Assembly (NCBI GenBank): GCA_965279515.1
Contig: CBDIID010000003.1
Location: forward strand, 1,344,001 to 1,408,000
Reading direction: 5' to 3'
DNA from: Turneriella sp.
GTDB lineage: Bacteria > Spirochaetota > Leptospiria > Turneriellales > Turneriellaceae
DNA: 64,000 bases
Part shown: positions 1-64,000 of the stretch, one piece after another
How positions within the stretch are numbered: position 1 is the stretch's first letter
How the letters are laid out: every line of letters begins with the position of its first letter
Made by a program: the position numbers and the translations under genes
Notes under the pieces: generated by a model
The model's input: only the letters and a program-made list of their open reading frames with translations
What the model was told of the DNA's origin: nothing
Database searches by the model: none

Positions 1-1731
1 CAGAAACAGGCGCCGCAAATCGCGGATGACCGGCAGTTTTTCTGCCTGATCCTGCGGGAAGAACTGATCCAACCAGCGGACCGAGTTGATGAACAGGGGT
101 TTTCCGGCGTCTTTTGCATCGCGGATTTTCTTCTCGAGCGCCAGGCCCGTCTGGTGTGCACCGGCACGGCTATCGGCAATCAGCACCGAGGGGTTATCCC
201 CGTTACCGAGAATGCCGTCGATGCGCTTCATATAATAGTTTTCGCTGCCCTTGCCTTCAGAGACTTTGAGACTCAGCTTTTTCAGGTTATATTCGAAACG
301 ATCGGCTCGCAGGTAGAGCCAGGTGCCGGCAATGGACACCGGAACCAGAATGTACATGAGGTAGAGGAACACACGGCGGCGCGCATGGACAAAGCGGGCA
401 AAGGCATGTGCCCGGTCAGACTCGATGAAACGTTTGATCTTCGCTTCTTTCTGCGGGCGCCAGCGTTCGAAGAGTACGATAAAACTGGGCAGCACGGCGT
501 TCAGCGCGGCCCAGCAAATCAACATCCCCGTGCCACCGATAAAGCCGAATTGCGAAAAGCCTTTGAAGGTGGTGACAGACATAATGCCATAAGATATCGA
601 AGTCGCTACGGCAGCCATAAAGGTTGCCGAAATGGTATAAAAAAATGAACGGTTGAGCGAGCGCCTGAAGTGCACACCATTACCGCGTTCTTCAAGATAA
701 CGCGCGAGAAGTATCAATCCAAAGTTGATACCGTTACCGACGATAATCGAAGCGAGAAATGCGGTCTGCTGATTCAGATAACCGATCTTAAAATAGGTGA
801 CAGTAAACGTGAGCAGAATACCCACCAATATGCCCGCGCACAGCATCGCCACCATGCGCAGCGAACGGTAGAACAGGTAGATCGAAGCCAGAACCAGGAA
901 GATGGTGAGTCCCGCCGTTTCGACAGTGTCCTGAATGATGCTGGCAAAATTCTGTAACAGGGCGACGTATGTGCCGGCAAGCCCCACCTCGAGTTGCGGA
1001 TGGAATTTTGCGGGGTCGAGCGCGGCGATGTCCGCATTGAGGCGATCGATGATCGCGCGCGAGAACTTCTGGTCAGCGGCGTCGCCTGCCGGGCGGATAA
1101 TAATTGCCAAAGAATGGCCCTTCTCATCGGTAAAATAGCCGTCTTTGTTTGCGCCGAATGGATTTTCGGAGCGGTACTTTTTGAAGATTTTCTGCAGTAG
1201 CTTCTTGATGCGTGCGTCCGGGTTCGAGTCGTCGAGGTCGAGGCCGATCGCACCGAGGCGTGTTTTCTCGAAACGCTTGCGCATTGCATCGCGCAGCTCC
1301 TTGAGTTCATCCATGGAGAGATAATAGAACAGGTGATTCTTAAAAAAATTCGCGGCATCGGTAGTTTTGTATTCGAAAAACTTAATGAGATCTTTGGGAT
1401 ACTTCTGCAGCACGGCGGCAAAGGCTTCGGTAAACTTTTTATTCGCCTCAAAATCGGGCGAATGTATTGAAACAAACACATTGCCGACACCGCCCATGCG
1501 CTCTGTAGCCTCTTTAACATGCACAACGCTTCGATCGTTCTCCGGCAGCAGCGTCGCAAAATCCGTACGCACGTCCTGGAAGAGCTTGAAGGTAAAAAAG
1601 GCGCCGACGACCGATACCGCGAGCACCAGCAAAAGGATTTTTCCAGGCGCACGGTGTATGAGTTTTACCAGGGCCAGCTGCAGGTCGGTAATACGCCGGC
1701 CGAGCTTCGAGCGTTTCTTAGGGATTTGCAA
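1..1731 (-). CDS. MMPL/RND-family transporter (3' end runs off the window)
   Basis: Absent from the ORF track. Manual translation from TTG at 1731 gives MQIPKKRSKLGRRITDLQLALVKLIHRAPGKILLLVLAVSVVGAFFTF..DFATLLPEND, then IVGNGINFGLILLARYLEER and ATTSISYGIMSVTTFKGFSQFGFIGGTG, which are typical MMPL TM motifs. Starts just after the ACAD stop. Confidence 0.85.
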   Translation of the reverse strand, partial: MQIPKKRSKLGRRITDLQLALVKLIHRAPGKILLLVLAVSVVGAFFTFKLFQDVRTDFATLLPENDRSVVHVKEATERMGGVGNVFVSIHSPDFEANKKFTEAFAAVLQKYPKDLIKFFEYKTTDAANFFKNHLFYYLSMDELKELRDAMRKRFEKTRLGAIGLDLDDSNPDARIKKLLQKIFKKYRSENPFGANKDGYFTDEKGHSLAIIIRPAGDAADQKFSRAIIDRLNADIAALDPAKFHPQLEVGLAGTYVALLQNFASIIQDTVETAGLTIFLVLASIYLFYRSLRMVAMLCAGILVGILLTFTVTYFKIGYLNQQTAFLASIIVGNGINFGLILLARYLEERGNGVHFRRSLNRSFFYTISATFMAAVATSISYGIMSVTTFKGFSQFGFIGGTGMLICWAALNAVLPSFIVLFERWRPQKEAKIKRFIESDRAHAFARFVHARRRVFLYLMYILVPVSIAGTWLYLRADRFEYNLKKLSLKVSEGKGSENYYMKRIDGILGNGDNPSVLIADSRAGAHQTGLALEKKIRDAKDAGKPLFINSVRWLDQFFPQDQAEKLPVIRDLRRLFL

Positions 1732-1732
1732 A

Positions 1733-4135
1733 TTAAACCTTCTTTGATTCAGAACGCGCGACGATCGATTTCATGATCTCGGATGTACCACCACCGATTT
1801 CAGCGAGTTTGATATCGCGGTACAGGCGCGCCACGGGGAAATCCTCAATATAACCCGCGCCGCCGAAGACTTGTACAGCGAGGTTCGTGACCTCGCGCGC
1901 ATAGGTAGATGCCATGAGTTTCAGGGCCGCTGTGCGCGCGGTGAGTTCAATGCGCTCGCCGTTGTGCATATAATGACCCGGGCTGGCTCCAGAGCCAGCC
2001 CCAGGATGCCCTGCCTGGTCTAAAATCCACGCGGTTTCATGCAAGACCTGGCGCGCGGCCTCGTATTTTGTGATCATATCGGAGATCATGAATGCCACCG
2101 CCTGGTGTTTGATGATCGCCTTGCCGAATGATTTGCGCTCTTTCGCATATTTGCGCGAATGCTGAATGCAGGCGGCCATGACGCCCACAGAATACGCAGC
2201 CAGCGCGAGGCGTTCACGGTTGAACGCCGACATGATGATCGCAAAACCGCGGCCAGCACGACCGAGGATATCCGCCTCTGACACTTCGACTTCATCGAGA
2301 AAGAGCTCACCCGTCGGCGAGCCTTTGAGCCCGAGTTTATCCATGGGCTTGCCGCGGCTTACACCCTTCGCATGCGCATCAACAATGAAAACCGTCTGCC
2401 CTACCTTTTTGCCGTCTTTTTCGGCGACTGCAAGAATCAATACAGAATCACAGACTGGCGCGTTCGTGATATAGGTCTTCGTGCCACTGATATAGTACTT
2501 TCCGTTTTTGAAGACAGCCTTCGTCTGAATATTGGCGACGTCAGAGCCTGCACCGGGTTCGGTGACGCCGAGCGCGCCGATCTTTTTGCCCTGAACGATC
2601 TCGGGCAGATATTTCGCCTTTTGCGCGTCTGTGCCGTGCTCGCGGATCGGCAGGCCAAAGAGCCCCACCGACGCTCCCACAGAAAAAAAGGTCGATCCGC
2701 ATGCTTCGGCGAGCGCCTCTTGGTAATGTGTCGCCATAAAGTATGAGCTGTTGCTGCCACCGACCGACTCTTCGTGGCCAAGACCGTTATAGCCAACCTG
2801 GTAGAGTTTCTCAAAATGCGACCGTGGGATTTCCCCTTTTTTGTCCATTTCGCCCGTACGGGGCGCGAGCTCTTTTTGGCAAAAGTTGCGGAAACTATGG
2901 AAGAGTTCTTTCTGTTCTTCGTCGAGGTCGGCATCGAGCCACAGCTCTTTCATATTCGATGCAATGATCGAACGCATCACTTCGGAAGTACCTGCACCGA
3001 GCGTGCTGAGACGCACGTCGCGGTACGCGCGCTCCACCGGGTATTCGTGGATAAAACAATAGCCGCCAAACACCTGGCCCATGTCATAGGCAACTTCGAC
3101 ATTGCTTTCGGTAGTGTAGAGTTTGCCGATGGAAGATTCGATCGGTGCGGGCAATCCCTTGTCTTTTTTGATCGCGCTCGAATAGATGAGGAGCCGCGCG
3201 GCATCGAGCTTGTAGCGCGAACGCGCGATCTTGTCCTGGATTGCCTGAAAACGGATGATGGGTTCGCCGAACTGCTCGCGCTGTTTTGCATAGCGCGTGC
3301 CTTCTGTAATGAGATTCTTCATCGAGCCGAGGCCCGCAGCCACAAGCACCGTACGTTCCCATTCGAGGGTCGCGCGGCCGACGCGCAGAAACCCCGAATT
3401 CTCTTCGCTGATCATATTCTCCGCGGGGACTTCCATATCTTCGAAGATGAGTTCACTCGTTGTCGAAGTTCTCATTCCCATTTTGTTGAGTTTTTTGCCG
3501 ACAGAAAAACCTTTAAAATTCTTTTCAACGATAAAAACAGAAACACCAAAGGCGCCCTTCTTTTTGTCGGTGATCGCCATGCAGACAAAGACATCGCCGA
3601 TCGGGCCATTGGTGATAAACATCTTCGAGCCATTGATGATGTAGCGGTCGCCTTTTTTGACGGCTACGGTGCGCATGCTACCCGCGGCGTCTGAACCGGA
3701 ACTGGGCTCGGTGAGACCCAAGCCTGCGGTCCATTCGCCTGAGGCGAGTTTCGGTAAATATTTTTTCTTTTGTGCGTCCGTACCTAGGAGGGCAATCGGC
3801 ATGGTACCGATGATCGCGTGTGCGCCCAACGCCAGGGTGAGTCCCCCGTCGAGCGAACCTTCGGCGAAGGCTTCGTGCGCGACTGTGGTCATGAGGCACG
3901 ATGCCCCGCTGCCGCCATACTCTTCCTGAACAGAGAGCCCCAAAAGCCCGATGTTCGCCATCTTTTTCCACAGTGCGGGATCCCATGTGCCGGCGAGGTC
4001 GCGCGCTTCGGAAGAAGGGCGGATGTCGCGCACCGCGAAGTCATAGACCTGTTCGCGGAACTCCATCACCTCGTCGGGCAGGCGGTATTTCATGGCCCTC
4101 GGAGCTATTACGGGTTCACTGGCGGTCGTTGGCAT
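1733..4135 (-). CDS. Tandem two-domain acyl-CoA dehydrogenase (800 aa)
   Basis: Two complete ACAD motif sets: LTEPSSGSD/GSKMFITNG/LEWER/GAGTSE and VTEPGAGSD/GTKTYITNA/FNRER/GGGTSE. Confidence 0.93.
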   Translation of the reverse strand: MPTTASEPVIAPRAMKYRLPDEVMEFREQVYDFAVRDIRPSSEARDLAGTWDPALWKKMANIGLLGLSVQEEYGGSGASCLMTTVAHEAFAEGSLDGGLTLALGAHAIIGTMPIALLGTDAQKKKYLPKLASGEWTAGLGLTEPSSGSDAAGSMRTVAVKKGDRYIINGSKMFITNGPIGDVFVCMAITDKKKGAFGVSVFIVEKNFKGFSVGKKLNKMGMRTSTTSELIFEDMEVPAENMISEENSGFLRVGRATLEWERTVLVAAGLGSMKNLITEGTRYAKQREQFGEPIIRFQAIQDKIARSRYKLDAARLLIYSSAIKKDKGLPAPIESSIGKLYTTESNVEVAYDMGQVFGGYCFIHEYPVERAYRDVRLSTLGAGTSEVMRSIIASNMKELWLDADLDEEQKELFHSFRNFCQKELAPRTGEMDKKGEIPRSHFEKLYQVGYNGLGHEESVGGSNSSYFMATHYQEALAEACGSTFFSVGASVGLFGLPIREHGTDAQKAKYLPEIVQGKKIGALGVTEPGAGSDVANIQTKAVFKNGKYYISGTKTYITNAPVCDSVLILAVAEKDGKKVGQTVFIVDAHAKGVSRGKPMDKLGLKGSPTGELFLDEVEVSEADILGRAGRGFAIIMSAFNRERLALAAYSVGVMAACIQHSRKYAKERKSFGKAIIKHQAVAFMISDMITKYEAARQVLHETAWILDQAGHPGAGSGASPGHYMHNGERIELTARTAALKLMASTYAREVTNLAVQVFGGAGYIEDFPVARLYRDIKLAEIGGGTSEIMKSIVARSESKKV
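1975..2020. repeat. In-frame palindromic insert in ACAD domain 2
   Basis: GGGCTGGCTC-CA-GAGCCAGCCC (1980-2001) plus CAGG-ATGC-CCTG, closed by GACC/GGTC; encodes AGHPGAGSGASPGH. Confidence 0.6.
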
Positions 4136-4211
4136 GCCGCCAGAAAATGAATTTAAGGGCGACGGACAAGGAAAACATCGCTGCTGTAGTAGCCGTTACA
4201 GGCCCGGCATT

Positions 4212-4699
4212 TCAGAGATTAAACTGCAGCGTCAGGCCGAAAGAAAACATGAGCGCATCACTGAAGACAGTTCCCTGGTTCGTGGTCGTGGTGGTAATAC
4301 CGTCGGTCTGGCTCTGCTGGCGGTGGCTGAAGAACATGTTGTGCTCAAGGCCCAGTTCGAAGGCTAGAGATAAAAAGCCTTCCACAGATCAAACCGGTAT
4401 GAAATACCTGCGAGTATACCGAAGCCGAGCGCCACCCACGGTGCAAATCCGCCCCAGAGATTTTGATACGCGTACTGCAAACGGAAGGTCCCGAAATCTG
4501 TGGTTTGCGGCAGTTGCACATCTGTGGGCTGCATCGCCACAGGTTCTGTGGGTGAAGCCTTTGTGAATACTGTGGTGGCGGTATGCGGATGGACAAAGGT
4601 AATCGCGTGGCGGAATTCTTTTGGCTTCTCATCAGCCGCGTTGAGCCCGCTCAGTGCAGAAACGCACAGCAAGGCGCTAAAATATTTTCCGCGTACCAC
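4212..4699 (-). pseudogene. Frameshifted small outer-membrane beta-barrel-like protein
   Basis: The signal-peptide ORF (VRGKYFSALLCVSALSGLNAADE...) stops at WKAFYL* (4364). Another frame continues AFELGLEHNMFF...ALMFSFGLTLQFNL* to 4212. Confidence 0.55.
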
Positions 4700-4752
4700 A
4701 ACACATGAATTAATTCTGGTAGCTGCTGCCAAGAGCAAAAAAATGCCGGGAA

Positions 4753-7182
4753 TTGCGGCGGCTGAATCTGTACATCTACTTCGGCTTCTCTGCCGCGCTG
4801 TCAGCTGCACCCGCAGAGATCTTTATTTCCGGAGAGGGTAACGAGCCCGTGGAATTTGGCACGGCCATCATCAGCGAGGCGCGTTTCAAAACCAATTTTT
4901 CCGACGGTCGCCTCCGCCTGCCCGACCTGAAACCGGGTAAATATACCCTGCGCCTGAGCGGCCCGGGACGGCAACGCGTTGACCAGGAAATCACGCTGCC
5001 GCTGAGAAAAAAAATCACCATCCAGATGCCACTCGAAATACGCCGGGCGCAGACCGTGCGCCTCATCACGCACGATGAGAAACATAACGTAGCCAAACAC
5101 CAGCTGCAACAGCACGAACTGAAGTCCGTCCCCGCAACCTTCGGTGACAATATCTCTGCGCTTGCCACACTGCCAGGCGTCAACCGCCCCGGCGGCATCT
5201 TCGGCCCGTTGATTATCCGCGGCGCACCCGATACCGCGAACCGCTATTTTATCGACGATGTTCCCGTGATTAACCCGCAGCATTTCGGCGGCTTCCAGTC
5301 GGTACTGTCGAACGAGCTCATCGACGATATCACGCTCTTCAGCTCAGGTTTCTCCGCGACTTACGGGCAGGCACTGGGGGCAATCATCGATATCCGCACA
5401 ATTGAAGCCCTGCAGAAACCACAGACGGTGATACAGGTGGGCATCATCTCTTCCAACGCGTTCTTCGGTGCGCCCTGGTCGATCTTTTCGCCGAAACCAC
5501 CACCCCTGCGCGCAAACGCCACGCCTGAAGAGAAGGCCGCAGACCTCGAAGTCCGCCGCAAGGCCGACGTCGATACCGGTTTTTTCTCGATCTCCGGGCG
5601 GGTGGGATATCTCTCGCTGCTGGTGCCGCCGATCTACAAAGCCATTACCGGCAAAGAAATTGTCGCTGTCCCGGAATATTACGACTACCAGTGGAAGGCG
5701 CGCTGGTACCTGGGCGACGGTAACCGGCACGCGGTCTCGATGTTTGTGTTTGGCAGCTACGATACTTTTACGCTGATACGCAAGCTGACCGACGATGAGA
5801 AGAAAGACCGCGTCGCGCAGGGCGAAAATCCGGCGGCGGGTGACCTCACCGTCTTCAACGACATTTCATCGCACAGCCAGAGCTTGTCTTACGACTACAA
5901 ACCGTCGAACAACATAAAACTCCGCACGATGCTTTTCAACACACTGATCTACAGCCGGTTTTACCGCGAAGCTCCCGGGCAATCCTTTGGTATCATCGAC
6001 GTCAACACGCGCCCGAACGTCACGGGCCTGCGTGAAATTCTCGACGTCTATTATTTCGACCGCAAGGCGCGGCTCAAGGCCGGCGTCGACTACCAGTTCT
6101 TTCATTTTAACAGTTCGGGCACGACGCAGCAGGTGAAGGCGTCGGTACCCGCGGGCCAGGCCGATTTTAATAATCCCAATGACTTCGACATCGTCAGCGT
6201 CGCGGCGCTGGGTGAAAATCATCTCATCTCTGCCTATGTCGAAAACCGTTTTGAATACAAAGGTTTTTTCGTAACTCCCGGCGCGCGCACCGATTATTTA
6301 ACGCGCTCGCAGGAAGCGACGGTGGATTTCCGCGGTCTGGCGGGCTATAAATTTCCGACGAATACCACATTCGCCGTATCGGGCGGCCACTATTCCTCCT
6401 TCGCCCAGACCAACTGGTACCGCTTCAACCAGGCAAGCCGGCGAGAGGCGCGCGTCGTCACTGCCGATTACCTGAAAAGCGAGAAAGGAACGCACCGCAG
6501 TGTCGCGCTCGAGCAGGAGATCGGGCTGACCGTATTCAAAGTAGAAGGTTTTTATAACAACCTCTATGACCAGATGCGCAACATGCAGACTCCCGATCTC
6601 ATCCAGGGAATATATTATGACAACTCGGGTGCATCGCTCGCACGCGGCGTCGAAGTCAGCCTGCGCAAATCCCTGCAGGAAAATGAGGATGGTTTTTTCG
6701 GCTGGGTATCGTATACCTTTACGCGCGCCGATTTTTCGGACATTGACAAGAGCTATCCGTTTCGCTACGAGCAACGCCACGTCGTCAAACTCATCGGCGT
6801 GTTGCGCTGGGGTGTTTACGAACTCGGTGCACGCTTCGAAATGTTCACGGGTTTCCCTTATACACCCATCACCGGCAGCAGCTGTGTTTCGTCATGCGGT
6901 ACCAGCACGGCACAATATGCGCCAGAGACATCGGCCGCGACGAACAGCGCAAACTATCCGCTATTCCACCGGCTCGATCTGCGCTTCACGCGCAAAAGTC
7001 ACTACAGCTGGGGTACATTTTCCTGGTACATCGAATTCATCAATGTCTACAACCTTGAACCCAAGATCCGCCAGGCCTTCGACAGCTCGCGCCCGTATGA
7101 GGCGGGCGTGAACCCGAGCCTCAAAGGCCCGCAGACGCCGCTCAACCTGATCCCGAATTTCGGGCTCGAATGGAAGTTCTAA
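4753..7182 (+). CDS. TonB-dependent receptor
   Basis: Plug motifs LATLPGV, IIRG, FSATYGQALGAIIDI; barrel with RLDLR and a C-terminal FGLEWKF. Confidence 0.9.
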   Translation: MRRLNLYIYFGFSAALSAAPAEIFISGEGNEPVEFGTAIISEARFKTNFSDGRLRLPDLKPGKYTLRLSGPGRQRVDQEITLPLRKKITIQMPLEIRRAQTVRLITHDEKHNVAKHQLQQHELKSVPATFGDNISALATLPGVNRPGGIFGPLIIRGAPDTANRYFIDDVPVINPQHFGGFQSVLSNELIDDITLFSSGFSATYGQALGAIIDIRTIEALQKPQTVIQVGIISSNAFFGAPWSIFSPKPPPLRANATPEEKAADLEVRRKADVDTGFFSISGRVGYLSLLVPPIYKAITGKEIVAVPEYYDYQWKARWYLGDGNRHAVSMFVFGSYDTFTLIRKLTDDEKKDRVAQGENPAAGDLTVFNDISSHSQSLSYDYKPSNNIKLRTMLFNTLIYSRFYREAPGQSFGIIDVNTRPNVTGLREILDVYYFDRKARLKAGVDYQFFHFNSSGTTQQVKASVPAGQADFNNPNDFDIVSVAALGENHLISAYVENRFEYKGFFVTPGARTDYLTRSQEATVDFRGLAGYKFPTNTTFAVSGGHYSSFAQTNWYRFNQASRREARVVTADYLKSEKGTHRSVALEQEIGLTVFKVEGFYNNLYDQMRNMQTPDLIQGIYYDNSGASLARGVEVSLRKSLQENEDGFFGWVSYTFTRADFSDIDKSYPFRYEQRHVVKLIGVLRWGVYELGARFEMFTGFPYTPITGSSCVSSCGTSTAQYAPETSAATNSANYPLFHRLDLRFTRKSHYSWGTFSWYIEFINVYNLEPKIRQAFDSSRPYEAGVNPSLKGPQTPLNLIPNFGLEWKF

Positions 7183-7225
7183 AAAAAACTCGCGGAAGCG
7201 GAACGGGTTTTTATGGTGACGGACC

Positions 7226-9616
7226 ATGAACATGGCCGTACCGATCACCCAATTACTCAGCGACGGCCTCGAGCGGCACCTGCTGTTTTCTCTCGGCAAA
7301 AAAAAAGGTGAAGCCAGCGCCTATGAGACCTATGTCGCGCTTTCGCTGTCCGTGCGCGACATCATGCGCAAACAATATGTCGAAGGCAAACGGCCCGGTT
7401 CCGGCGGCAAAAAACGTGTCTATTACCTTTCGATGGAGTTTCTCATCGGGCAAATGCTGGGTTCGAACCTGCTCAACCTGAATCTCATGCGCGAGGCGGA
7501 TGCACTGCTGCGCGAACAGGGTTTTGCCCTCAAACAAATCTTAACCCTCGAACCCGACGCCGCGCTCGGTAACGGCGGCTTAGGCCGCTTGGCCGCCTGC
7601 TTTCTCGACAGCGCGGCGAGCCTCGACATTCCCTGTTATGGCGCCGGGCTCTGTTATGAATTCGGTCTCTTTAAACAGTCGATCGTCGCAGGCGAGCAGC
7701 GCGAGTCGCCCGATATCTGGCTCGAAGGCAATTATCCCTGGCTCATCGAACGGCAGGATATTGCATACCGCGTCGAGTTCTACGGCAAAACGCAGCACGG
7801 CAAGACCACGGAGTGGATCGACACCGAAGTCATCATGGCGCGGGCACGCGACGTGCTGCATCCCGGGTTCAGAAACGGTATCGTCACCCACCTGCGCCTG
7901 TGGTGGGCCGAGCACTCGTCTGAATTCCGTCTCGATTATTTTCAGCACGGCGACTACCTGCGCGCGATGGAAGACCAGGTGCGCGCCGAGAGTATCTCAA
8001 AATTGCTCTATCCGAGCGATAACCATATCATGGGCTATGAGCTGCGCCTCAAACAGGAATATTTTCTCGTCAGCGCCACGGTACAAGATGCGCTCGCGGC
8101 GTTTCTTAAAGAAGAAAATGATCTGCGCAAACTGCCCGAACGCGTCTTTTTCCAACTCAATGACACGCATCCCGCTGTCGCCGTCGCTGAGCTCATGCGC
8201 CTTCTGGTCGACAAACACCAACTCGACTTCGACACCGCGTGGGATATCACCCGCGGCGCTGTCGGCTATACCAATCACACCATCATGCCCGAGGCGCTCG
8301 AGGTCTGGAACCTCGAACTTTTCGGCCGCCTGTTGCCGCGTCACCTCGAAATCATCTACGATATCAACTTCCGTTTTCTGAAAAAGCTGCGCGAACAGGG
8401 GACGGCAGAAAACGTCATCGAACGCGTCTCCGTCATACAAGAGGGACATCCCAAAAAAATACGCATGGCGAACCTGGCTGTTGTCGGCGCCTCGGCGGTG
8501 AACGGCGTTTCTGCGCTGCATAGCCGGCTGGTGCGCGAAAATCTTTTCCCCGACTACGCCGCGCTCTGGCCCGAAAAGTTCCAGAGCAAAACAAATGGCG
8601 TCACCTTCAGGCGCTGGCTGATTTCGGCGAACCCGGCATTGGCCCGCCTGATCGGCGAATCAATCGGTGAAGCATGGCTGACCGATCATACAAAGCTTAC
8701 AGAGCTTAAAAAATTCAGCAACGACACCGCATTCATGGAGAAATGGCTCGTTATCAAAGACGGTAACCGGGCACGGCTCAGAAACCTGATCCGCGAACGC
8801 ACGGGGCAAGAGGTACCGCAGAATACCTTTTTCGATGTGCATATCAAGCGCATCCATGAATACAAACGGCAGTTGCTGAATGTCATGCGGATTATCCGCA
8901 TTGCCATCGACATTCTCGCCGGGACAGACGGTATCGAACAGCACCGCACGTTTGTCTTCGCCGGCAAGGCAGCCCCGAGCTACCACCGCGCAAAACTCAT
9001 CATCCGCCTCATCCATGCACTCTCCGCATACATTGAAAAGAACCCGGCGCTGAAAAAGAAAATCCAGGTTGTGTTTTTGCCGAACTTCTGCGTGAGCCTC
9101 GCGGAAAAAATCTATCCCGGCGCCGATCTTTCGGAACAGATCAGCACCGCCGGCACCGAAGCGTCGGGCACGGGCAATATGAAATTTATGCTCAACGGCG
9201 TGCCGACGCTCGGCACGCTCGACGGCGCCAATATCGAAATCGGCGAAGAGACGGGCGCTGAAAACATCTACATTTTCGGAAATACCGTCGCCGAAATTCA
9301 TCAGTTGCAACGTACAGGGTACAACCCCGTCGAGCTCGCCGAACAACCGGTACTGAAAGAAGTTTTTCATTTCATGACGGCACTCGGTGAAGATTTCCGC
9401 GAGCTGAAAGACGCGCTCACCTACCAGGGCGATCCGTATTTTCATCTTGCCGATTTCGCCTCTTATATGGATATCCAGCGGCGAATACTCGGCGATTTCC
9501 GGAACGAAAAACTCTGGTTCGCAAAATGCCTCGCCAACACCGCGCAGTCGGGAAAATTTTCTTCAGACCGCATGGTCTCTGAATATGCGCGCGATATCTG
9601 GCGGCTCAAGGGATGA
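7226..9616 (+). CDS. glgP: Glycogen/starch phosphorylase
   Basis: LGNGGLGRLAACFLDS, QLNDTHP, KRIHEYKRQ, PLP-lysine motif EASGTGNMKF. Confidence 0.97.
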   Translation: MNMAVPITQLLSDGLERHLLFSLGKKKGEASAYETYVALSLSVRDIMRKQYVEGKRPGSGGKKRVYYLSMEFLIGQMLGSNLLNLNLMREADALLREQGFALKQILTLEPDAALGNGGLGRLAACFLDSAASLDIPCYGAGLCYEFGLFKQSIVAGEQRESPDIWLEGNYPWLIERQDIAYRVEFYGKTQHGKTTEWIDTEVIMARARDVLHPGFRNGIVTHLRLWWAEHSSEFRLDYFQHGDYLRAMEDQVRAESISKLLYPSDNHIMGYELRLKQEYFLVSATVQDALAAFLKEENDLRKLPERVFFQLNDTHPAVAVAELMRLLVDKHQLDFDTAWDITRGAVGYTNHTIMPEALEVWNLELFGRLLPRHLEIIYDINFRFLKKLREQGTAENVIERVSVIQEGHPKKIRMANLAVVGASAVNGVSALHSRLVRENLFPDYAALWPEKFQSKTNGVTFRRWLISANPALARLIGESIGEAWLTDHTKLTELKKFSNDTAFMEKWLVIKDGNRARLRNLIRERTGQEVPQNTFFDVHIKRIHEYKRQLLNVMRIIRIAIDILAGTDGIEQHRTFVFAGKAAPSYHRAKLIIRLIHALSAYIEKNPALKKKIQVVFLPNFCVSLAEKIYPGADLSEQISTAGTEASGTGNMKFMLNGVPTLGTLDGANIEIGEETGAENIYIFGNTVAEIHQLQRTGYNPVELAEQPVLKEVFHFMTALGEDFRELKDALTYQGDPYFHLADFASYMDIQRRILGDFRNEKLWFAKCLANTAQSGKFSSDRMVSEYARDIWRLKG

Positions 9617-12600
9617 CAAATTCCCGCGTACCGACGACGGGGGCCTTTCTCGGAAAATCTTCGGGGCGCGGCGGCGCTGAAGGTTATGCTGCTGCCCGTG
9701 GCACCGGCCCGGCACACTACAGCCGGGACACGGCATGGATGCAGGGCCTCGTCATTGTCGCCAAGAACGTACCCCTGTGGCTGGCCGAACTTGCACGCCA
9801 CTATGACAGGCCGGTGCGTCGCCTCGACGAGATTCCGGGCGAAGAGCTCGAATTCTTAAGGGATTGTGGAATCACGGGCATCTGGCTCGTCGGCCTCTGG
9901 CAGCGCAGTGCAGCGTCGGCTGGAATAAAGAAGAAATCCGGCGCGGCGGATGCAGCAGCGTCGGCATACGCTGTCTTCGACTATACAGTCGATGAGGCCT
10001 ATGGCGGCGAAAACGCGCTGGCCTCACTGCGGCTGAAAACGCGCGCACGGGGGATTTCTCTTGGTTGCGACATGGTGCCGAATCATACGGGCATCGACTC
10101 GCTGTGGCTGCGCGAACATCCTGACTGGTATCTGCAAACTGCCGTGAAACCGTTTCCTGCTTACACCTTCGAAGGAGAAAATCTCTCGCCTGTCGCAGGC
10201 ATCGACACACGCATCGACGACGGTTATTATTCACGCCGCGACGCTGCGGTGGTTTTTAAGCACATCGAAAACGGCCGCACGCGTTATATCTATCACGGCA
10301 ACGACGGCACTGGGCTGCCGTGGAATGACACGGCTCAACTCAACCATACCTTGCCCGAAGTCCGGCAGGCCCTCATCGACGCGGCGCTGCGGCTGGCACA
10401 GAGTTTCGATTTCATCCGCTTCGATGCGGCAATGACGCTGCTCAGCGACCATTACCGCCGGCTGTGGTTTCCCGCAGCAGCCTCAGAAGCCGTGATCGCC
10501 GGCCGGGCGGAGCATCAGCCCTTCGACATGCCCGAATTCTGGAGCGAGTTGGTTGGCATCTTTCGCCAGAAAAGCCCCGGCACGCTGCTGATCGCCGAAG
10601 CGTTCTGGCTGACGGAAAATTATTTTGTCCAAAACATCGGCATGCACCGCGTCTACAACAGCGCCTTCATGCATTTTCTCGCCGAAGAAAAAAGTGCGCA
10701 ATTCAATGGCTTCATGGCAGATCACCTCAGGGAAGGCGGGACGCTGAACCGTTTTGTAAATTATCTCAGCACACCCGATGAAAAACCCGCCGCGGAAGTT
10801 TTTCCGCATAGCGAAAAATATTTCGGCGCGATGAAACTGATGGCGACGCTGCCGGGCACGCCGCTCATCGCTCCCGGGCAGCTCGAAGGCTTCACAGAAA
10901 AATATGCGATGGACCAGCAAACATCCAGACTTTCAGAGACGAGAAACCAGGCTTTGATCGCAGAGCACCTGCAGGAAATTGCTCCGCTCCTGAAGCGGCG
11001 CCGCGAGTTCAATAACGCGAAAAACCTCCGCTGGCTGCAAGCTCAGGGCGACGGCGCTGAAAATCACGTGATCGCCTATGAAACCGGCAGCTCACAAAAA
11101 TACCGTATCCTCTTTAACAACTCGCCCCGCTCGCTCAGCGTTATCGTTGAAGGGCAAGAAATCGCAATGAAGCCCTACGAGAGCCGCGTTGAGCTGCAAT
11201 CCGCGGTGCAATACCGCACGAGCCATGTCTCAACTCAAGCGGCCAATGCCTCGGTATATTTCCCCGAACTCAACAGACGTCACTCGGGCGTTGTGATTCC
11301 CGTCGGTGCGCTGCGCAGCCATGCGAGCTGCGGCATCGGCGAGTTTGCAGACCTAAAGCTCATGACAGATTGGTGTACCACCACGGGGCAAAACTTCATT
11401 GCCCTCTTGCCGGTCTCCGACACGGGGGAAAATCCCAGCCCCTACTCTGCCGTCAGTGCTTTCGCATTGCATCCCATTTATCTGCGCCTTGCCGACGTCG
11501 ACGGCGCAGCGGCTGCAGGCGATGAAATCGCCGCGCTGCAGTTTGCAGCCGATTCAGGCAGGGTCTACGGATTTGCTGAAATTCTGCAAGTGAAGCTCGC
11601 CTTGCTGCGCCAGATCTACGACGCAGCTGGGGACATGGCGCTTGCGTCGATTCCGCAGGATTTTTACCGCGAAGAATGGCTCGTCGATTACGCAGTCTAC
11701 AAACATCTGCGCACACAGCAGCGCGGGGAACTTCCGCCCATGACTGCGACAGAGCGCAGCGCCTACTTCGAAACACATCGCCGGGAAACGGGCTTTTATG
11801 TCTGGCTGCAGTACCAATGCGATCTGCAGCTTTCTACCGCGGCCGCCTACGCGCGTTCGCGCGGCGTTTTTATCAAAGGCGATTTGCCGATTCTGCTCGA
11901 GCGCGACAGCGTAGACGTCTGGGTCAATCCGCATCTGTTTCTGAACGATCTCAAGGCCGGCGCGCCGCCCGACCAGTTCTCGGCCGACGGGCAGAACTGG
12001 GGATTTCCCGTCTATGACTGGCCTGCTCACCGGCGCGATAGTTTTCACTGGTGGAAAGCCCGTGTACGGCGCGCGGCCAAATTCTTCTCGGCCTACCGCA
12101 TCGACCACGTGCTGGGCTTTTTCCGTATCTGGTGTCTCGACGCCGGCGACAGCTCGGGCTACTGCGGCTTTTTTATGCCATCCTCCCCGCTGCAGCGAAA
12201 CGAAATCGCGGTTTTTCTGTCCGACGAAAAGATCAGGCAGCTATGCGATACGGCGAACCGCGAGCGACCCCTGATTGCGCGCGGCGAGGTATTTTTTCCC
12301 GCATGGGATTTTGAGCGTAAGCTGCAGGCGGCGCCGCTCAGCGACGGGGAGCGCGCGCAGCTACGGGAACTTCTGCAACAGAAGACAGCTGGCGACGCCG
12401 ATCTGCAGCAAAAGCAAGGTCGGGAAATTTTGGCCGCACTCAAAGAGGCGAGCGGAATGCTGACCTGCGCCGAAGATCTGGGTGTCGTACCGCCTTATGT
12501 CGGGCCGACTCTGGCAGAGCTGGGCATCCTCTCGCTGTGCGTATTGCGTTGGCGGCCGCAGGGCGAAAATCTCGAGCCACCCAGCGAATACAATTTTCTG

Positions 12601-12939
12601 TCGGTCGCCACGCCTTCGGTGCACGATTCGGGCAATTTGCGCGAGTGGCTGCACGACGAGGGCAAACGCTACTACCCGGATGGAAAAGTGGAAAACGTTC
12701 TGAGCGATATGTACAGTGCGTCGTCTGCGCTGACACTCCTGCCGCTGCAAGACATCCTCGCACTCGACCCGGCCTTGCATGGCGCGCCCGAAAAAGAACG
12801 CATCAATGTGCCGGGCACGGTCAGCGCAACAAACTGGAGTTACCGCATGCCATTGTACCTGGAGGATCTACTGCATAGACAGAACCTCGCGGCGAAAATC
12901 AGGGAGTTGACCCAATTACGAAATCGCCATGGGTTATAG
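9613..12939 (+). CDS. Fusion of GH13 alpha-amylase-family domain and GH77 4-alpha-glucanotransferase (MalQ)
   Basis: GH13: DMVPNH, FIRFDAAM, LIAEAFW, STPDE. GH77: GIGEFADL, SPYS, GAPPDQFSADGQNWGFP, RIDHVLGF, AEDLG, HD, RINVPGT..NWSYR. Confidence 0.9.
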   Translation: MTNSRVPTTGAFLGKSSGRGGAEGYAAARGTGPAHYSRDTAWMQGLVIVAKNVPLWLAELARHYDRPVRRLDEIPGEELEFLRDCGITGIWLVGLWQRSAASAGIKKKSGAADAAASAYAVFDYTVDEAYGGENALASLRLKTRARGISLGCDMVPNHTGIDSLWLREHPDWYLQTAVKPFPAYTFEGENLSPVAGIDTRIDDGYYSRRDAAVVFKHIENGRTRYIYHGNDGTGLPWNDTAQLNHTLPEVRQALIDAALRLAQSFDFIRFDAAMTLLSDHYRRLWFPAAASEAVIAGRAEHQPFDMPEFWSELVGIFRQKSPGTLLIAEAFWLTENYFVQNIGMHRVYNSAFMHFLAEEKSAQFNGFMADHLREGGTLNRFVNYLSTPDEKPAAEVFPHSEKYFGAMKLMATLPGTPLIAPGQLEGFTEKYAMDQQTSRLSETRNQALIAEHLQEIAPLLKRRREFNNAKNLRWLQAQGDGAENHVIAYETGSSQKYRILFNNSPRSLSVIVEGQEIAMKPYESRVELQSAVQYRTSHVSTQAANASVYFPELNRRHSGVVIPVGALRSHASCGIGEFADLKLMTDWCTTTGQNFIALLPVSDTGENPSPYSAVSAFALHPIYLRLADVDGAAAAGDEIAALQFAADSGRVYGFAEILQVKLALLRQIYDAAGDMALASIPQDFYREEWLVDYAVYKHLRTQQRGELPPMTATERSAYFETHRRETGFYVWLQYQCDLQLSTAAAYARSRGVFIKGDLPILLERDSVDVWVNPHLFLNDLKAGAPPDQFSADGQNWGFPVYDWPAHRRDSFHWWKARVRRAAKFFSAYRIDHVLGFFRIWCLDAGDSSGYCGFFMPSSPLQRNEIAVFLSDEKIRQLCDTANRERPLIARGEVFFPAWDFERKLQAAPLSDGERAQLRELLQQKTAGDADLQQKQGREILAALKEASGMLTCAEDLGVVPPYVGPTLAELGILSLCVLRWRPQGENLEPPSEYNFLSVATPSVHDSGNLREWLHDEGKRYYPDGKVENVLSDMYSASSALTLLPLQDILALDPALHGAPEKERINVPGTVSATNWSYRMPLYLEDLLHRQNLAAKIRELTQLRNRHGL

Positions 12940-14754
12940 GGCTTCGAGCAGCGACAATCCGCGCGCCGGCACGATAAAAATTCCCGAGCAGGGTTCATTC
13001 AAAAGCGGCCGCGCCGTGTTGATGAGTTCCCGATAAAAAGCTTCCTGCACGGGCAGTGTGACAACGGCATTTTCGGCCGCCCGCGGATTGGCCAAAAACA
13101 GCAATGTGGGGTCTTCGCGAAAACGGATCTGCAGGCAAAGCACCTCACCGCTTTCCGTAAAAAATCTCTCAAACACCGCGGTCTGCCAATCGAAACGTGC
13201 GCGCACTTCGAGACAGCTGCGGATAAAATGCTGCAGGATATTTCCTGTGTCCCACCGCAGGTGTGTTACCGCATTATCCTGGCAATAGGCATTGTTGTTC
13301 CCGTTCTGGGTGTGAGTCAATTCATCGCCGCCCAGCAACATGGGAATCGCGCGGGCAAAAAATAAAGTCGCCAACAGGTTACGCGACTGCTGCAACCGGA
13401 TTTCCCCTATCGCTGCGTCCCCTGTCTCGCCTTCGGCGCCGTAATTTTCGCTGAAATTTTCATCCGCACCGTCGCGGTTATCTTCACGGTTCTCAGCGTT
13501 ATGCTTTTGTTTATAAGAGACCAGGTCGCGCAAGGAAAAACCGTCGTGACAGGTCACATAATTCACTGCCCGGTCGGCCTGCATCTCCTGCAAAAGCTCA
13601 CCCAGTACCTCGTCACCGCGCCAATAGCGCCGCGCCGCATTGCGGAAACGGTCGTTCCAGACTTTCCACGGCTCACGGAAAGAATCTCGCACATAACCCT
13701 CGGGACCTAAATCCCAGGGCTCGGCGATGAGTTTCACCTGAGAAAGTACGGGGTCATCGGCCACGGCCCGCGCAAAGGCGCCGTCGAGCACCGGACGCCC
13801 GCCTTCGCGGAACAGCGCAGGCGCAAGATCGAAACGAAAGCCGTCGACATGCATCTCTTCAACCCAGTAGCGCAGAGAAGCGATCACCAGGCGCCGCGTC
13901 TGCAAATGCACGAGGTTCAGCGTATTACCGCAGCCAGTGTGGTCAATGAAACCGCGCTCGTCGTCGAACAAATAATATGCGCGATTATCAAAACCGCGCC
14001 AGGACAAAACCGGCCCCTCTGCCCCCATCTCGGCGGTGTGGTTATAGACCACGTCGAGAATGACTTCGATGCCGGCGCGGTGGAGTGCCCTGACCATCGT
14101 TTTGAACTCTGCCACCGCATCGCGGCAGGCATAGCGCGGTTCGGGAGAAAAAAAGTTCAGCGTGCTGTATCCCCAGTAGTTCGTCAGCCCTTTCGCTACC
14201 AAAAATGCATCGTCGTTCTTTGCATGCACCGGCAAGAGCTCGAGCGCAGTCACACCGAGTTCTTTCAGGTAGTTAATAACCTTCTCATGTGCCAGTGCAA
14301 GGTATGTCCCGCGGATTTCTTCCGGAATGCCGGGGAAATTTTTCGTCAGGCCGCGCACATGCGCCTCATAGATGACGGTTTTGCCGAAGGGGTTGCGCGG
14401 CAAAATATCACCCTGCCATTCGAAACAACTGTCTATGACTACACCCAGATTGCCATGCACTGCGCGGGCATAGGGGTCCAACAGGACCCTGTCACAATCG
14501 CAGAAATGCCCGCGCTGCGGATCCCATGGACCATAGACGCGATAGCCATAAGGCGTGCCTGCAGTGACGCCGGGAACGAAAACCTGCCAGGTATTTTCAG
14601 GCCCGCCGGCCATCGCGAAACGGTTTTTTTCTTTTCCTGCCGCATCGAATAAGCAGAGTTCGATCTTCTCCGCGACCGAAGAAAATACGGAAAAATTTGC
14701 GCCGCCGGAAACCAGCACGGCCCCCATGGTGAAATTCGCTGCGCTTAGGCTCAC
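12934..14754 (-). CDS. glgX: Glycogen debranching enzyme
   Basis: NYWGYST, DVVYNHTAE, GFRFDLA, AEPWD, YVTCHDGF, GNNNAYCQDN. Confidence 0.95.
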   Translation of the reverse strand: MSLSAANFTMGAVLVSGGANFSVFSSVAEKIELCLFDAAGKEKNRFAMAGGPENTWQVFVPGVTAGTPYGYRVYGPWDPQRGHFCDCDRVLLDPYARAVHGNLGVVIDSCFEWQGDILPRNPFGKTVIYEAHVRGLTKNFPGIPEEIRGTYLALAHEKVINYLKELGVTALELLPVHAKNDDAFLVAKGLTNYWGYSTLNFFSPEPRYACRDAVAEFKTMVRALHRAGIEVILDVVYNHTAEMGAEGPVLSWRGFDNRAYYLFDDERGFIDHTGCGNTLNLVHLQTRRLVIASLRYWVEEMHVDGFRFDLAPALFREGGRPVLDGAFARAVADDPVLSQVKLIAEPWDLGPEGYVRDSFREPWKVWNDRFRNAARRYWRGDEVLGELLQEMQADRAVNYVTCHDGFSLRDLVSYKQKHNAENREDNRDGADENFSENYGAEGETGDAAIGEIRLQQSRNLLATLFFARAIPMLLGGDELTHTQNGNNNAYCQDNAVTHLRWDTGNILQHFIRSCLEVRARFDWQTAVFERFFTESGEVLCLQIRFREDPTLLFLANPRAAENAVVTLPVQEAFYRELINTARPLLNEPCSGIFIVPARGLSLLEAL

Positions 14755-16349
14755 GGCACAAGAAGGGGCAGATACGCGGCCGCAGCCTTTGTCCAGGAAA
14801 ATTCGGTATTCATCGCCTTGAGGCGCAGCTTGTCTAGCTCGTCGCTACGGGCAGCGCGTGCAATCAGGCCGTCTAATAGAGCAAGAAAATTATCGCTCTT
14901 CTCGCCGCGGCTTTTTCCCGAAAACAGGAATCCGTTCTCGCCATGCTGGATCGTATCGATGAGGCCGCCTACCGCGGCAGCCACGGGCAGGCAGCCATAA
15001 CGCATCGCCTTCATCTGGCTCGTGCCACAGGGCTCAAACTCCGAAGGCATCAGCATGAAATCCGCAGAGGCATAGAGATGTTTTTCGAGATCGTCGTCGA
15101 AGCCGCCGAAGAGCAGAGCATTCGGATAAGGCGCAAGCAGTTCGGCCATCTTTGCCATTAAATTGCCCTTGCCTAAGATGATGAGCGTGCAATCTTTCGC
15201 GAGAAGCATATCGAGAATTGTCGATCCCTGCCAGGCATCGATCATGAGGCGGATTTTCTGCTCCGTGAGGCGGCTCACGAGGGCAAACATGGGTTGCTTT
15301 TTTGCCTTTTCTATATCAAAAACCAAAAGCTTCTTGCGCAACCCTTCGTCTATGCCGGGCATGAGACTTCTGGACGCCGTCAGTTTTTTCACAAGGCCCG
15401 GCAAATCATCCAGCAGGGCAGCACGGTTCAGCGTGCGGCCGCGCGCCAGGTCAGCGCCGCTAAACGCAGGATTCAGATTCGTGGCGGAATAATAATCCAT
15501 ATCGATGGCATTGACGATGCCGATCAGGCGCCGTTCATTCTTTAACCGGACAAAGTCGTCCTCAAGGCCACGGCCGCCGAGAAAATCTTCGGCCGGGTTG
15601 TCGTGCCGCGTAATTTCATCCGCATAGGTCGGGCTCACCGTCGTGACATAGTGTGCGGCATTGAGCCCCGCACGCATGGGATTGATGCAGCGGATTTCGG
15701 CATGCGGATCGAGATATGGTTTTTTCTGATCTTCAGTCAACGCATAGAGCTCAGGATACCAATCCAGAAATGATTCAAGATTGCCGCGGATATTCCAGGG
15801 CCGCGTGCCCTGGTATTCCAAATTGTGCACGCTGAAAATACGCCGCACGGGTTTCAGCACCACGTAAGCCGGGTGCACCTGGACCAACATATGCACGAGC
15901 GCCGCATGCCAGTCATGGCAGTGGATGGCATCGACCGCATCGCCGCTTTTATGCAAATGCAGCAAAAGTTCGGCCGCCGCGAGTGAGAAAAATGCAAACC
16001 GCCGCGCATCGTCTTCAAAATAGCCGCGGCCCAAACGCCCGCTGTCGATATAGATATCGCCATATTCTCCGCGGAAAAAACGATCACTGTGGATCAACAG
16101 GGTATCGAGCGTTCCATGCCTGCCCTGGAACACCGAAACCGAAGACTCTTCACCGGCAAAGCGCACCGTGAGCGTCGTAAAGAGATGCACCTCAAGACGC
16201 ACCTCTTCATAATAAGGAAGAATCACCGACACGCGGTGCCCTGCCTTAACAAGGGCATCGGAGAGGCCCCAGACAACGCTGCCCAAACCGCCGCGTTGAG
16301 CAATCCCCGAACATTCGGCGCTGATCTGGGCAATATGGCGTTGCGGCAT
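14751..16349 (-). CDS. glgA: Glycogen synthase (GT5); start may instead be 16361
   Basis: SAE..xxGGL, IHCHDWHAAL, VHNLEYQG, TVSPTYADEI, PSEFEPCG, VGGLIDT. Confidence 0.9.
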   Translation of the reverse strand: MPQRHIAQISAECSGIAQRGGLGSVVWGLSDALVKAGHRVSVILPYYEEVRLEVHLFTTLTVRFAGEESSVSVFQGRHGTLDTLLIHSDRFFRGEYGDIYIDSGRLGRGYFEDDARRFAFFSLAAAELLLHLHKSGDAVDAIHCHDWHAALVHMLVQVHPAYVVLKPVRRIFSVHNLEYQGTRPWNIRGNLESFLDWYPELYALTEDQKKPYLDPHAEIRCINPMRAGLNAAHYVTTVSPTYADEITRHDNPAEDFLGGRGLEDDFVRLKNERRLIGIVNAIDMDYYSATNLNPAFSGADLARGRTLNRAALLDDLPGLVKKLTASRSLMPGIDEGLRKKLLVFDIEKAKKQPMFALVSRLTEQKIRLMIDAWQGSTILDMLLAKDCTLIILGKGNLMAKMAELLAPYPNALLFGGFDDDLEKHLYASADFMLMPSEFEPCGTSQMKAMRYGCLPVAAAVGGLIDTIQHGENGFLFSGKSRGEKSDNFLALLDGLIARAARSDELDKLRLKAMNTEFSWTKAAAAYLPLLVP

Positions 16350-16454
16350 CGGGATATACATGAATTTTTTCCCCGCTACAGGCAACGAAAAAACCGGATT
16401 TCCTGCGGCGTTAAAGTCGGTTTACAGATCGGCTGAATTCGCCAAATCGGGTCT

Positions 16455-16886
16455 ATGAAACGCGCCGCACTGTTAATCCCGCTTTTGGTCTTTGTTGCCC
16501 TAAGCTGCAAGAAAAAGGAATACACCGGCAAGGTTTGGTTCTCTGAACCTTCTGACAAAGCCGAGGTGACTGCACCGGTAAAGTTCACAATGCAGGTTGA
16601 GGGTATGACCGTAAAACCCGCGGGCAAACCCGAAGAGGGCACGGGGCATTTTCATATTCTCATTAATAAAGAAGCAATGGCTGCAGGCCAGGTTATCATC
16701 AACGACGAATTCCATAAACATTACGGCAAAGGGCAGACCGAAGACACGCTCGACCTGAAACCCGGCGATTACCGTATTACTCTGCAATTCGCTGATGGCG
16801 CGCACGTTTCGTACGGTTCGGCATGGGCGCAGACGATTTCGCTGAAAGTTAAAGCCAAAGCGGGCGGCGGCGAAGAAGAAAACTAA
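16455..16886 (+). CDS. DUF4399-like lipoprotein
   Basis: Lipobox ALSC; GTGHFHILIN, HYGKGQTE, LQFADGAH. Confidence 0.8.
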   Translation: MKRAALLIPLLVFVALSCKKKEYTGKVWFSEPSDKAEVTAPVKFTMQVEGMTVKPAGKPEEGTGHFHILINKEAMAAGQVIINDEFHKHYGKGQTEDTLDLKPGDYRITLQFADGAHVSYGSAWAQTISLKVKAKAGGGEEEN

Positions 16887-16917
16887 CCCCGATCCGCAGG
16901 GCTGCGGCACAGCTGCC

Positions 16918-17295
16918 ATGCCACACGCCGGTTTTTCCTCCGTTGTACTGTTAGTTCTTTCGAACATTTTTATGACACTTGCCTGGTACGGGCACTTGCA
17001 ACTGCATAAGAGCGAACGTTTTTCTTCGCTGCCGCTCTATGGTGTGATTCTTGTCAGCTGGCTCATCGCGCTCGCCGAATATGCCCTGCAGGTTCCGGCG
17101 AACCGAATCGGCAGTTCAAATTACGGTGGCCCGTTTAATCTCTTCGAGCTCAAGGTTATCCAGGAAGTCGTTTCGCTGATTGTCTTCGCGGTCTTTGCCG
17201 TAGTGATTTTCAAAAGCGACGAGTTGAAGTGGAACTATCTGGTCGGCTTCGGTTTTCTGGTTCTGGCGGTATTTTTTATCTTCAAAAAATGGTGA
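16918..17295 (+). CDS. DMT-family (DUF486) membrane protein
   Basis: SNIFMTLAWYGHL, EYALQVPANRIG, LKVIQEV. Confidence 0.88.
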   Translation: MPHAGFSSVVLLVLSNIFMTLAWYGHLQLHKSERFSSLPLYGVILVSWLIALAEYALQVPANRIGSSNYGGPFNLFELKVIQEVVSLIVFAVFAVVIFKSDELKWNYLVGFGFLVLAVFFIFKKW

Positions 17296-17299
17296 GCGC

Positions 17300-17644
17300 T
17301 TACAGGGCTTCGATGTAGCGTACCAGCGCGTCGATTTCTGCCGGTGTAAATTTATCTTTAAACGCGGGCATCAATGTGCCCTTGCCGCTGCTAATCGTCG
17401 CCGCAATGCCGCGCCGCATCTTGTCGCCGCCGAAGAAGAACCCCATACCCATGCCCGTCGTACCAAACCGGCGCATGCCTTTGTCGGCCCATTCGGGTGG
17501 CGGGCTGCCGTTTTCACCGTGGCAGGTTGCACAGGTGGATTTCCAGTGCGTTGCTGCTGCGGCGTATTCTGGTTCTTTCTTTAAGTTGCCCGATGCGCAG
17601 TAACAGGGCAGGATACAAATAATAATCCGTAACGAAGTCTTCAT
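17300..17644 (-). CDS. Monoheme c-type cytochrome, probably exported
   Basis: CATCH heme motif, MPAF axial Met, N-terminal signal. Confidence 0.88.
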   Translation of the reverse strand: MKTSLRIIICILPCYCASGNLKKEPEYAAAATHWKSTCATCHGENGSPPPEWADKGMRRFGTTGMGMGFFFGGDKMRRGIAATISSGKGTLMPAFKDKFTPAEIDALVRYIEAL

Positions 17645-17791
17645 CTATACGGGTAGCCCATACAGGTTCTTCAGCGCGCCAAGCATAACCTTGATAACAA
17701 GGCGATTCCCACCAGAGAGTTGTTTTCGAAGGCCAGCCAAACCCTAAATTCCTGTTCATTTTGTATGCGTTATTGTGTTACACACCCGTAG

Positions 17792-18952
17792 ATGATCCCC
17801 GCCATTATCAGCTTCACCGGTTTTGTGGCATTTGTCTGCGCGCTATTCCTCAGTCTGCGGATGCGCTTTCTCGTACGGCGTTTAGGCGGTATCGCGGCCC
17901 AATACAGACTCCACCATTATTCAGGATTTCTTTGCATCATAGCCGTGCTGCTTCACGTCGTTTCCCAGTTCGCTTCGCTGGGCGGCAGTGCATGGCGCAG
18001 CTTATTGGATCTATCCGATCCGGGACTTTTAGCCGGCTGGATGGCATTGACTCTGCTGCTCGGCGCCTTTGCGGCAGTCTGGCTGAAAAAACTCCCATAT
18101 CGGGCATGGCGATTCATCCATATGCTTTTTATTCCTGCCTTTTTTATTTTACTTATTCACATATGGCTCTTTGTTCCCGCCAGCGGAATCAAACCCTGGC
18201 TTGCGGGCGTATTCGGCACATCAGGAATCATTATCCTCTTGGTATTACTCTTCAATCATTTTATCCCGTTTCAATACCGGGAATTCACGATCGCAGGTAT
18301 CCGTGAGCTGGGAGGGCAAATCTTTGAAATCGATCTGAGCCCAAGAACCCGATCAGGCCAAGTACCGGATTATCCGGCCGGCCAGATTGTCTATGTGCGC
18401 TTTAATGTGCCCGGCTTCACAAGAGGCTGGCACCCGTTTTCTGTCGCTTCATGCCGGGTCGATACGATGCTGCGCCTTGTGGTGAAGAGTTTTGGCCACG
18501 ACACGCAGCTTATTCCACAACTAACGACAGGGGATCACGTCAGCGTTGCAGGCCCCTACGCGGAATTCAAAATCTCTCCCGGCGAAAGCCAGGTGTGGAT
18601 CGCAGGCGGTATCGGCCTTGCACCTTTTCTCGGCATGACTCGTTGCCTTAAGGTAATGCCGTATAGCACCGTTCATTTATTCTACTTTGTAAATTCGGCT
18701 GCCGAACTAACGTGCAAGGCCGAATTGGATGCGACTGCGCGGAGCTTCGCCAATTTTTCCTGGCATCCCGTTGTACTGCCGCGCGGTGCAACAATTTCAG
18801 GCGGAACGATCGCGTTGCTTGCGCAATTGAAAAATCAGGCGCAATATCTGGTATGCGGCCCCCCTGGCTTTATGCGGCTGGTGCGAAAAACCCTTGTCCG
18901 ATCCGGCATAACACGCAAACATGTACATACGGAGGAGTTTTCCACATGGTAA
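17792..18952 (+). CDS. Ferric reductase-like transmembrane protein with FAD/NAD-binding domain
   Basis: TM His pairs, HPFSVAS, GPY, IAGGIGLAPF, VCGPPGF, EEF. Confidence 0.88.
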   Translation: MIPAIISFTGFVAFVCALFLSLRMRFLVRRLGGIAAQYRLHHYSGFLCIIAVLLHVVSQFASLGGSAWRSLLDLSDPGLLAGWMALTLLLGAFAAVWLKKLPYRAWRFIHMLFIPAFFILLIHIWLFVPASGIKPWLAGVFGTSGIIILLVLLFNHFIPFQYREFTIAGIRELGGQIFEIDLSPRTRSGQVPDYPAGQIVYVRFNVPGFTRGWHPFSVASCRVDTMLRLVVKSFGHDTQLIPQLTTGDHVSVAGPYAEFKISPGESQVWIAGGIGLAPFLGMTRCLKVMPYSTVHLFYFVNSAAELTCKAELDATARSFANFSWHPVVLPRGATISGGTIALLAQLKNQAQYLVCGPPGFMRLVRKTLVRSGITRKHVHTEEFSTW

Positions 18953-19260
18953 CCAGAATAATCATATCGGTAATCCTGATCTCCTGCTGCACGGCACTCT
19001 GGCCCAAGGCCACGAAGAAAATCTCCGACCAGGAACTCGCCAGGCATAATACCGCAAAAGACTGCTGGATGGAAATTAACGGCAATATCTACGATGTCAG
19101 CGAATATAGCGCCGAACACAAAAGCGTGCATGAGTACGATTATACAAAATGGTGCGGCAAAGCGGCTTCAGGAGCATGGGCCGACAAAGATGGCCGCGGC
19201 AAAGATCACAACCGCAAGGCGCACCTGATTCTCAAACGCTATTGGATCGGAGAAAAATAG
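18946..19260 (+). CDS. Cytochrome b5-like heme-binding protein with signal peptide
   Basis: ATG at 18946 after GGAGGAG; ELARHNTAKDCWMEINGNIYDVS, His ligands, YWIG. Confidence 0.85.
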   Translation: MVTRIIISVILISCCTALWPKATKKISDQELARHNTAKDCWMEINGNIYDVSEYSAEHKSVHEYDYTKWCGKAASGAWADKDGRGKDHNRKAHLILKRYWIGEK

Positions 19261-19331
19261 ATTTATTAACCCCGGCAGACCACTATTCACCGGTAAGCAA
19301 AGGCCCTAATGCATGAGACTGCTTCGCTTTC

Positions 19332-20456
19332 TTAGTTCCGCTTATTCAGCCAGTCGACAATGCGCGGATGTACTTCTTTGTGCGCTTCTTTACCGAAAAT
19401 AAGATCGGTATGCCCGTAATCGTCGATGTAACCATCGGCGCGTGAAAAAATTTCAAACGTCTTGTCCGCGCTGCCGACACGCTCATACACATCGCGTACC
19501 ACGGCCGGGTCTGCCAGCTCGTCGCGGCGGCCGGCGAGTAAATAGACCGGAACCGTAACGTTCTTCAGATTTTCTTTGTAAGAAATTTTTCCATCCACGG
19601 AGAAAATCCCACCATTCTCAGTCATGTGTATAAATTGTTTAATCTCGGGTTTTGAGATATTATTGAGCGAAGCGCGCAGCAATTGTTTTTTCACCTCGTC
19701 CGAAGTATTTTCGGGATTGAGAAATGCCTGCGTGAACGGCGCATAGAGCGCTTCGGGCACCAGGCTCGCCATCATTCCGCCAGGACGCACCGGCAGCATG
19801 GGCAAGAGCGCCATGCCACCGCGCATGCGGTAGAGCATGAATGTCCACTTGTTATAAGGAAGAAAACTCATCGGCGAAGCAATCGCAATAAAATTCGCGA
19901 CGCGGCTCTCGCCATAGCTGCCGAGCCGCGCATGCATGATGATGCCGCCCATGCTGTGGCCGATATAATTGATCTTGGCCGCGCCTGTCTGCTTTTGCAC
20001 AAACTGGATCGCGGTATCTAAATCTTCCTGGATGTAGTGATCGATGTCGTAACTATAGGTATGTTTGCCGAACCAGTAGCCGGTTTCATCGGCATCGCTG
20101 CGGCCGCGCAAATCCATCAGCCAGACATCGTAACCCGCACGCTGCAGGTTGCGGATGAGGGAATCCTCATCCTTTGCCTTGAAGTACTGCCTGTTCGCGC
20201 CGAGGCCGTGGCAGACGAGCACAGGGTATTTATGTTTTTTTGCGGGGTCGAGCGAAGGCAAATGTTCGATTGTCAGTGTCCAGTCGTCGCGCGTCACCAC
20301 GGCGTGTTTTTCTCCCTGCACAGGAATGGAGACGCAGGCGTTGAGAAATAGAATGGCGAGGCATGCAATGATTGTACGCCCCAAGTTTGGGGGAGGTAAC
20401 TCTGCTCCCTTCCCCCAGACTTGGGGGAAGGGATGGGGTTGGGGGCGAGAGATCAC
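19332..20456 (-). CDS. Alpha/beta hydrolase lipoprotein (lipase/PHA-synthase-like)
   Basis: CHGLG, GHSMGG nucleophile, GRRD, YGHTDL; lipobox LNAC. Confidence 0.88.
   Translation of the reverse strand: MISRPQPHPFPQVWGKGAELPPPNLGRTIIACLAILFLNACVSIPVQGEKHAVVTRDDWTLTIEHLPSLDPAKKHKYPVLVCHGLGANRQYFKAKDEDSLIRNLQRAGYDVWLMDLRGRSDADETGYWFGKHTYSYDIDHYIQEDLDTAIQFVQKQTGAAKINYIGHSMGGIIMHARLGSYGESRVANFIAIASPMSFLPYNKWTFMLYRMRGGMALLPMLPVRPGGMMASLVPEALYAPFTQAFLNPENTSDEVKKQLLRASLNNISKPEIKQFIHMTENGGIFSVDGKISYKENLKNVTVPVYLLAGRRDELADPAVVRDVYERVGSADKTFEIFSRADGYIDDYGHTDLIFGKEAHKEVHPRIVDWLNKRN
20378..20446 (-). repeat. C/G-rich REP-like palindrome within the 5' end of the hydrolase gene
   Basis: CCCCAACCCCATCCCTTCCCCCA-AGTC-TGGGGGAAGGGAGCAG plus CCCCAAACTTGGGG; related to 40643-40679. 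Confidence 0.75.
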
Positions 20457-20989
20457 AGATAAAACCCCATACGCACGCGGAATGTCGGGGCGCTCAAATC
20501 GATTGCCGTGTCCCTCGCGTATTGCAGAACGCTATAACCTGCTTCGCCTTCGAGGAAAAAGACACCCCAATAATAGAGTGTGATGCCCACGACGGGAGTC
20601 ACACGCGTCGACCAACTCGCAGGCAAACCGGGCGCGGCGATGTGCACAAACCCGGCATCGGCGCCGAGATAAACGTCAAACCAGAAGCGCGGGAACAGGT
20701 GGAAAGCGCCACCCATCATAAAGGGATAATACTTCATATCGCTGAGGGTCGTTGACAGCGGAATGCCCGCATTGCCGCGCACCGAAAAATGATCGGTGGC
20801 GAAGAACTCGAACGAGCCCTGCAGCAGGTGGGCGCGCGCGGGGGATTGATTTTCCTGCGACCAGCCAATACCGAGCTTGAGGTTATTCGCCTGAAAGCCA
20901 TCGTTCGTGTTTATACCATGCTGGTTCGGTGCAACCGCGGCAAGCGATGCGGAAAAGACACAGCAGACTGGGATCAGAATTCTTCGCAT
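20453..20989 (-). CDS. Small outer-membrane beta-barrel-like protein
   Basis: Signal peptide MRRILIPVCCVFSASLAA, alternating beta strands, C-terminal RMGFYL. Confidence 0.7.
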   Translation of the reverse strand: MRRILIPVCCVFSASLAAVAPNQHGINTNDGFQANNLKLGIGWSQENQSPARAHLLQGSFEFFATDHFSVRGNAGIPLSTTLSDMKYYPFMMGGAFHLFPRFWFDVYLGADAGFVHIAAPGLPASWSTRVTPVVGITLYYWGVFFLEGEAGYSVLQYARDTAIDLSAPTFRVRMGFYL

Positions 20990-21024
20990 GGGGCATCCGC
21001 AGAAAATTGACGCTTGCGTCAAGA

Positions 21025-23031
21025 TTATTGCTTGAGCGCGTTCACGGCGCTGTAAAAACTGCGTGAATGCTGGCGCGAGTCCAGTAGAATCTTACGGTAC
21101 TTCTGTGCAATATGCGGGGTCACCGAGGCGGTATTGTTTTTTTCATCGGGATCTTTCGCCAGATCGAACAGCTCCTCAAAGCCGTCATCGATACGGTAAA
21201 TATATTTCAAGTGGCCGTCCACAACACCGACGATGTCGTCGGCCCATTGTGCGTGGAAAAGCGCCATCTGCTGCGGGTGCGCCGACAACAGGCTCACACC
21301 CTGGTAGTGTTTTGGCGCCTTTATGCCGGCAATATCGAGAACAGTGGGCGCAATATCGATCATGCGCGAAACACCCTCGTAGCGGATTTTATTCGGGAAT
21401 AAGCCCGGGTTCACGATCACAAACGGCACGCGCACATTTTCTTCATAGACATAGAGCGAGTGCAGGTAATTTCCCGGATGCTGGTAGAACGCCTCGCCGT
21501 GATCGCCGAAAATAAACACCACTGTATTTTTCGCGAGATGATTGCGCTCAAGCTCTGCCATAAATTCACCGAGCACGTAGTCTGAAAAATGCAGCGAGTT
21601 GATATACTGCAGCCAGTACTGCTGCTTGCGCCCCGAATCAGTGGCGAGTTCTTCTTTAGTAATATTAAAGCGTTCTTCGGGCACAAGATAGGGATGGTGT
21701 GGTGAGATCGGCATCACCACCGAAAAAGCGGGATGCCCCGATTTTTCGCGCATGAAATTAATGAATGGCTTCAGCATGACGCGGTCGTCGGCCTGCCAGG
21801 TCGGGTCGATGGGGGGATATCCCTTGTGGTCGAGCTCTTCAAACCCGACTTGCAGATCGACCTTGCGGTGGCGCAAATAATCGCGGCGGCAGAAATTATC
21901 GAGCCCCGAACCGTGAAAAACCGCCGTGCGATAGCCCGCCGCTTTCAGTGTCTCGTAGATCGACTCGACCGCGATGTGCGGCTGCGAACACGGGATGAAA
22001 TTTTTGTCGGGGTACTGGTAGGCGGATGTCAGCACCGTGTAGAATGTATTAATCGAAAGCGGAAAATTCGCGTAGTGGTGCTCGCCGTTAAACCCGCGTT
22101 CCGATAATGCCCTCAGGTTCGGCATGACATCCTTACCTTTATATTTCAGGTGCATGTACGCGGCAGACGTCGACTCCATAAAATAGAGCACAACATTGAG
22201 TCCCGTGCCGCGTTCAAAAGGGACGCGCGGGTAGAGCCGGTTAAATTCATGCGAATCGGTATTATACCGCGCGAGCGGCGACGCGCCTGTGTCTGAAAGA
22301 GCAACCGTATTTTCAGGCAATGCCACGGGCGTCGCGGGCGTTCTCTTGCGAAAGACATGCGCCATCAGATGACTTAGGGGATTTGAAAAAACCGAATGGA
22401 ATTCAAAGCGGGCGCCCTTACCGCCGGTCACCGGCGCCGCGGGCGCGGTGGCGCCTAACATAAAAAATACCGCAAACAGCGCAAGAATTGCGCCTGAAAA
22501 AATTCTGCCGAGCGTGTAGCCGCGCACGAGCACCGCGTAGATAAATCCGCCTGCGGCGATTACCGCAACGATCAGAATCGGTATCGCTTTGCGGAACGGG
22601 ATGAGCGACAACTCAGAAAGCGTCGAAGTCACCATGGCGCTTTTGAACGTACCCAGCGATTGGCCGAAGAACGATGTCTGGAAAGGCGATTCAAAAATCG
22701 TGACGAAGAGTAACGCCGCAGCCAGCAATCCGCCGTAAAAAAGCAAAAGCAGCACGATAGCCGTTGCCGTAAATTTCTCGGCGCGGCGGCTGAGGCTTCT
22801 GAAAAACAACGCACCGGGCAAGGCGACGCAGAGCGCGACCAGGGCATCGGTCAGAGCCGAGTGGCGTACCAGCGCGCCAAAGCCCAGCGACAAATCGGGG
22901 TAAATGAGCCGCAGCTCAGACAACAACAGAAACCGATAGCTGACCGCGAAGAAAAGCGCCGAAACCAGCAAAAATGCCATGACGAAAACGCCTAACCAGA
23001 ACCGTTCGGAGCGCCCCCTCAAAAAATCCAT
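21025..23031 (-). CDS. LTA synthase / sulfatase-like membrane protein
   Basis: N-terminal TM helices, NVVLYFMES, HHPY, FGDHGE, DIAPTVL. Confidence 0.85.
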   Translation of the reverse strand: MDFLRGRSERFWLGVFVMAFLLVSALFFAVSYRFLLLSELRLIYPDLSLGFGALVRHSALTDALVALCVALPGALFFRSLSRRAEKFTATAIVLLLLFYGGLLAAALLFVTIFESPFQTSFFGQSLGTFKSAMVTSTLSELSLIPFRKAIPILIVAVIAAGGFIYAVLVRGYTLGRIFSGAILALFAVFFMLGATAPAAPVTGGKGARFEFHSVFSNPLSHLMAHVFRKRTPATPVALPENTVALSDTGASPLARYNTDSHEFNRLYPRVPFERGTGLNVVLYFMESTSAAYMHLKYKGKDVMPNLRALSERGFNGEHHYANFPLSINTFYTVLTSAYQYPDKNFIPCSQPHIAVESIYETLKAAGYRTAVFHGSGLDNFCRRDYLRHRKVDLQVGFEELDHKGYPPIDPTWQADDRVMLKPFINFMREKSGHPAFSVVMPISPHHPYLVPEERFNITKEELATDSGRKQQYWLQYINSLHFSDYVLGEFMAELERNHLAKNTVVFIFGDHGEAFYQHPGNYLHSLYVYEENVRVPFVIVNPGLFPNKIRYEGVSRMIDIAPTVLDIAGIKAPKHYQGVSLLSAHPQQMALFHAQWADDIVGVVDGHLKYIYRIDDGFEELFDLAKDPDEKNNTASVTPHIAQKYRKILLDSRQHSRSFYSAVNALKQ

Positions 23032-23127
23032 CCGTTATACATACGCCGACTTTCACACTGAAAAGCCATTTCCTGGGCAAATGGTATTTTGATTTTCATC
23101 CTGTCGGTCTGTCCTGAGAAGAGACCC

Positions 23128-24393
23128 ATGCAGGCGCGATGGGTTCCCGTTTTAGCCTTAATTTTCGCAACACAGTGCGCGTACAACAACCGCGTCTCTG
23201 CGCCCGAAACGTCGGCCACCCCTTCGACGCCGTACGTACCACCGACCGCCGCGACCCCCGACACAACCCCACCCGCGAATGTCAGCTCCGTGCTCATCAC
23301 GGGCTGGGCCAACACGCTGCAAATCAGCTGGACTAACCCCGCAGACACGGATTACAAGGCCACACGCATCTATTGGGCGACTTCCGCTGCTAACCTGAAT
23401 TCGGCGGGTACGCGCACGCTCCTGTGTGATGATTGCCTGCCCGGCTTGTTGCATACTGGCCGCACGAATGGCACGCCATACTATTATCTGTTGATCTCTT
23501 ACGATTATGCCGGCAACGCGGCAGCGGGAGTGACGTCTAGCGGCACTGCTGCAAACAATAGTTACAGTTGTCCCGATAACACCGCGGCGGATTGCCTGCA
23601 GATTGCCTCTTTTAACCTCGAGTATTTTGTCACGGGTTTTTCCGGCACGAACTCGACGACAGTACAAAACTACAAAAAAACCGGTGCGGCGAATGTGATA
23701 CTGAACGCCGGTTTTGATATCGTTGCGCTACAGGAAGTGAAAGACAATGCTGTTTTCACCGACTGGGTTGCCAATAACCTTGGCGCAGGCTGGGGATACG
23801 CTATCGCCTCTTCGGGCTGCGATGCAAAAACGGCGTTCATTTACAAACAGAGTCTCGTCACTCTCACTTCAGCCACAGAGTTAACCGCGGCACCCTTTAA
23901 CACCGGTGATTGGGATGGTTGCCTGCGCAGGCCATTTGCCGGCATTTTTAAATCCGTCGCTACTTCGCGTATTTTCCGGCTGATCGATGTGCACCTCAAA
24001 TCAGGTTCTGACGCAGCTTCATGCACAACGCGGCAACCGCAGGCCGTAAACCTCAGCAGCTATCTCGACGCTTCGGCTTCTGTTCCGACCCTGCTCCTGG
24101 GTGATATGAATGATGAAGTCAAAGCCGGCGTCGGCATCTGCTCTTCGATTGATACTCTCAACACCATCGAAACAAATCCAAACCTAACAATACTCACAAA
24201 GTCACCGACGATGCAAACCGGCCTCTTCAGCAATATTCCTTTTTCCTCAACGATTGATCATCTGATCGTGAATACCGGGTTTGCGTCGTGGGTCGTTCCG
24301 GCACGCCTGACGTATACCGCCGATGTCATCGCGCACAACGACCAGGGGATCTCTGACCACCAACCTGTCTATCTCTGGATCAAATTACGCTGA
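23128..24393 (+). CDS. Secreted endonuclease/exonuclease/phosphatase with FN3-like domain
   Basis: SFNLE, ALQEV, VHLKS, GDMN, IDH, SDHQPV; P/T-rich linker; ISWTNPADTD. Confidence 0.85.
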   Translation: MQARWVPVLALIFATQCAYNNRVSAPETSATPSTPYVPPTAATPDTTPPANVSSVLITGWANTLQISWTNPADTDYKATRIYWATSAANLNSAGTRTLLCDDCLPGLLHTGRTNGTPYYYLLISYDYAGNAAAGVTSSGTAANNSYSCPDNTAADCLQIASFNLEYFVTGFSGTNSTTVQNYKKTGAANVILNAGFDIVALQEVKDNAVFTDWVANNLGAGWGYAIASSGCDAKTAFIYKQSLVTLTSATELTAAPFNTGDWDGCLRRPFAGIFKSVATSRIFRLIDVHLKSGSDAASCTTRQPQAVNLSSYLDASASVPTLLLGDMNDEVKAGVGICSSIDTLNTIETNPNLTILTKSPTMQTGLFSNIPFSSTIDHLIVNTGFASWVVPARLTYTADVIAHNDQGISDHQPVYLWIKLR

Positions 24394-24411
24394 GGTTGGG
24401 TCTCTTCGATA

Positions 24412-26094
24412 ATGCCCCGCTTTTTTCCCGCATACCTGTTCGCCGTCACAGCCTTGAGTTTCTTCAGCGCGTACCGCACGGGCGAGAACGTTTTTCGTTT
24501 TCCTTACCACAGCGATTTCGAAATCCGGAATTCTGACCCGGGCCCTGATGAGGGCTTACTGCGCGAAAAAATCGCGAAACGGATTTTTCTCATCGTCGTC
24601 GACGGCCTCGGCGACAAGAGTACGGCCGCAATGCCTTACCTGACCGAGCTTAAAAAAAAGGCCGCGTCTTTCACCGCGCTCTCGCCCTTCCCCTCGCTCT
24701 CCCGCCCCGGTTATACAACCATACTCACCGGTGCACCGCCCGAAATTACCGGGGTGAGTTCCAACCTGCCGCAAAGTATGGATGCGCGCATTGATTCTTT
24801 CGTGCGTCGTGTGCACAGCGCCGGATGGAAAACCGCGCTGGTCGGGCTTAGTTGGTGGCTGGATTTTTTCGACACGGATTTCGATATCGCGCGCGTCGAA
24901 TCGGGCTACTCCGCAGGCGACACCATCTTTCGCGAAGACACGCGCGTCGAACCCGGTGTCGGCAAGAACCGCGAAGTACTCTGGCACGGCAAATACCAGG
25001 AAACCCCCGACGGCTGGCGCCATTTTATCCAGCGCTACAACATCGTAGAAAATTTCGGCGACAGTCCTTTCACCGCCGAAAAAGAAGACGCCATCCGCAC
25101 ACGCGAGGCGATACGCATCTGGGAAAAGAAAGACCCGGATTTTATGCTGCTGCACCTGCAAATGCCCGACCAGGCAGGGCATGACCACGGCGGCACCGAA
25201 AATGAATTCTACCGCCGCGCCCTGGCGGAAACCGACGAAAACATACGCCGCGTCGCCGATGCAGTGAGTTTTCGCACCACTGCTCTCGTCATCACGGCCG
25301 ATCACGGCTTCACTGACACAGTGCAGGATGCAGGCCACGGCGGCCACGAAGCCTCGGCGCGGGAGATCCCCCTCGTTTTGGCAGGCCCTTCGATCAAGCC
25401 CGGCTACCACGGCAAGGCAGAGCAGCGCGATATCGCCCCGACGCTCACCGTGCTTGCCGGGGTGGCTTTTCCCGGACACAACACCGGGAAAATTCTCGAG
25501 CCGGCACTCGATCTCTCGCCCGAGCAACTCAACCCCGGTAAGTTCCGGTTGCGGCAGCAAAAAAAACACCTGGCGAATGCGCTGCCTGCATCGCAGACAA
25601 AATTTCTCGACCGCTTTATTTCGGATGAAAAATGGCGGGCCTTTCCCGCTGCCCTGCTGATCGTCTTCGGTATTTTTTTGCTCCTGACGACCGCGCATTT
25701 TCTGCGCGGCACCGCGGCGTGGCTGCTGTTTGTGGCCGGCGCCGGCGGCTGCTACTGGCTGGCATTCCGTGTGCTCTCGGTCTCTTCTTTTTATGTAGCG
25801 TGGAAAAACATCGCCTGGCTACTGGCGATGCATCTCGTGTGGGGCAGCCTGATCGTCATTGCCGCGCGCAAGCTTCGCATTGTGAACCCGGTCTACCATT
25901 TTGTCCTGTTTTCCGGACTCATTTCTTCGCTGTTTGCCGTCGTCACGCCTTGGTATGCCTGGACCCACATGCCGCAAGGTGACCTGGTCTTTGCTTCAAT
26001 CTTCTTTCAAGTCGAGAGCCTCGCGGCATTCCTCCTTTGCCTTTCCGGCGAATGGCTGGCAAAGATTCCGTGGCGTCTTCCGTCGCGGCTTTAG
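24412..26094 (+). CDS. Alkaline-phosphatase-superfamily membrane protein (phosphodiesterase/phosphotransferase-like)
   Basis: IVVDGLG, SLSRPGY, PDQAGH, TADHG, DIAPT; C-terminal TM helices. Confidence 0.82.
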   Translation: MPRFFPAYLFAVTALSFFSAYRTGENVFRFPYHSDFEIRNSDPGPDEGLLREKIAKRIFLIVVDGLGDKSTAAMPYLTELKKKAASFTALSPFPSLSRPGYTTILTGAPPEITGVSSNLPQSMDARIDSFVRRVHSAGWKTALVGLSWWLDFFDTDFDIARVESGYSAGDTIFREDTRVEPGVGKNREVLWHGKYQETPDGWRHFIQRYNIVENFGDSPFTAEKEDAIRTREAIRIWEKKDPDFMLLHLQMPDQAGHDHGGTENEFYRRALAETDENIRRVADAVSFRTTALVITADHGFTDTVQDAGHGGHEASAREIPLVLAGPSIKPGYHGKAEQRDIAPTLTVLAGVAFPGHNTGKILEPALDLSPEQLNPGKFRLRQQKKHLANALPASQTKFLDRFISDEKWRAFPAALLIVFGIFLLLTTAHFLRGTAAWLLFVAGAGGCYWLAFRVLSVSSFYVAWKNIAWLLAMHLVWGSLIVIAARKLRIVNPVYHFVLFSGLISSLFAVVTPWYAWTHMPQGDLVFASIFFQVESLAAFLLCLSGEWLAKIPWRLPSRL

Positions 26095-26187
26095 GCGCAC
26101 ACACGGAAGCACGTCGTGTGCTGCGCGCGCCGCATACCTCCTGTATCGCGTTGACGGTATGTCTCAGAAACTTTTTTTTTCCGCACC

Positions 26188-27171
26188 ATGACACATCCTA
26201 ATGAAGCCCTTTTTGCGGGCGAAAAACCGTTTCCCGTAATCGCTACCTGCGAACACTTCGCGGGCAATGAGAAGATGATTATGAAAGCGTTCAGCTTTCA
26301 GGACGAAAAAGGTCCGGTCTTCGATATCACGCAAGACTGCGAAGACGGCGCGCCCACCGGTCAGGAAAAAGACCACGCCGAAATGATCGTGCGCCTGACG
26401 AACAGCGAGCACAACAAACATAACATGGCAGGCGCACGTATACACGACTACACGAGCAAATACTGGAAACAGGACGTGGACATTCTCGTCGCCGGTGCTG
26501 GTGAGCGTCTCGCCTACATCACGATCCCAAAACCCACAACCTACGAACAGGTTAAGGAAATGGTCGAATATATTCAGGCTGCCGCTAAAAAAGCCGGTAT
26601 CAAACGTGAAATTCCGATCCACGTTCTGATCGAAACACACGGTGCGCTGCGCGACGTTGAAAAGATTGCAACACTGCCCTGGCTGCAGGTCATCGACTTC
26701 GGTCTCATGGACTTCATCTCAGGCCACCACGGCGCGATCGCGCTCTCGAACATGAAGAGCCCGGGCCAGTTCGACCACAAACTGTTGGCACGTGCGAAGG
26801 GTAACTGCGTCGCGGCGGCACTCGCGAACGGCGTCGTACCGGCACACAACGTCACACTTGACCTGAAAAACTTCGAACAGACAAAATCTGATGCATCGCG
26901 CGCGCGCAACGAATTCGGCTTCCTGCGCATGTGGTCGATTTACCCGACACAGATCGACGCGATTGTCGAGGCAATGAAACCCGACATGTCCGAAGTCAAA
27001 AAAGGCGTCGCTGTTCTCATCGCAGCGCAAGACGCAGCGTGGGGCCCGATTCAGCACGAAGGCGAACTCCACGATCGCGCGACCTACCGCGGCTTCTGGA
27101 CAATCGTCCAGCGCGCCCGCCTCACCGGTATCGATATCGGCGCCGAGGCAACAAAGCGCTGGTTCAACTAA
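26188..27171 (+). CDS. HpcH/HpaI aldolase / CitE-like acyl-CoA lyase
   Basis: DCEDGAP, LIETHGAL, DFGLMDF, MWSIYPTQI, GELHDRA; codon usage suggests high expression. Confidence 0.9.
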   Translation: MTHPNEALFAGEKPFPVIATCEHFAGNEKMIMKAFSFQDEKGPVFDITQDCEDGAPTGQEKDHAEMIVRLTNSEHNKHNMAGARIHDYTSKYWKQDVDILVAGAGERLAYITIPKPTTYEQVKEMVEYIQAAAKKAGIKREIPIHVLIETHGALRDVEKIATLPWLQVIDFGLMDFISGHHGAIALSNMKSPGQFDHKLLARAKGNCVAAALANGVVPAHNVTLDLKNFEQTKSDASRARNEFGFLRMWSIYPTQIDAIVEAMKPDMSEVKKGVAVLIAAQDAAWGPIQHEGELHDRATYRGFWTIVQRARLTGIDIGAEATKRWFN

Positions 27172-27194
27172 TTTCGCAATGCGAAATTAGTTGA
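27164..27194. repeat. Perfect 15-bp inverted repeat (terminator or operator)
   Basis: TCAACTAATTTCGCA-A-TGCGAAATTAGTTGA. Confidence 0.8.
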
Positions 27195-27195
27195 T

Positions 27196-27807
27196 ATGCC
27201 CAAACCCAAACAAGCGCGCTGGCAAAAACAAACCCGTTATGACGAGGAGAACCCGAGTCATGACAGGATTTTTGACCGCGTACGCGGCCTGAAAAAACCC
27301 GGGCCGCGTACGACGCAACCCGAGTTCATCGAAGATGATCTTCCAAAAGATGTATTTTTTCCCGTCACGCAAGATGAAATCCGCAGCATGCTCGAAGCTT
27401 TGCCCGCAGAAAGCCTCGTTGGCATCACGCATATCTGGCTGAGAAAAGCGAAGTCGAGCGAGTTCCGCAGCGGCAGAATTCCCTTAGCCGAGTATGTACG
27501 CACCGAAGATATCTGCCTGATCGCACTCTATCCGTGGCCTGAAAACATGCAGACACCGCTCACCGGCAAACCCGGCGATGCGATACTCAACCGTTATAAG
27601 CGCTGGGCGCCGGAGCTCATGAGCCACAAGGCCAAATGGCTGATCAAGTGGCGGGCTGAAACCGTCGGTGATTTCTATCTGACTGAATTATTAAAGGGTG
27701 AAATCAATCACCATGTTGAGATGCAGCAAAAGATGCTCGCCGGACTCATCCGTTCGGGACTCTACGCGCGGCAGCGTTATTTTGAAAACACGCTGGCGCT
27801 GCGCTGA
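27196..27807 (+). CDS. Hypothetical protein
   Basis: 203-aa ORF filling the gap between neighbours; degenerate zincin-like LLKGEINHH. Confidence 0.7.
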   Translation: MPKPKQARWQKQTRYDEENPSHDRIFDRVRGLKKPGPRTTQPEFIEDDLPKDVFFPVTQDEIRSMLEALPAESLVGITHIWLRKAKSSEFRSGRIPLAEYVRTEDICLIALYPWPENMQTPLTGKPGDAILNRYKRWAPELMSHKAKWLIKWRAETVGDFYLTELLKGEINHHVEMQQKMLAGLIRSGLYARQRYFENTLALR

Positions 27808-27808
27808 A

Positions 27809-28993
27809 TCAGTTTGATGACAGCGCCGCGCCGACGCCCGCCAGCGCCTGCCAACCCTTAATATTCACCTCGTCAGTCTCGCCGTTGATATCGCGGGTGA
27901 ACGATGCATTAGCACTGAAGATGCGCGCCTCAGCAAAAAAAGTCACGTAGCCGAAAATCAGCCGCAAACCACCGAGGGCATGAAAACCGTAACCCGTCGT
28001 AGTCGTGTCGAGGCCTTTGGAAAAAACCGAAGTGCCTGTTTTACTATCGGCGGTATAAGAATAAATCAGCCCCGATTTGAGCTGCACCAGCGAGAGACCG
28101 GCGCCGACGCCGATATACGGCATAAAGATACGCCAGAAATTCACGCGCAGTAAGATCTGCAATGACAGTTGGTTGTGCGCGACAGACAGGTAATCATCCA
28201 GGCTAAAATTAAAATTATTCTCGATGCCATCGGTACGCCAGGTTGATTGCTGGTTGGGTATCGCATGCGTGAAACGCAGGAACTCCAGGCCGCCACCCAG
28301 GTATTTAGTATAAAAATGCCCGCGCGCGCCGAACACAAGACCTGGACTTGTCGAAAGTTTGGGAAAAGCCACCGAGCTGTACATCTGTCCCGCGGGCAGA
28401 ATTCCGAGGTAGGTGGTATTGACTTTCTGGACCTTGTTGCTGAATTCGAGTGCCATATCGCCGCTGCCCACACCCCCTAAAGCGTCGAGAAAAAAGCCCG
28501 GGGGCGGCGCAGAGGGTGGAACGTACTCCTGTTCCCAGTCGCGGCGCGTTTCGAATTTTGATACGGAAATTACCTCGAAGGTTTCGGTACGGATAATGCG
28601 GGTCTGCACGACGGCGCGGTGCTTGTCGCCGTCGCTGATTGTACCCAGGATCAAAGCCTGTGCCCCGAGCCCCCGCCCGATCTTCTGCGCCTGGGCATCG
28701 TCGATCGCGCCCGTCTGCTGGAAGGCCAGCTCCTGCATAACTTTGTCCACCATCGCGCGCTCAACAACGGTGACTTTCTTCGACTTGACGAGCCAGTAGG
28801 TCAGGTCGTCGGCCAATTGCCGGCCCAACGGGTGCCCGGGCCTGCCCCGGTATTCCAGCGGCAGAATTGCAACGCGGAGCTTCTCCCCTTTCGCCACACC
28901 ATCGGCCAACTCACCCGCGATATCCTTCGCCATGTCCGCCGAAAGGGCTGTGTTCATCAGGGCGAGAGAAATTATGCATAATATCCGTTTCAT
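27809..28993 (-). CDS. FlgO/CsgG/TolB-N-like domain fused to an outer-membrane beta-barrel
   Basis: VAILPL, VVERAMVDKVMQEL..QQTG..D, IGRGLGAQALILGTI; PYIGVGAG barrel motif. Confidence 0.78.
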   Translation of the reverse strand: MKRILCIISLALMNTALSADMAKDIAGELADGVAKGEKLRVAILPLEYRGRPGHPLGRQLADDLTYWLVKSKKVTVVERAMVDKVMQELAFQQTGAIDDAQAQKIGRGLGAQALILGTISDGDKHRAVVQTRIIRTETFEVISVSKFETRRDWEQEYVPPSAPPPGFFLDALGGVGSGDMALEFSNKVQKVNTTYLGILPAGQMYSSVAFPKLSTSPGLVFGARGHFYTKYLGGGLEFLRFTHAIPNQQSTWRTDGIENNFNFSLDDYLSVAHNQLSLQILLRVNFWRIFMPYIGVGAGLSLVQLKSGLIYSYTADSKTGTSVFSKGLDTTTTGYGFHALGGLRLIFGYVTFFAEARIFSANASFTRDINGETDEVNIKGWQALAGVGAALSSN

Positions 28994-28998
28994 GAGCT

Positions 28999-29026
28999 AT
29001 TTTACAGAACACCCCAGTTCTGTAAA
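28999..29026 (-). promoter_or_regulatory. Sigma70-like promoter overlapped by a 10-bp inverted repeat
   Basis: TTTACA-N16-TAAAAT-N5-ATG; IR TTTACAGAAC-N6-GTTCTGTAAA (29001-29026). Confidence 0.6.
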
Positions 29027-29140
29027 GGATTAAAAGGTCTTCTATTATTTTATTTGCCTTGGCAGGGGCTCCGGCTGAATGCGGTTTCGGGGTGACAAAA
29101 TGTCCCCCCCGGTACTAATAAGGCTCAAGCAAGATCATTT

Positions 29141-29728
29141 ATGCACGTGAAACGCAAAACACTCATCGGCCTGACAGGGGCAATTCTTCTCGCCTTTAAT
29201 GCCTGTGGCACCAATGCCAGCATCCGTAAGTTCGACGAGACCAAAATCTCCGGCGAAATAACGCGCTCTGACAAAGACTTCGTCTATGTTAAGAAATTCA
29301 ACAGAGAAACCAAAGTGCCGCGCACGGAAATCGCTGACATTTCACATCCCGGCAAGGCCTTGATGTGGGTAGGTAGCGGTGTGTTCCTTGCCGGAGCGGG
29401 AACCGTGATTCTGGGCGCGGTGGTTGATGGTAAACAGGTCACCGCATATTCGTACGGTCCAACCGGTAGCTCTTCTTCGACGAGCACTGCGAGTGGAACC
29501 GGCTTTTATATTGCCGGTGGTATAACCGCCGGATTGGGACTCCTCTTTTTTTGGACAGGCTACAGCAATTACAGTACCTCAAAAGATAACTTAGAACCGG
29601 GCACTCTGGCATTCCTGTCACCGGGCGCAGGGATGTTCCTTGGATACGAAACCGTCATACGCCCTGCCGCAACTCTGTACGGCAATGGTGAACCTGTGCA
29701 CCAACTTAAGATGAGCTGGCGTTTCTAA
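29141..29728 (+). CDS. Hypothetical lipoprotein, paralog 1
   Basis: Lipobox FNAC, two Gly-rich hydrophobic segments. Confidence 0.75.
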   Translation: MHVKRKTLIGLTGAILLAFNACGTNASIRKFDETKISGEITRSDKDFVYVKKFNRETKVPRTEIADISHPGKALMWVGSGVFLAGAGTVILGAVVDGKQVTAYSYGPTGSSSSTSTASGTGFYIAGGITAGLGLLFFWTGYSNYSTSKDNLEPGTLAFLSPGAGMFLGYETVIRPAATLYGNGEPVHQLKMSWRF

Positions 29729-29739
29729 GGATTCATAGT

Positions 29740-30327
29740 ATGTGGAGAAAAATTTCATTCACCGTGACTTTGACAGCCGCGTTATCTATGGTAGTTAACG
29801 CCTGTAGTACAAACGCAAAGATTCTCAAGATGAATAGCACCAGTATCTCCGGGAAAATTGTCCGTTCAGATGCAGAATCTGTCTATATCAAGGGTTATGG
29901 CGCTGAAATACGCATCCCACGAACCGAAATCCTCGATATTTCCCATCCGGGTAAGGGCCTCATGTGGGTTGGGGGCAGTTTTTTCGCCGCCGGAACTGCT
30001 GTTATCATCTTCAGTGCAGCTACCGATGGCAAAACCTATACGAGCTACACTTACAGCAGCAACGGCAGTACGAGTTCATCGTCAAGCAAGACCGACAACA
30101 CGGGGTTCTATGTATCTGGTGGCATCGCGGCCGGACTCGGCCTCGCATTATTCCTCTTCGGCTATAACAATTACAGCACTTCAAAGGAAAACTTAGAATC
30201 AGGCGGTCTGTCGCTCGGATTCCCGGCGGGCATGAACCTCGGATATGAAACCATCACCCGACCCGCTGCAATTCCCGGAGCTGCAACCGAATCTGTACAC
30301 CAGGTAAAGATCACTCTGCGACTTTAG
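29740..30327 (+). CDS. Hypothetical lipoprotein, paralog 2
   Basis: Lipobox VNAC; same length (195 aa); shares ISHPGK.LMWVG, TGFY, NYSTSK.NLE and LGYET..RPAA with paralog 1. Confidence 0.75.
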   Translation: MWRKISFTVTLTAALSMVVNACSTNAKILKMNSTSISGKIVRSDAESVYIKGYGAEIRIPRTEILDISHPGKGLMWVGGSFFAAGTAVIIFSAATDGKTYTSYTYSSNGSTSSSSSKTDNTGFYVSGGIAAGLGLALFLFGYNNYSTSKENLESGGLSLGFPAGMNLGYETITRPAAIPGAATESVHQVKITLRL

Positions 30328-31066
30328 CGGTGCCGCAAACCGGACAATCAGGATTTCTTCCGCGACGGAATGTACGCATGTTTTGCGTCAAGCCGTCATA
30401 GATAAGACTCTTATTGTTCAGAACCTCACCGGCACCGGTAATAATTTTGATCGCCTCCAGCGCCTGCATCGCGCCCATGATGCCAGGCAAAACCCCGATG
30501 ACGCCGGCTTCGGAACAATTCTGGATCGCTTCTGAAGAAGTGGGATACAGACAGCGGTAACAACCCGCATCGAGCCGCGAATCGAAAACAGTGAGAAAGC
30601 CTTCAAAACGGTAGAGGCTCGCAAAGACATTCGGCTTCTGGTACTCCACACAAAAAGCATTGATCGCATAACGCGCGGCAAAGTTATCTGTGCAATCGAG
30701 AACAAGGTCGAATGAGCCGGCGATATCGATCGCCTTCTCCATGGAAAATTTCTCTCCAAAGGTTTCGATCTTAAGATGCGGATTGACCTGGTGCAGTCGC
30801 GGCGCGGCGACGCGCACCTTGGCTTCGCCGATGTCGGCGTCTCCGTAGAGAATCTGGCGGTGGAGATTCGAAAGCTGCACGACATCGTGATCGACAAGCC
30901 CCAACGTTCCGACGCCTGCTCCCGCAAGATAGAGCGCTGCCGGGCAACCGAGGCCGCCCAAGCCGACGATGAGTACACGCGCTTTTTCGAGCTTTTCCTG
31001 CCCCGGCTTGCCGACCTGCGGCAACACGAGCTGGCGTGAATAACGGTTGAGTTCTCCAGGTGTCAT
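30311..31066 (-). CDS. moeB: Molybdopterin synthase adenylyltransferase
   Basis: RYSRQ, GLGGLG, SNLHRQ, DCTDNF, CYRC, CPVC. Confidence 0.93.
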   Translation of the reverse strand: MTPGELNRYSRQLVLPQVGKPGQEKLEKARVLIVGLGGLGCPAALYLAGAGVGTLGLVDHDVVQLSNLHRQILYGDADIGEAKVRVAAPRLHQVNPHLKIETFGEKFSMEKAIDIAGSFDLVLDCTDNFAARYAINAFCVEYQKPNVFASLYRFEGFLTVFDSRLDAGCYRCLYPTSSEAIQNCSEAGVIGVLPGIMGAMQALEAIKIITGAGEVLNNKSLIYDGLTQNMRTFRRGRNPDCPVCGTAKVAE

Positions 31067-31602
31067 GGGGTATTCCGACTGCTGAGCCTATGCGGTTCAA
31101 CCGCCCTAAGCGCAGTCACGGGCATTTCATGGAGCAGATGTTGCAATCCCAACGATCGGTTGCCGAGCTGCTCTTGCATCTCGGTTAGCGCTGCGGCTGT
31201 GTAATAGGTGCAGAGCGGCTCAAAGACATCGCCAATTTTGTACGCGCGAATGTTTCCTTTGGCTTCGATCAGCGGATGGATGTCGGCGGCTGAAACAGAG
31301 GTCATGTCGCAGGCGAGGATCAGGATATCCGATGCGGGAAATTTAACGTGCACTGAAAGCAATCCGCCTAAGGGCCCCCGATTTAAAAAAGTATCGGTAA
31401 CAAATTCAGCGCCACGGATAGCCGTTGCATATGCCGGTAGCTGCTTTTCAGTGATGGAATAGACAACGCACGGGCATACGCTCTTGAGTAAATCAGCTGC
31501 ACGTTCCGCCCAGGTTTTTCCGCCATTACCCAGGAGTCCTTTATCGGAACCCATGCGCGAACTTTCACCGCCGCAGAGCACCACGCCCAGGATCTCAGGC
31601 AT
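31063..31602 (-). CDS. mobA: Molybdenum cofactor guanylyltransferase
   Basis: LCGGESSRMGSDK, GPLGG, ACDM, EPL. Confidence 0.92.
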   Translation of the reverse strand: MPEILGVVLCGGESSRMGSDKGLLGNGGKTWAERAADLLKSVCPCVVYSITEKQLPAYATAIRGAEFVTDTFLNRGPLGGLLSVHVKFPASDILILACDMTSVSAADIHPLIEAKGNIRAYKIGDVFEPLCTYYTAAALTEMQEQLGNRSLGLQHLLHEMPVTALRAVEPHRLSSRNTP

Positions 31603-32074
31603 GGTGGTCTGCAGGAGTATGAACATGCCCGGCGTCGTTGGTTTGCTGCGCATCTCCTTCACAGTTCTCGCCCCAGATGCTCGTGCCGTCGGCGAAAAAT
31701 TCCTTTTTCCAGATCGGCGTCTCGGCCTTCACACGGTTGATGATGTACTGGTTTGCCGCATAGGTTTCAGTGCGGTGCCGGCCGGCAGTCACGACAACCA
31801 CTGCGCTCTCTGAAACACCGAGCATGCCCAAACGGTGTACGCACAAGGCACCGATAAGGGGGAATTCCCCGGCGGCGGCGCGCACGACTTCGAGCATATG
31901 TTTTTCGGCGAGCGGTTTGTGCGCGGTGTATTCGAGCTGCTTCACCTCTTTGCCGTGGCTGAGTCCACGAATCTCACCGCTGAAGATAACACGGGCGCCT
32001 ATGTGGGGATGGTTGAACGAGCGCAAAAGTGTATCGAGAACGATGGGTTCATCCGTAAGCTTTGCAAAAAACAT
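31595..32074 (-). CDS. moaE: Molybdopterin synthase catalytic subunit
   Basis: GARVIFSGEIR, HRLG, HR, PIWKKE. Confidence 0.94.
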   Translation of the reverse strand: MFFAKLTDEPIVLDTLLRSFNHPHIGARVIFSGEIRGLSHGKEVKQLEYTAHKPLAEKHMLEVVRAAAGEFPLIGALCVHRLGMLGVSESAVVVVTAGRHRTETYAANQYIINRVKAETPIWKKEFFADGTSIWGENCEGDAQQTNDAGHVHTPADHHA

Positions 32075-32320
32075 CTAACCCCCGCTCGATGGCGGCAGAA
32101 TATAATATTTGGCTGCATCGGCGAGCGGCTGCTCTGCCGCAAGAAAGGCGTCTTCACCCGCCACCCGCGAAACTTTGAGCCAGTCGGCGGCCAGCGCATT
32201 CTTTTTTTCGAGTATACTGAGCAGTGATCCCGCGGTTGAAGAGACCGGCACTTCCAAAGAAACAGCCTCGCTGAAAAAATCTTTTAACTGCGCATAAAAA
32301 TGCACTTCCACTGTTATCAT
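32075..32320 (-). CDS. moaD: Molybdopterin synthase sulfur carrier
   Basis: 81 aa ending LPPSSGG. Confidence 0.9.
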   Translation of the reverse strand: MITVEVHFYAQLKDFFSEAVSLEVPVSSTAGSLLSILEKKNALAADWLKVSRVAGEDAFLAAEQPLADAAKYYILPPSSGG

Positions 32321-33225
32321 CCGCCGATATCCCGCATCACGAGCGCGCTGCCGGTGAATTTTTCCGCTTGTTTGAGTTCCATGGCTTTTTTCAGCACAGC
32401 TGTCATATCCGTGCCACCGGCAAGAGAAAATCCCCTGGGGTTACTCAGGCAGCCATAGACCACACCATGGCTATCCAGCCGCAACCGGTCACAGTCCGAG
32501 CAGAAAGGCAGCGAGGTATTGCCGATAATGCCGAATCGGTAACTGTCGGAAAGTTCATAATAATGCGCGGTTGCATGCGGTGCACGGGGCAGCGCATGGA
32601 ACTCGAAGGCGCTGCCGATGATCGACAAGATCTCTTCGGCCATGACAACGCGCGCTGAACGCTCGCCGTACAGATGCCCCATTGCCATGAGTTCGAGAAA
32701 GCGTATGGGGATATTTTTTCCTTTCGCCCAACCCAGTAGCGGCAGAATCTGGGAATCATTCATCTCTGCGACGAGTGTGGTATTGATTTTAACTTCGAGT
32801 CCTGCGTCGACTGCCGCGTCGATGCCGGCAAATACCGCAGCGGGATTTCGGCCCCCCATCTGTCGAAAAACGGTTTCATCGAGGGCGTCCAGCGAGATAT
32901 TCACTGACTGAAGCCCTGCAGCGCGGAGCGGCGGCGCAAGTCGCGCCAGGGCAAAGCCATTGGTCGTCAGGGCAATTTTCGGAATGCCCAGATTTTTGAT
33001 GCCCTTAACGAGCCGCACAAGCTCGCGGTAGAGCGTCGGCTCGCCGCCGGTCAGCCTGATTTCATTTAGCGGATTCACTTCGTGAATCGCCCGCACCCAA
33101 TCCAGAAAATTTTGCACACCGGTCTGCGCCTGCAACAGACTAGGCGCGCCGTCGTGTACGCAATACACGCAGGCAAAATTGCACGAGCCGGTCAGGCTGA
33201 GCCTCAGTTTGCGGAAGCGTCTCAT
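32317..33225 (-). CDS. moaA: GTP 3',8-cyclase (radical SAM)
   Basis: CNFACVYC, TGGEP, CSDCDRLRL..GCL, C-terminal IGG. Confidence 0.94.
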   Translation of the reverse strand: MRRFRKLRLSLTGSCNFACVYCVHDGAPSLLQAQTGVQNFLDWVRAIHEVNPLNEIRLTGGEPTLYRELVRLVKGIKNLGIPKIALTTNGFALARLAPPLRAAGLQSVNISLDALDETVFRQMGGRNPAAVFAGIDAAVDAGLEVKINTTLVAEMNDSQILPLLGWAKGKNIPIRFLELMAMGHLYGERSARVVMAEEILSIIGSAFEFHALPRAPHATAHYYELSDSYRFGIIGNTSLPFCSDCDRLRLDSHGVVYGCLSNPRGFSLAGGTDMTAVLKKAMELKQAEKFTGSALVMRDIGG

Positions 33226-34415
33226 CTCCACGGCAGAAACTCCACAATTTCACCGCGCGTAAGTGTCTTTTTGTTCGCAGAATGTACCGCCAAACCGTCT
33301 GACCCCAACCCCGCGCGTATGTCGCCGCTGCCATTGAAAGTGACGGCTTCAAGCTCCGAAGGAGAATCTGCCCGGTTCGCGATGCGCACCGGAAAAAAAT
33401 GCTGCAGCGAATCTTTCTTCTGCCGTTCTTTTGCGAGCGGCAATGCCATGCGCAGCCCAGCAGCCATGCCAAAGCATTGCCTCAGATAGGGCTCGATATA
33501 GACCTTGAAGACGATCTGGCTCGACCACGGATTTCCCGGAATCGCAAAGACGCGCGTCTTGCCCCGTGTACCAAACCACAGTGGTTTTCCCGGCTTCATT
33601 GCCGTCTTATGAAATATTTCCTTAACCTTAAGCTTTGCCAAAATCTCCGGCACATAATCAGAATCACCCGCCGAGACCCCGCCCGTCAGTAAGACAATAT
33701 CGGCCGTGAGCGCCGAGCGCAGCGCCATTGTCAGGCGCATCTTGTCGTCGGCGACGTGCTTTGCGGTAATGTTGATAATGCCATAAGGCGCGAGCATCGC
33801 CTTAAGGGCGTAGGCATTCGAATTGCGTATCTGCTCAGGTTTCGGCTTGCGGTTTAAAGGAATAATTTCATTGCCGGTTGTGAGGATGACCACGCGCGGC
33901 AATTTTTGCACGTCCGGGCGGGCGATACCCAGCGATGCCAAAGCCGTCGCCACACTGTGATCGATAATATTTCCCGCGGTGGCGACTGTTGTTCCGCGTT
34001 TCAGATCTTCACCCATGGGCGAGATATTGTGCCAGCGCGAAACATTCGCCGCGGCAAAGCTGACGAGACCATTTTTGTCTTCACTATCTTCCCTGCGGAT
34101 GACTGCGTCAAACCCTTGCGGCACCGCGGCACCGGTCATAATCTTCACCGCAGAGCCCGCGGGATAAGGCTTTTTTTGAATCTTATCACCCGCAAACACC
34201 GTCCCTTTCACCGCGTACTCCTTTTCCGATGAGAATCCGGCGGAATGAACAGCATAGCCGTCCATCGCCGAGCGGTTAAAGGGCGGATAATCCCGGTCAG
34301 CGCGGACATCTTCCGCGGCGACGCGGCCAAAACTCTTTTCGAGCATAATCTTTTCTGTACCGAAGCTTTGCGCTTCAGCAAGAATGAGTTTCAGAGCCGC
34401 GTCGACGGATATCAA
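33222..34415 (-). CDS. moeA: Molybdopterin molybdotransferase
   Basis: SAMDGYA, IMTGA, TGNE, TGGVSAGD, KPGKP, PGNP. Confidence 0.95.
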   Translation of the reverse strand: MISVDAALKLILAEAQSFGTEKIMLEKSFGRVAAEDVRADRDYPPFNRSAMDGYAVHSAGFSSEKEYAVKGTVFAGDKIQKKPYPAGSAVKIMTGAAVPQGFDAVIRREDSEDKNGLVSFAAANVSRWHNISPMGEDLKRGTTVATAGNIIDHSVATALASLGIARPDVQKLPRVVILTTGNEIIPLNRKPKPEQIRNSNAYALKAMLAPYGIINITAKHVADDKMRLTMALRSALTADIVLLTGGVSAGDSDYVPEILAKLKVKEIFHKTAMKPGKPLWFGTRGKTRVFAIPGNPWSSQIVFKVYIEPYLRQCFGMAAGLRMALPLAKERQKKDSLQHFFPVRIANRADSPSELEAVTFNGSGDIRAGLGSDGLAVHSANKKTLTRGEIVEFLPWR

Positions 34416-35329
34416 TGCCCGCCACCCCGCAGCATCTTGTTCGCATGAAAGAGCGCCGGCAGCACCGCATCCAGGCTTTCTTTTGCGCCAGCCGAACTTC
34501 CCGGCAGGCAGATGACGAGAGTTTGACCGATTGAACCTGCGAGCGAGCGGGAAAACATCGCGAGCGGTGTACGCTCGTTGCCATACTGGCGCATCTTTTC
34601 GCCGATGCCGTCGGCAATTTTTTCGAGCAACGGCGTCACGGCTTCGATGGCCTGGTCGCGGGGCGAGAGGCCCGTGCCGCCGGTGGTGAAGATAAACTGC
34701 ACACCGGCCTCGACCCAGGTCTTGATCTGTGAACGGATTTCGGCTACGTCGTCGGGGATAATTTTGTATTCTGCGATTTTAACTTCGAGCTTTTCGAGCT
34801 CCGCCTGGATGATTTTACCCGACGCGTCTTCGCGCTTGCCCTGCGACGCCGAATCGGAACAGACGAGGATGGCAGCCGTGTGCCCCACGCCCGAATTCTT
34901 TTTGCGGTCAGCCTTACCGCCGGTTTTTTCGAGCAATTTTACGCCGCCGATTTCGAGATCTTTGTCGACGGGTTTTAAAAGATCATAGATCGTCAGCGCC
35001 GCCACAGTCGCCGCCGTGATCGCCTCGATTTCGATACCGGTTTTGTAGATCGTCTTTGCGAACACCTGCACAAGCACCTGACCACGTTCACCTTCTTTCT
35101 TTAGATCGAAGGTGATGTCGAGATGTTCGATCGGTATAGGATGGCAGTGGGGTATGAGCGACGGCGTCGCCTTGGCACCCAAAAGCCCCGCCGCGCGCGC
35201 GACGTCAAAGAGGTTGCCCTTAGGCAGTTTATTCTCGCGGATCAGTTCGATCGTAGCTGCACCGCAGTGCACCGCAGCCATCGCTGTCGCGGTTCTCAGG
35301 CTAAAGTTTTTCGCCGTAATATCGGTCAT
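34412..35329 (-). CDS. moaCB: Bifunctional MoaC / MoaB(MogA)
   Basis: LIPHCHP, TGIEIEA, KTGGK, then SD, TTGGTGLSPRD, LPGS. Confidence 0.93.
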   Translation of the reverse strand: MTDITAKNFSLRTATAMAAVHCGAATIELIRENKLPKGNLFDVARAAGLLGAKATPSLIPHCHPIPIEHLDITFDLKKEGERGQVLVQVFAKTIYKTGIEIEAITAATVAALTIYDLLKPVDKDLEIGGVKLLEKTGGKADRKKNSGVGHTAAILVCSDSASQGKREDASGKIIQAELEKLEVKIAEYKIIPDDVAEIRSQIKTWVEAGVQFIFTTGGTGLSPRDQAIEAVTPLLEKIADGIGEKMRQYGNERTPLAMFSRSLAGSIGQTLVICLPGSSAGAKESLDAVLPALFHANKMLRGGGH

Positions 35330-35374
35330 CTTTACCGCATGCAGATAGATCAAAGTCAGAGGGAAAAGCAATAT

Positions 35375-37639
35375 CTACGAAGCCTTCTCGACCCTTACCG
35401 CTGCTTGCTTGTAGTTGGGCTCGCGCGAGATCGGGTCGAATGCATTCAGCGTCAGATTATTCGCATTCGTCTTAAACCAGTGGAAGGGAATAAAAATCTG
35501 TCCTTCGCCGATGATTTCTGTGATGCGCAGCGTAATCTTCTCCACACTGCCGCGCCGCGAAATGACGCGCACCGCTTCTCCCTGTTTCAGGCCGAGTTTT
35601 TCGGCATCAGCCGGGTTCATCTCTACCCATGCCTCAGGCGAGAGTTTTTGCAGAATCTCAACATTTGCGGTTTTTGTCATGGTATGCCAGTGCTCTACAG
35701 TGCGGCCGGTATTCAGCACAAACGGGTACTCCTCATTGGGTTTCTCGGGCATATCTTTGTTCTCTACGGCAAAAAATTTCGCGCGGCCGTCTTCGTGCTG
35801 GTAAATTCCGTCGGCATAGAGGCGCCGGGGATTCAGCGCAGTGGCCGGATCATCGCTTTCTCTAAACGGCCATTGCACTCCGCCGACTTTATCCAAAAGA
35901 TCATACGTGATGCCGGAATAATCGCATAGCCTGCCTTTCGACACCTGCTTCCACTCATTGAAGGCGTCCCCGACATTGCGCCAGCCGGGATAAATCTTTT
36001 CGACAACGCCCAGCTTGCGCGACACTTCGAGAAAAATATCAAAGTCCGACATCGCCTCGCCAGGGGCATTGATCGCTTTGTTCGCCTTACTCACGCGCCG
36101 TTCAGAATTAGTATATGTACCTTCTTTCTCTCCCCAGACCGAGGCAGGCAGCACGAGGTCAGCGAGCTCTGTCGTTGGAGTCGGATGGAAAGCATCCTGC
36201 ACGACAAAAAAGTCGAGGCGGCCCAATGCATCTTTGAGGAACTCTTGATTCGGAAACGAAACAAGGGGATTCGTGGCAATCACCCACAGCGCTTTGATCT
36301 CGCCCTGCATGATCGCTTCGATAATGTCGGGGTAGGCATAGCCGCGCTTGTCTGGAATTTCGGCGGCATCGACATGCCAGAGCCGCGCCATGTCTTCGCG
36401 GTCAGCGGCGCTTTCATATTTTCTGTAGCCTGGCAATGACCCTGTGCACGAAGTCTCGCGCGTGCCCATGGCATTACACTGCCCGGTAATCGAAAACGAA
36501 GACGCACCGGCTCGGCCGATATTTTGCGTCATGAGGCAGAGGTTATTGATCGCGTTCACTGTCTCGGTGCCCTGATCGGAGTGATTCACCCCCATGCTCC
36601 AGCCGACGAAGAGCGCCTTGGCCTGCGCGATGACCGAAGCGGCTTTCAGAATCTGCGCAAGCGGTAATCCGGTCGTGATAGCGACAGTTTCAGGCGTGTA
36701 CGATTCAAGCGAGCGCACAAAATCCTCAAAACCTGTGGTGTGTGCATCGATATAATCTTTCTTATAGGCGCCGTTCTTAATCAAGAGGTGCATGATGCCG
36801 TTGAGCAGTGCGACATCGCTGCGCGGTTTTAACGGCAGGTATGTGTCAGCCATCTGTGCGGTTTTGGTTGCGCGCGGGTCGGCGACGATCAGGTGTTTGT
36901 TAGGGTTCTCATTCGCCGCAAGCCAGCAGGTCAGAATCGGGTGGTTGTCAGCGATGTTCGCGCCGATGAGAAAAATACAATCCGCGAGCGCCATGTCTTC
37001 GTAGGCACCGGGAGGGCCATCGGAACCGAACGAGCGCTTGTAACCCGAAACGGCGGATGCCATACACAGCGTGGTGTTGCCGTCGTAGTTGCGGGTTTTA
37101 AATCCCAATTGCACCAGCTTGCCGAGCGTGTAAAATTCTTCCGTGACGAGTTGCCCGGTGCTGATGACACCGAGCGCATTATTACCGTATTTTCCCTGTA
37201 CCGCACGGAATTGCTGCACCATGACGTTGAGGGCCTCATTCCATGATACGCGGGAAAAACGGTCGGTTCGGCTCCGCTCACCGACCTTAGATCGGTTGCT
37301 GGGCGGAGCCGAAGCACCGCTCTTCAGCAGCGGGTAGCGCGCACGGTTCTCGGCGTTCAGGAAATGATGCTCGGCCAAACCCTTGGGGCAGAGTTTGCCG
37401 TAGTTCACGGGATGCCCAGGGTCGCCCTTGACGCTCACCGCTTTGCCGTCACGCACGCCAATATACATGCCGCAGCCCACAGAGCAATAACCGCAGGTCG
37501 TGCGCACCCATTTATCGGCGGTCTTCTCTTTCGCGATAACGCCCCACTCTTCAGTGTTGGCATACGAATATTTTTCCGGCGAATGGTCGAGACCGATGAT
37601 GGCTGGCAGCTTGGCAAAGGGCGACTTAATGGTTTGCAC
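35375..37639 (-). CDS. Molybdopterin nitrate reductase catalytic subunit (Nas/NarB-like, no Tat signal)
   Basis: TCGYCSVGC..LCPKG 4Fe-4S motif, NTTLCMASA Mo-Cys, GQCNAMG, TNSERR, HWHTMTKT; context of narK, nirA and Moco genes. Confidence 0.9.
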   Translation of the reverse strand: MQTIKSPFAKLPAIIGLDHSPEKYSYANTEEWGVIAKEKTADKWVRTTCGYCSVGCGMYIGVRDGKAVSVKGDPGHPVNYGKLCPKGLAEHHFLNAENRARYPLLKSGASAPPSNRSKVGERSRTDRFSRVSWNEALNVMVQQFRAVQGKYGNNALGVISTGQLVTEEFYTLGKLVQLGFKTRNYDGNTTLCMASAVSGYKRSFGSDGPPGAYEDMALADCIFLIGANIADNHPILTCWLAANENPNKHLIVADPRATKTAQMADTYLPLKPRSDVALLNGIMHLLIKNGAYKKDYIDAHTTGFEDFVRSLESYTPETVAITTGLPLAQILKAASVIAQAKALFVGWSMGVNHSDQGTETVNAINNLCLMTQNIGRAGASSFSITGQCNAMGTRETSCTGSLPGYRKYESAADREDMARLWHVDAAEIPDKRGYAYPDIIEAIMQGEIKALWVIATNPLVSFPNQEFLKDALGRLDFFVVQDAFHPTPTTELADLVLPASVWGEKEGTYTNSERRVSKANKAINAPGEAMSDFDIFLEVSRKLGVVEKIYPGWRNVGDAFNEWKQVSKGRLCDYSGITYDLLDKVGGVQWPFRESDDPATALNPRRLYADGIYQHEDGRAKFFAVENKDMPEKPNEEYPFVLNTGRTVEHWHTMTKTANVEILQKLSPEAWVEMNPADAEKLGLKQGEAVRVISRRGSVEKITLRITEIIGEGQIFIPFHWFKTNANNLTLNAFDPISREPNYKQAAVRVEKAS
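37261..37318. repeat. REP-like doublet inserted in frame in the nitrate reductase
   Basis: TTCGGCTCCGCTCA ... TGGGCGGAGCCGAA inverted pair (1 mismatch); encodes GASAPPSNRSKVGERSRTD. Confidence 0.8.
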
Positions 37640-39290
37640 GGAAAAATCCTCCTGCCATATTCTTGGGCACTACCGTCACGAAGAACAGGTAGCGGCCGGC
37701 GAATTCCGAAAATAATAACAGTAAACAAGTCAATCCACCTAGAAGGGTGTGCTGGGCAGGCGAAATTGCATTACCCAAACGGGTGAGCACCAGCGGAATC
37801 AGAATACCGCCAGTAAATAACGCGGCGAGCCGCAAAAAGAACAACTTACGGAAATTAACCGTGAGCAAAGTTGCGGTTCCCCGTAGTTCATGGTGTTGCT
37901 CATTCGTCATGTGTAAGAAATGCCGCGCCAAAATGACAACCTGCACCGCCGAAGCGGCGAGCGTCAAAAGATAGAGCGGCAACGACGGCACGCCCGCCAA
38001 ATGCATTAACCAGCCGACGACCGCCGAGCCCAATATGAAACCCGTCGCGAGAAAGCGGTAGGCCGTGACCTTTGTGTGCCACGAAGGCCGCGCCGGAACC
38101 ATGTAGATAAAGGCACTCGAAAACACAGCGGCAATGCCCGAGAGAGCCACGACGCCACCCAACACCAGGCGCTCAAAACCTTTTACGGGTATCAATCCCA
38201 GTGCGTCGGCGACAAAGAGCGAGGCATAGGCGCCGGCAGCGAAAGAAAACCACGAGAACAGCAAAATCTCGCGCGAGAGCCATGAGCTCTTGAGATTTCT
38301 GAGCGCCTTCCACGCCATGATCGGGCGGCCGAGGTGGAGTACCGCCGTACCGAGCGACAATGCTGCCGCCGCAAACATACCCACCGCCATCGGCATGAGC
38401 GCCGTCTTCGGCACAGTAAAGAAATGAAACACCTGTGATAAAAGATCAGTGAGCCACAAAGAAATAAATCCTCCGACCGAAAGTTGCGTCAGGCAAAGAA
38501 AGAAGACCAGCGAGGCATGCGCATGTTCGGGCTGTACGTTGTAATCAGATACCGCGATGCCTTTTTCACGCACGCCCTCGGGTAAGGTGATGCGCGTCGT
38601 TGAAATCGTTTGGTTCGCATCGGGCATACCCGGCGCATCGGCAAGCTTATGGTCGCTTCGCCAAACATCCTTATGAATAATTTCGATTTGGATTGCACCT
38701 TCGGGGCAGGCATCGGCGCAGGCAGGAACCTGCCCCTCAGCTAAGCGGCGCGAGCACATGTCGCACTTGGTGACGACGTGGCGCTCGCTGTTATACTGCG
38801 GCACACCGTAGGGGCAGTTCCAGACGCAGTACTGGCAACCGATGCAGCTATCGGCATTGTGGATTACAAGCCCTGTCTTCTCATCTTTAGTATAGGCCTT
38901 TGTCGGGCACCCGGTCATGCAGCTCGGGTCGAGGCAGTGATTGCAGCCCATCGAAAGATAGAGGCGCTTGGTGTCGGGAAATTTGCCCGCCTCGATTTCA
39001 CCCACACGCCGCCACGTGACATCCGCAGGATTATTGTTTTGTTCGTTGCAAGCGACGACGCAGCACTCGCAGCCAATGCATTTTGTTGCGTCAAAATGGA
39101 AACGGTACTGCTCGCCCTCTTCTAACGGGCGATCGGGAATAAGTTTTGTTTTGATAAAATTCTTCGCAGCATGCGCCGGCGAAGTTTTCGGAATTTCATA
39201 ATCGGGTACGGGCGGCGTGTAGTAGCCTGAAAGGTCAACGCGTTCGGTCAGTGGTAATTTTACCATGTCAAGAAGCGTGTGATCGGCCAT
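37626..39290 (-). CDS. Fused DmsB-like 4x[4Fe-4S] protein and DmsC/YnfH membrane anchor (start may be 39266)
   Basis: CIGCECCVVAC, CNHCLDPSCMTGCP, CIGCQYCVWNCP, CDMC..PACADACP; HLGRP, SWLSRE, multiple TM helices. Confidence 0.92.
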   Translation of the reverse strand: MADHTLLDMVKLPLTERVDLSGYYTPPVPDYEIPKTSPAHAAKNFIKTKLIPDRPLEEGEQYRFHFDATKCIGCECCVVACNEQNNNPADVTWRRVGEIEAGKFPDTKRLYLSMGCNHCLDPSCMTGCPTKAYTKDEKTGLVIHNADSCIGCQYCVWNCPYGVPQYNSERHVVTKCDMCSRRLAEGQVPACADACPEGAIQIEIIHKDVWRSDHKLADAPGMPDANQTISTTRITLPEGVREKGIAVSDYNVQPEHAHASLVFFLCLTQLSVGGFISLWLTDLLSQVFHFFTVPKTALMPMAVGMFAAAALSLGTAVLHLGRPIMAWKALRNLKSSWLSREILLFSWFSFAAGAYASLFVADALGLIPVKGFERLVLGGVVALSGIAAVFSSAFIYMVPARPSWHTKVTAYRFLATGFILGSAVVGWLMHLAGVPSLPLYLLTLAASAVQVVILARHFLHMTNEQHHELRGTATLLTVNFRKLFFLRLAALFTGGILIPLVLTRLGNAISPAQHTLLGGLTCLLLLFSEFAGRYLFFVTVVPKNMAGGFFRANH

Positions 39291-39302
39291 GATCGAAAAA
39301 GA

Positions 39303-39317
39303 GCAAAGCACATGCCA
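39303..39317 (-). promoter_or_regulatory. Sigma54 -24/-12 promoter
   Basis: TGGCAT-GTGCT-TTGC versus consensus TGGCAC-N5-TTGC. Confidence 0.75.
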
Positions 39318-39381
39318 TAGTTTATAAAAAGTTTTGTGCTTAAAATTTATTTCAAAAAAAAATTCATCGCCCGCGCGTTTC

Positions 39382-39397
39382 CTTGACGTAAGTCAAG
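39382..39397. promoter_or_regulatory. Palindromic site between the divergent promoters
   Basis: CTTGAC-GTAA-GTCAAG, FNR/CRP-like spacing. Confidence 0.5.
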
Positions 39398-39411
39398 AAA
39401 ACCTATTATTC

Positions 39412-39426
39412 TGGTTCGCCTTTTGC
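39412..39426 (+). promoter_or_regulatory. Sigma54 -24/-12 promoter
   Basis: TGGTTC-GCCTT-TTGC, with correct GG-N10-GC spacing. Confidence 0.6.
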
Positions 39427-39439
39427 TTGCACAAAGTTT

Positions 39440-40642
39440 ATGAAAACATTCAAAGACTTCTTAAACGCCGGGAGTTTCAGAACTCTCTTCAGCGCATTTT
39501 TATATTTCGATATCAGCTTCATGGTCTGGGTCATGCTCGGCGCACTGGGCGCAGTCATCGCCGAGCAGTTCCATCTCACATCCGCACAAAAGGGACTCAT
39601 GGTTTCGATTCCCCTTCTGGGCGGCACACTGCTGCGCATTCCGATGGGCATCCTCTCGGACCGCTTCGGCTCACGCCGCGTCGCGATGGTAGGTCAAATC
39701 ATCACTCTCATACCGCTCATCTGGGGATGGCTCGCCGGTAACAGCATGACTGAAATTTACGGGCTCGGCATTCTTTTGGGCGTCGCGGGCGCAAGTTTTG
39801 CTGTCGCACTGCCTCTCGCCAGCCGCTGGTATCCGCCACAATACCAGGGCCTTGTCATGGGGATTGCCGGCGCCGGAAACAGCGGCACCGTGATCGCGAC
39901 ATTTTTCGCACCCCGCCTCGCGAAAATGTACGGCTGGCACGCAGTCTTCGGAATCGCGCTGATACCGATGGTGCTGATGGCCATCGCATTTTTCTTTTTG
40001 GCGAAAGATGCACCAGTGCCTTATGTAAAGAAAAAACCCGGAGCCTACTTCGCACCGATCAAATCGCGCGACGCCGTTTTATTCTCGCTCTTTTACAGCA
40101 TCACCTTCGGCGGCTTCGTCGGCCTCGCAAGCTTTCTGCCGATTTTCTTTACCGACCAGTTTAAGCTCGATAAGATCAGCGCCGGCAACTGCACTGCGGC
40201 CTGCGTCATGGCCGGCAGTTTTGTTCGCCCGATCGGCGGTTATCTCGCCGACCGTTTCGGCGGTGTGAATGTACTGACCGGCATCTATGGCGTCATCGCC
40301 TCGCTCGCGCTTGCGATCTCGATCATGCCCGGCCTCGAACTCACACTCGCGCTCTTCATCGCAATGATGCTCGCTCTCGGTACCGGCAACGGTTCTGTCT
40401 TCCAGCTTGTACCGCTGCGCTTTAAGAGCGAAGTGGGAGTGATCACCGGGTTCGTCGGTGCCTTCGGTGGTTTGGGCGGCTTTTTACTCCCCAACCTTCT
40501 GGGTTCGCTGAAGGGCATGACACAGACGTATGCCACGGGCTTTGTCGTGTTCGCGGCGCTCGCTCTCACCGCCGGCATGCTGCTTTTCTGGATCAATGCC
40601 ATCGTCTGGCGCAACGATGAGTGGAAAGAGGTAGAGGTTTAA
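39440..40642 (+). CDS. narK: Nitrate/nitrite MFS transporter (NarK/NasA family)
   Basis: FLYFDISFMVW, GASFAVALPLASRWYP, GAGNSG, GTGNGSVFQLVP. Confidence 0.93.
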   Translation: MKTFKDFLNAGSFRTLFSAFLYFDISFMVWVMLGALGAVIAEQFHLTSAQKGLMVSIPLLGGTLLRIPMGILSDRFGSRRVAMVGQIITLIPLIWGWLAGNSMTEIYGLGILLGVAGASFAVALPLASRWYPPQYQGLVMGIAGAGNSGTVIATFFAPRLAKMYGWHAVFGIALIPMVLMAIAFFFLAKDAPVPYVKKKPGAYFAPIKSRDAVLFSLFYSITFGGFVGLASFLPIFFTDQFKLDKISAGNCTAACVMAGSFVRPIGGYLADRFGGVNVLTGIYGVIASLALAISIMPGLELTLALFIAMMLALGTGNGSVFQLVPLRFKSEVGVITGFVGAFGGLGGFLLPNLLGSLKGMTQTYATGFVVFAALALTAGMLLFWINAIVWRNDEWKEVEV

Positions 40643-40679
40643 CCCCACCCCAGCCCTCCCCTTATAGGGGAGGGAGCAG
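40643..40679 (+). repeat. C/G-rich REP-like palindrome
   Basis: CCCCACCCCAG-CCCTCCCCT-TAT-AGGGGAGGG-AGCAG between narK and nirA. Confidence 0.75.
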
Positions 40680-40687
40680 GAAATACC

Positions 40688-42379
40688 ATGGAATTCAATC
40701 CGGAACAGAAAAAAGTTTTAGACGAAATCTTTGCCGAAGCATACGGCAAAGGCCGCCAGGCCGCGGGTGTAACGGCAACGGCGGCGCCTGCTGCCGAGTC
40801 AGTCTACGGCACTCCGCTAGCAGATCTCTGTAAAGAAGAAATCTGGAAAAAAGAAGAGCATGGCCTCGACATCTGGGAAAAACTCATGCGCCATGCGGGT
40901 GGCAACGAGTTTCCTCAGGGCGGCGATGTTTTCCGTTTTAAATTCCATGGCCTCTTTTACGTGGCACCTGCGCAGAATGCCTTCATGCTGCGCCTGCGGA
41001 TTCCCGGCTGCAAGCTGACTTCGGCGCAAGCCGAGGCCATCGCCGAAATCACCGAGCGCTGGGGTTCGGGCCAGGTCGATGTCACGACGCGCGGCAATTT
41101 CCAGATGCGCGAAATTCAGGCGAAAAATATTATTTCGGTGCTCACGCGCCTCTATGATTCAGGCCTGACTTCCAAAGGTTCGGGTGCCGATAACATCCGC
41201 AACATCACCGCTTCGCCGACCTCGGGGTTTGATCCCAACGAAATGGTCGATGTCATGCCCTATGCGCTCTCGCTGCACCACTACATACTCAACAACCGCG
41301 AGCTCTATGGCCTGCCACGCAAATTCAACGTCTCTTTCGACAATGGCGGCGCGGTCAGCGTTGCTGTCGATACCAATGATATTGGTTTTGTTCCCGTAAA
41401 AATCCACAACGATCCCGAACTCGCCGACGGCGTCTATTTCCGTGTGCTCCTGGCCGGCATCACCGGCCACCAGCATTTCGCGCGCGACGCGGGTATTCTT
41501 GTGAAGCCCGACGATGCGGTGACACTCGCGGTCGCGATGATCAAAGTTTTCATCGCAAACGGCGACCGAACGAACCGAAAAAGAGCCCGCCTCATCTATC
41601 TGCTTGAGAAATGGGGTGTACAAAAGTATCTCGATGAAACTCAAAAGCTGCTTTCGTTTCCGCTGATTTATTCTGCCGCCGAGAAACATCCGGCGAACAC
41701 CTTCAAGGTGCCGCATGGCCATGTCGGCATGTACCGCCAGGCCGAGCAGGGTTTCAACTATGCGGGCATCGGCGTTCCCGTCGGCCGTCTCTCGGCCCGC
41801 CAGCTTAAAGGCATCGCAAATCTCGCGACCAAATTTGGCAAGGGGGATCTAAGGCTGACTGTGTGGCAGAACATCATCGTGCCATATATCGCCGATAAAG
41901 ACGTCGCGAAATTTTCAAAAGAGCTGGGGGCTTTATCACTGAGCTGCCACGGCTCGGCGCTTTCGGGCGGCATCATCGCCTGCACCGGCAACACCGGCTG
42001 TAAATTCGCCGGGGCGAATACCAAAGACACCGCACTCAGCACGATCGACTACCTCGAAAAACGCGTCACACTCGACAAACCTGTGAATATCCACTTCACC
42101 GGCTGCTCGCATAGCTGCGCGCAGCACTATATTGGCGACATTGGCCTGATGGGTGTGCCGATCTCCGGTGGCGAGGGTTTTAACATCGCTTTGGGCGGCG
42201 GCCTCGACGCCACGCAGGCGATCGCCACCGAAGTTTTCTGGAAGGTACCGCGCGAAGCGGTGCCGCAGAAACTCGAAAAGATCCTGACTATCTATAAAGA
42301 GAAGCGCAGCGACGGCGAAACCTTTGCCGCCTTCACACGCCGCCACGACGTCAAAACTTTACAGGAGATTTTTTCATGA
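40688..42379 (+). CDS. nirA: Siroheme/4Fe-4S nitrite reductase (NirA type)
   Basis: MLRLRIPG, TTRGNFQ, GADNIRN, LPRKFN, ACTGNTGC, TGCSHSC. Confidence 0.92.
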   Translation: MEFNPEQKKVLDEIFAEAYGKGRQAAGVTATAAPAAESVYGTPLADLCKEEIWKKEEHGLDIWEKLMRHAGGNEFPQGGDVFRFKFHGLFYVAPAQNAFMLRLRIPGCKLTSAQAEAIAEITERWGSGQVDVTTRGNFQMREIQAKNIISVLTRLYDSGLTSKGSGADNIRNITASPTSGFDPNEMVDVMPYALSLHHYILNNRELYGLPRKFNVSFDNGGAVSVAVDTNDIGFVPVKIHNDPELADGVYFRVLLAGITGHQHFARDAGILVKPDDAVTLAVAMIKVFIANGDRTNRKRARLIYLLEKWGVQKYLDETQKLLSFPLIYSAAEKHPANTFKVPHGHVGMYRQAEQGFNYAGIGVPVGRLSARQLKGIANLATKFGKGDLRLTVWQNIIVPYIADKDVAKFSKELGALSLSCHGSALSGGIIACTGNTGCKFAGANTKDTALSTIDYLEKRVTLDKPVNIHFTGCSHSCAQHYIGDIGLMGVPISGGEGFNIALGGGLDATQAIATEVFWKVPREAVPQKLEKILTIYKEKRSDGETFAAFTRRHDVKTLQEIFS

Positions 42380-44037
42380 TTCCCGTGATCCCTGAATCCG
42401 CGCCGTTTACCGCCGAGCAGCGCACCTGGCTGAATGGATATCTCGCGGGCCTCTTCGCCCGCCATGATTACGGCAATGCCATAACAACCGAGACCTCACA
42501 ACAGCTGATTCCGCTGACCATCCTCTATGGTTCACAGACCGGAACCGCTGAATCACTGGCAAAACAATTGGCAAAGACCGCAGCCACAAAACAGTTCGTT
42601 GCCACCGTGGTCGATATGGCCCAGGTGAATGCAGACATTCTTAGCTGCGCTAAACATCTCTTCATTATTACCAGCACCTATGGCGACGGCGAACCTCCCG
42701 ATAATGCGAAGGATTTCTGGACCGCTCTCAGCGCCGATAATTTTCCGAAATTCCAGGCCACACCATTTTCTATCTTTGCGTTGGGTGACACGAGTTACGA
42801 GAAATTCTGCCAGTTCGGCAAAGACCTTGACCTGCGCCTCGAATCACTCGGCGCTAAACGCATCTATGAACGTATCGACGCCGATACAGACTATGAGCAG
42901 GCCTTCCAAACCTGGTGCGCCGGTGCCCTGGGGGCGTTATCGGGTGTAGCTTCGGAGGGTGGATTCATGTCGCAGGGAGGCGACGCAGAGCCATCGGCTG
43001 ACAGGATGTCATCTTTGCCGATGGCTTCAGATGCTAAACCGGGCGCGGTCACATCTGCAGCCCTTTCTGCTGAAGAAACAGGGGAGCAATACTCGAAAAA
43101 GAAACCTTTTCCTGCAAAACTCATCACCAACCGGCTGCTGAACCTGGCGGGCTCTGAAAAAGAAGTCCGGCATTTTGAAATCCAACTGGATAATTCGATC
43201 ACGTACGAGGCAGGCGATGCGCTGGGCGTGATTCCGCAAAATAACCCCGCACTTGCGGAAAAAGTCATTCGCAAATTCGGCTTCACCCCGGACGACTCCC
43301 TGATGAAGGCGCTGACCGAAACATTTGACCTCAAGAAACTGCCTGAGAGCGCCGCAACGCCGGATGAGCTACTCGCGGGGCTTAAAAAAATTCAGCCACG
43401 GCTCTATTCGATCTCATCGAGCCCGAAAGCCCATAAAAATGAAGTACACCTCACGATCTCGGTGGTACGCTACGAACTCGAGGGAGAAAAGAAAGAAGGC
43501 CTGTGCTCAACCTTTCTCGCCGACCGCGTCGGCGAGGCGGCATTACCGGTCTATGTCCACAAGAACTCCGCCTTTCGCTTGCCCGCAGATTTAACCAAAC
43601 CCGTCATCATGGTCGGTCCAGGCACGGGCATCGCGCCCTTCCGTGCTTTTCTCGAAGAGCGCCGCGCCACTGGCGCGACCGGCAAAAATATGCTCTTTTT
43701 CGGAGAGCAACGCTCGGCGTCGGATTTCTACTACCGCGACGAACTCGAAGCGATGGTCAAGGACGATTTCCTGACATTGCACACAGCCTTCTCGCGCGAC
43801 CAGAAAGAGAAGATCTATGTGCAGCAGCGCATGCTCGAAAATTCCGTGCAGATTTTCGAGCTGCTGGAGCAAGGCGCATATTTCTATGTCTGCGGCGATG
43901 CTTCGCGCATGGCTAAGGATGTGGATTTAGCGCTCCACAAGATAATCGAACGTTCCTCGGGAAGGACGATCGATGAGGCGCAAGAGTACATGCAAAAACT
44001 GCGCAGCGCGAAGCGGTATCTGCGCGACGTGTATTGA
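42376..44037 (+). CDS. CysJ-like diflavin flavoprotein (FMN/FAD/NADPH)
   Basis: YGSQTGTAE, TSTYGDGEPPDN, LGDTSY, PRLYSISS, GPGTGIAPF, YVCGDA, RDVY. Confidence 0.92.
   Translation: MIPVIPESAPFTAEQRTWLNGYLAGLFARHDYGNAITTETSQQLIPLTILYGSQTGTAESLAKQLAKTAATKQFVATVVDMAQVNADILSCAKHLFIITSTYGDGEPPDNAKDFWTALSADNFPKFQATPFSIFALGDTSYEKFCQFGKDLDLRLESLGAKRIYERIDADTDYEQAFQTWCAGALGALSGVASEGGFMSQGGDAEPSADRMSSLPMASDAKPGAVTSAALSAEETGEQYSKKKPFPAKLITNRLLNLAGSEKEVRHFEIQLDNSITYEAGDALGVIPQNNPALAEKVIRKFGFTPDDSLMKALTETFDLKKLPESAATPDELLAGLKKIQPRLYSISSSPKAHKNEVHLTISVVRYELEGEKKEGLCSTFLADRVGEAALPVYVHKNSAFRLPADLTKPVIMVGPGTGIAPFRAFLEERRATGATGKNMLFFGEQRSASDFYYRDELEAMVKDDFLTLHTAFSRDQKEKIYVQQRMLENSVQIFELLEQGAYFYVCGDASRMAKDVDLALHKIIERSSGRTIDEAQEYMQKLRSAKRYLRDVY
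42941..43043. repeat. Branched palindromic insert in the flavodoxin-FNR linker
   Basis: GTCGC-AGGGAG-GCGAC and AGCCATCGGC-[TGAC-AGGAT-GTCA]-TCTTT-GCCGATGGCT, with an imperfect outer stem. Confidence 0.7.
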
Positions 44038-44254
44038 TTTTTTGTCCGCTTATCGTTCGTTATCCGTATATTTTTTATCCCTAACAAGGGAGGCATATAT
44101 GATTTTAACTGCCTCAAGTCTCCATCGTCAATAGCGGCCCCGCTATTGTATTCCAGTAATATCCCAACCGCACCCGGTAAAACGGCTGCGGTCATTCGCA
44201 AAGCGTAACCTGCGCTAAACCAGGTGTGCGTTTTGAACTAACTTAAGGAAAGAC

Positions 44255-46465
44255 ATGTCCTCATTCGTGAAGGCAAAAGCAGAGTTTACCATGACGCTGC
44301 GCAACACCCGTGCGCATTCGTTCGACGATTTAGCAGCGTTTTATGAGTGCGAAAACACGCACGTGGCACATGCGTCCGTAAGACACGTGTGTGCAAACGC
44401 GCCACAACCCGGCACATTTAACCTGCGCCACAGCAATTTTGCGCGCTTTGTGCGGCCTTTATTTGCGGTCGTCGAGCCGGTGCGCCACGCGCGTATCGTC
44501 GCTCTCTTCCACGGATTAGCGCTGCACCGCGAGACAAATTTGTCGTTGGCCGTGACGCGTCTTCTGGCCTCAGATGCTGCCGAGCATAGCCCTGCGTGGT
44601 GCGCATTCGCCGGAAAAATCAGGCCCAACCGCAGAGCCGTATTCTTAACGCTGCTTGCCGAAACCGGCCTCGGCCAGACGCAGTTTCAGGCCAGCTATGC
44701 GGATTTTTTCCTGGAAATTGATTATCTGGCAACGCGTTATGATTACGCCGCGTGGATGTTCATTGCCTGCAAGGGTTTGCTTGCAAAAGTCAGCATGAAC
44801 TATCTTATCAGCGGCTTTCGGATCGCCCATGAATTCAACGGAAACTTTTCATTTTCGGCATTGCAGGATTGCGCTGATTTTGACGCTACTGCATTGCAAC
44901 GCTGCTTCGCCCATATCTGCAAGTCCCCGGATTTTTACCCCGGGCTACCCTGCTCCGTGTGGCGCTGGTGCGCCGAGTTGCCGGGCCTGAACCAGCTCAT
45001 CGGACAAGTCAACTGGAGCCGGTTACGTCCGAAAGATGCGCAAAAGCTACTCCACCTCATGTACGGTATGGTGCACGAAAATCTGGCACAAGATAAAATC
45101 GACGCTAAATGGCGTGTATTTAAACAGCAATTTCCGGCAACCCTGAAATCCGTGTATGCAATTCCTTCAGCATACCGCCGAAAAGCCATCGACCTCTGGG
45201 AAGATTTCTACTGGTACCTGGACGATCCGCAAATATTAAAACACCGCCATGGGGAATTCTCAGCAATTGTGCGGCAAATGTGCCGGCCACCGTTCAGCAA
45301 GGAAAACTCCATCGGAACAATATTGTGCGCGCTTCTCGCCAGCACGGCATCGCAACGCGTTCAGATCAGACAGGCGACGGGGCTGAGGAATCTCGAAAAA
45401 TTCTGCAGATCCCAGAATACCGCCTGGCTTGTGAAAAAAGGCATTCCGGCGTTGAGGAGAATATTTCCTGAATATGCCGCAGCGCTGCTGACAGACGGCA
45501 ATCCCCGGCTTCTGGAAATTGCCCGGCTCCTCGGTTGCCTGGGCCGCAAGCAGCGCTACGATGCCTTGTCGGGCGCAAAGAGCTGCGCAGTCATGTCGCT
45601 TGAAGCTGCGCCAGAAAATCTCGGCGGAACGCTCAGCGTCATCGATGCGCATCTGACACCGGAAATTCAAAACCCGGTACCGAAAAAACTCAGGGCGTTC
45701 GCAAGGGGGGAGATCCCACTGAGTACAAAGGCCCTGACTGTTCAGATAAACAGGCTCGCATCGAAGCTCGCTCATTTCAGGTTGCATTTTCTCGCCTACC
45801 GCATTCGCGACAGCGTGCGGCAGCACTACGGCGCAGCGCGGCGTGAACTCGACCATGCGCTGCTGCTGACAAACCTGATTTCCGAGAACCGTAAGGCGCT
45901 GCGCAAATTTTTGTCAGCGTATATCAGCGGTGATGGTGATTATGTGCAAGCACACCCCGCGACGCGGCTTTGGTTTCAGAAGGCGCCGGCTTTTGACCAG
46001 CGTGTGTGGCGCGCTGGTATGGAGCTGTGCATCCACGACGAGGCGGTGGGCGAGATTCGCATTGCGATCGAACACGATCCGCTGGAGAAGCTGAAGCTCG
46101 GTACGTATGTGGGTAGTTGCCTCGGTCTCGGCGGCAGCTTTATGTTTTCCGCGGCGGCGGTGGTGCTCGACGCCAACAAGCACGTGGTCTATGCGCGTGA
46201 CCGTACCGGCCGCGTTGTGGCGCGGCAACTGGTCTGCATGTCAGACGAGGGCAAACTTGTGCCTTTCTCCGTGTATCCCGTCGGCACGACGGCGGCGATG
46301 CAGGCGCATTTCGCGGCCTTCGACCGCGCATTCGCCGCGGCGCTGGGCGTGGACTGTTACGAGGCCGACCGCGGTGAAGATTATACGATTAAAAACATTC
46401 TTTCCCAAGACTGGTGGGATGATGGCGTCTGGGACCTCAATGCCGCTGCGGATAGCCCGCTTTAA
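44255..46465 (+). CDS. Hypothetical protein (736 aa) with a conserved-looking C-terminal domain
   Basis: Long ORF; DPLEKLKLGTYVGSCL..DANKHVVYARD..VARQL. Confidence 0.75.
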   Translation: MSSFVKAKAEFTMTLRNTRAHSFDDLAAFYECENTHVAHASVRHVCANAPQPGTFNLRHSNFARFVRPLFAVVEPVRHARIVALFHGLALHRETNLSLAVTRLLASDAAEHSPAWCAFAGKIRPNRRAVFLTLLAETGLGQTQFQASYADFFLEIDYLATRYDYAAWMFIACKGLLAKVSMNYLISGFRIAHEFNGNFSFSALQDCADFDATALQRCFAHICKSPDFYPGLPCSVWRWCAELPGLNQLIGQVNWSRLRPKDAQKLLHLMYGMVHENLAQDKIDAKWRVFKQQFPATLKSVYAIPSAYRRKAIDLWEDFYWYLDDPQILKHRHGEFSAIVRQMCRPPFSKENSIGTILCALLASTASQRVQIRQATGLRNLEKFCRSQNTAWLVKKGIPALRRIFPEYAAALLTDGNPRLLEIARLLGCLGRKQRYDALSGAKSCAVMSLEAAPENLGGTLSVIDAHLTPEIQNPVPKKLRAFARGEIPLSTKALTVQINRLASKLAHFRLHFLAYRIRDSVRQHYGAARRELDHALLLTNLISENRKALRKFLSAYISGDGDYVQAHPATRLWFQKAPAFDQRVWRAGMELCIHDEAVGEIRIAIEHDPLEKLKLGTYVGSCLGLGGSFMFSAAAVVLDANKHVVYARDRTGRVVARQLVCMSDEGKLVPFSVYPVGTTAAMQAHFAAFDRAFAAALGVDCYEADRGEDYTIKNILSQDWWDDGVWDLNAAADSPL

Positions 46466-46550
46466 ATCAGGTATTTTTACGGAACTTGCGGGGTATTTTC
46501 CCGAATTGCCATGAGCCTGCATTCAGGTTAAACCACGGCTACAAACAAAA

Positions 46551-47132
46551 ATGAAACTTTATATTCTGCTGGCGCATCCCGATAAAGAGAGCCTCAACGG
46601 CGAAATTGCCGATGCGTATTTCCGTGCCGCGACCGAAAAAGGACATGAGGTCAGGTTTCAGCACCTCGGCGGCATGACGTTTGACCCGGTGCTATGGAAA
46701 GGGTACAAGAAGATCCAACCTCTGGAGCCGGATCTAAAAAAGGCACAGGAAAATATCCTGTGGTGTGAAAAATGGGTCATCATTTATCCCGTGTGGTGGG
46801 GGTCATTGCCGGCATTACTGAAAGGTTTCCTTGACCGCGCCCTGTATTCCGGGTTCGCGTATAAGTACCACGACAAGGATCCGTTTTGGGACAAACTGCT
46901 GAAAGGCAGATCAGCGGAAATCATCGCCACCTGCGATGCCCCAGGCTGGTGGATAGCCTGGCAATACCGTAACAGCGATATAAATACTCTAAAACGGGCC
47001 ACGCTGCTATTTTGCGGAATCTCACCGGTCAAAGTAAAGCGTATCACCCGCGTGAAATATTTGAGTCAGGCCGAAAGACAAAAACGCATAGAAAAAATCT
47101 GCCGGGCGATTCCTTCTGCAAAGTCAGCGTAA
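46551..47132 (+). CDS. NAD(P)H dehydrogenase (quinone), flavodoxin-like fold
   Basis: LAHPDKESL, YPVWWGSLPALLKGFLDR. Confidence 0.92.
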   Translation: MKLYILLAHPDKESLNGEIADAYFRAATEKGHEVRFQHLGGMTFDPVLWKGYKKIQPLEPDLKKAQENILWCEKWVIIYPVWWGSLPALLKGFLDRALYSGFAYKYHDKDPFWDKLLKGRSAEIIATCDAPGWWIAWQYRNSDINTLKRATLLFCGISPVKVKRITRVKYLSQAERQKRIEKICRAIPSAKSA

Positions 47133-47134
47133 CC

Positions 47135-49033
47135 TCAGCCATACATCGAGTCGATCAGGGCCTGGTATTTTTCCGATATCACGTGCCGTTTCATCGACAT
47201 CTTCGCCGAGAGCTCATCACCCACATCAAAAGTCTTGGGCAAAAGGCGGATATCCCCCACTCTTTCGAAGGTTTTAAAGCCATTGTCTTCATTCAGCGTA
47301 TTTTTGATCTCCTGTAAAATAGCCTGCCGGATGTTTTCGCTCTTCGCCAGCTCTGCATGCGTCGCCCCCGACGCAGCGAACGGTTCGAGTGCCGGCACCA
47401 CTAACGCGCCGAGAAATTTCTGGTCCTGGCCCACGACCATGATCTGATCGATGAGCGGCGATTGTAAAAGTTTGGTCTCGATCGGCACGGGTTCGACATT
47501 TTCGCCGTTCAGCAGCACCACGGTTTCTTTCGTGCGGCCGACCAGTTTCAACGTATCGTTAAAAGTCATGATTCCCAGGTCACCTGTGTTCAGCCAGCCA
47601 TCCTCAGTCAGCACACGGCGCGTGGCTTCAGGATTTTTGTAGTAGCCTTTCATGACCTGCGGCCCACGCACATGCACCTCGCCCTTGACCCCGCGCCGTG
47701 GCGGAAAAAGAATTTTTCCGGTGTTGATGTCCACGAGGCGGAGTTCAACCTCGGGAAACAAAGAACCGACGCTACCCAGTACCAGGCGTTTCGGATTCCG
47801 AAAGACCAGACCCGGCGATGTTTCGGTGAGTCCATACCCCTCGAGCACAGGAATTCCAATCGTATTAAAAAATTCGTCGATATGCAATGGCAAGGCGCCG
47901 CCACCGGAAACTGATCCGTGCAGCTTACCTCCGGTCGCCAAACGGATTTTCTTCAACACAATCACATCGAAAAGCAGATACGGTACAAAAAACAGAAACA
48001 ACATCAGTAGGTGCCCCGCCAGCATAGACAGCGATTGAAATAGATTGCGCCCGACCAGGTCGAGCTGGTTGCCCTGCAAAAAACGCAGGCTGCGCTGCAC
48101 CCGCTCGGCGGAAAAATACGCCGCATGGAACAAGCCGCGCTTCACCGCCGAACCACTGCGGATTTTATTCCGTATCCCCGCATAGACGCTTTCCCAAAGC
48201 CGCGGCGCCGAAGCCATGAAGGTGGGTTTCACGATCGACAGATCTTCGCGCACGTTCCGCACATTCGTATAATATTGAGGCGCGCCCATCGCAATCGTGC
48301 CCATCTCGAAAACTCTCTCGAAACTATGCCAGACCGGCAGAATCGACAAGAAGCGGTCTTCGGGCCCGATGCCGATGGGGATGTTCACCAGCTGCGAAAT
48401 CATATTCGCGTGCGTGAGCATGACTCCCTTGGGCGTACCCGTGGTTCCAGAGGTATAGATAATCGTAAAGAGATCTTCCGGCTGAATACCCGCGATGCGC
48501 TCCTCTGCTCTCACGTCGCCGCCGACACGCAGGGTTTTGCCCCGGGCGATGAGATCGTACATATTATAGACGGTCGCAGTTCCTGAGTTTTTGCCATCGG
48601 CTACCCCGTGCATGACGACGATGGAGCGCACCTTCGTCAGATGCCGCAGGTTTTTTACAACGCGGCCAAGAACCGCTTCATTTTCCACGAAGACGACTTT
48701 CGCATCGGCATGCGAAACAATATACTGGATATCCCCATCGGTGACGTCCGTGCCACGCGGAACATCGGCGGCGCCGCAGAGCAGTATGCCGTAATCGGCG
48801 ATAATCCATTCGACACGGTTATCGGCCAGGATAGCCACATGTTCCCGGGCCCCGACACCGAGTTCGATGAGTGCTGTTGCCAGCGCAAGACCCGATTGGT
48901 ACAGGTCACCGAAGGTAATCCCCTCGAATTGTTTATCCCGGTTGCGCGTCAGGAAGGCGGGTTTGTCGCGGAACTTTTCGGCGGAATTGCGGTAGACTTC
49001 GGCAAGATTTTTTGCCGTAACTTTCGAACTCAT
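47135..49033 (-). CDS. Long-chain fatty acid-CoA ligase
   Basis: YTSGTTGTPKG, EGYGLTET, TGDLG, GENVEP. Confidence 0.93.
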   Translation of the reverse strand: MSSKVTAKNLAEVYRNSAEKFRDKPAFLTRNRDKQFEGITFGDLYQSGLALATALIELGVGAREHVAILADNRVEWIIADYGILLCGAADVPRGTDVTDGDIQYIVSHADAKVVFVENEAVLGRVVKNLRHLTKVRSIVVMHGVADGKNSGTATVYNMYDLIARGKTLRVGGDVRAEERIAGIQPEDLFTIIYTSGTTGTPKGVMLTHANMISQLVNIPIGIGPEDRFLSILPVWHSFERVFEMGTIAMGAPQYYTNVRNVREDLSIVKPTFMASAPRLWESVYAGIRNKIRSGSAVKRGLFHAAYFSAERVQRSLRFLQGNQLDLVGRNLFQSLSMLAGHLLMLFLFFVPYLLFDVIVLKKIRLATGGKLHGSVSGGGALPLHIDEFFNTIGIPVLEGYGLTETSPGLVFRNPKRLVLGSVGSLFPEVELRLVDINTGKILFPPRRGVKGEVHVRGPQVMKGYYKNPEATRRVLTEDGWLNTGDLGIMTFNDTLKLVGRTKETVVLLNGENVEPVPIETKLLQSPLIDQIMVVGQDQKFLGALVVPALEPFAASGATHAELAKSENIRQAILQEIKNTLNEDNGFKTFERVGDIRLLPKTFDVGDELSAKMSMKRHVISEKYQALIDSMYG

Positions 49034-49079
49034 GCGCCCAATATACCGCCGATGCGCAAATCTGCGTTGTATGAAGGGG

Positions 49080-49844
49080 CTATTCGGGAAAAAAAGTCGC
49101 GGTAAAGGGGATATCCCCCTTGGTGAAGATCGAAGGATTCATGCCAAAGGAACGGCGAAAGACATGGCTGAAATGCGGCTGGTCAGAAAACCCGCCCTCG
49201 TGCACCGCCTTCATCAGATGGGGGGAATCTGCCAGCTGCTTAACCGCCTTCAAAGTTTTCGCCCATAACCGGTAAGCCGAGAAGGAAAAGCCGGTCTCAT
49301 CCTGGAACAAATGCCGAAACCGTCCCGGCGACAGGCCGGCTCCGCCTGCCAGGGTTTGCAAGGAAACGTTTTCGGGAGATTTTTTTATTTCTTCAACGCT
49401 GGTGGCAATACGCGGATCCATGGTATGCGGTGCGGGCTTCTTTTTGTATTGAGTCAGAAGATCCGCGATCTTGTGGCGAGTTTCCGGCTGGCGTTGCTGC
49501 GTTAAAGTAAAGAGGTTATCCCGGTGGGCGGGCGTCAGCAAATCGCCGATTTCAAAAGCCGCGTGATCCGGTAGACGCGAGACATCCGCAAAAAGGCCAG
49601 AGCCGACACTCAGCGGATCCAGATAGACGAGCGCCAAGGCATCGGCCTCAGGCCGCATTTCATGCCTGACACCCGACGGAATAAAAGCGGATCGGTATGG
49701 ACGCCACTCGCCATCGCGGCCCCTGAGCCGAACGATTCCCGATTGGGGCAGGCAGATTTGAATATAAAAATGCTGGTGCGGTTCTGAGACAAACGGCGTA
49801 GCCGAATAGGTCGCCATATCAGGCCAGATCTGAAAATGTCGCAT
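49080..49844 (-). CDS. AraC-family transcriptional regulator
   Basis: LSPGRFRHLF, GGFSDQPHFSHVFRRSFG. Confidence 0.92.
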   Translation of the reverse strand: MRHFQIWPDMATYSATPFVSEPHQHFYIQICLPQSGIVRLRGRDGEWRPYRSAFIPSGVRHEMRPEADALALVYLDPLSVGSGLFADVSRLPDHAAFEIGDLLTPAHRDNLFTLTQQRQPETRHKIADLLTQYKKKPAPHTMDPRIATSVEEIKKSPENVSLQTLAGGAGLSPGRFRHLFQDETGFSFSAYRLWAKTLKAVKQLADSPHLMKAVHEGGFSDQPHFSHVFRRSFGMNPSIFTKGDIPFTATFFPE

Positions 49845-49917
49845 CGTTGGTTACGGCAAACCCGAGTTCATCGCGGGGGTATTGCGTAGTTCAAATTAAC
49901 GACCGGTCGCCGCCCGC

Positions 49918-49932
49918 TGGCACAGAGTTTGC
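49918..49932 (+). promoter_or_regulatory. Sigma54 -24/-12 promoter (perfect consensus)
   Basis: TGGCAC-AGAGT-TTGC. Confidence 0.85.
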
Positions 49933-49943
49933 TGCAAGCTTGT

Positions 49944-50567
49944 ATGGTCACTGTTTCCGCGGAAAATCAATCAGGCATACGCCTCACGAGCACCATGCTC
50001 GCCGATGGAAATTATAAGCTGCAGTTCCTTTTTCCCCAGGACGCCAGTGGCATTCTCTATAAAGTCACCACCATTCTCTTTGCCTTCGGCTGGGATATCC
50101 TCAGCGCCTACTCGCGCCCGAATGAAGATGCCGAAGTGGAAGATATTTTTATCGTGACTTCGACCAAACACGAAGCACTGACGAAAACTTCGTGCGAACT
50201 GATACTTGTCGCCATTAAAGACCTGATTTCCGGAGAAACCACGCCCGAAGATTTTATCGCGCGTTATCCCGAAAAAATACAGCAGATAAAAAATGCCCGT
50301 GCGACACGCTCTGATTTTGTTTTCGAACCGTATCCGAAACAGCACTGCTCGCGGCTCGTCGTCGAGCGCCCTGACCGCCCCGGTGTGCTGATGCAGATTA
50401 CGCAGGTGCTCTACACCATCGGACTCGATATCATCTCGTTCTCCGCTGAAGCGGTTGTGCAAGGTGTGCGCGATGAGTTTCTCATCAACCACGCCGACGG
50501 CACAGAGATCAGCGAAAAAGACCGGGAATTTCTTTCGGATTTATTTAATCAAAAATTAACTTTCTAA
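49944..50567 (+). CDS. Stand-alone tandem ACT-domain protein (GlnD C-terminus-like)
   Basis: D..GILYKV..WDILSA..EDIF and DRPGVLMQI..GLDI..RDEF. Confidence 0.8.
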   Translation: MVTVSAENQSGIRLTSTMLADGNYKLQFLFPQDASGILYKVTTILFAFGWDILSAYSRPNEDAEVEDIFIVTSTKHEALTKTSCELILVAIKDLISGETTPEDFIARYPEKIQQIKNARATRSDFVFEPYPKQHCSRLVVERPDRPGVLMQITQVLYTIGLDIISFSAEAVVQGVRDEFLINHADGTEISEKDREFLSDLFNQKLTF

Positions 50568-50606
50568 CCCCCCATGTCCCCCCTAATAGGGGGGATTCAG
50601 GGGGGT
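50568..50606. repeat. C/G-rich palindrome between convergent genes
   Basis: CCCCCC-ATG-TCCCCCCT-AAT-AGGGGGGA-TTCA-GGGGGG. Confidence 0.7.
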
Positions 50607-51052
50607 CCCGGTTTAAAGACCGCGAACTCGATGCCGTGTGGGTCGAGCATGACGCAGAAGCGGCCTTCGGGTATGTCCATCGGCGGAACCTGTATCTTAC
50701 CGCCCGCCTTCGCCGCATCGGTCGCCGCGGCGTCGACATCCTTCACATAAAAGAATGTCATCCAGCGCGGGCCGCGGTCTTCGATCATCTCGGTGACATG
50801 CGCGACATCGGTTTTGCCGGCGCTTAAGATCATCATGCTCTTTTCGCCGCCCGGCGCCATCTTGCTCGACAGTTTCAGTACCTGGCGGTAAAAACGCGCC
50901 GACTCTGCCTGGTTCGGGGTATTGAGTCCCATCCAGACGACGGTGCCTTCGAGAAGTTTCGGTGCGGATGGTTTCGCTTTGGCGGCCGGTTTAACCTTTT
51001 TGACGGTTTTTTTCGCGGCCTTTTTCTTTGCGGGCTTTTTTTTCGCTGCCAT
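50597..51052 (-). CDS. VOC/glyoxalase-family protein with a Lys/Ala-rich N-tail
   Basis: WMTFFYVKDVDAA..GG..PPMDIPEGRF..DPHG. Confidence 0.85.
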   Translation of the reverse strand: MAAKKKPAKKKAAKKTVKKVKPAAKAKPSAPKLLEGTVVWMGLNTPNQAESARFYRQVLKLSSKMAPGGEKSMMILSAGKTDVAHVTEMIEDRGPRWMTFFYVKDVDAAATDAAKAGGKIQVPPMDIPEGRFCVMLDPHGIEFAVFKPGPP

Positions 51053-51088
51053 GGCAAACATTTGCCCGACGGATTCAGGCGTCAAACA

Positions 51089-51835
51089 TTATGGCATGCG
51101 TTTTTCAACGCGGTCCGACTCGAAGCCGATCGGCGAGTATTCCAAAAGGCGAATACCGGCCGGCAACGTGGCAAACCAGCCGCGCATATTCTCGCGCGAC
51201 TGCATCAGTTCAAAGCTTGTGCGTATAGCCATGCCGGCCTTCATGAGAATGCCCCCGGTCTTTTTGAGCGCCATCTCGTATTGCCACGTTTCGCGGGTCT
51301 GCAGCCGGTGCATGGGTGGTACATGCGGATCGATAAACCGGGCATAGATTTGGTTATCTATATAAGAGAAGTCGGCACCCAAAATGTGGATTTCTCCCTT
51401 AGAGCCAGACTGGCTCTGTGCGGCAGGCTTGCCGCCGTGTAGAATTTCATTCACCGCATAGGAAAGCATGACCCCGAGCACCGTCCCGGGCGAATAGAGT
51501 TCAGGCAGGTTGCCACTTTCACCGCGCAGTTTAAAACGAGCCACCGTACGCTTTGTGGTAAACCGCAAATTCGGGGCAGGCACCTTTTCATACGCCATGA
51601 CAGCAAAAGAGGAAATCCCACGGATGCGCGCCAGGTACAGATGGCGGCGCAATTCAACCGTAAACACCGTAGCCTGAATTTTCGGATAAAGGCGCAGAAA
51701 CGCCGCGGCGACCGAATCGCTGATCAGGAAATGCGCGCCTGCGCCGGCGAGGTTCTCAATCGCAGCGCGCACATAGTCGAGCGACGGCCCCGCGCCCACG
51801 ACCGCAAACAGCGTATCGCCTGCGGGCGCAGCCAT
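51089..51835 (-). CDS. MptE-like / Maf (DUF115) family protein
   Basis: VVGAGPSL, GTV, HILGADF. Confidence 0.7.
   Translation of the reverse strand: MAAPAGDTLFAVVGAGPSLDYVRAAIENLAGAGAHFLISDSVAAAFLRLYPKIQATVFTVELRRHLYLARIRGISSFAVMAYEKVPAPNLRFTTKRTVARFKLRGESGNLPELYSPGTVLGVMLSYAVNEILHGGKPAAQSQSGSKGEIHILGADFSYIDNQIYARFIDPHVPPMHRLQTRETWQYEMALKKTGGILMKAGMAIRTSFELMQSRENMRGWFATLPAGIRLLEYSPIGFESDRVEKRMP
51401..51435. repeat. Twin-hairpin in-frame insert
   Basis: AGAGCCAG-A-CTGGCTCT and GCGGCA-GGCT-TGCCGC; encodes GGKPAAQSQSGS. Confidence 0.6.
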
Positions 51836-51838
51836 GCG

Positions 51839-52690
51839 CTATACCGCAACTTCAAAATCCCGGAGCGCGTTGTTCAGCGAGGTTTTGAGGTCGGTCGATT
51901 CTTTGCGCTCGCCGATGATCAGCGCGCATGGCACCTGGAACTCGCCGCCGGGAAATTTTTTTGGGTATGTACCGGGAATCACCACCGAATTTTTCGGCAC
52001 GAAACTTTTGTAAGTCTGCGTTTCAGATTTCGAGACGTCGATGATCTTCGTGGATGCGGTGAGAATGACCCCTGAACCTAAGACGGCGCCCGTGCTGACA
52101 TGCACCCCTTCGACGACGACACAGCGCGAACCTAAGAAGGCATGGTCTTCGATGATGACGGGCAAACCCTGGGGCGGCTCGAGCACACCGCCGATGCCGA
52201 CGCCGCCCGAGAGATGCACATGCTGGCCGATCTGGGCGCAGCTGCCCACCGTCGCCCAGGTATCGACCATGGTACCGCCGCCGACATAGGCGCCGATGTT
52301 GACATACGACGGCATCATGATCGCGCCGGGTTCGAGAAAACTGCCGTAGCGCGCGACGGCAGGCGGCACCACGCGCACCTTCTGCGCGGCATAATTCTTT
52401 TTCGTGGGTATTTTATCCCAATATTCGATGTCGCCCGAGTGAGACGTCTGCATGCCCTGCATCGGAAAATACATGAGGATTGCCTTTTTCACCCAGGCAT
52501 TCACGCGCCAGGTGTCGGCGGTATTGTCGCCCGACTTTGGGGGAGTTGCCACGCGCAGCTCGCCGCGGTCGAGCATGTCGATAATGGCGTGCACGACGCG
52601 GCGCGTCTCGGCATCATCGAGCACCGCGGGGTTGGTATTCTTTGCTTCGTATTGTTTTTCGATAAAATCGGGAAACTGGGATCTATCCAT
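51839..52690 (-). CDS. dapD: Tetrahydrodipicolinate N-succinyltransferase
   Basis: WVKKAIL, MPSYVNIGAYV, MVDTWATVGSCAQIG, GGVLEP, KTSLN. Confidence 0.96.
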   Translation of the reverse strand: MDRSQFPDFIEKQYEAKNTNPAVLDDAETRRVVHAIIDMLDRGELRVATPPKSGDNTADTWRVNAWVKKAILMYFPMQGMQTSHSGDIEYWDKIPTKKNYAAQKVRVVPPAVARYGSFLEPGAIMMPSYVNIGAYVGGGTMVDTWATVGSCAQIGQHVHLSGGVGIGGVLEPPQGLPVIIEDHAFLGSRCVVVEGVHVSTGAVLGSGVILTASTKIIDVSKSETQTYKSFVPKNSVVIPGTYPKKFPGGEFQVPCALIIGERKESTDLKTSLNNALRDFEVAV

Positions 52691-52727
52691 GCGTGCAAAT
52701 AGAGATTCGAGATGCGCCGCAAACTTT

Positions 52728-53288
52728 TTAATGCCGTTGTAAACCGGCGATATAGGCAATCAGGGCAAAACGGTAACTTTCTGCCATATCGCCGGGCATT
52801 CCGAAACCGCCAGCCGCTTCGAGATCGGCGAAACCATGCATCAGGCTTCTCAGCCCGCGCACCGCGTGCACTAGATTTTTCTCTTTGACGCCGACGGCGA
52901 TCACCAGCGGAAAGATGGCTGCCAATAACTGCTCTGCCGCTTCGCGAAACTCAGGACCGCGCTTCACAAGCGTAGGCTGCAGTGCGCGGTAATACGTCGG
53001 GTGTTCGCTGGCGAACGTGCGGTAAATCGTACAGGCCGTAAGTAGTGCCTCGGTGGGATTTTTGTGTGCGGGCGCGGCACGCAGCGCGGCAGTCAGTTGC
53101 TGTGCGCCGCGCACCCCGACCTCATCGAAGAGATCGCCGAGACTCTCAATATGTTTGTAGAGCGAAGGCGTCTGAATGCCCAGATCGCGTGCAAGATTAC
53201 CGAGTGTGAGCGCGGTTGCACCCTGCGCATCGCCGAGCTTTATTGCCGCGGCGATGACGCGCTCACGTGTGAGATTCTGTCTGGGCAT
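52728..53288 (-). CDS. TetR-family regulator (WHG-type C-terminus)
   Basis: LARDLGIQTPSLYKH, RSLMHGFADLE..GGFG. Confidence 0.92.
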   Translation of the reverse strand: MPRQNLTRERVIAAAIKLGDAQGATALTLGNLARDLGIQTPSLYKHIESLGDLFDEVGVRGAQQLTAALRAAPAHKNPTEALLTACTIYRTFASEHPTYYRALQPTLVKRGPEFREAAEQLLAAIFPLVIAVGVKEKNLVHAVRGLRSLMHGFADLEAAGGFGMPGDMAESYRFALIAYIAGLQRH

Positions 53289-54220
53289 CAGGGGACAATG
53301 CTGCCGTCGGTATCGTGGCCGTAAAGCACGCGCATTTTCGGATAACGTGCCGCAAAATCCCGGAGCCGGGCGAGCGTCGCTTCACCTTCGGCATGGTTCT
53401 GCATTTTTCCCGGCGCGATATTATTCTTAAAACCATAGCCGGTATGGCTGGCATCGCCGGTGATGAGCGCGGGGCCTGAGGGCGTATTCACGAGAAATGA
53501 CATATGGCCGGCCGAATGGCCCGGCGTGTGTATCGCCCATACACTGCCGTCGCCGAAAACATCGAATACCGCACCGAGGTTTTCGACGCGCGGCGCTTTC
53601 GCGAAATCGATTTCGGTGATATTTTCGATGCCGTCGAGGTGTTTCATACAGAGACCAAAAATATCGGCATATGAATCGGCGAGTGTGCCCTTGCCCGCAT
53701 AGTAGGGAATATTCTTCGGCAGATCGGGCGCGCCCGAGGTATGGTCCACGTGCATGTGCGTGAAATACACTGCCTTGAGATCGCCGCCGCGTTCTTTCAG
53801 CTGCGCCGCGATATCCTGACCCGGTTTTTGTTTTGCGAAGTTAAAGAAAACTCCCATGCAGCCGAAATTGCCATGGCCCGAACGGGTAAAGCTGGCATCA
53901 AAGCCAGTATCAATGAGAATGTCACCCTTGGTTTTGTGGCGCACCAGGTAGCTCAGTACCGGCACATGCAGTTTGCGGTTCTTCGCCCCGGGAATTTTGT
54001 CGAGATCGAGCAACAGGCCGGTTTCGACCTCGACCTCACCTGTGTTGAGCACTGCGACTTCGGCGAGGGACTGCGGCGCCGTGCGGAAAAGAGCTTTCTC
54101 GGCAAGCGTTCGCTGATCGTCACGGCCAGAATCCCGGACGCCTGGAATATAAGTGGAACACCGAGCCAGCGCCACGGCGCAGGCAAGGAAAAGCAGTTTG
54201 TTTTGTATTTTCATAATCAT
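53288..54220 (-). CDS. Metallo-beta-lactamase-fold hydrolase, AHL-lactonase-like lipoprotein
   Basis: THMHVDH, DVFGDGS, TPGHSAGH, TGDA, GHD; lipobox LARC. Confidence 0.85.
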   Translation of the reverse strand: MIMKIQNKLLFLACAVALARCSTYIPGVRDSGRDDQRTLAEKALFRTAPQSLAEVAVLNTGEVEVETGLLLDLDKIPGAKNRKLHVPVLSYLVRHKTKGDILIDTGFDASFTRSGHGNFGCMGVFFNFAKQKPGQDIAAQLKERGGDLKAVYFTHMHVDHTSGAPDLPKNIPYYAGKGTLADSYADIFGLCMKHLDGIENITEIDFAKAPRVENLGAVFDVFGDGSVWAIHTPGHSAGHMSFLVNTPSGPALITGDASHTGYGFKNNIAPGKMQNHAEGEATLARLRDFAARYPKMRVLYGHDTDGSIVP

Positions 54221-54226
54221 CTCCTA

Positions 54227-54267
54227 AAGCTAATGCTATTAGCCAAATTAGCTAATAGCATTAGCTT
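54227..54267. promoter_or_regulatory. Double TetR-type operator overlapping the promoter
   Basis: Two GCTAAT-N3-ATTAGC sites forming a 17-bp perfect IR with a 7-nt spacer; TTTACA-N16-TAATTT and AGGAG on the minus strand. Confidence 0.8.
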
Positions 54268-54365
54268 GTAAAGAGATTTTCAGATTTAGAATACCCGCAG
54301 CCGCCCCAAAACGACACCAAAGCGTAAATCGTTGGTCAGTCTGCGAAATTATCGAAATCTGCCGC

Positions 54366-55907
54366 ATGCGCTTGGGATTCCTTATCATTTTATTGGCTTT
54401 AGGGCAACTCTTTGCCGCGGATAAACCTAGCGAAAAATTCAATGTCTCCGAATTCAGGGCCACCATCGAAAAACGTATCCAGAAGCGCACCCTCGCCAAT
54501 GGCCTGCGCGTCATCGTCATGCGCCAGCCTTCGAGCCCCACCGTTGCCTGCTACCTGAAGATCGGCGTCGGCTCGGCGAATGAGCCCTTCGACCAGTCGG
54601 GCACCGCCCATTTTCTCGAGCACCTGCTATTCAAAGGGACATCCAAAATCGGCACGACCAACTATGCCGAAGAGAAAGTCTACCTCGACCAGATCGAAGC
54701 AGATGGCGAGCGCATCGATACGCTCGAGCGCACGTTACTCAACCCCCTGCTGACCGCCGATGAACGCAAAAAAATCGAAGCGCGCATGCAGGTGCTCGAG
54801 GGCCGCCTCGCGCGCTGGCAAAAAGCCGCGCACCAGTTCGTCATATCCGAAGAAGATTCGCAGGCCTATTCGCTCGCCGGCCAGGTCGGTTACAATGCCT
54901 ATACCACAACCGACGTGACAAACTACCAGATCAAACTGCCCGCGCACCGTCTCGAGATGTGGGCTGACCTCGAAAGCGGCCGTTTTCTTGACCCCGTGCT
55001 GCGCGAGTATTATCCCGAACGCAAGGTTATTAAAGAAGAAAGGCGGATGCGCTACGATTCGCGGCCCACTTCCCTGCTCTACGAACTTTTCCTGAAAACC
55101 GCCTTCGGTATGAGCCCCTATGGCAAACCTGTGATCGGCTTCGAGAAAAGCATGCACCGCCTGCGCCTCAAAGAGACGCGGGAATTTTTCGATACCAACT
55201 ATGTACCGTCGCGCATGGTGATTGCGATCGTCGGCGATATTGACTTCGACAAGACTTTTGGCATCATGGAAAAATATTTTGGCCGTATCAAGGCACGGCC
55301 CACGCCGGAGTTCCCACCCACTGTCTACGAGCCGCAAAAGGGCCGGCGCATTGCCTACCTCGAGGCAAAAAACTCTCCCGCGATGATCACAGGCTGGGCG
55401 CGCCCCTCGGTGCACCATGCCGACGACCGCGCCTTTGAAGTTCTGGCGCGCTTACTCGGCGACGGCCAGACCTCTCGCCTCGTCAACCGCCTCGTGATCC
55501 GTGACAAGCTCACGGGCGATGTGAAGGTAGGTTCGACGACGCCGGGCGATAAGCTCGATACGCAGTTCACGATTTTTGCGGATGTCTTCGATGCGGCAAA
55601 TTACGGCGCGATTGAAAAGGGTATCGCCGAAGAGCTCGAACGGCTGAAAACCGAAGGGCCGTCCGCCGAGGAGCTGCAAAAGATCAAAAACCGCTATGTG
55701 GCAGAACTGGTGCACACGCTGCAGCAGAATGCGGGCCTCGCAGACACCTTGTCATACTACGAGCTCATCATGCAGGACTACCAGAAGATGTTTTCGGCAA
55801 TTGAAGAACTTGAACAGGTCGATGCGGCGAAAATCAAGGCTTTAGTGGCCAAATACTTCACGGAAACGCAGAATACCACGGTTTACCTGAAACCGGTAGC
55901 GAAATAA
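54366..55907 (+). CDS. M16 (pitrilysin) zinc peptidase
   Basis: HFLEH, NAYT, EERRMR; signal peptide. Confidence 0.93.
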   Translation: MRLGFLIILLALGQLFAADKPSEKFNVSEFRATIEKRIQKRTLANGLRVIVMRQPSSPTVACYLKIGVGSANEPFDQSGTAHFLEHLLFKGTSKIGTTNYAEEKVYLDQIEADGERIDTLERTLLNPLLTADERKKIEARMQVLEGRLARWQKAAHQFVISEEDSQAYSLAGQVGYNAYTTTDVTNYQIKLPAHRLEMWADLESGRFLDPVLREYYPERKVIKEERRMRYDSRPTSLLYELFLKTAFGMSPYGKPVIGFEKSMHRLRLKETREFFDTNYVPSRMVIAIVGDIDFDKTFGIMEKYFGRIKARPTPEFPPTVYEPQKGRRIAYLEAKNSPAMITGWARPSVHHADDRAFEVLARLLGDGQTSRLVNRLVIRDKLTGDVKVGSTTPGDKLDTQFTIFADVFDAANYGAIEKGIAEELERLKTEGPSAEELQKIKNRYVAELVHTLQQNAGLADTLSYYELIMQDYQKMFSAIEELEQVDAAKIKALVAKYFTETQNTTVYLKPVAK

Positions 55908-55966
55908 TTTCCTGATCGATTTCGAAATCGAGTAGAAATTCTGTTTTTCCCGGTTATATTCGGGGT

Positions 55967-57106
55967 ATGAAAACCCTATTAAAACTCAGCCTGGCCCTGA
56001 CGCTGGGCCTTGGCTGCAGCGGGCGCCAGGTACGGCCGAATATTGCCCTCGAACCAGCCCAGACCCCGGGATTTGACGCCCCTGCACTTAGCACGATTCT
56101 CAATTCCGCGCAGGGCGGTGATGCCAATATCCACAGCATTCTGATCGAGCGCCGCGGCAAGATGATCGCCGAAATCTACCGCACGGGGTCAGATAAGACC
56201 ATGATGAAACGTTATGGCATGGGAAATCCCTTTGCCTCAGACATCGTCTTCGACGCCGATACGCTGCACGATGTACGCTCGGTGAGCAAGAGTGTCACAG
56301 CGCTTCTGTTCGGTCTCGCAAAGTACGAAAAGATTCTGCCGTCGCCCGAAACCGGCGTTCTCAGTGTGTATCCCGAACTTGCCGATCTCGCGACCGAAGC
56401 GCGCAGCCGCATCACCTTCGGCCACCTGCTGACGATGACGAGCGGCCTCGACTGGAAAGAATGGGGTCGCGGCTTTCTGACCAGCGACGAAACCCGCCTG
56501 CTGTGGAAAGACGATCCCGTACGTTTTATGTTCGACCGCGACCAGGCCGCAGAACCCGGAGCAAAATTTAATTATGGCGGCGGCCATACGGCGGTTCTCG
56601 CCGACACTCTCGTCAAAAAAACCGGCCGTCCGCTCGCCGAAATTGCGCAGAGCGAACTTTTCGAACCCTTGGGGATTACCCACTGGGAATGGGCGACGGA
56701 TTCCCAAGGACGCCCACTCGCGCATGCCGGCTTAAGGCTCACACCGCGTGATATGGTGAAACTGGGTCGCCTGGTGTTGGCGAAGGGTAAGTGGAATGGC
56801 AAGCAACTGATCTCGAAAACCTGGCTCGAAGCTATGGTACGGCCGCACACCATGACCGGCGTATTTATTTTTTCAGGTGCGGCCGAAGACGCGGGTTATG
56901 GCTACCAATGGTGGACAGGCCGCAGCGTCACAGCAAAGCGCAGCGTAACATGGAGTGCGGCCATCGGCAACGGCGGCCAGCGCATTTATGTTGTGCCTGA
57001 ACTCGATATGGTGGTGGTGTTCACCGCGGGAGAGTACGGCTCGATTGAAATTCACAAAACCATCGCGGCAATTCTCGACAGCATTGTTGCGGCCGCGCGA
57101 AACTAG
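55967..57106 (+). CDS. Serine hydrolase, beta-lactamase class C-like lipoprotein
   Basis: SVSK, LLTMTSGL, FNY, GYGYQWW, GNGGQ; lipobox GLGC. Confidence 0.9.
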   Translation: MKTLLKLSLALTLGLGCSGRQVRPNIALEPAQTPGFDAPALSTILNSAQGGDANIHSILIERRGKMIAEIYRTGSDKTMMKRYGMGNPFASDIVFDADTLHDVRSVSKSVTALLFGLAKYEKILPSPETGVLSVYPELADLATEARSRITFGHLLTMTSGLDWKEWGRGFLTSDETRLLWKDDPVRFMFDRDQAAEPGAKFNYGGGHTAVLADTLVKKTGRPLAEIAQSELFEPLGITHWEWATDSQGRPLAHAGLRLTPRDMVKLGRLVLAKGKWNGKQLISKTWLEAMVRPHTMTGVFIFSGAAEDAGYGYQWWTGRSVTAKRSVTWSAAIGNGGQRIYVVPELDMVVVFTAGEYGSIEIHKTIAAILDSIVAAARN

Positions 57107-58014
57107 CGCTTACCGTGGGGATGCGCTTTGCGGTAAACATCGAACAGCCGCTCTTTCGCCACCTGCGTATAGTTCTGCGTCGTCGAAACACTGGCATGGC
57201 CCAGCATCTCCTGCACATGCCTGATATCGGCACCTTCATTCAACAGGTCGGTGGCAAAGGAATGCCTGAGGCTATGCGGCGTGATGCGGTGGTCAAGTTC
57301 CAGCGCCGCCACACGTTTTTTAATGAGGTAATAGGCGCCGCGCCGTGTGAGCGCTGTGCCTTTGAAATTGATGAACAGGCTATCGCAGGATCGCTTTAAG
57401 CGGTAAAGTATATCGGCGCGGTGCGGTAAATATTCGAGCAATGCCTGGCGCGCGGCAGACCCCAGGTAAACCACCCTGTCCTTGCTGCCCTTACCGGTGA
57501 CCTTGATTTCATCGGGAATATGTTCCGTGGAAAATAAATTTAACCGCAGCGACAGCGCTTCGGAAATCCGCATGCCCGACGAATAGATCGTCTCCCACAA
57601 TGCCTTGTCGCGGATATGCGCAAACTTTTCGCTATCGCCCACGGCGTCATCGAGCAGGCTTTCGAGTTCGAGCGGCCGCAGCGGCCGCGGTAACAGGCGC
57701 TTGTAACGCGCAGCCTTGAGCGCACGCGCGGGGTTTTTTTCGCTAAAACCGCGGCGCTGCAGAAACAAATAAAAGGATTTTATCGCCGAAAGTTTGCGCG
57801 CCTGGGTACGGCGCTCGAGTGCCTGTTCGTGGTGTTTCAGCGTGCCCAGAAAGGCGTAGATGTCTTCTCCGGTAATGTCTTTCTCTGCGATGGCCTCGCG
57901 CTCGAGGAAATCAAGCCATTGCGCAAGGTCGCGCGCATAGGCCTCGCGCGTGTTCAGAGCCGCATTGCGTTCAGTTTCGAGAAAAATGAGGAATTCCGCC
58001 AACTGCGGGCGCAT
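57103..58014 (-). CDS. Tyrosine recombinase XerC/XerD
   Basis: SGMRISE, GKGSKDR, HSLRHSFAT, LGH, TQNY. Confidence 0.93.
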   Translation of the reverse strand: MRPQLAEFLIFLETERNAALNTREAYARDLAQWLDFLEREAIAEKDITGEDIYAFLGTLKHHEQALERRTQARKLSAIKSFYLFLQRRGFSEKNPARALKAARYKRLLPRPLRPLELESLLDDAVGDSEKFAHIRDKALWETIYSSGMRISEALSLRLNLFSTEHIPDEIKVTGKGSKDRVVYLGSAARQALLEYLPHRADILYRLKRSCDSLFINFKGTALTRRGAYYLIKKRVAALELDHRITPHSLRHSFATDLLNEGADIRHVQEMLGHASVSTTQNYTQVAKERLFDVYRKAHPHGKR

Positions 58015-58020
58015 GTTTTC

Positions 58021-59316
58021 TTATCGGCGTTTGGATGCCATAAAGTAAAAGGTAAGCCCTGACAGCACAAAAATCAATCCCACTGCGGGCCCAAAAAGCA
58101 GCGCAATACGGAATTTGACCGCCGCATCAGGAACCACGCCTGACTGGTAGCCAATGGCGGTGAGCAATAGCCCCGAAAGCACCACAGCCACACCGCGCGA
58201 GGCCTTGATGCCGAATTTCCAGACACCGAAGTAGAGGCCTTCGCGGTTTTCTCCCGTCGCATTGCGGTCCAGATCGGCCGCGTCGGCGACATAGGAATCG
58301 AAGAGCAGAATGCAGCCGGTAAAAAAGCCGCCGAGCACCGCCGCCACGATAGGGCCCGCCAGTTTACCCGCAGGAAACAGCGGATAGGCCACAGCACTCA
58401 TCACACCCAGGCCCACGATACCCAGCGTTGCCGGCAAATCTTTGCCAAAGCGGTCGGCCAGCTTCACCCACAGAATCGCCGACGCCGACCAGACAAGAAT
58501 GAAGACGATCAGCACAAGCGCGAGATCGTCTTCGCCGAGCCCCAGGAAATGGTCGTAATAATAACGCGCGAGCGTCGAATTGATCGCGACGCCGATGTAG
58601 GCGAGAAACCCCGAGACAAAGAGCCAGAGAAAAAAAGCATTCCCCCGCGCAGCGCGCATGTCATTCCAGAAACCGCGCGCAGCGGTTACGGCGACCGGCG
58701 GCGATTTTTTAAGCGAAACAACGCAGATCATGACAGCGACGAAAGCCGTGAGCCCGATAACCAGGGCGATCGACGCAAAGGTTGCGGTATCGGGCGTGCC
58801 GGCGCTGCGCCCGGCCTTGAGCATCACTGCCGGAACAATAAGGCCCAGAATCAGCCCGATGTTCGCGAAGATGAGGCGCGCGGCGAAGATGCGTATGCGC
58901 ACGGCGGCGTCCCGCGACAGCTCGGCCGAAATCGCGGCATGCGGCACCGTGACGAACGTGATGCCCGTGTTCAAAATCAGATTCGCCAGCGTCAGCTGGG
59001 CAAAAATGCCGACGGCACCCAGGCTGCGGTAGGGCGAAAAAATCCAGAAAAGCGAAGGCACGATGAGGATAGCCCCCGCGACCAAAAACGGCTTACGGTT
59101 TCCCCAGCGGCTCTTGAACGTATCAGAAAGCGACCCGATAAACGGGTCAATGAAGGCATCCCAGATCAGGGCAATACCCGCCGCAAGCGAAGCCAGCGAG
59201 CTCTCTACACCGAGCTTGTCGGTGTAAAAGATGAGAAGCTGCAGGCGAACGAAGAACTCGACCGCAAAGATGCCCGATTCGGCGGAAGCATAGAGAGCGA
59301 GGCGAAGCGGCGCCAT
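58021..59316 (-). CDS. MFS transporter, GPH/MelB-like
   Basis: WDAFIDPFIGSLSD..SRWGNRKPF, REGLYFG. Confidence 0.88.
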   Translation of the reverse strand: MAPLRLALYASAESGIFAVEFFVRLQLLIFYTDKLGVESSLASLAAGIALIWDAFIDPFIGSLSDTFKSRWGNRKPFLVAGAILIVPSLFWIFSPYRSLGAVGIFAQLTLANLILNTGITFVTVPHAAISAELSRDAAVRIRIFAARLIFANIGLILGLIVPAVMLKAGRSAGTPDTATFASIALVIGLTAFVAVMICVVSLKKSPPVAVTAARGFWNDMRAARGNAFFLWLFVSGFLAYIGVAINSTLARYYYDHFLGLGEDDLALVLIVFILVWSASAILWVKLADRFGKDLPATLGIVGLGVMSAVAYPLFPAGKLAGPIVAAVLGGFFTGCILLFDSYVADAADLDRNATGENREGLYFGVWKFGIKASRGVAVVLSGLLLTAIGYQSGVVPDAAVKFRIALLFGPAVGLIFVLSGLTFYFMASKRR

Positions 59317-60008
59317 TATTTTTTCGGATAACTGAACATAACGCGCACCTTGAGACTTTTGCCGTCAGCGCCATTGATGTTCGAGATACCCTCGTATTTT
59401 TTTAGCCGCTTATCTGCACGATTGTACCAGAGTTTGATCGGCTTCACAAACTGGCGCACGACGATGTTGTCGATCTCGAGGTTCAGACGGCAGATTTCAC
59501 CCGTTTCCTGCCGCGCTACGCGGAAGCGGAAATAGTCGAGTTCCACCGGCACGGCAAAATAAAACGACTTGTTCTTACCTGCACAAATTTCGTCAAAATT
59601 TTCGCGCACGAAATAATCGAAACCGCCGTCGAAGACTGCCGGAGCGGGCGTCTGCACGGTTTTTTCCCGGAGCGGCTCCGTGGCCTTGCGGCGCGCAAAA
59701 TAGACGGTTGCGGCGCCTGCGCGGCGTATGCCCTCGACATAGCCGTCGCGCGCATCCCTGAGCTCATAGCTGGGCTGCAGGCGGTTCGGCTGAAACGTGA
59801 TGAGCTTCGAGGCAAACTCCTTACCTTCTTTATCACGGTAAGAAACGCGGGAATACGCATGCGAGCCCGCCTGGTAAAATTCGCTGTGGTTTTCGGAGTA
59901 GACAAAGGCGCCGCTCGAAAGATCGTAGGCGTCGCCGCGGTAGCGTATGACATCCTCTGCTGCCTCCAGAGCGCCGGATTCGAGAACAGCGCCTAGCATC
60001 AGGGTCAT
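59316..60008 (-). CDS. Hypothetical exported protein (signal peptide apparently frameshifted)
   Basis: ORF with VFDGGFDYFVRENF and YEGISN; the likely original start at 60025 is out of frame. Confidence 0.7.
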   Translation of the reverse strand: MTLMLGAVLESGALEAAEDVIRYRGDAYDLSSGAFVYSENHSEFYQAGSHAYSRVSYRDKEGKEFASKLITFQPNRLQPSYELRDARDGYVEGIRRAGAATVYFARRKATEPLREKTVQTPAPAVFDGGFDYFVRENFDEICAGKNKSFYFAVPVELDYFRFRVARQETGEICRLNLEIDNIVVRQFVKPIKLWYNRADKRLKKYEGISNINGADGKSLKVRVMFSYPKK

Positions 60009-60021
60009 GACCAGGCCTTTT

Positions 60022-61278
60022 TCATAATTTGTCCAGATAGGGTTCGCGTGCACCATGAAAATCTCCATATTTCTGTGTATTGGCGCGCGAGAAAACGATC
60101 TGCACATCGTTGATCGCGCGCTCTGAAAAGCCGGCTTCGCAGAAGGTGAGGTAATACAGCCACTTGCGCATAAACGTTTCGTCGTAGTTCATGGCCGCAA
60201 TTTTTTTCCGGTTCTTTTCTACATTCTGCCGCCACTGCCTGAGCGTCGTGGCATAATGTTGCCCGATGGTCTCCAGATCCACCACCATGAGATCTCCCGT
60301 GCGGTGCACCGACTTCAGCACCTCGAGGTTCGACAGCAGGCAGGAACCAGGGAAAATATAGATCTGCGTGAAGTCGGTGTTCTTCAGGTATTGTTCGAAA
60401 CGCGCGTCGGGGTAAGTGATGTATTGCAGAACCATGAGACCGTCGTGCTTGAGCAGCTCGGTGCAGCGGCGGAAAAAAGTATCCCAATAACGAAAGCCGA
60501 TCGCTTCGGCCATTTCGATCGAAACAATCTTATCAAATTTTCCCGTCAGGGTGCGGTAGTCGGCGATCTGGATGTCGATGAGTTTCTCGAGCTTTGCCGC
60601 GCGGATTTTCTGCTGCGCGTATAAGAATTGCTGCTCTGAAATCGTCACGGTGGTAATGCGGCAGCCATAATGTTTCGCCGCATATATCGCAAAACCACCC
60701 CAGCCGCTGCCGATCTCAAGCATATGGTCATCTTTCGTAAGCTGCAGCTTGCGGCATAAAAGATCAAACTTGCGTTCCTGGGCGGCCTCGAGCGACTCGC
60801 GCGGGTTCTTATAGATACCGCAGGAGTATGCCATCGTCGGCCCAAGCATCAGCTCATAGAAGGGATTGCCGATATCGTAGTGTTCGGCAATATTGCGGCG
60901 GCTGATGCGGCGCGTGTTGGGCCGCAGAAAGTGCCTGATGCGGTTCACAAAACCCAGCAGATTCATGAACCAGGCGGTGACGCCCGCGCCGGAAAAACCG
61001 GGCAGCCGCATCGCATTCTGGGCAAACCAGCGCAGCGTGAGATTCAGGTCGGGGGAGTCCCAGGTATTATCGACGAAGGCCTCGCCAAAACCAATTTCGC
61101 CATAGAGCACCGCCTGACGGTAAAAATCAGGATCTGTAATATGGAACTCCGCCCTGTACCCCGGTTTTTCCCCCTGGAGCACATAATTCTCACCCGAGGG
61201 GAATTTCTCGGTCACGGCAAGAGAGCCGAACTCGATCTTTGATAAACCAAATCGAAAAAGCTTCCTGTAAAACATCAA
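60022..61278 (-). CDS. Cyclopropane-fatty-acyl-phospholipid synthase family methyltransferase (Cfa/UfaM-like)
   Basis: IAEHYDIGN, MAYSC, LEIGSGWGG, VSIEMAEA, YIFPG. Confidence 0.93.
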   Translation of the reverse strand: MMFYRKLFRFGLSKIEFGSLAVTEKFPSGENYVLQGEKPGYRAEFHITDPDFYRQAVLYGEIGFGEAFVDNTWDSPDLNLTLRWFAQNAMRLPGFSGAGVTAWFMNLLGFVNRIRHFLRPNTRRISRRNIAEHYDIGNPFYELMLGPTMAYSCGIYKNPRESLEAAQERKFDLLCRKLQLTKDDHMLEIGSGWGGFAIYAAKHYGCRITTVTISEQQFLYAQQKIRAAKLEKLIDIQIADYRTLTGKFDKIVSIEMAEAIGFRYWDTFFRRCTELLKHDGLMVLQYITYPDARFEQYLKNTDFTQIYIFPGSCLLSNLEVLKSVHRTGDLMVVDLETIGQHYATTLRQWRQNVEKNRKKIAAMNYDETFMRKWLYYLTFCEAGFSERAINDVQIVFSRANTQKYGDFHGAREPYLDKL

Positions 61279-62018
61279 CTCTGACTCCTGAGATTGTTAT
61301 GCAGCACCGCGGCATCGGCCGCGGCTTTAGGGAAAAAAGGCACACGTCTGACAAATAACTTCAGCGCATACCAATGGATGAGGACAATCACGCGCACCGT
61401 ATGGAACGGGTATTTCAGGAATAGCCGCATGAGATTGCGGAGCCTCAGATCACGGCGATTGCCGCGCATTTCGGCGACGAGCTCAACGCCTTTTTTGCTA
61501 TGGGTATGTATGCCAATCGCGAGTTTATCCGCCGGCGCGAAAATGCGCATGTGAAAATCAGAGAACGGGGAAATAAAAGGCGAGACATAGAAGTCTTTGC
61601 GCTCTATGGCGACCTTTTCAGAAGCTGGCAGCAGAAAGTGTTTTTGCTCGCCGAAGGTGTTGTTGACTTCGACGGCTGTTGCCGTATGTATCCCCTTGTT
61701 ACAGTAGAAAAAGAAACTGACCGGATTAAACACATAACCGCAAATACGCGGGTGCGCGAGCAGAAAGACCTGGTCTGCGACCAGCGTTGAATGCTCGCGT
61801 AAATATGCGAGCGCCTGATCGATGGCCGGCGCGCTGTCTTTGGCAATCAGCGAAAAATCTCTGCGTTCAAAACGGTGGCCAAAACCGAGACGATTATTCC
61901 CCCGATCGAAGCGCGCGACGTCGATCAGCAGGTTGTAGCCGTGGATGTTAAACTTCTGCCGCACGGGATTACCCCTTGCGTGGAAAATCTCCAGCTCATA
62001 AATACCTTCGCGCATCAT
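61275..62018 (-). CDS. DUF1365 protein (UfaO-like)
   Basis: GYVFNPVSF, EVNNTFGE, KDFYVSPF, IHWYALKL. Confidence 0.9.
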   Translation of the reverse strand: MMREGIYELEIFHARGNPVRQKFNIHGYNLLIDVARFDRGNNRLGFGHRFERRDFSLIAKDSAPAIDQALAYLREHSTLVADQVFLLAHPRICGYVFNPVSFFFYCNKGIHTATAVEVNNTFGEQKHFLLPASEKVAIERKDFYVSPFISPFSDFHMRIFAPADKLAIGIHTHSKKGVELVAEMRGNRRDLRLRNLMRLFLKYPFHTVRVIVLIHWYALKLFVRRVPFFPKAAADAAVLHNNLRSQS

Positions 62019-63256
62019 GAGAGCCTGCGCTCCAGTGCTTCCGCGGCATTGACTGCCGAAAGATAGCCATCTTCGTGGAAACCATAGCGAAAATAACTGC
62101 CGCTGAAGAATATCTTACCCGACTCGTTGAGCCGCGGCAGGTGCAGCTGTGCGGTTTCGGTATGCTCGTCGAACAGCGGATGCTCATAATCGAACCGCGC
62201 ATAGGTTTTGTCAGGGGCGATCGGCGCAAAATCGTTGAGCGAGACAAAATAATTGAGCTTGCCCGGTATGCGCTGCAGCATGTTCATATAATAGACGAGC
62301 GTCGATTTATTTTTACCGGATTTGAAATTCCATGCTGACCAGGTTTTTCTCAGCGGCTGCATCACTGATTCGTCGCTGTGCAGCACCGCTATGTTTTTTT
62401 CGTATTTGAAGTGCGACAACAGGCGGCGCTGGTCATCCGTAGGTTCTTTCAAAAGGCGCAGCGCCTGGTCAGCATGCGAGGCGATCAGGCAGGCATCGAA
62501 CTGTAACCTGCCTGCGGCGCTCGAAACGGCAACACCGCCTGCGCTCTCTTCTATCGTCGTTACCGGGGTGCTCAGCAAAAGCTTACCCTTAAATTTTTCA
62601 AGAATCTTTTTTACATAACTGCGGCTGCCCCCCACGACATACTTCCATTGCAGGCCGTTATAGAGGCTCAAAAAGCCATGGTTCACAAAAAAACGCGCAA
62701 ACGTACGTGCGGGAAATGAGAGCATGAGGTCGGGCGGGGTCGACCAAACCGCAGCCGTCATCGGAATGATATAGTTGTCGGCAAAAAAACGGCTGAAACC
62801 CTTGCGTCGCAGGTACTCGCCGAACGAACCGTGGATTTCACCGCGGTCTAAATCCTTCTCAAGATCGGTGTTGAAGCGGTTGGCTTCGAGCAAAAAACGG
62901 TAGTAGCGCGGTGAGAAGAGATTTTTTTTCTGCGCAAACAGCCCGCTAAGGCCGCGCGAGCACCATTGCAGGTTGGTCTGCGTATTGAACTGCGCAAACG
63001 ACATGTCGCTGTTTGCATATTCGACACCGAGTTCGCGGAAAAGACTGATCAGATTCGGGTAGGTCTTTTCGTTGAAGACGATAAAGCCGGTATCGACACT
63101 CTGCACACCGCCACTGGCCAGGGGGATATCCACCGTATTGGTATGGCCGCCCGGGTACGAGCCTGCCTCGAACACAGTGATGTCGAATTTATCGCGCAGC
63201 AAATACGCGGCGCCCAGCCCCGCGATACCGCTGCCTACAATTGCCAGTTTCTTCAA
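62015..63256 (-). CDS. FAD-dependent oxidoreductase (UfaD-like)
   Basis: GSGIAGL, GGHTNT, DTGFIVFN..TYPN, HADQAL, YEHP, GFHEDG. Confidence 0.9.
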   Translation of the reverse strand: MKKLAIVGSGIAGLGAAYLLRDKFDITVFEAGSYPGGHTNTVDIPLASGGVQSVDTGFIVFNEKTYPNLISLFRELGVEYANSDMSFAQFNTQTNLQWCSRGLSGLFAQKKNLFSPRYYRFLLEANRFNTDLEKDLDRGEIHGSFGEYLRRKGFSRFFADNYIIPMTAAVWSTPPDLMLSFPARTFARFFVNHGFLSLYNGLQWKYVVGGSRSYVKKILEKFKGKLLLSTPVTTIEESAGGVAVSSAAGRLQFDACLIASHADQALRLLKEPTDDQRRLLSHFKYEKNIAVLHSDESVMQPLRKTWSAWNFKSGKNKSTLVYYMNMLQRIPGKLNYFVSLNDFAPIAPDKTYARFDYEHPLFDEHTETAQLHLPRLNESGKIFFSGSYFRYGFHEDGYLSAVNAAEALERRLS

Positions 63257-64000
63257 GCTATACCCCCTTCGCTACGCGCACCGCTGCCGCCGATTTTCAC
63301 CTTAATATGCGGAAACCTCTTATGCACCTGTTGCACAAATTTTTCGATTTCAGTACGCGTCTTCGGAGTCGTCGCCGAAACATGTACCTCTTCGTAATCA
63401 CCCTGGCTCAGCTCTTCAAAGAGCCGCTCGATCTTCAGCGCACCGCTGAAACGACCACCCTGCCCCTCAGCCGTCATCAGCACATAGTGCATCATCGAAC
63501 CCAGCTCATGTTCGTCGCCCGGGAAAGCGACGAAGAGACGTCCGATACTTGACTTACGGTTAAAACGCAGTGCCAGTTGCGACAGATAACCCATCATCCA
63601 GCGTGAGAACGCATGCTCGGTGGCGACGGTGATGAAACCGGCCTCCCAGGCCTTGCCGACAAGAACTGTCTGCGGCCAGATTTTTTTACGGATGAGGTAA
63701 TCTACATTGTGCAGCCTCAGCGTCGCGTCAAGCTCATGCGAGAGATGCACAAAATTGTTCTCGATGACCTGCTCGAGAAATTGCAGCTCATCGGGCGTGT
63801 AATCGGAATCCGGTGCGCGGGCGAGCAGCCCAACGCGTCCCTGTTTCATGATGGCAGACAACTTATTGCCGGCATTCAGCATACGTGCAATACTCAGCAA
63901 CACGCGGTAGTCTTCAGAGGTATAATAGAGGTAGCCGTTGTCGCCGCGCTCGGGGTCGAGAATGCCGTAGCGTTCACGCCACTTGCGTATGTTTGCGGCA
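63253..64000 (-). CDS. MerR-family B12-binding regulator (CarH/LitR-like); 5' end beyond the window
   Basis: Upstream extension reads IRKWRERYGILDPERGDNGY (MerR HTH); W-x9-EH, DEHELG, SAT and GG cobalamin motifs. Confidence 0.85.
   Translation of the reverse strand, partial: AANIRKWRERYGILDPERGDNGYLYYTSEDYRVLLSIARMLNAGNKLSAIMKQGRVGLLARAPDSDYTPDELQFLEQVIENNFVHLSHELDATLRLHNVDYLIRKKIWPQTVLVGKAWEAGFITVATEHAFSRWMMGYLSQLALRFNRKSSIGRLFVAFPGDEHELGSMMHYVLMTAEGQGGRFSGALKIERLFEELSQGDYEEVHVSATTPKTRTEIEKFVQQVHKRFPHIKVKIGGSGARSEGGIA

Follow-up and report, generated by a model that had tools for sequence, protein, structure and literature searches.

Electron Donors of Known Nitrate and Nitrite Reductases

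In the textbook account of bacterial nitrate assimilation, electrons are delivered by soluble donors, namely ferredoxin, flavodoxin or an NAD(P)H flavoprotein. The respiratory enzyme NarGHI is built differently, with a NarG subunit of ~1200 aa that carries an Asp ligand and NarI, a dihaem cytochrome b at which quinol is oxidised on the outer face in a redox loop. According to PMC4724949, all known Nas enzymes take soluble donors, and in bacteria other than those discussed here NirB can feed Nas through ferredoxin. In the same paper, B. japonicum depends genetically on NirA to assimilate both nitrate and nitrite; NirA is assumed to be ferredoxin-dependent, and a dedicated flavoprotein, Flp, feeds NasC. 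In PMC11947256, nitrite reductases are likewise described as ferredoxin-dependent, and CysJI is presented as a siroheme/[4Fe-4S] hemoprotein encoded beside an FMN/FAD/NADPH diflavin reductase.

The nitrate reductase described here recalls DmsABC, PsrABC and ArrAB, in which a Mo-bisPGD subunit with an FS0 cluster is combined with a four-cluster Fe-S protein and a haem-less 8-TM quinol anchor. The nearest known topological precedent, likened here by its described topology, is SoeABC, which PMC6335251 portrays as a membrane-bound, cytoplasm-facing Mo/Fe-S/NrfD-PsrC-like complex acting on the quinone pool. Unlike the complex proposed below, SoeABC oxidises sulfite and reduces quinone, consists of three separate subunits and is encoded in a sulfur-oxidation context.

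Gene Content and Genomic Context

The window, i.e., the whole stretch of 64,000 nucleotides of Turneriella sp. that was analysed, had been proposed to hold a nitrate assimilation island in which a membrane-anchored nitrate reductase is combined with a NirA/CysJ-like nitrite reductase. ORF calling together with Pfam and NCBIfam profile searches found all 12 genes at the coordinates claimed by this sequence-only reading; they are listed here together with the span of the Moco cluster and a palindrome:

30311-31066, minus strand: ThiF/MoeB (Pfam/NCBIfam)
31063-31662, minus strand: mobA, MobA-like, guanylyl transfer for bis-MGD (Pfam)
31595-32074, minus strand: MoaE (Pfam/NCBIfam)
32075-32320, minus strand: MoaD (Pfam/NCBIfam)
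32317-33231, minus strand: MoaA (Pfam/NCBIfam)
33222-34415, minus strand: MoeA (Pfam/NCBIfam)
34412-35371, minus strand: MoaC+MoaB/Mog fusion (Pfam/NCBIfam)
30311-35371, minus strand: the Moco cluster as a whole, moeB-(mobA)-moaE-moaD-moaA-moeA-moaC/moaB (Pfam)
35375-37639, minus strand: Mo-bisPGD catalytic subunit, 754 aa (Molybdop_Fe4S4 + Molybdopterin + Molydop_binding)
37626-39311, minus strand: ORF of the Fer4_11 + DmsC fusion protein (Pfam)
39383-39396, no strand: palindrome TTGACGTAAGTCAA of the divergent promoter region; 43 nt separate it from the narK ATG
39440-40642, plus strand: NarK-family MFS transporter for nitrate/nitrite, read divergently from the reductase operon
40688-42379, plus strand: NirA family protein, siroheme/[4Fe-4S] assimilatory nitrite reductase (NF007126)
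42376-44037, plus strand: CysJ-like NADPH diflavin reductase (Flavodoxin + FAD_binding_1 + NAD_binding_1)

As called, the fusion and catalytic ORFs share 14 nt. In the database, the fusion protein (P0003) has 554 aa and starts at the ATG at 39290, not at the GTG at 39311. On the plus strand, the nirA stop and the cysJ-like start overlap by 4 nt (ATGA). The narK product scores 281.1 bits against TIGR00886, below the cut-off of 311.7.

The seven Moco genes are present as the sequence-only reading had them, but their inclusion in the island did not stand: mobA excepted, they are conserved genus genes that supply the cofactor and lie outside the variable segment, which covers ~35375-49900 (~35.4-49.9 kb). 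The same Moco gene order is found beside hpcH in G186 and G177, both of which lack the reductase. Among 14 genomes, mobA occurs only in G000, G188, G178, G181 and G179; G186 and G177, both devoid of a PF00384 enzyme, lack it at this site. No other Moco gene follows the bis-PGD enzymes of the genus in this way. The reported lack of ferredoxin, cysG and modABC genes is correct for the 46 window ORFs scanned, with no Fer2 gene in the window, but not for the genome, which elsewhere carries cobA and cysG-N, modA and six Fer2 domains. The genome also contains two MqnA/MqnD-family genes, of the futalosine pathway to menaquinone.

The palindrome, which we take to resemble FNR/Dnr-type boxes, keeps its half-sites and distance in a related MAG locus (L001), and its motif is not enriched genome-wide (15 found versus 14.4 expected). 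It is best regarded as a candidate CRP/FNR-family operator.

A Cytoplasmic Catalytic Subunit of the Nas/Nap Type

The catalytic subunit is the sole PF00384 enzyme encoded in the genome, which is 99.99% complete. Its FS0 cysteines (Cys49/52/56/84) are invariant in 31 sequences, and its putative Mo ligand, Cys192, lies within a TTLCMASAV segment that aligns with the Cys140 region of D. desulfuricans NapA (2NAP), the best PDB match of the protein (485.9 bits, full-length). The Cys-Met motif is presumably of the nitrate type. As had been noticed before, the N-terminus bears no twin-arginine (RR) motif, nor a hydrophobic signal, and the same is true of the orthologues (0/31). In these respects the subunit is similar to soluble NasA/NasC, NarB and haloarchaeal NasA, which are cytoplasmic proteins of ~700-750 aa with a Cys-ligated Mo-bisMGD, encoded beside genes for a nitrate transporter and a siroheme nitrite reductase.

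Nevertheless, the subunit passes none of the NCBIfam equivalog cut-offs. It scores highest against the Fdh-alpha model (568.6 bits versus a cut-off of 666.25), and the scores against NasC (526.5 bits, cut-off 1100), NasA_Halo (505.1 bits, cut-off 1000) and the NAPA models (432-449 bits, cut-offs 904-931) also fall short. In comparison with NapA, the Tat signal is absent as well. In a FastTree phylogeny with a midpoint root only, the catalytic subunits that accompany a fusion gene group together (support 100) beside an unnamed sister group. This clade lies closer to monomeric NapA-like proteins that bear a Tat signal, and the NasA-long clade falls across the root. The subunit stands apart from formate dehydrogenase-like representatives and outside the NasA/NarB clade, in a clade of its own with no characterised member. 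The resemblance to DmsABC does not extend to this subunit either, which is of the Nas/Nap type and not of the DmsA type (only 162.8 bits against TIGR02166).

The lack of a characterised relative, together with a top match to Fdh-alpha, albeit below cut-off, might suggest that the enzyme acts on another substrate, such as formate, chlorate or selenate, or that it oxidises sulfite as SoeA does. We consider this very improbable, given that its motif is Cys-Met and not Cys/Sec-His, that the formate dehydrogenase-like sequences carry CH and fall in a different clade from the subunit with its LCMASAV, and that a nitrate transporter and a nitrite reductase (nirA or nirB) are neighbours in most loci.

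An Inverted, Fused DmsBC-Type Anchor

The gene that overlaps the catalytic one encodes, as the sequence-only reading had recognised, a fused 4x[4Fe-4S]/DmsC anchor, with an N-terminal extension of ~65 aa, a DmsB-like 4x[4Fe-4S] domain and a DmsC-like 8-TM domain. Unlike in DmsABC and PsrABC, the B and C modules thus form one polypeptide, and a single ORF likewise carries both domains in the 120 relatives listed. The DmsB-like domain contains 16 Cys that are invariant among 117 fusion sequences, corresponding to 4x[4Fe-4S], and scores 159.5 bits against the DmsB model TIGR02951, under its cut-off of 214.1; the DmsC domain (PF04976) reaches 66.2 bits, over the cut-off of 22.3. The membrane domain aligns with E. 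coli DmsC by hhalign (98.5%, E 1.5e-15), and an AF2 model of the protein displays 8 helices (pLDDT 79), with Foldseek matches to ArrB, FdnH and PsrB for the Fe-S part and to ActC and PsrC for the membrane part.

The orientation of this module sets it apart as well. Lys and Arg residues average 13.0 on the predicted inner loops versus 1.27 on the outer ones, the inside count being the larger in 117/117 sequences, and no RR motif or hydrophobic signal was found among the fusion proteins (0/117). By this positive-inside count the Fe-S domain is predicted to face the cytoplasm, and so, in contrast to DmsABC and PsrABC, the whole complex would be turned to the cytoplasm. The positions of E. coli DmsC His65 and Glu87, which we take to be menaquinol-site residues, are invariant columns that align with His319/Glu341 of P0003. 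They belong to a set of invariant residues that gather at the cytoplasmic helix ends in the 117 sequences, drawn from several phyla. The pairing of a cytoplasmic reductase with an inverted Fe-S/anchor fusion leads us to infer that nitrate is probably reduced by electrons from membrane quinol. Here lies a difference from Nas and NarB, since the partner appears to be a membrane Fe-S/quinol module in place of ferredoxin, flavodoxin or an NAD(P)H flavoprotein.

The DmsC-like domain could instead be a mere membrane tether, the Fe-S domain being fed by soluble ferredoxin, NirB or the CysJ-like reductase. Such an arrangement would be in line with the diflavin reductase or NirB that is always nearby and, according to PMC4724949, with the soluble donors of all known Nas enzymes and with the ability of NirB, the Bryobacterales neighbour, to feed Nas elsewhere via ferredoxin. 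However, a passive tether would not need invariant residues at the cytoplasmic helix ends, including the His65/Glu87 equivalents, in 117 sequences, and the cysJ-like gene is present in only 13/80 loci; we therefore hold this reading to be improbable.

Pairing, Gene Neighbourhood and Spread

The pairing of the fusion and catalytic genes is not due to chance. Of the 68 loci in which 1500 nt or more follow the fusion gene, 67 have a catalytic homologue with at least 50% identity directly after it, and in the remaining one (L079) the following homologue has 45% identity. A narK-like gene is found in 61/80 loci. In Acidobacteriaceae the genes form single operons of the type nirA-cysJ-like-fusion-catalytic-narK, and in L016, the one Bryobacterales locus annotated, nirB comes after the catalytic gene. 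In the neighbourhood survey, genes for a nitrate transporter and a nitrite reductase almost always stood close to the pair. The wiring is not rare: a collection with one genome per species contains no fewer than 565 proteins related to the fusion.

Complex prediction for the catalytic subunit and the Fe-S domain gave 0.94, versus 0.00 for the best of 3 controls, a mark reached by 116/157 solved complexes and 2/215 mismatched pairs, although these benchmark counts are only rough because our own alignments were used for the prediction. At least 83% of contacts recur between the runs, with a partner pLDDT of at least 86; this pass may reflect likeness, since similar complexes (PsrAB, FdnGH, ArrAB) are already solved.

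Quinol-linked Mo enzymes are usually respiratory, and NarGHI of M. tuberculosis, which serves assimilation, illustrates how both roles can blur. From this angle, and considering the FNR/Dnr-like palindrome in the divergent promoter, which is kept in a relative, the enzyme might be a dissimilatory or redox-balancing reductase, a haem-less Nar-like quinol sink at low oxygen with NirA/NirB mainly detoxifying nitrite. We judge this role doubtful: the pair is tied to narK and to ammonium-forming siroheme nitrite reductases, no second PF00384 enzyme is encoded in the genome and the palindrome motif is not enriched genome-wide. Moreover, the Q site and the active site lie on one face, so the enzyme itself would conserve no energy. 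Like NarGHI, the complex would be quinol-driven with a cytoplasmic active site, but it differs in its 754-aa catalytic subunit with a Cys-Met motif, in its haem-less DmsC-type anchor and in a narH score of only 58.1 bits (cut-off 524). An assimilatory role is the one that we favour.

NirA and Its Proposed CysJ-Like Partner

The NirA protein scores 737.8 bits against NF007126 (cut-off 523), contains NIR_SIR and NIR_SIR_ferr repeats (Pfam) and has plant ferredoxin-nitrite reductases as its best PDB matches. A PRKFN motif is present in the window protein and in 11/11 orthologues and aligns with PRKWN of tobacco nitrite reductase, whereas the CysI encoded in the same genome has PRKFK. In siroheme enzymes, we take Lys-x-Asn to denote the nitrite type and Lys-x-Lys the sulfite type. 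Directly after nirA, the cysJ-like gene is found in 3/3 genus relatives and in 11/11 loci. The adjacency also occurs on Methylocystis and Sulfitobacter plasmids, the former within a classical NasA cluster, and therefore the pair is not special to this island but is shared with ordinary alphaproteobacterial nas clusters. In the alphaproteobacterial plasmid clusters, PGAP names one gene of the pair 'NirA family protein' and the other either 'sulfite reductase subunit alpha' or 'flavodoxin domain-containing protein'.

The layout is that of CysJI, in which the genes for a hemoprotein and an FMN/FAD/NADPH diflavin reductase adjoin, but the hemoprotein here is a nitrite-type one, a NirA family member with PRKFN whose closest matches are plant nitrite reductases. 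The flavoprotein, encoded after nirA, is in turn below the CysJ cut-offs (531.7 bits versus 668.15 for TIGR01931; 428 versus 432 for NF004859), and its match to the 222-position FAD_binding_1 model is confined to positions 3-73 and 159-222. The locus differs as well from the NasC-Flp/NirA system of B. japonicum, since here the flavoprotein gene adjoins nirA and the nitrate reductase is paired with a membrane protein. The pairing points to a siroheme nitrite reductase that would draw on NADPH and share the build of sulfite reductase.

A different assignment, which concerns this second half of the scheme only, makes the CysJ-like protein the flavoprotein of the distant CysI and has NirA fed by ferredoxin as in plants and cyanobacteria. 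The cysI gene lies ~840 kb away in a cysH-cysD-cysN-cobA-cysG(N)-cysI operon without cysJ, its product passes the 'NADPH-dependent' hemoprotein model NF010029 (655.1 bits, cut-off 457) and the genome encodes no PF00667 protein other than the CysJ-like one; as CysI has no CysJ of its own, it might be served by the CysJ-like protein. A ferredoxin-fed NirA would also agree with the nitrite reductases portrayed in PMC11947256 and with the NirA of B. japonicum as taken in PMC4724949. This assignment is unlikely, if the most serious of the alternatives, because the nirA adjacency and the start/stop overlap are kept across phyla (3/3, 11/11 and the Methylocystis plasmid) and the protein does not reach the CysJ equivalog threshold (TIGR01931). 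The CysJ-like protein could also serve both hemoproteins, NirA and CysI.

Proposed Electron Flow and Its Implications

In the model that we favour, menaquinol would be oxidised on the cytoplasmic side of the 8-helix domain, at a DmsC-type site with His319/Glu341 (P0003), and electrons would pass via the four [4Fe-4S] clusters of the DmsB-like domain and FS0 to the Mo-bisMGD of the Nas/Nap-type subunit, which would reduce nitrate brought in by NarK. NirA would then convert nitrite to ammonium, probably by drawing six electrons from NADPH via the CysJ-like reductase, to which it is translationally coupled. As quinol oxidation and nitrate reduction would both be cytoplasmic, the step should be electroneutral, in contrast to a Nar-type redox loop. 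The sequence itself shows the gene content, the pairing, the topology, the conservation of cofactor and Q-site residues and the assimilatory surroundings of the genes, from which we infer the quinol donor, the electroneutrality, the passage of electrons from NADPH to NirA and the physiological role. All the computational tests run agree with a quinol-linked inward nitrate reductase and an NADPH-fed NirA, and the proposal to that effect made in the sequence-only reading gains support from the pairing, the topology, the His65/Glu87 equivalents, the motifs, the predicted complex and the nirA-cysJ-like overlap. We consider it probable that the locus encodes a menaquinol-fed, cytoplasm-facing, non-electrogenic assimilatory nitrate reductase combined with a NirA that receives electrons from a CysJ-like NADPH diflavin reductase.

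In open-access papers we found no description of this membrane-quinol Nas wiring, no study of the NirA-diflavin pairing and no biochemical or genetic work on any member of the family. With somewhat less assurance, the balance leans towards a third, undescribed class of electron supply for nitrate assimilation in many Acidobacteriota, Omnitrophota, Planctomycetota and some Leptospiraceae-like spirochaetes, in which menaquinol would provide the first two electrons via an inverted, fused DmsBC and, in this lineage, NADPH would provide the other six via a NirA-diflavin holoenzyme. The fusion also offers a clean natural case of a DMSO-reductase-type module that has been inverted and fused, useful for the study of modular enzyme re-wiring. 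The at least 565 loci, which include those of abundant soil Acidobacteriota and groundwater Omnitrophota, bear on the reading of nitrogen-cycle genes in metagenomes; if the model is true, surveys that take any nasA-like gene as ferredoxin- or NADH-dependent would be mechanistically wrong for these groups. A quinol-fed inward Nas would then represent a further way to pay for nitrate reduction, with lower-energy electrons, and would tie nitrogen assimilation directly to the redox state of the respiratory chain.

Genomic Setting of the Nitrate Genes

The gene content and coordinates of the nitrate island that the sequence-only reading had proposed at 30311..44037 are borne out by the ORF list, Pfam and NCBIfam.

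Genes of the proposed island (coordinates in the window, strand, assignment)
30311-31066, minus: ThiF/MoeB
31063-31662, minus: MobA-like
31595-32074, minus: MoaE
32075-32320, minus: MoaD
32317-33231, minus: MoaA
33222-34415, minus: MoeA
34412-35371, minus: MoaC-MoaB/Mog fusion
35375-37639, minus: Mo-bisPGD catalytic subunit, 754 aa
37626-39311, minus: Fer4_11 + DmsC fusion (the fusion protein)
39440-40642, plus: NarK-family MFS transporter, divergent from the minus-strand genes
40688-42379, plus: NirA family protein (NF007126, 737.8 bits, cut-off 523)
42376-44037, plus: flavodoxin/FAD/NADP diflavin reductase (CysJ-like)

The nirA stop and the diflavin reductase start share an ATGA overlap, and the GC content is uniform along the window. 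In public databases the fusion protein (P0003), after which residues are numbered here, begins with the ATG at 39290 and has 554 aa.

The limits of the island have to be redrawn. G186 and G177, two complete genomes from this genus, contain no PF00384 enzyme, and both (loci L105 and L106) carry hpcH-moeB-moaE-moaD-moaA-moeA-moaC/B-ACT-orf248-dapD in the order of the window, with an adenylate cyclase gene at the place of mobA in G186. From these shared flanks, the window-only segment begins with the catalytic gene (35375) and ends with an AraC gene (~49900), between moaC/B and the ACT-domain gene. The nitrate genes do lie in this variable segment, but the Moco cluster that had been counted with them is core genus DNA, as is the hpcH-like gene, for which a search of five relatives gave 96-99% identity in four and 91% in the other. 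Moco genes dedicated to the reductase or travelling with it are ruled out, since the cluster occupies the same place in two genomes without the enzyme and MoaE is found in 9 of 14 genus genomes. Among the Moco genes mobA alone co-varies, being restricted within these 14 to the genome studied here (G000), G188, G178, G181 and G179; the reductase is present in G188 and G178, and other PF00384 enzymes in G181. The latter genome, from which the fusion protein is absent, has two such matches in open frames of ~1200 aa (C3 1985-7830) along with mobA, a differing set which indicates that bis-PGD enzymes vary between species of the genus. As for molybdate uptake, modABC had been reported as absent, which holds for the window, but modA is present elsewhere in the genome.

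Outside this region, the window encodes an 800-aa protein with two full acyl-CoA dehydrogenase domain sets, apparently a tandem fusion (1733-4135, minus strand), and a glycogen metabolism cluster (7226-16385) with a glucan phosphorylase, a CBM48 debranching-type enzyme, a glycogen synthase and a 1108-aa alpha-amylase/4-alpha-glucanotransferase fusion. The gene at 17792-18952 (plus strand) joins a ferric-reductase-like transmembrane domain to FAD and NAD binding domains, a NOX/FRE-type architecture that here occurs in a bacterium.

Identity of the Catalytic Subunit

In a genome that is 99.99% complete, no PF00384 protein other than the catalytic subunit is found. Of the solved proteins, the monomeric D. 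desulfuricans NapA matches the subunit best (485.9 bits over the full length), and the TTLCMASAV motif of the subunit aligns to the Mo-ligand region of NapA, a position occupied by Cys-His in formate dehydrogenase-like representatives. Cys-Met at the Mo-ligand site is a mark of nitrate reductases. The subunit falls below every NCBIfam equivalog cut-off (bits/cut-off: Fdh-alpha 568.6/666.25, NasC 526.5/1100, NasA_Halo 505.1/1000, NapA 449.2/904), and the alternative that it works on another substrate has to be weighed against its phylogenetic position. Among 1.84 billion cluster representatives searched, one was found at 63% identity (1036.8 bits), the remaining full-length representatives showing at most 45%. 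The FastTree tree comprised 146 rows: the window, 16 catalytic ORFs (sought in 19 loci, 3 being left out by the ORF filter) and 129 of 150 representatives (21 with <640 aa or <600 residues aligned were left out). With a midpoint root, the fusion-linked catalytic subunits and the 63% representative form one clade (support 100); six short Cys-Met proteins, an unnamed group, are its sister (support 97). NapA-like proteins with a Tat signal lie near this clade, a NasA clade with C-terminal extensions falls on the other side of the root, and the formate dehydrogenase-like clade stands apart; NCBIfam labels are found on few rows (P0225 as NasC, P0236 as haloarchaeal NasA, P0173 and P0186 as Fdh-alpha). 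A grouping with non-nitrate Mo enzymes, considered in the sequence-only reading as the case against it, is thus not what the tree shows, the subunit having its own clade separate from the formate dehydrogenase-like one. Judged by its sequence, the enzyme is outside any named Nas family, and nitrate is very likely its substrate.

A Predicted Inward-Facing, Quinol-Linked Complex

Sixteen Cys are invariant in 117 fusion-protein sequences. The AlphaFold model built from these sequences (pLDDT 79.1, pTM 0.78), which supersedes an AF2 model from 12 sequences with an Fe-S domain pLDDT of 62.9, shows eight transmembrane helices past residue 258. By Foldseek, ArrB, FdnH and PsrB match the N-terminal domain in fold, and ActC and PsrC match the membrane domain. 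When the catalytic subunit was modelled together with fusion residues 48-256, the predicted complex scored 0.94, versus 0.00 for the best of 3 controls; this mark is attained by 116/157 solved complexes and 2/215 mismatched pairs, counts that hold approximately, the alignments having been built for this analysis. At least 83% of contacts are common to the runs, partner pLDDT is at least 86, and the predicted interface joins the region of the catalytic subunit's own [4Fe-4S] cluster, FS0 (residues 82-89), and its N-terminal residues 17-39 to the first cluster motif of the Fe-S domain. Since PsrAB, FdnGH and ArrAB have already been solved, the high score shows likeness and is no proof of binding.

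The twin-arginine motif is absent from the N-terminus of the catalytic subunit, as had been read from the sequence alone. An RR motif before the first cluster motif was found in 0/117 fusion proteins and 0/31 catalytic orthologues, and a hydrophobic stretch was likewise absent from the N-terminal regions of both sets. Loops on the side of the Fe-S domain carry on average 13.0 Lys+Arg versus 1.27 on the opposite loops (117 sequences), and inside exceeds outside in 117/117 fusion proteins; by these counts, the topology prediction envisaged in the sequence-only reading puts the Fe-S domain on the cytoplasmic side throughout. It can be predicted with great confidence that the pair of proteins forms a complex and that it faces inwards.

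The membrane domain aligns with E. coli DmsC over 268 columns (hhalign 98.5%, E 1.5e-15), and DmsC His65 and Glu87, reportedly required for menaquinol binding and oxidation, correspond to invariant columns, His319 and Glu341 in P0003. Both residues are located where helices 2 and 3 end, on the face beside the Fe-S domain, here the cytoplasmic face. The genome contains two MqnA/MqnD-family genes and no menA match, which fits menaquinone made via the futalosine route, and the fusion protein is the sole DmsC protein of this 99.99% complete genome. An alternative is that the DmsC-like domain acts as a passive tether and that electrons come from a soluble donor. The genome has six Fer2 domains, all of them outside the window, in line with the initial observation that no ferredoxin is encoded there. 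Quinol, the donor to which the conserved His and Glu point, is probably what feeds the enzyme.

Conservation of the Pair and Its Role

Database searches show that relatives of the fusion protein number in thousands; the matches listed, of 385-611 aa, carry DmsC in 120/120 cases and mostly Fer4 domains as well. At least 565 relatives came from a scan with one genome for each species, and the locus counts that follow rest on the best 80 of these loci. By record title, Acidobacteriota predominate (Bryobacterales, Terriglobia and Acidobacteriaceae, among them the cultured Tunturiibacter empetritectus M8UP27, locus L058), the rest being Omnitrophota, Planctomycetia, Spirochaetia/Turneriella and some other MAGs. 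Surveyed across genomes, as the sequence-only reading had envisaged, the pairing holds: where at least 1500 nt lie beyond the fusion gene, a catalytic homologue (≥50% identity) follows it directly in 67/68 loci (median gap 38 nt), and the 68th has one at 45% identity. Within the class, a near-full-length fusion homologue occurs in 3/189 other genomes, at 78-79% identity in two from this genus and at 38% in a distant one.

An assimilatory role of the pair is likely. A NarK-like gene is found within the available flanks in 61/80 loci; ten Acidobacteriaceae-type loci share the one-strand order nirA, cysJ-like, fusion gene, narK, with the catalytic gene detected between the last two in nine of them. 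In L016, the single annotated Bryobacterales locus, nirB (817 aa) and an MFS transporter come after the catalytic gene, and directly past this nitrate transporter is a gene for a Mo enzyme of the sulfite oxidase family (Oxidored_molyb + Mo-co_dimer; 18508-19839). The alternative role for the nitrate reductase complex would be dissimilatory or that of a redox valve. In this regard, a perfect palindrome, TTGACGTAAGTCAA, is located at 39383-39396, 43 nt ahead of the narK start; its half-sites and distance to narK are kept in a related MAG (L001, ~1482-1495), where the other spacer sequence has diverged. The palindrome, which resembles FNR/Dnr-type boxes, may be a CRP/FNR-family operator. The FNR-like pattern is not enriched in the genome (15 found versus 14.4 expected), so that no regulon can be inferred, and the site speaks neither for nor against control by oxygen.

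The rest of the variable segment encodes orf736, a soluble 736-aa protein (44255-46465, plus strand) with no Pfam or NCBIfam match, and ends (46551-49844) with a Flavodoxin_2 NAD(P)H oxidoreductase with a weak PRK09739 match, a long-chain acyl-CoA ligase-like gene and an AraC-family regulator. In other genomes, orf736, the oxidoreductase and AraC each occur close to the pair in 0/80 loci and the ligase in 1/80, which rules out all four as members of the module. The proximity of an NAD(P)H:quinone reductase to a putatively quinol-fed enzyme is a suggestive association, though not conserved elsewhere.

NirA and the Diflavin Reductase

NirA scores highest against ferredoxin-nitrite reductases of plants (224.2 and 210.5 bits), followed by 157.2 bits against M. 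tuberculosis SirA and at most 98 against sulfite reductases. Its PRKFN motif corresponds to PRKWN in tobacco nitrite reductase and to PRKFK in the genome's CysI-type paralogue, and is found in 11/11 NirA orthologues beside cysJ-like genes; Asn versus Lys in this motif separates nitrite-type from sulfite-type reductases. The cysJ-like gene directly follows nirA in 3/3 genus relatives with nirA and in 11/11 loci whose NirA is at least 40% identical. On a Methylocystis plasmid, genes for a 'NirA family protein' and a 'sulfite reductase subunit alpha' share 4 nt within a classical ANTAR-nrtABC-NasA cluster, and the adjacency also occurs on a Sulfitobacter plasmid, so that the pairing is a recurrent unit, not peculiar to this island.

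It could be argued that the CysJ-like protein in truth serves CysI. The second siroheme protein of the genome is encoded in a cysH-cysD-cysN-cobA-cysG(N)-cysI operon without cysJ (G000:C3 ~537800-543700; L089 3826-9744). This operon also qualifies the earlier remark that cysG is absent, which is true of the window but not of the genome, where the siroheme genes cobA and cysG(N) are present. The diflavin reductase after nirA is the only FAD_binding_1 protein of the genome and may thus serve both hemoproteins. Electron transfer from NADPH to NirA via the CysJ-like protein is a reasonably probable reading of this arrangement. NirA-type enzymes are regarded as ferredoxin-dependent in two papers (PMC11947256; PMC4724949), and the latter describes that in B. 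japonicum it is NasC, not NirA, that is fed by the flavoprotein Flp.

Proposed Electron Path and Relation to Known Systems

In the model with the best support, menaquinol would be oxidised at a DmsC-type site on the inner face, and electrons would pass through the four [4Fe-4S] clusters to FS0, Mo-bisMGD and nitrate, a step that would be electroneutral at the enzyme itself. Nitrite would then be reduced by electrons passing from NADPH through FAD/FMN to the siroheme of NirA. The parts are those of DmsABC/PsrABC-type complexes, but here the B and C modules are fused, the Tat signal is absent and the complex is inverted. One paper describes the NrfD/PsrC module as a cofactor-less, quinone-interacting partner of a four-cluster protein (PMC6303296). 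SoeABC, described as facing the cytoplasm and as consisting of Mo, Fe-S and NrfD-PsrC-like parts (PMC6335251), is the closest topological precedent.

In open-access full text, to which the search was confined, no description was found of an assimilatory nitrate reductase anchored through DmsC or NrfD, nor of a NirA-diflavin enzyme; a Limisphaera paper that came up proved unrelated. Taken as a whole, a menaquinol-fed, inner-face nitrate reductase acting with an NADPH-fed NirA is a fairly probable arrangement for this Turneriella. What appears to be new is the putative combination of a Nas-type enzyme with an inverted, fused DmsBC-type module, the parts themselves being known.
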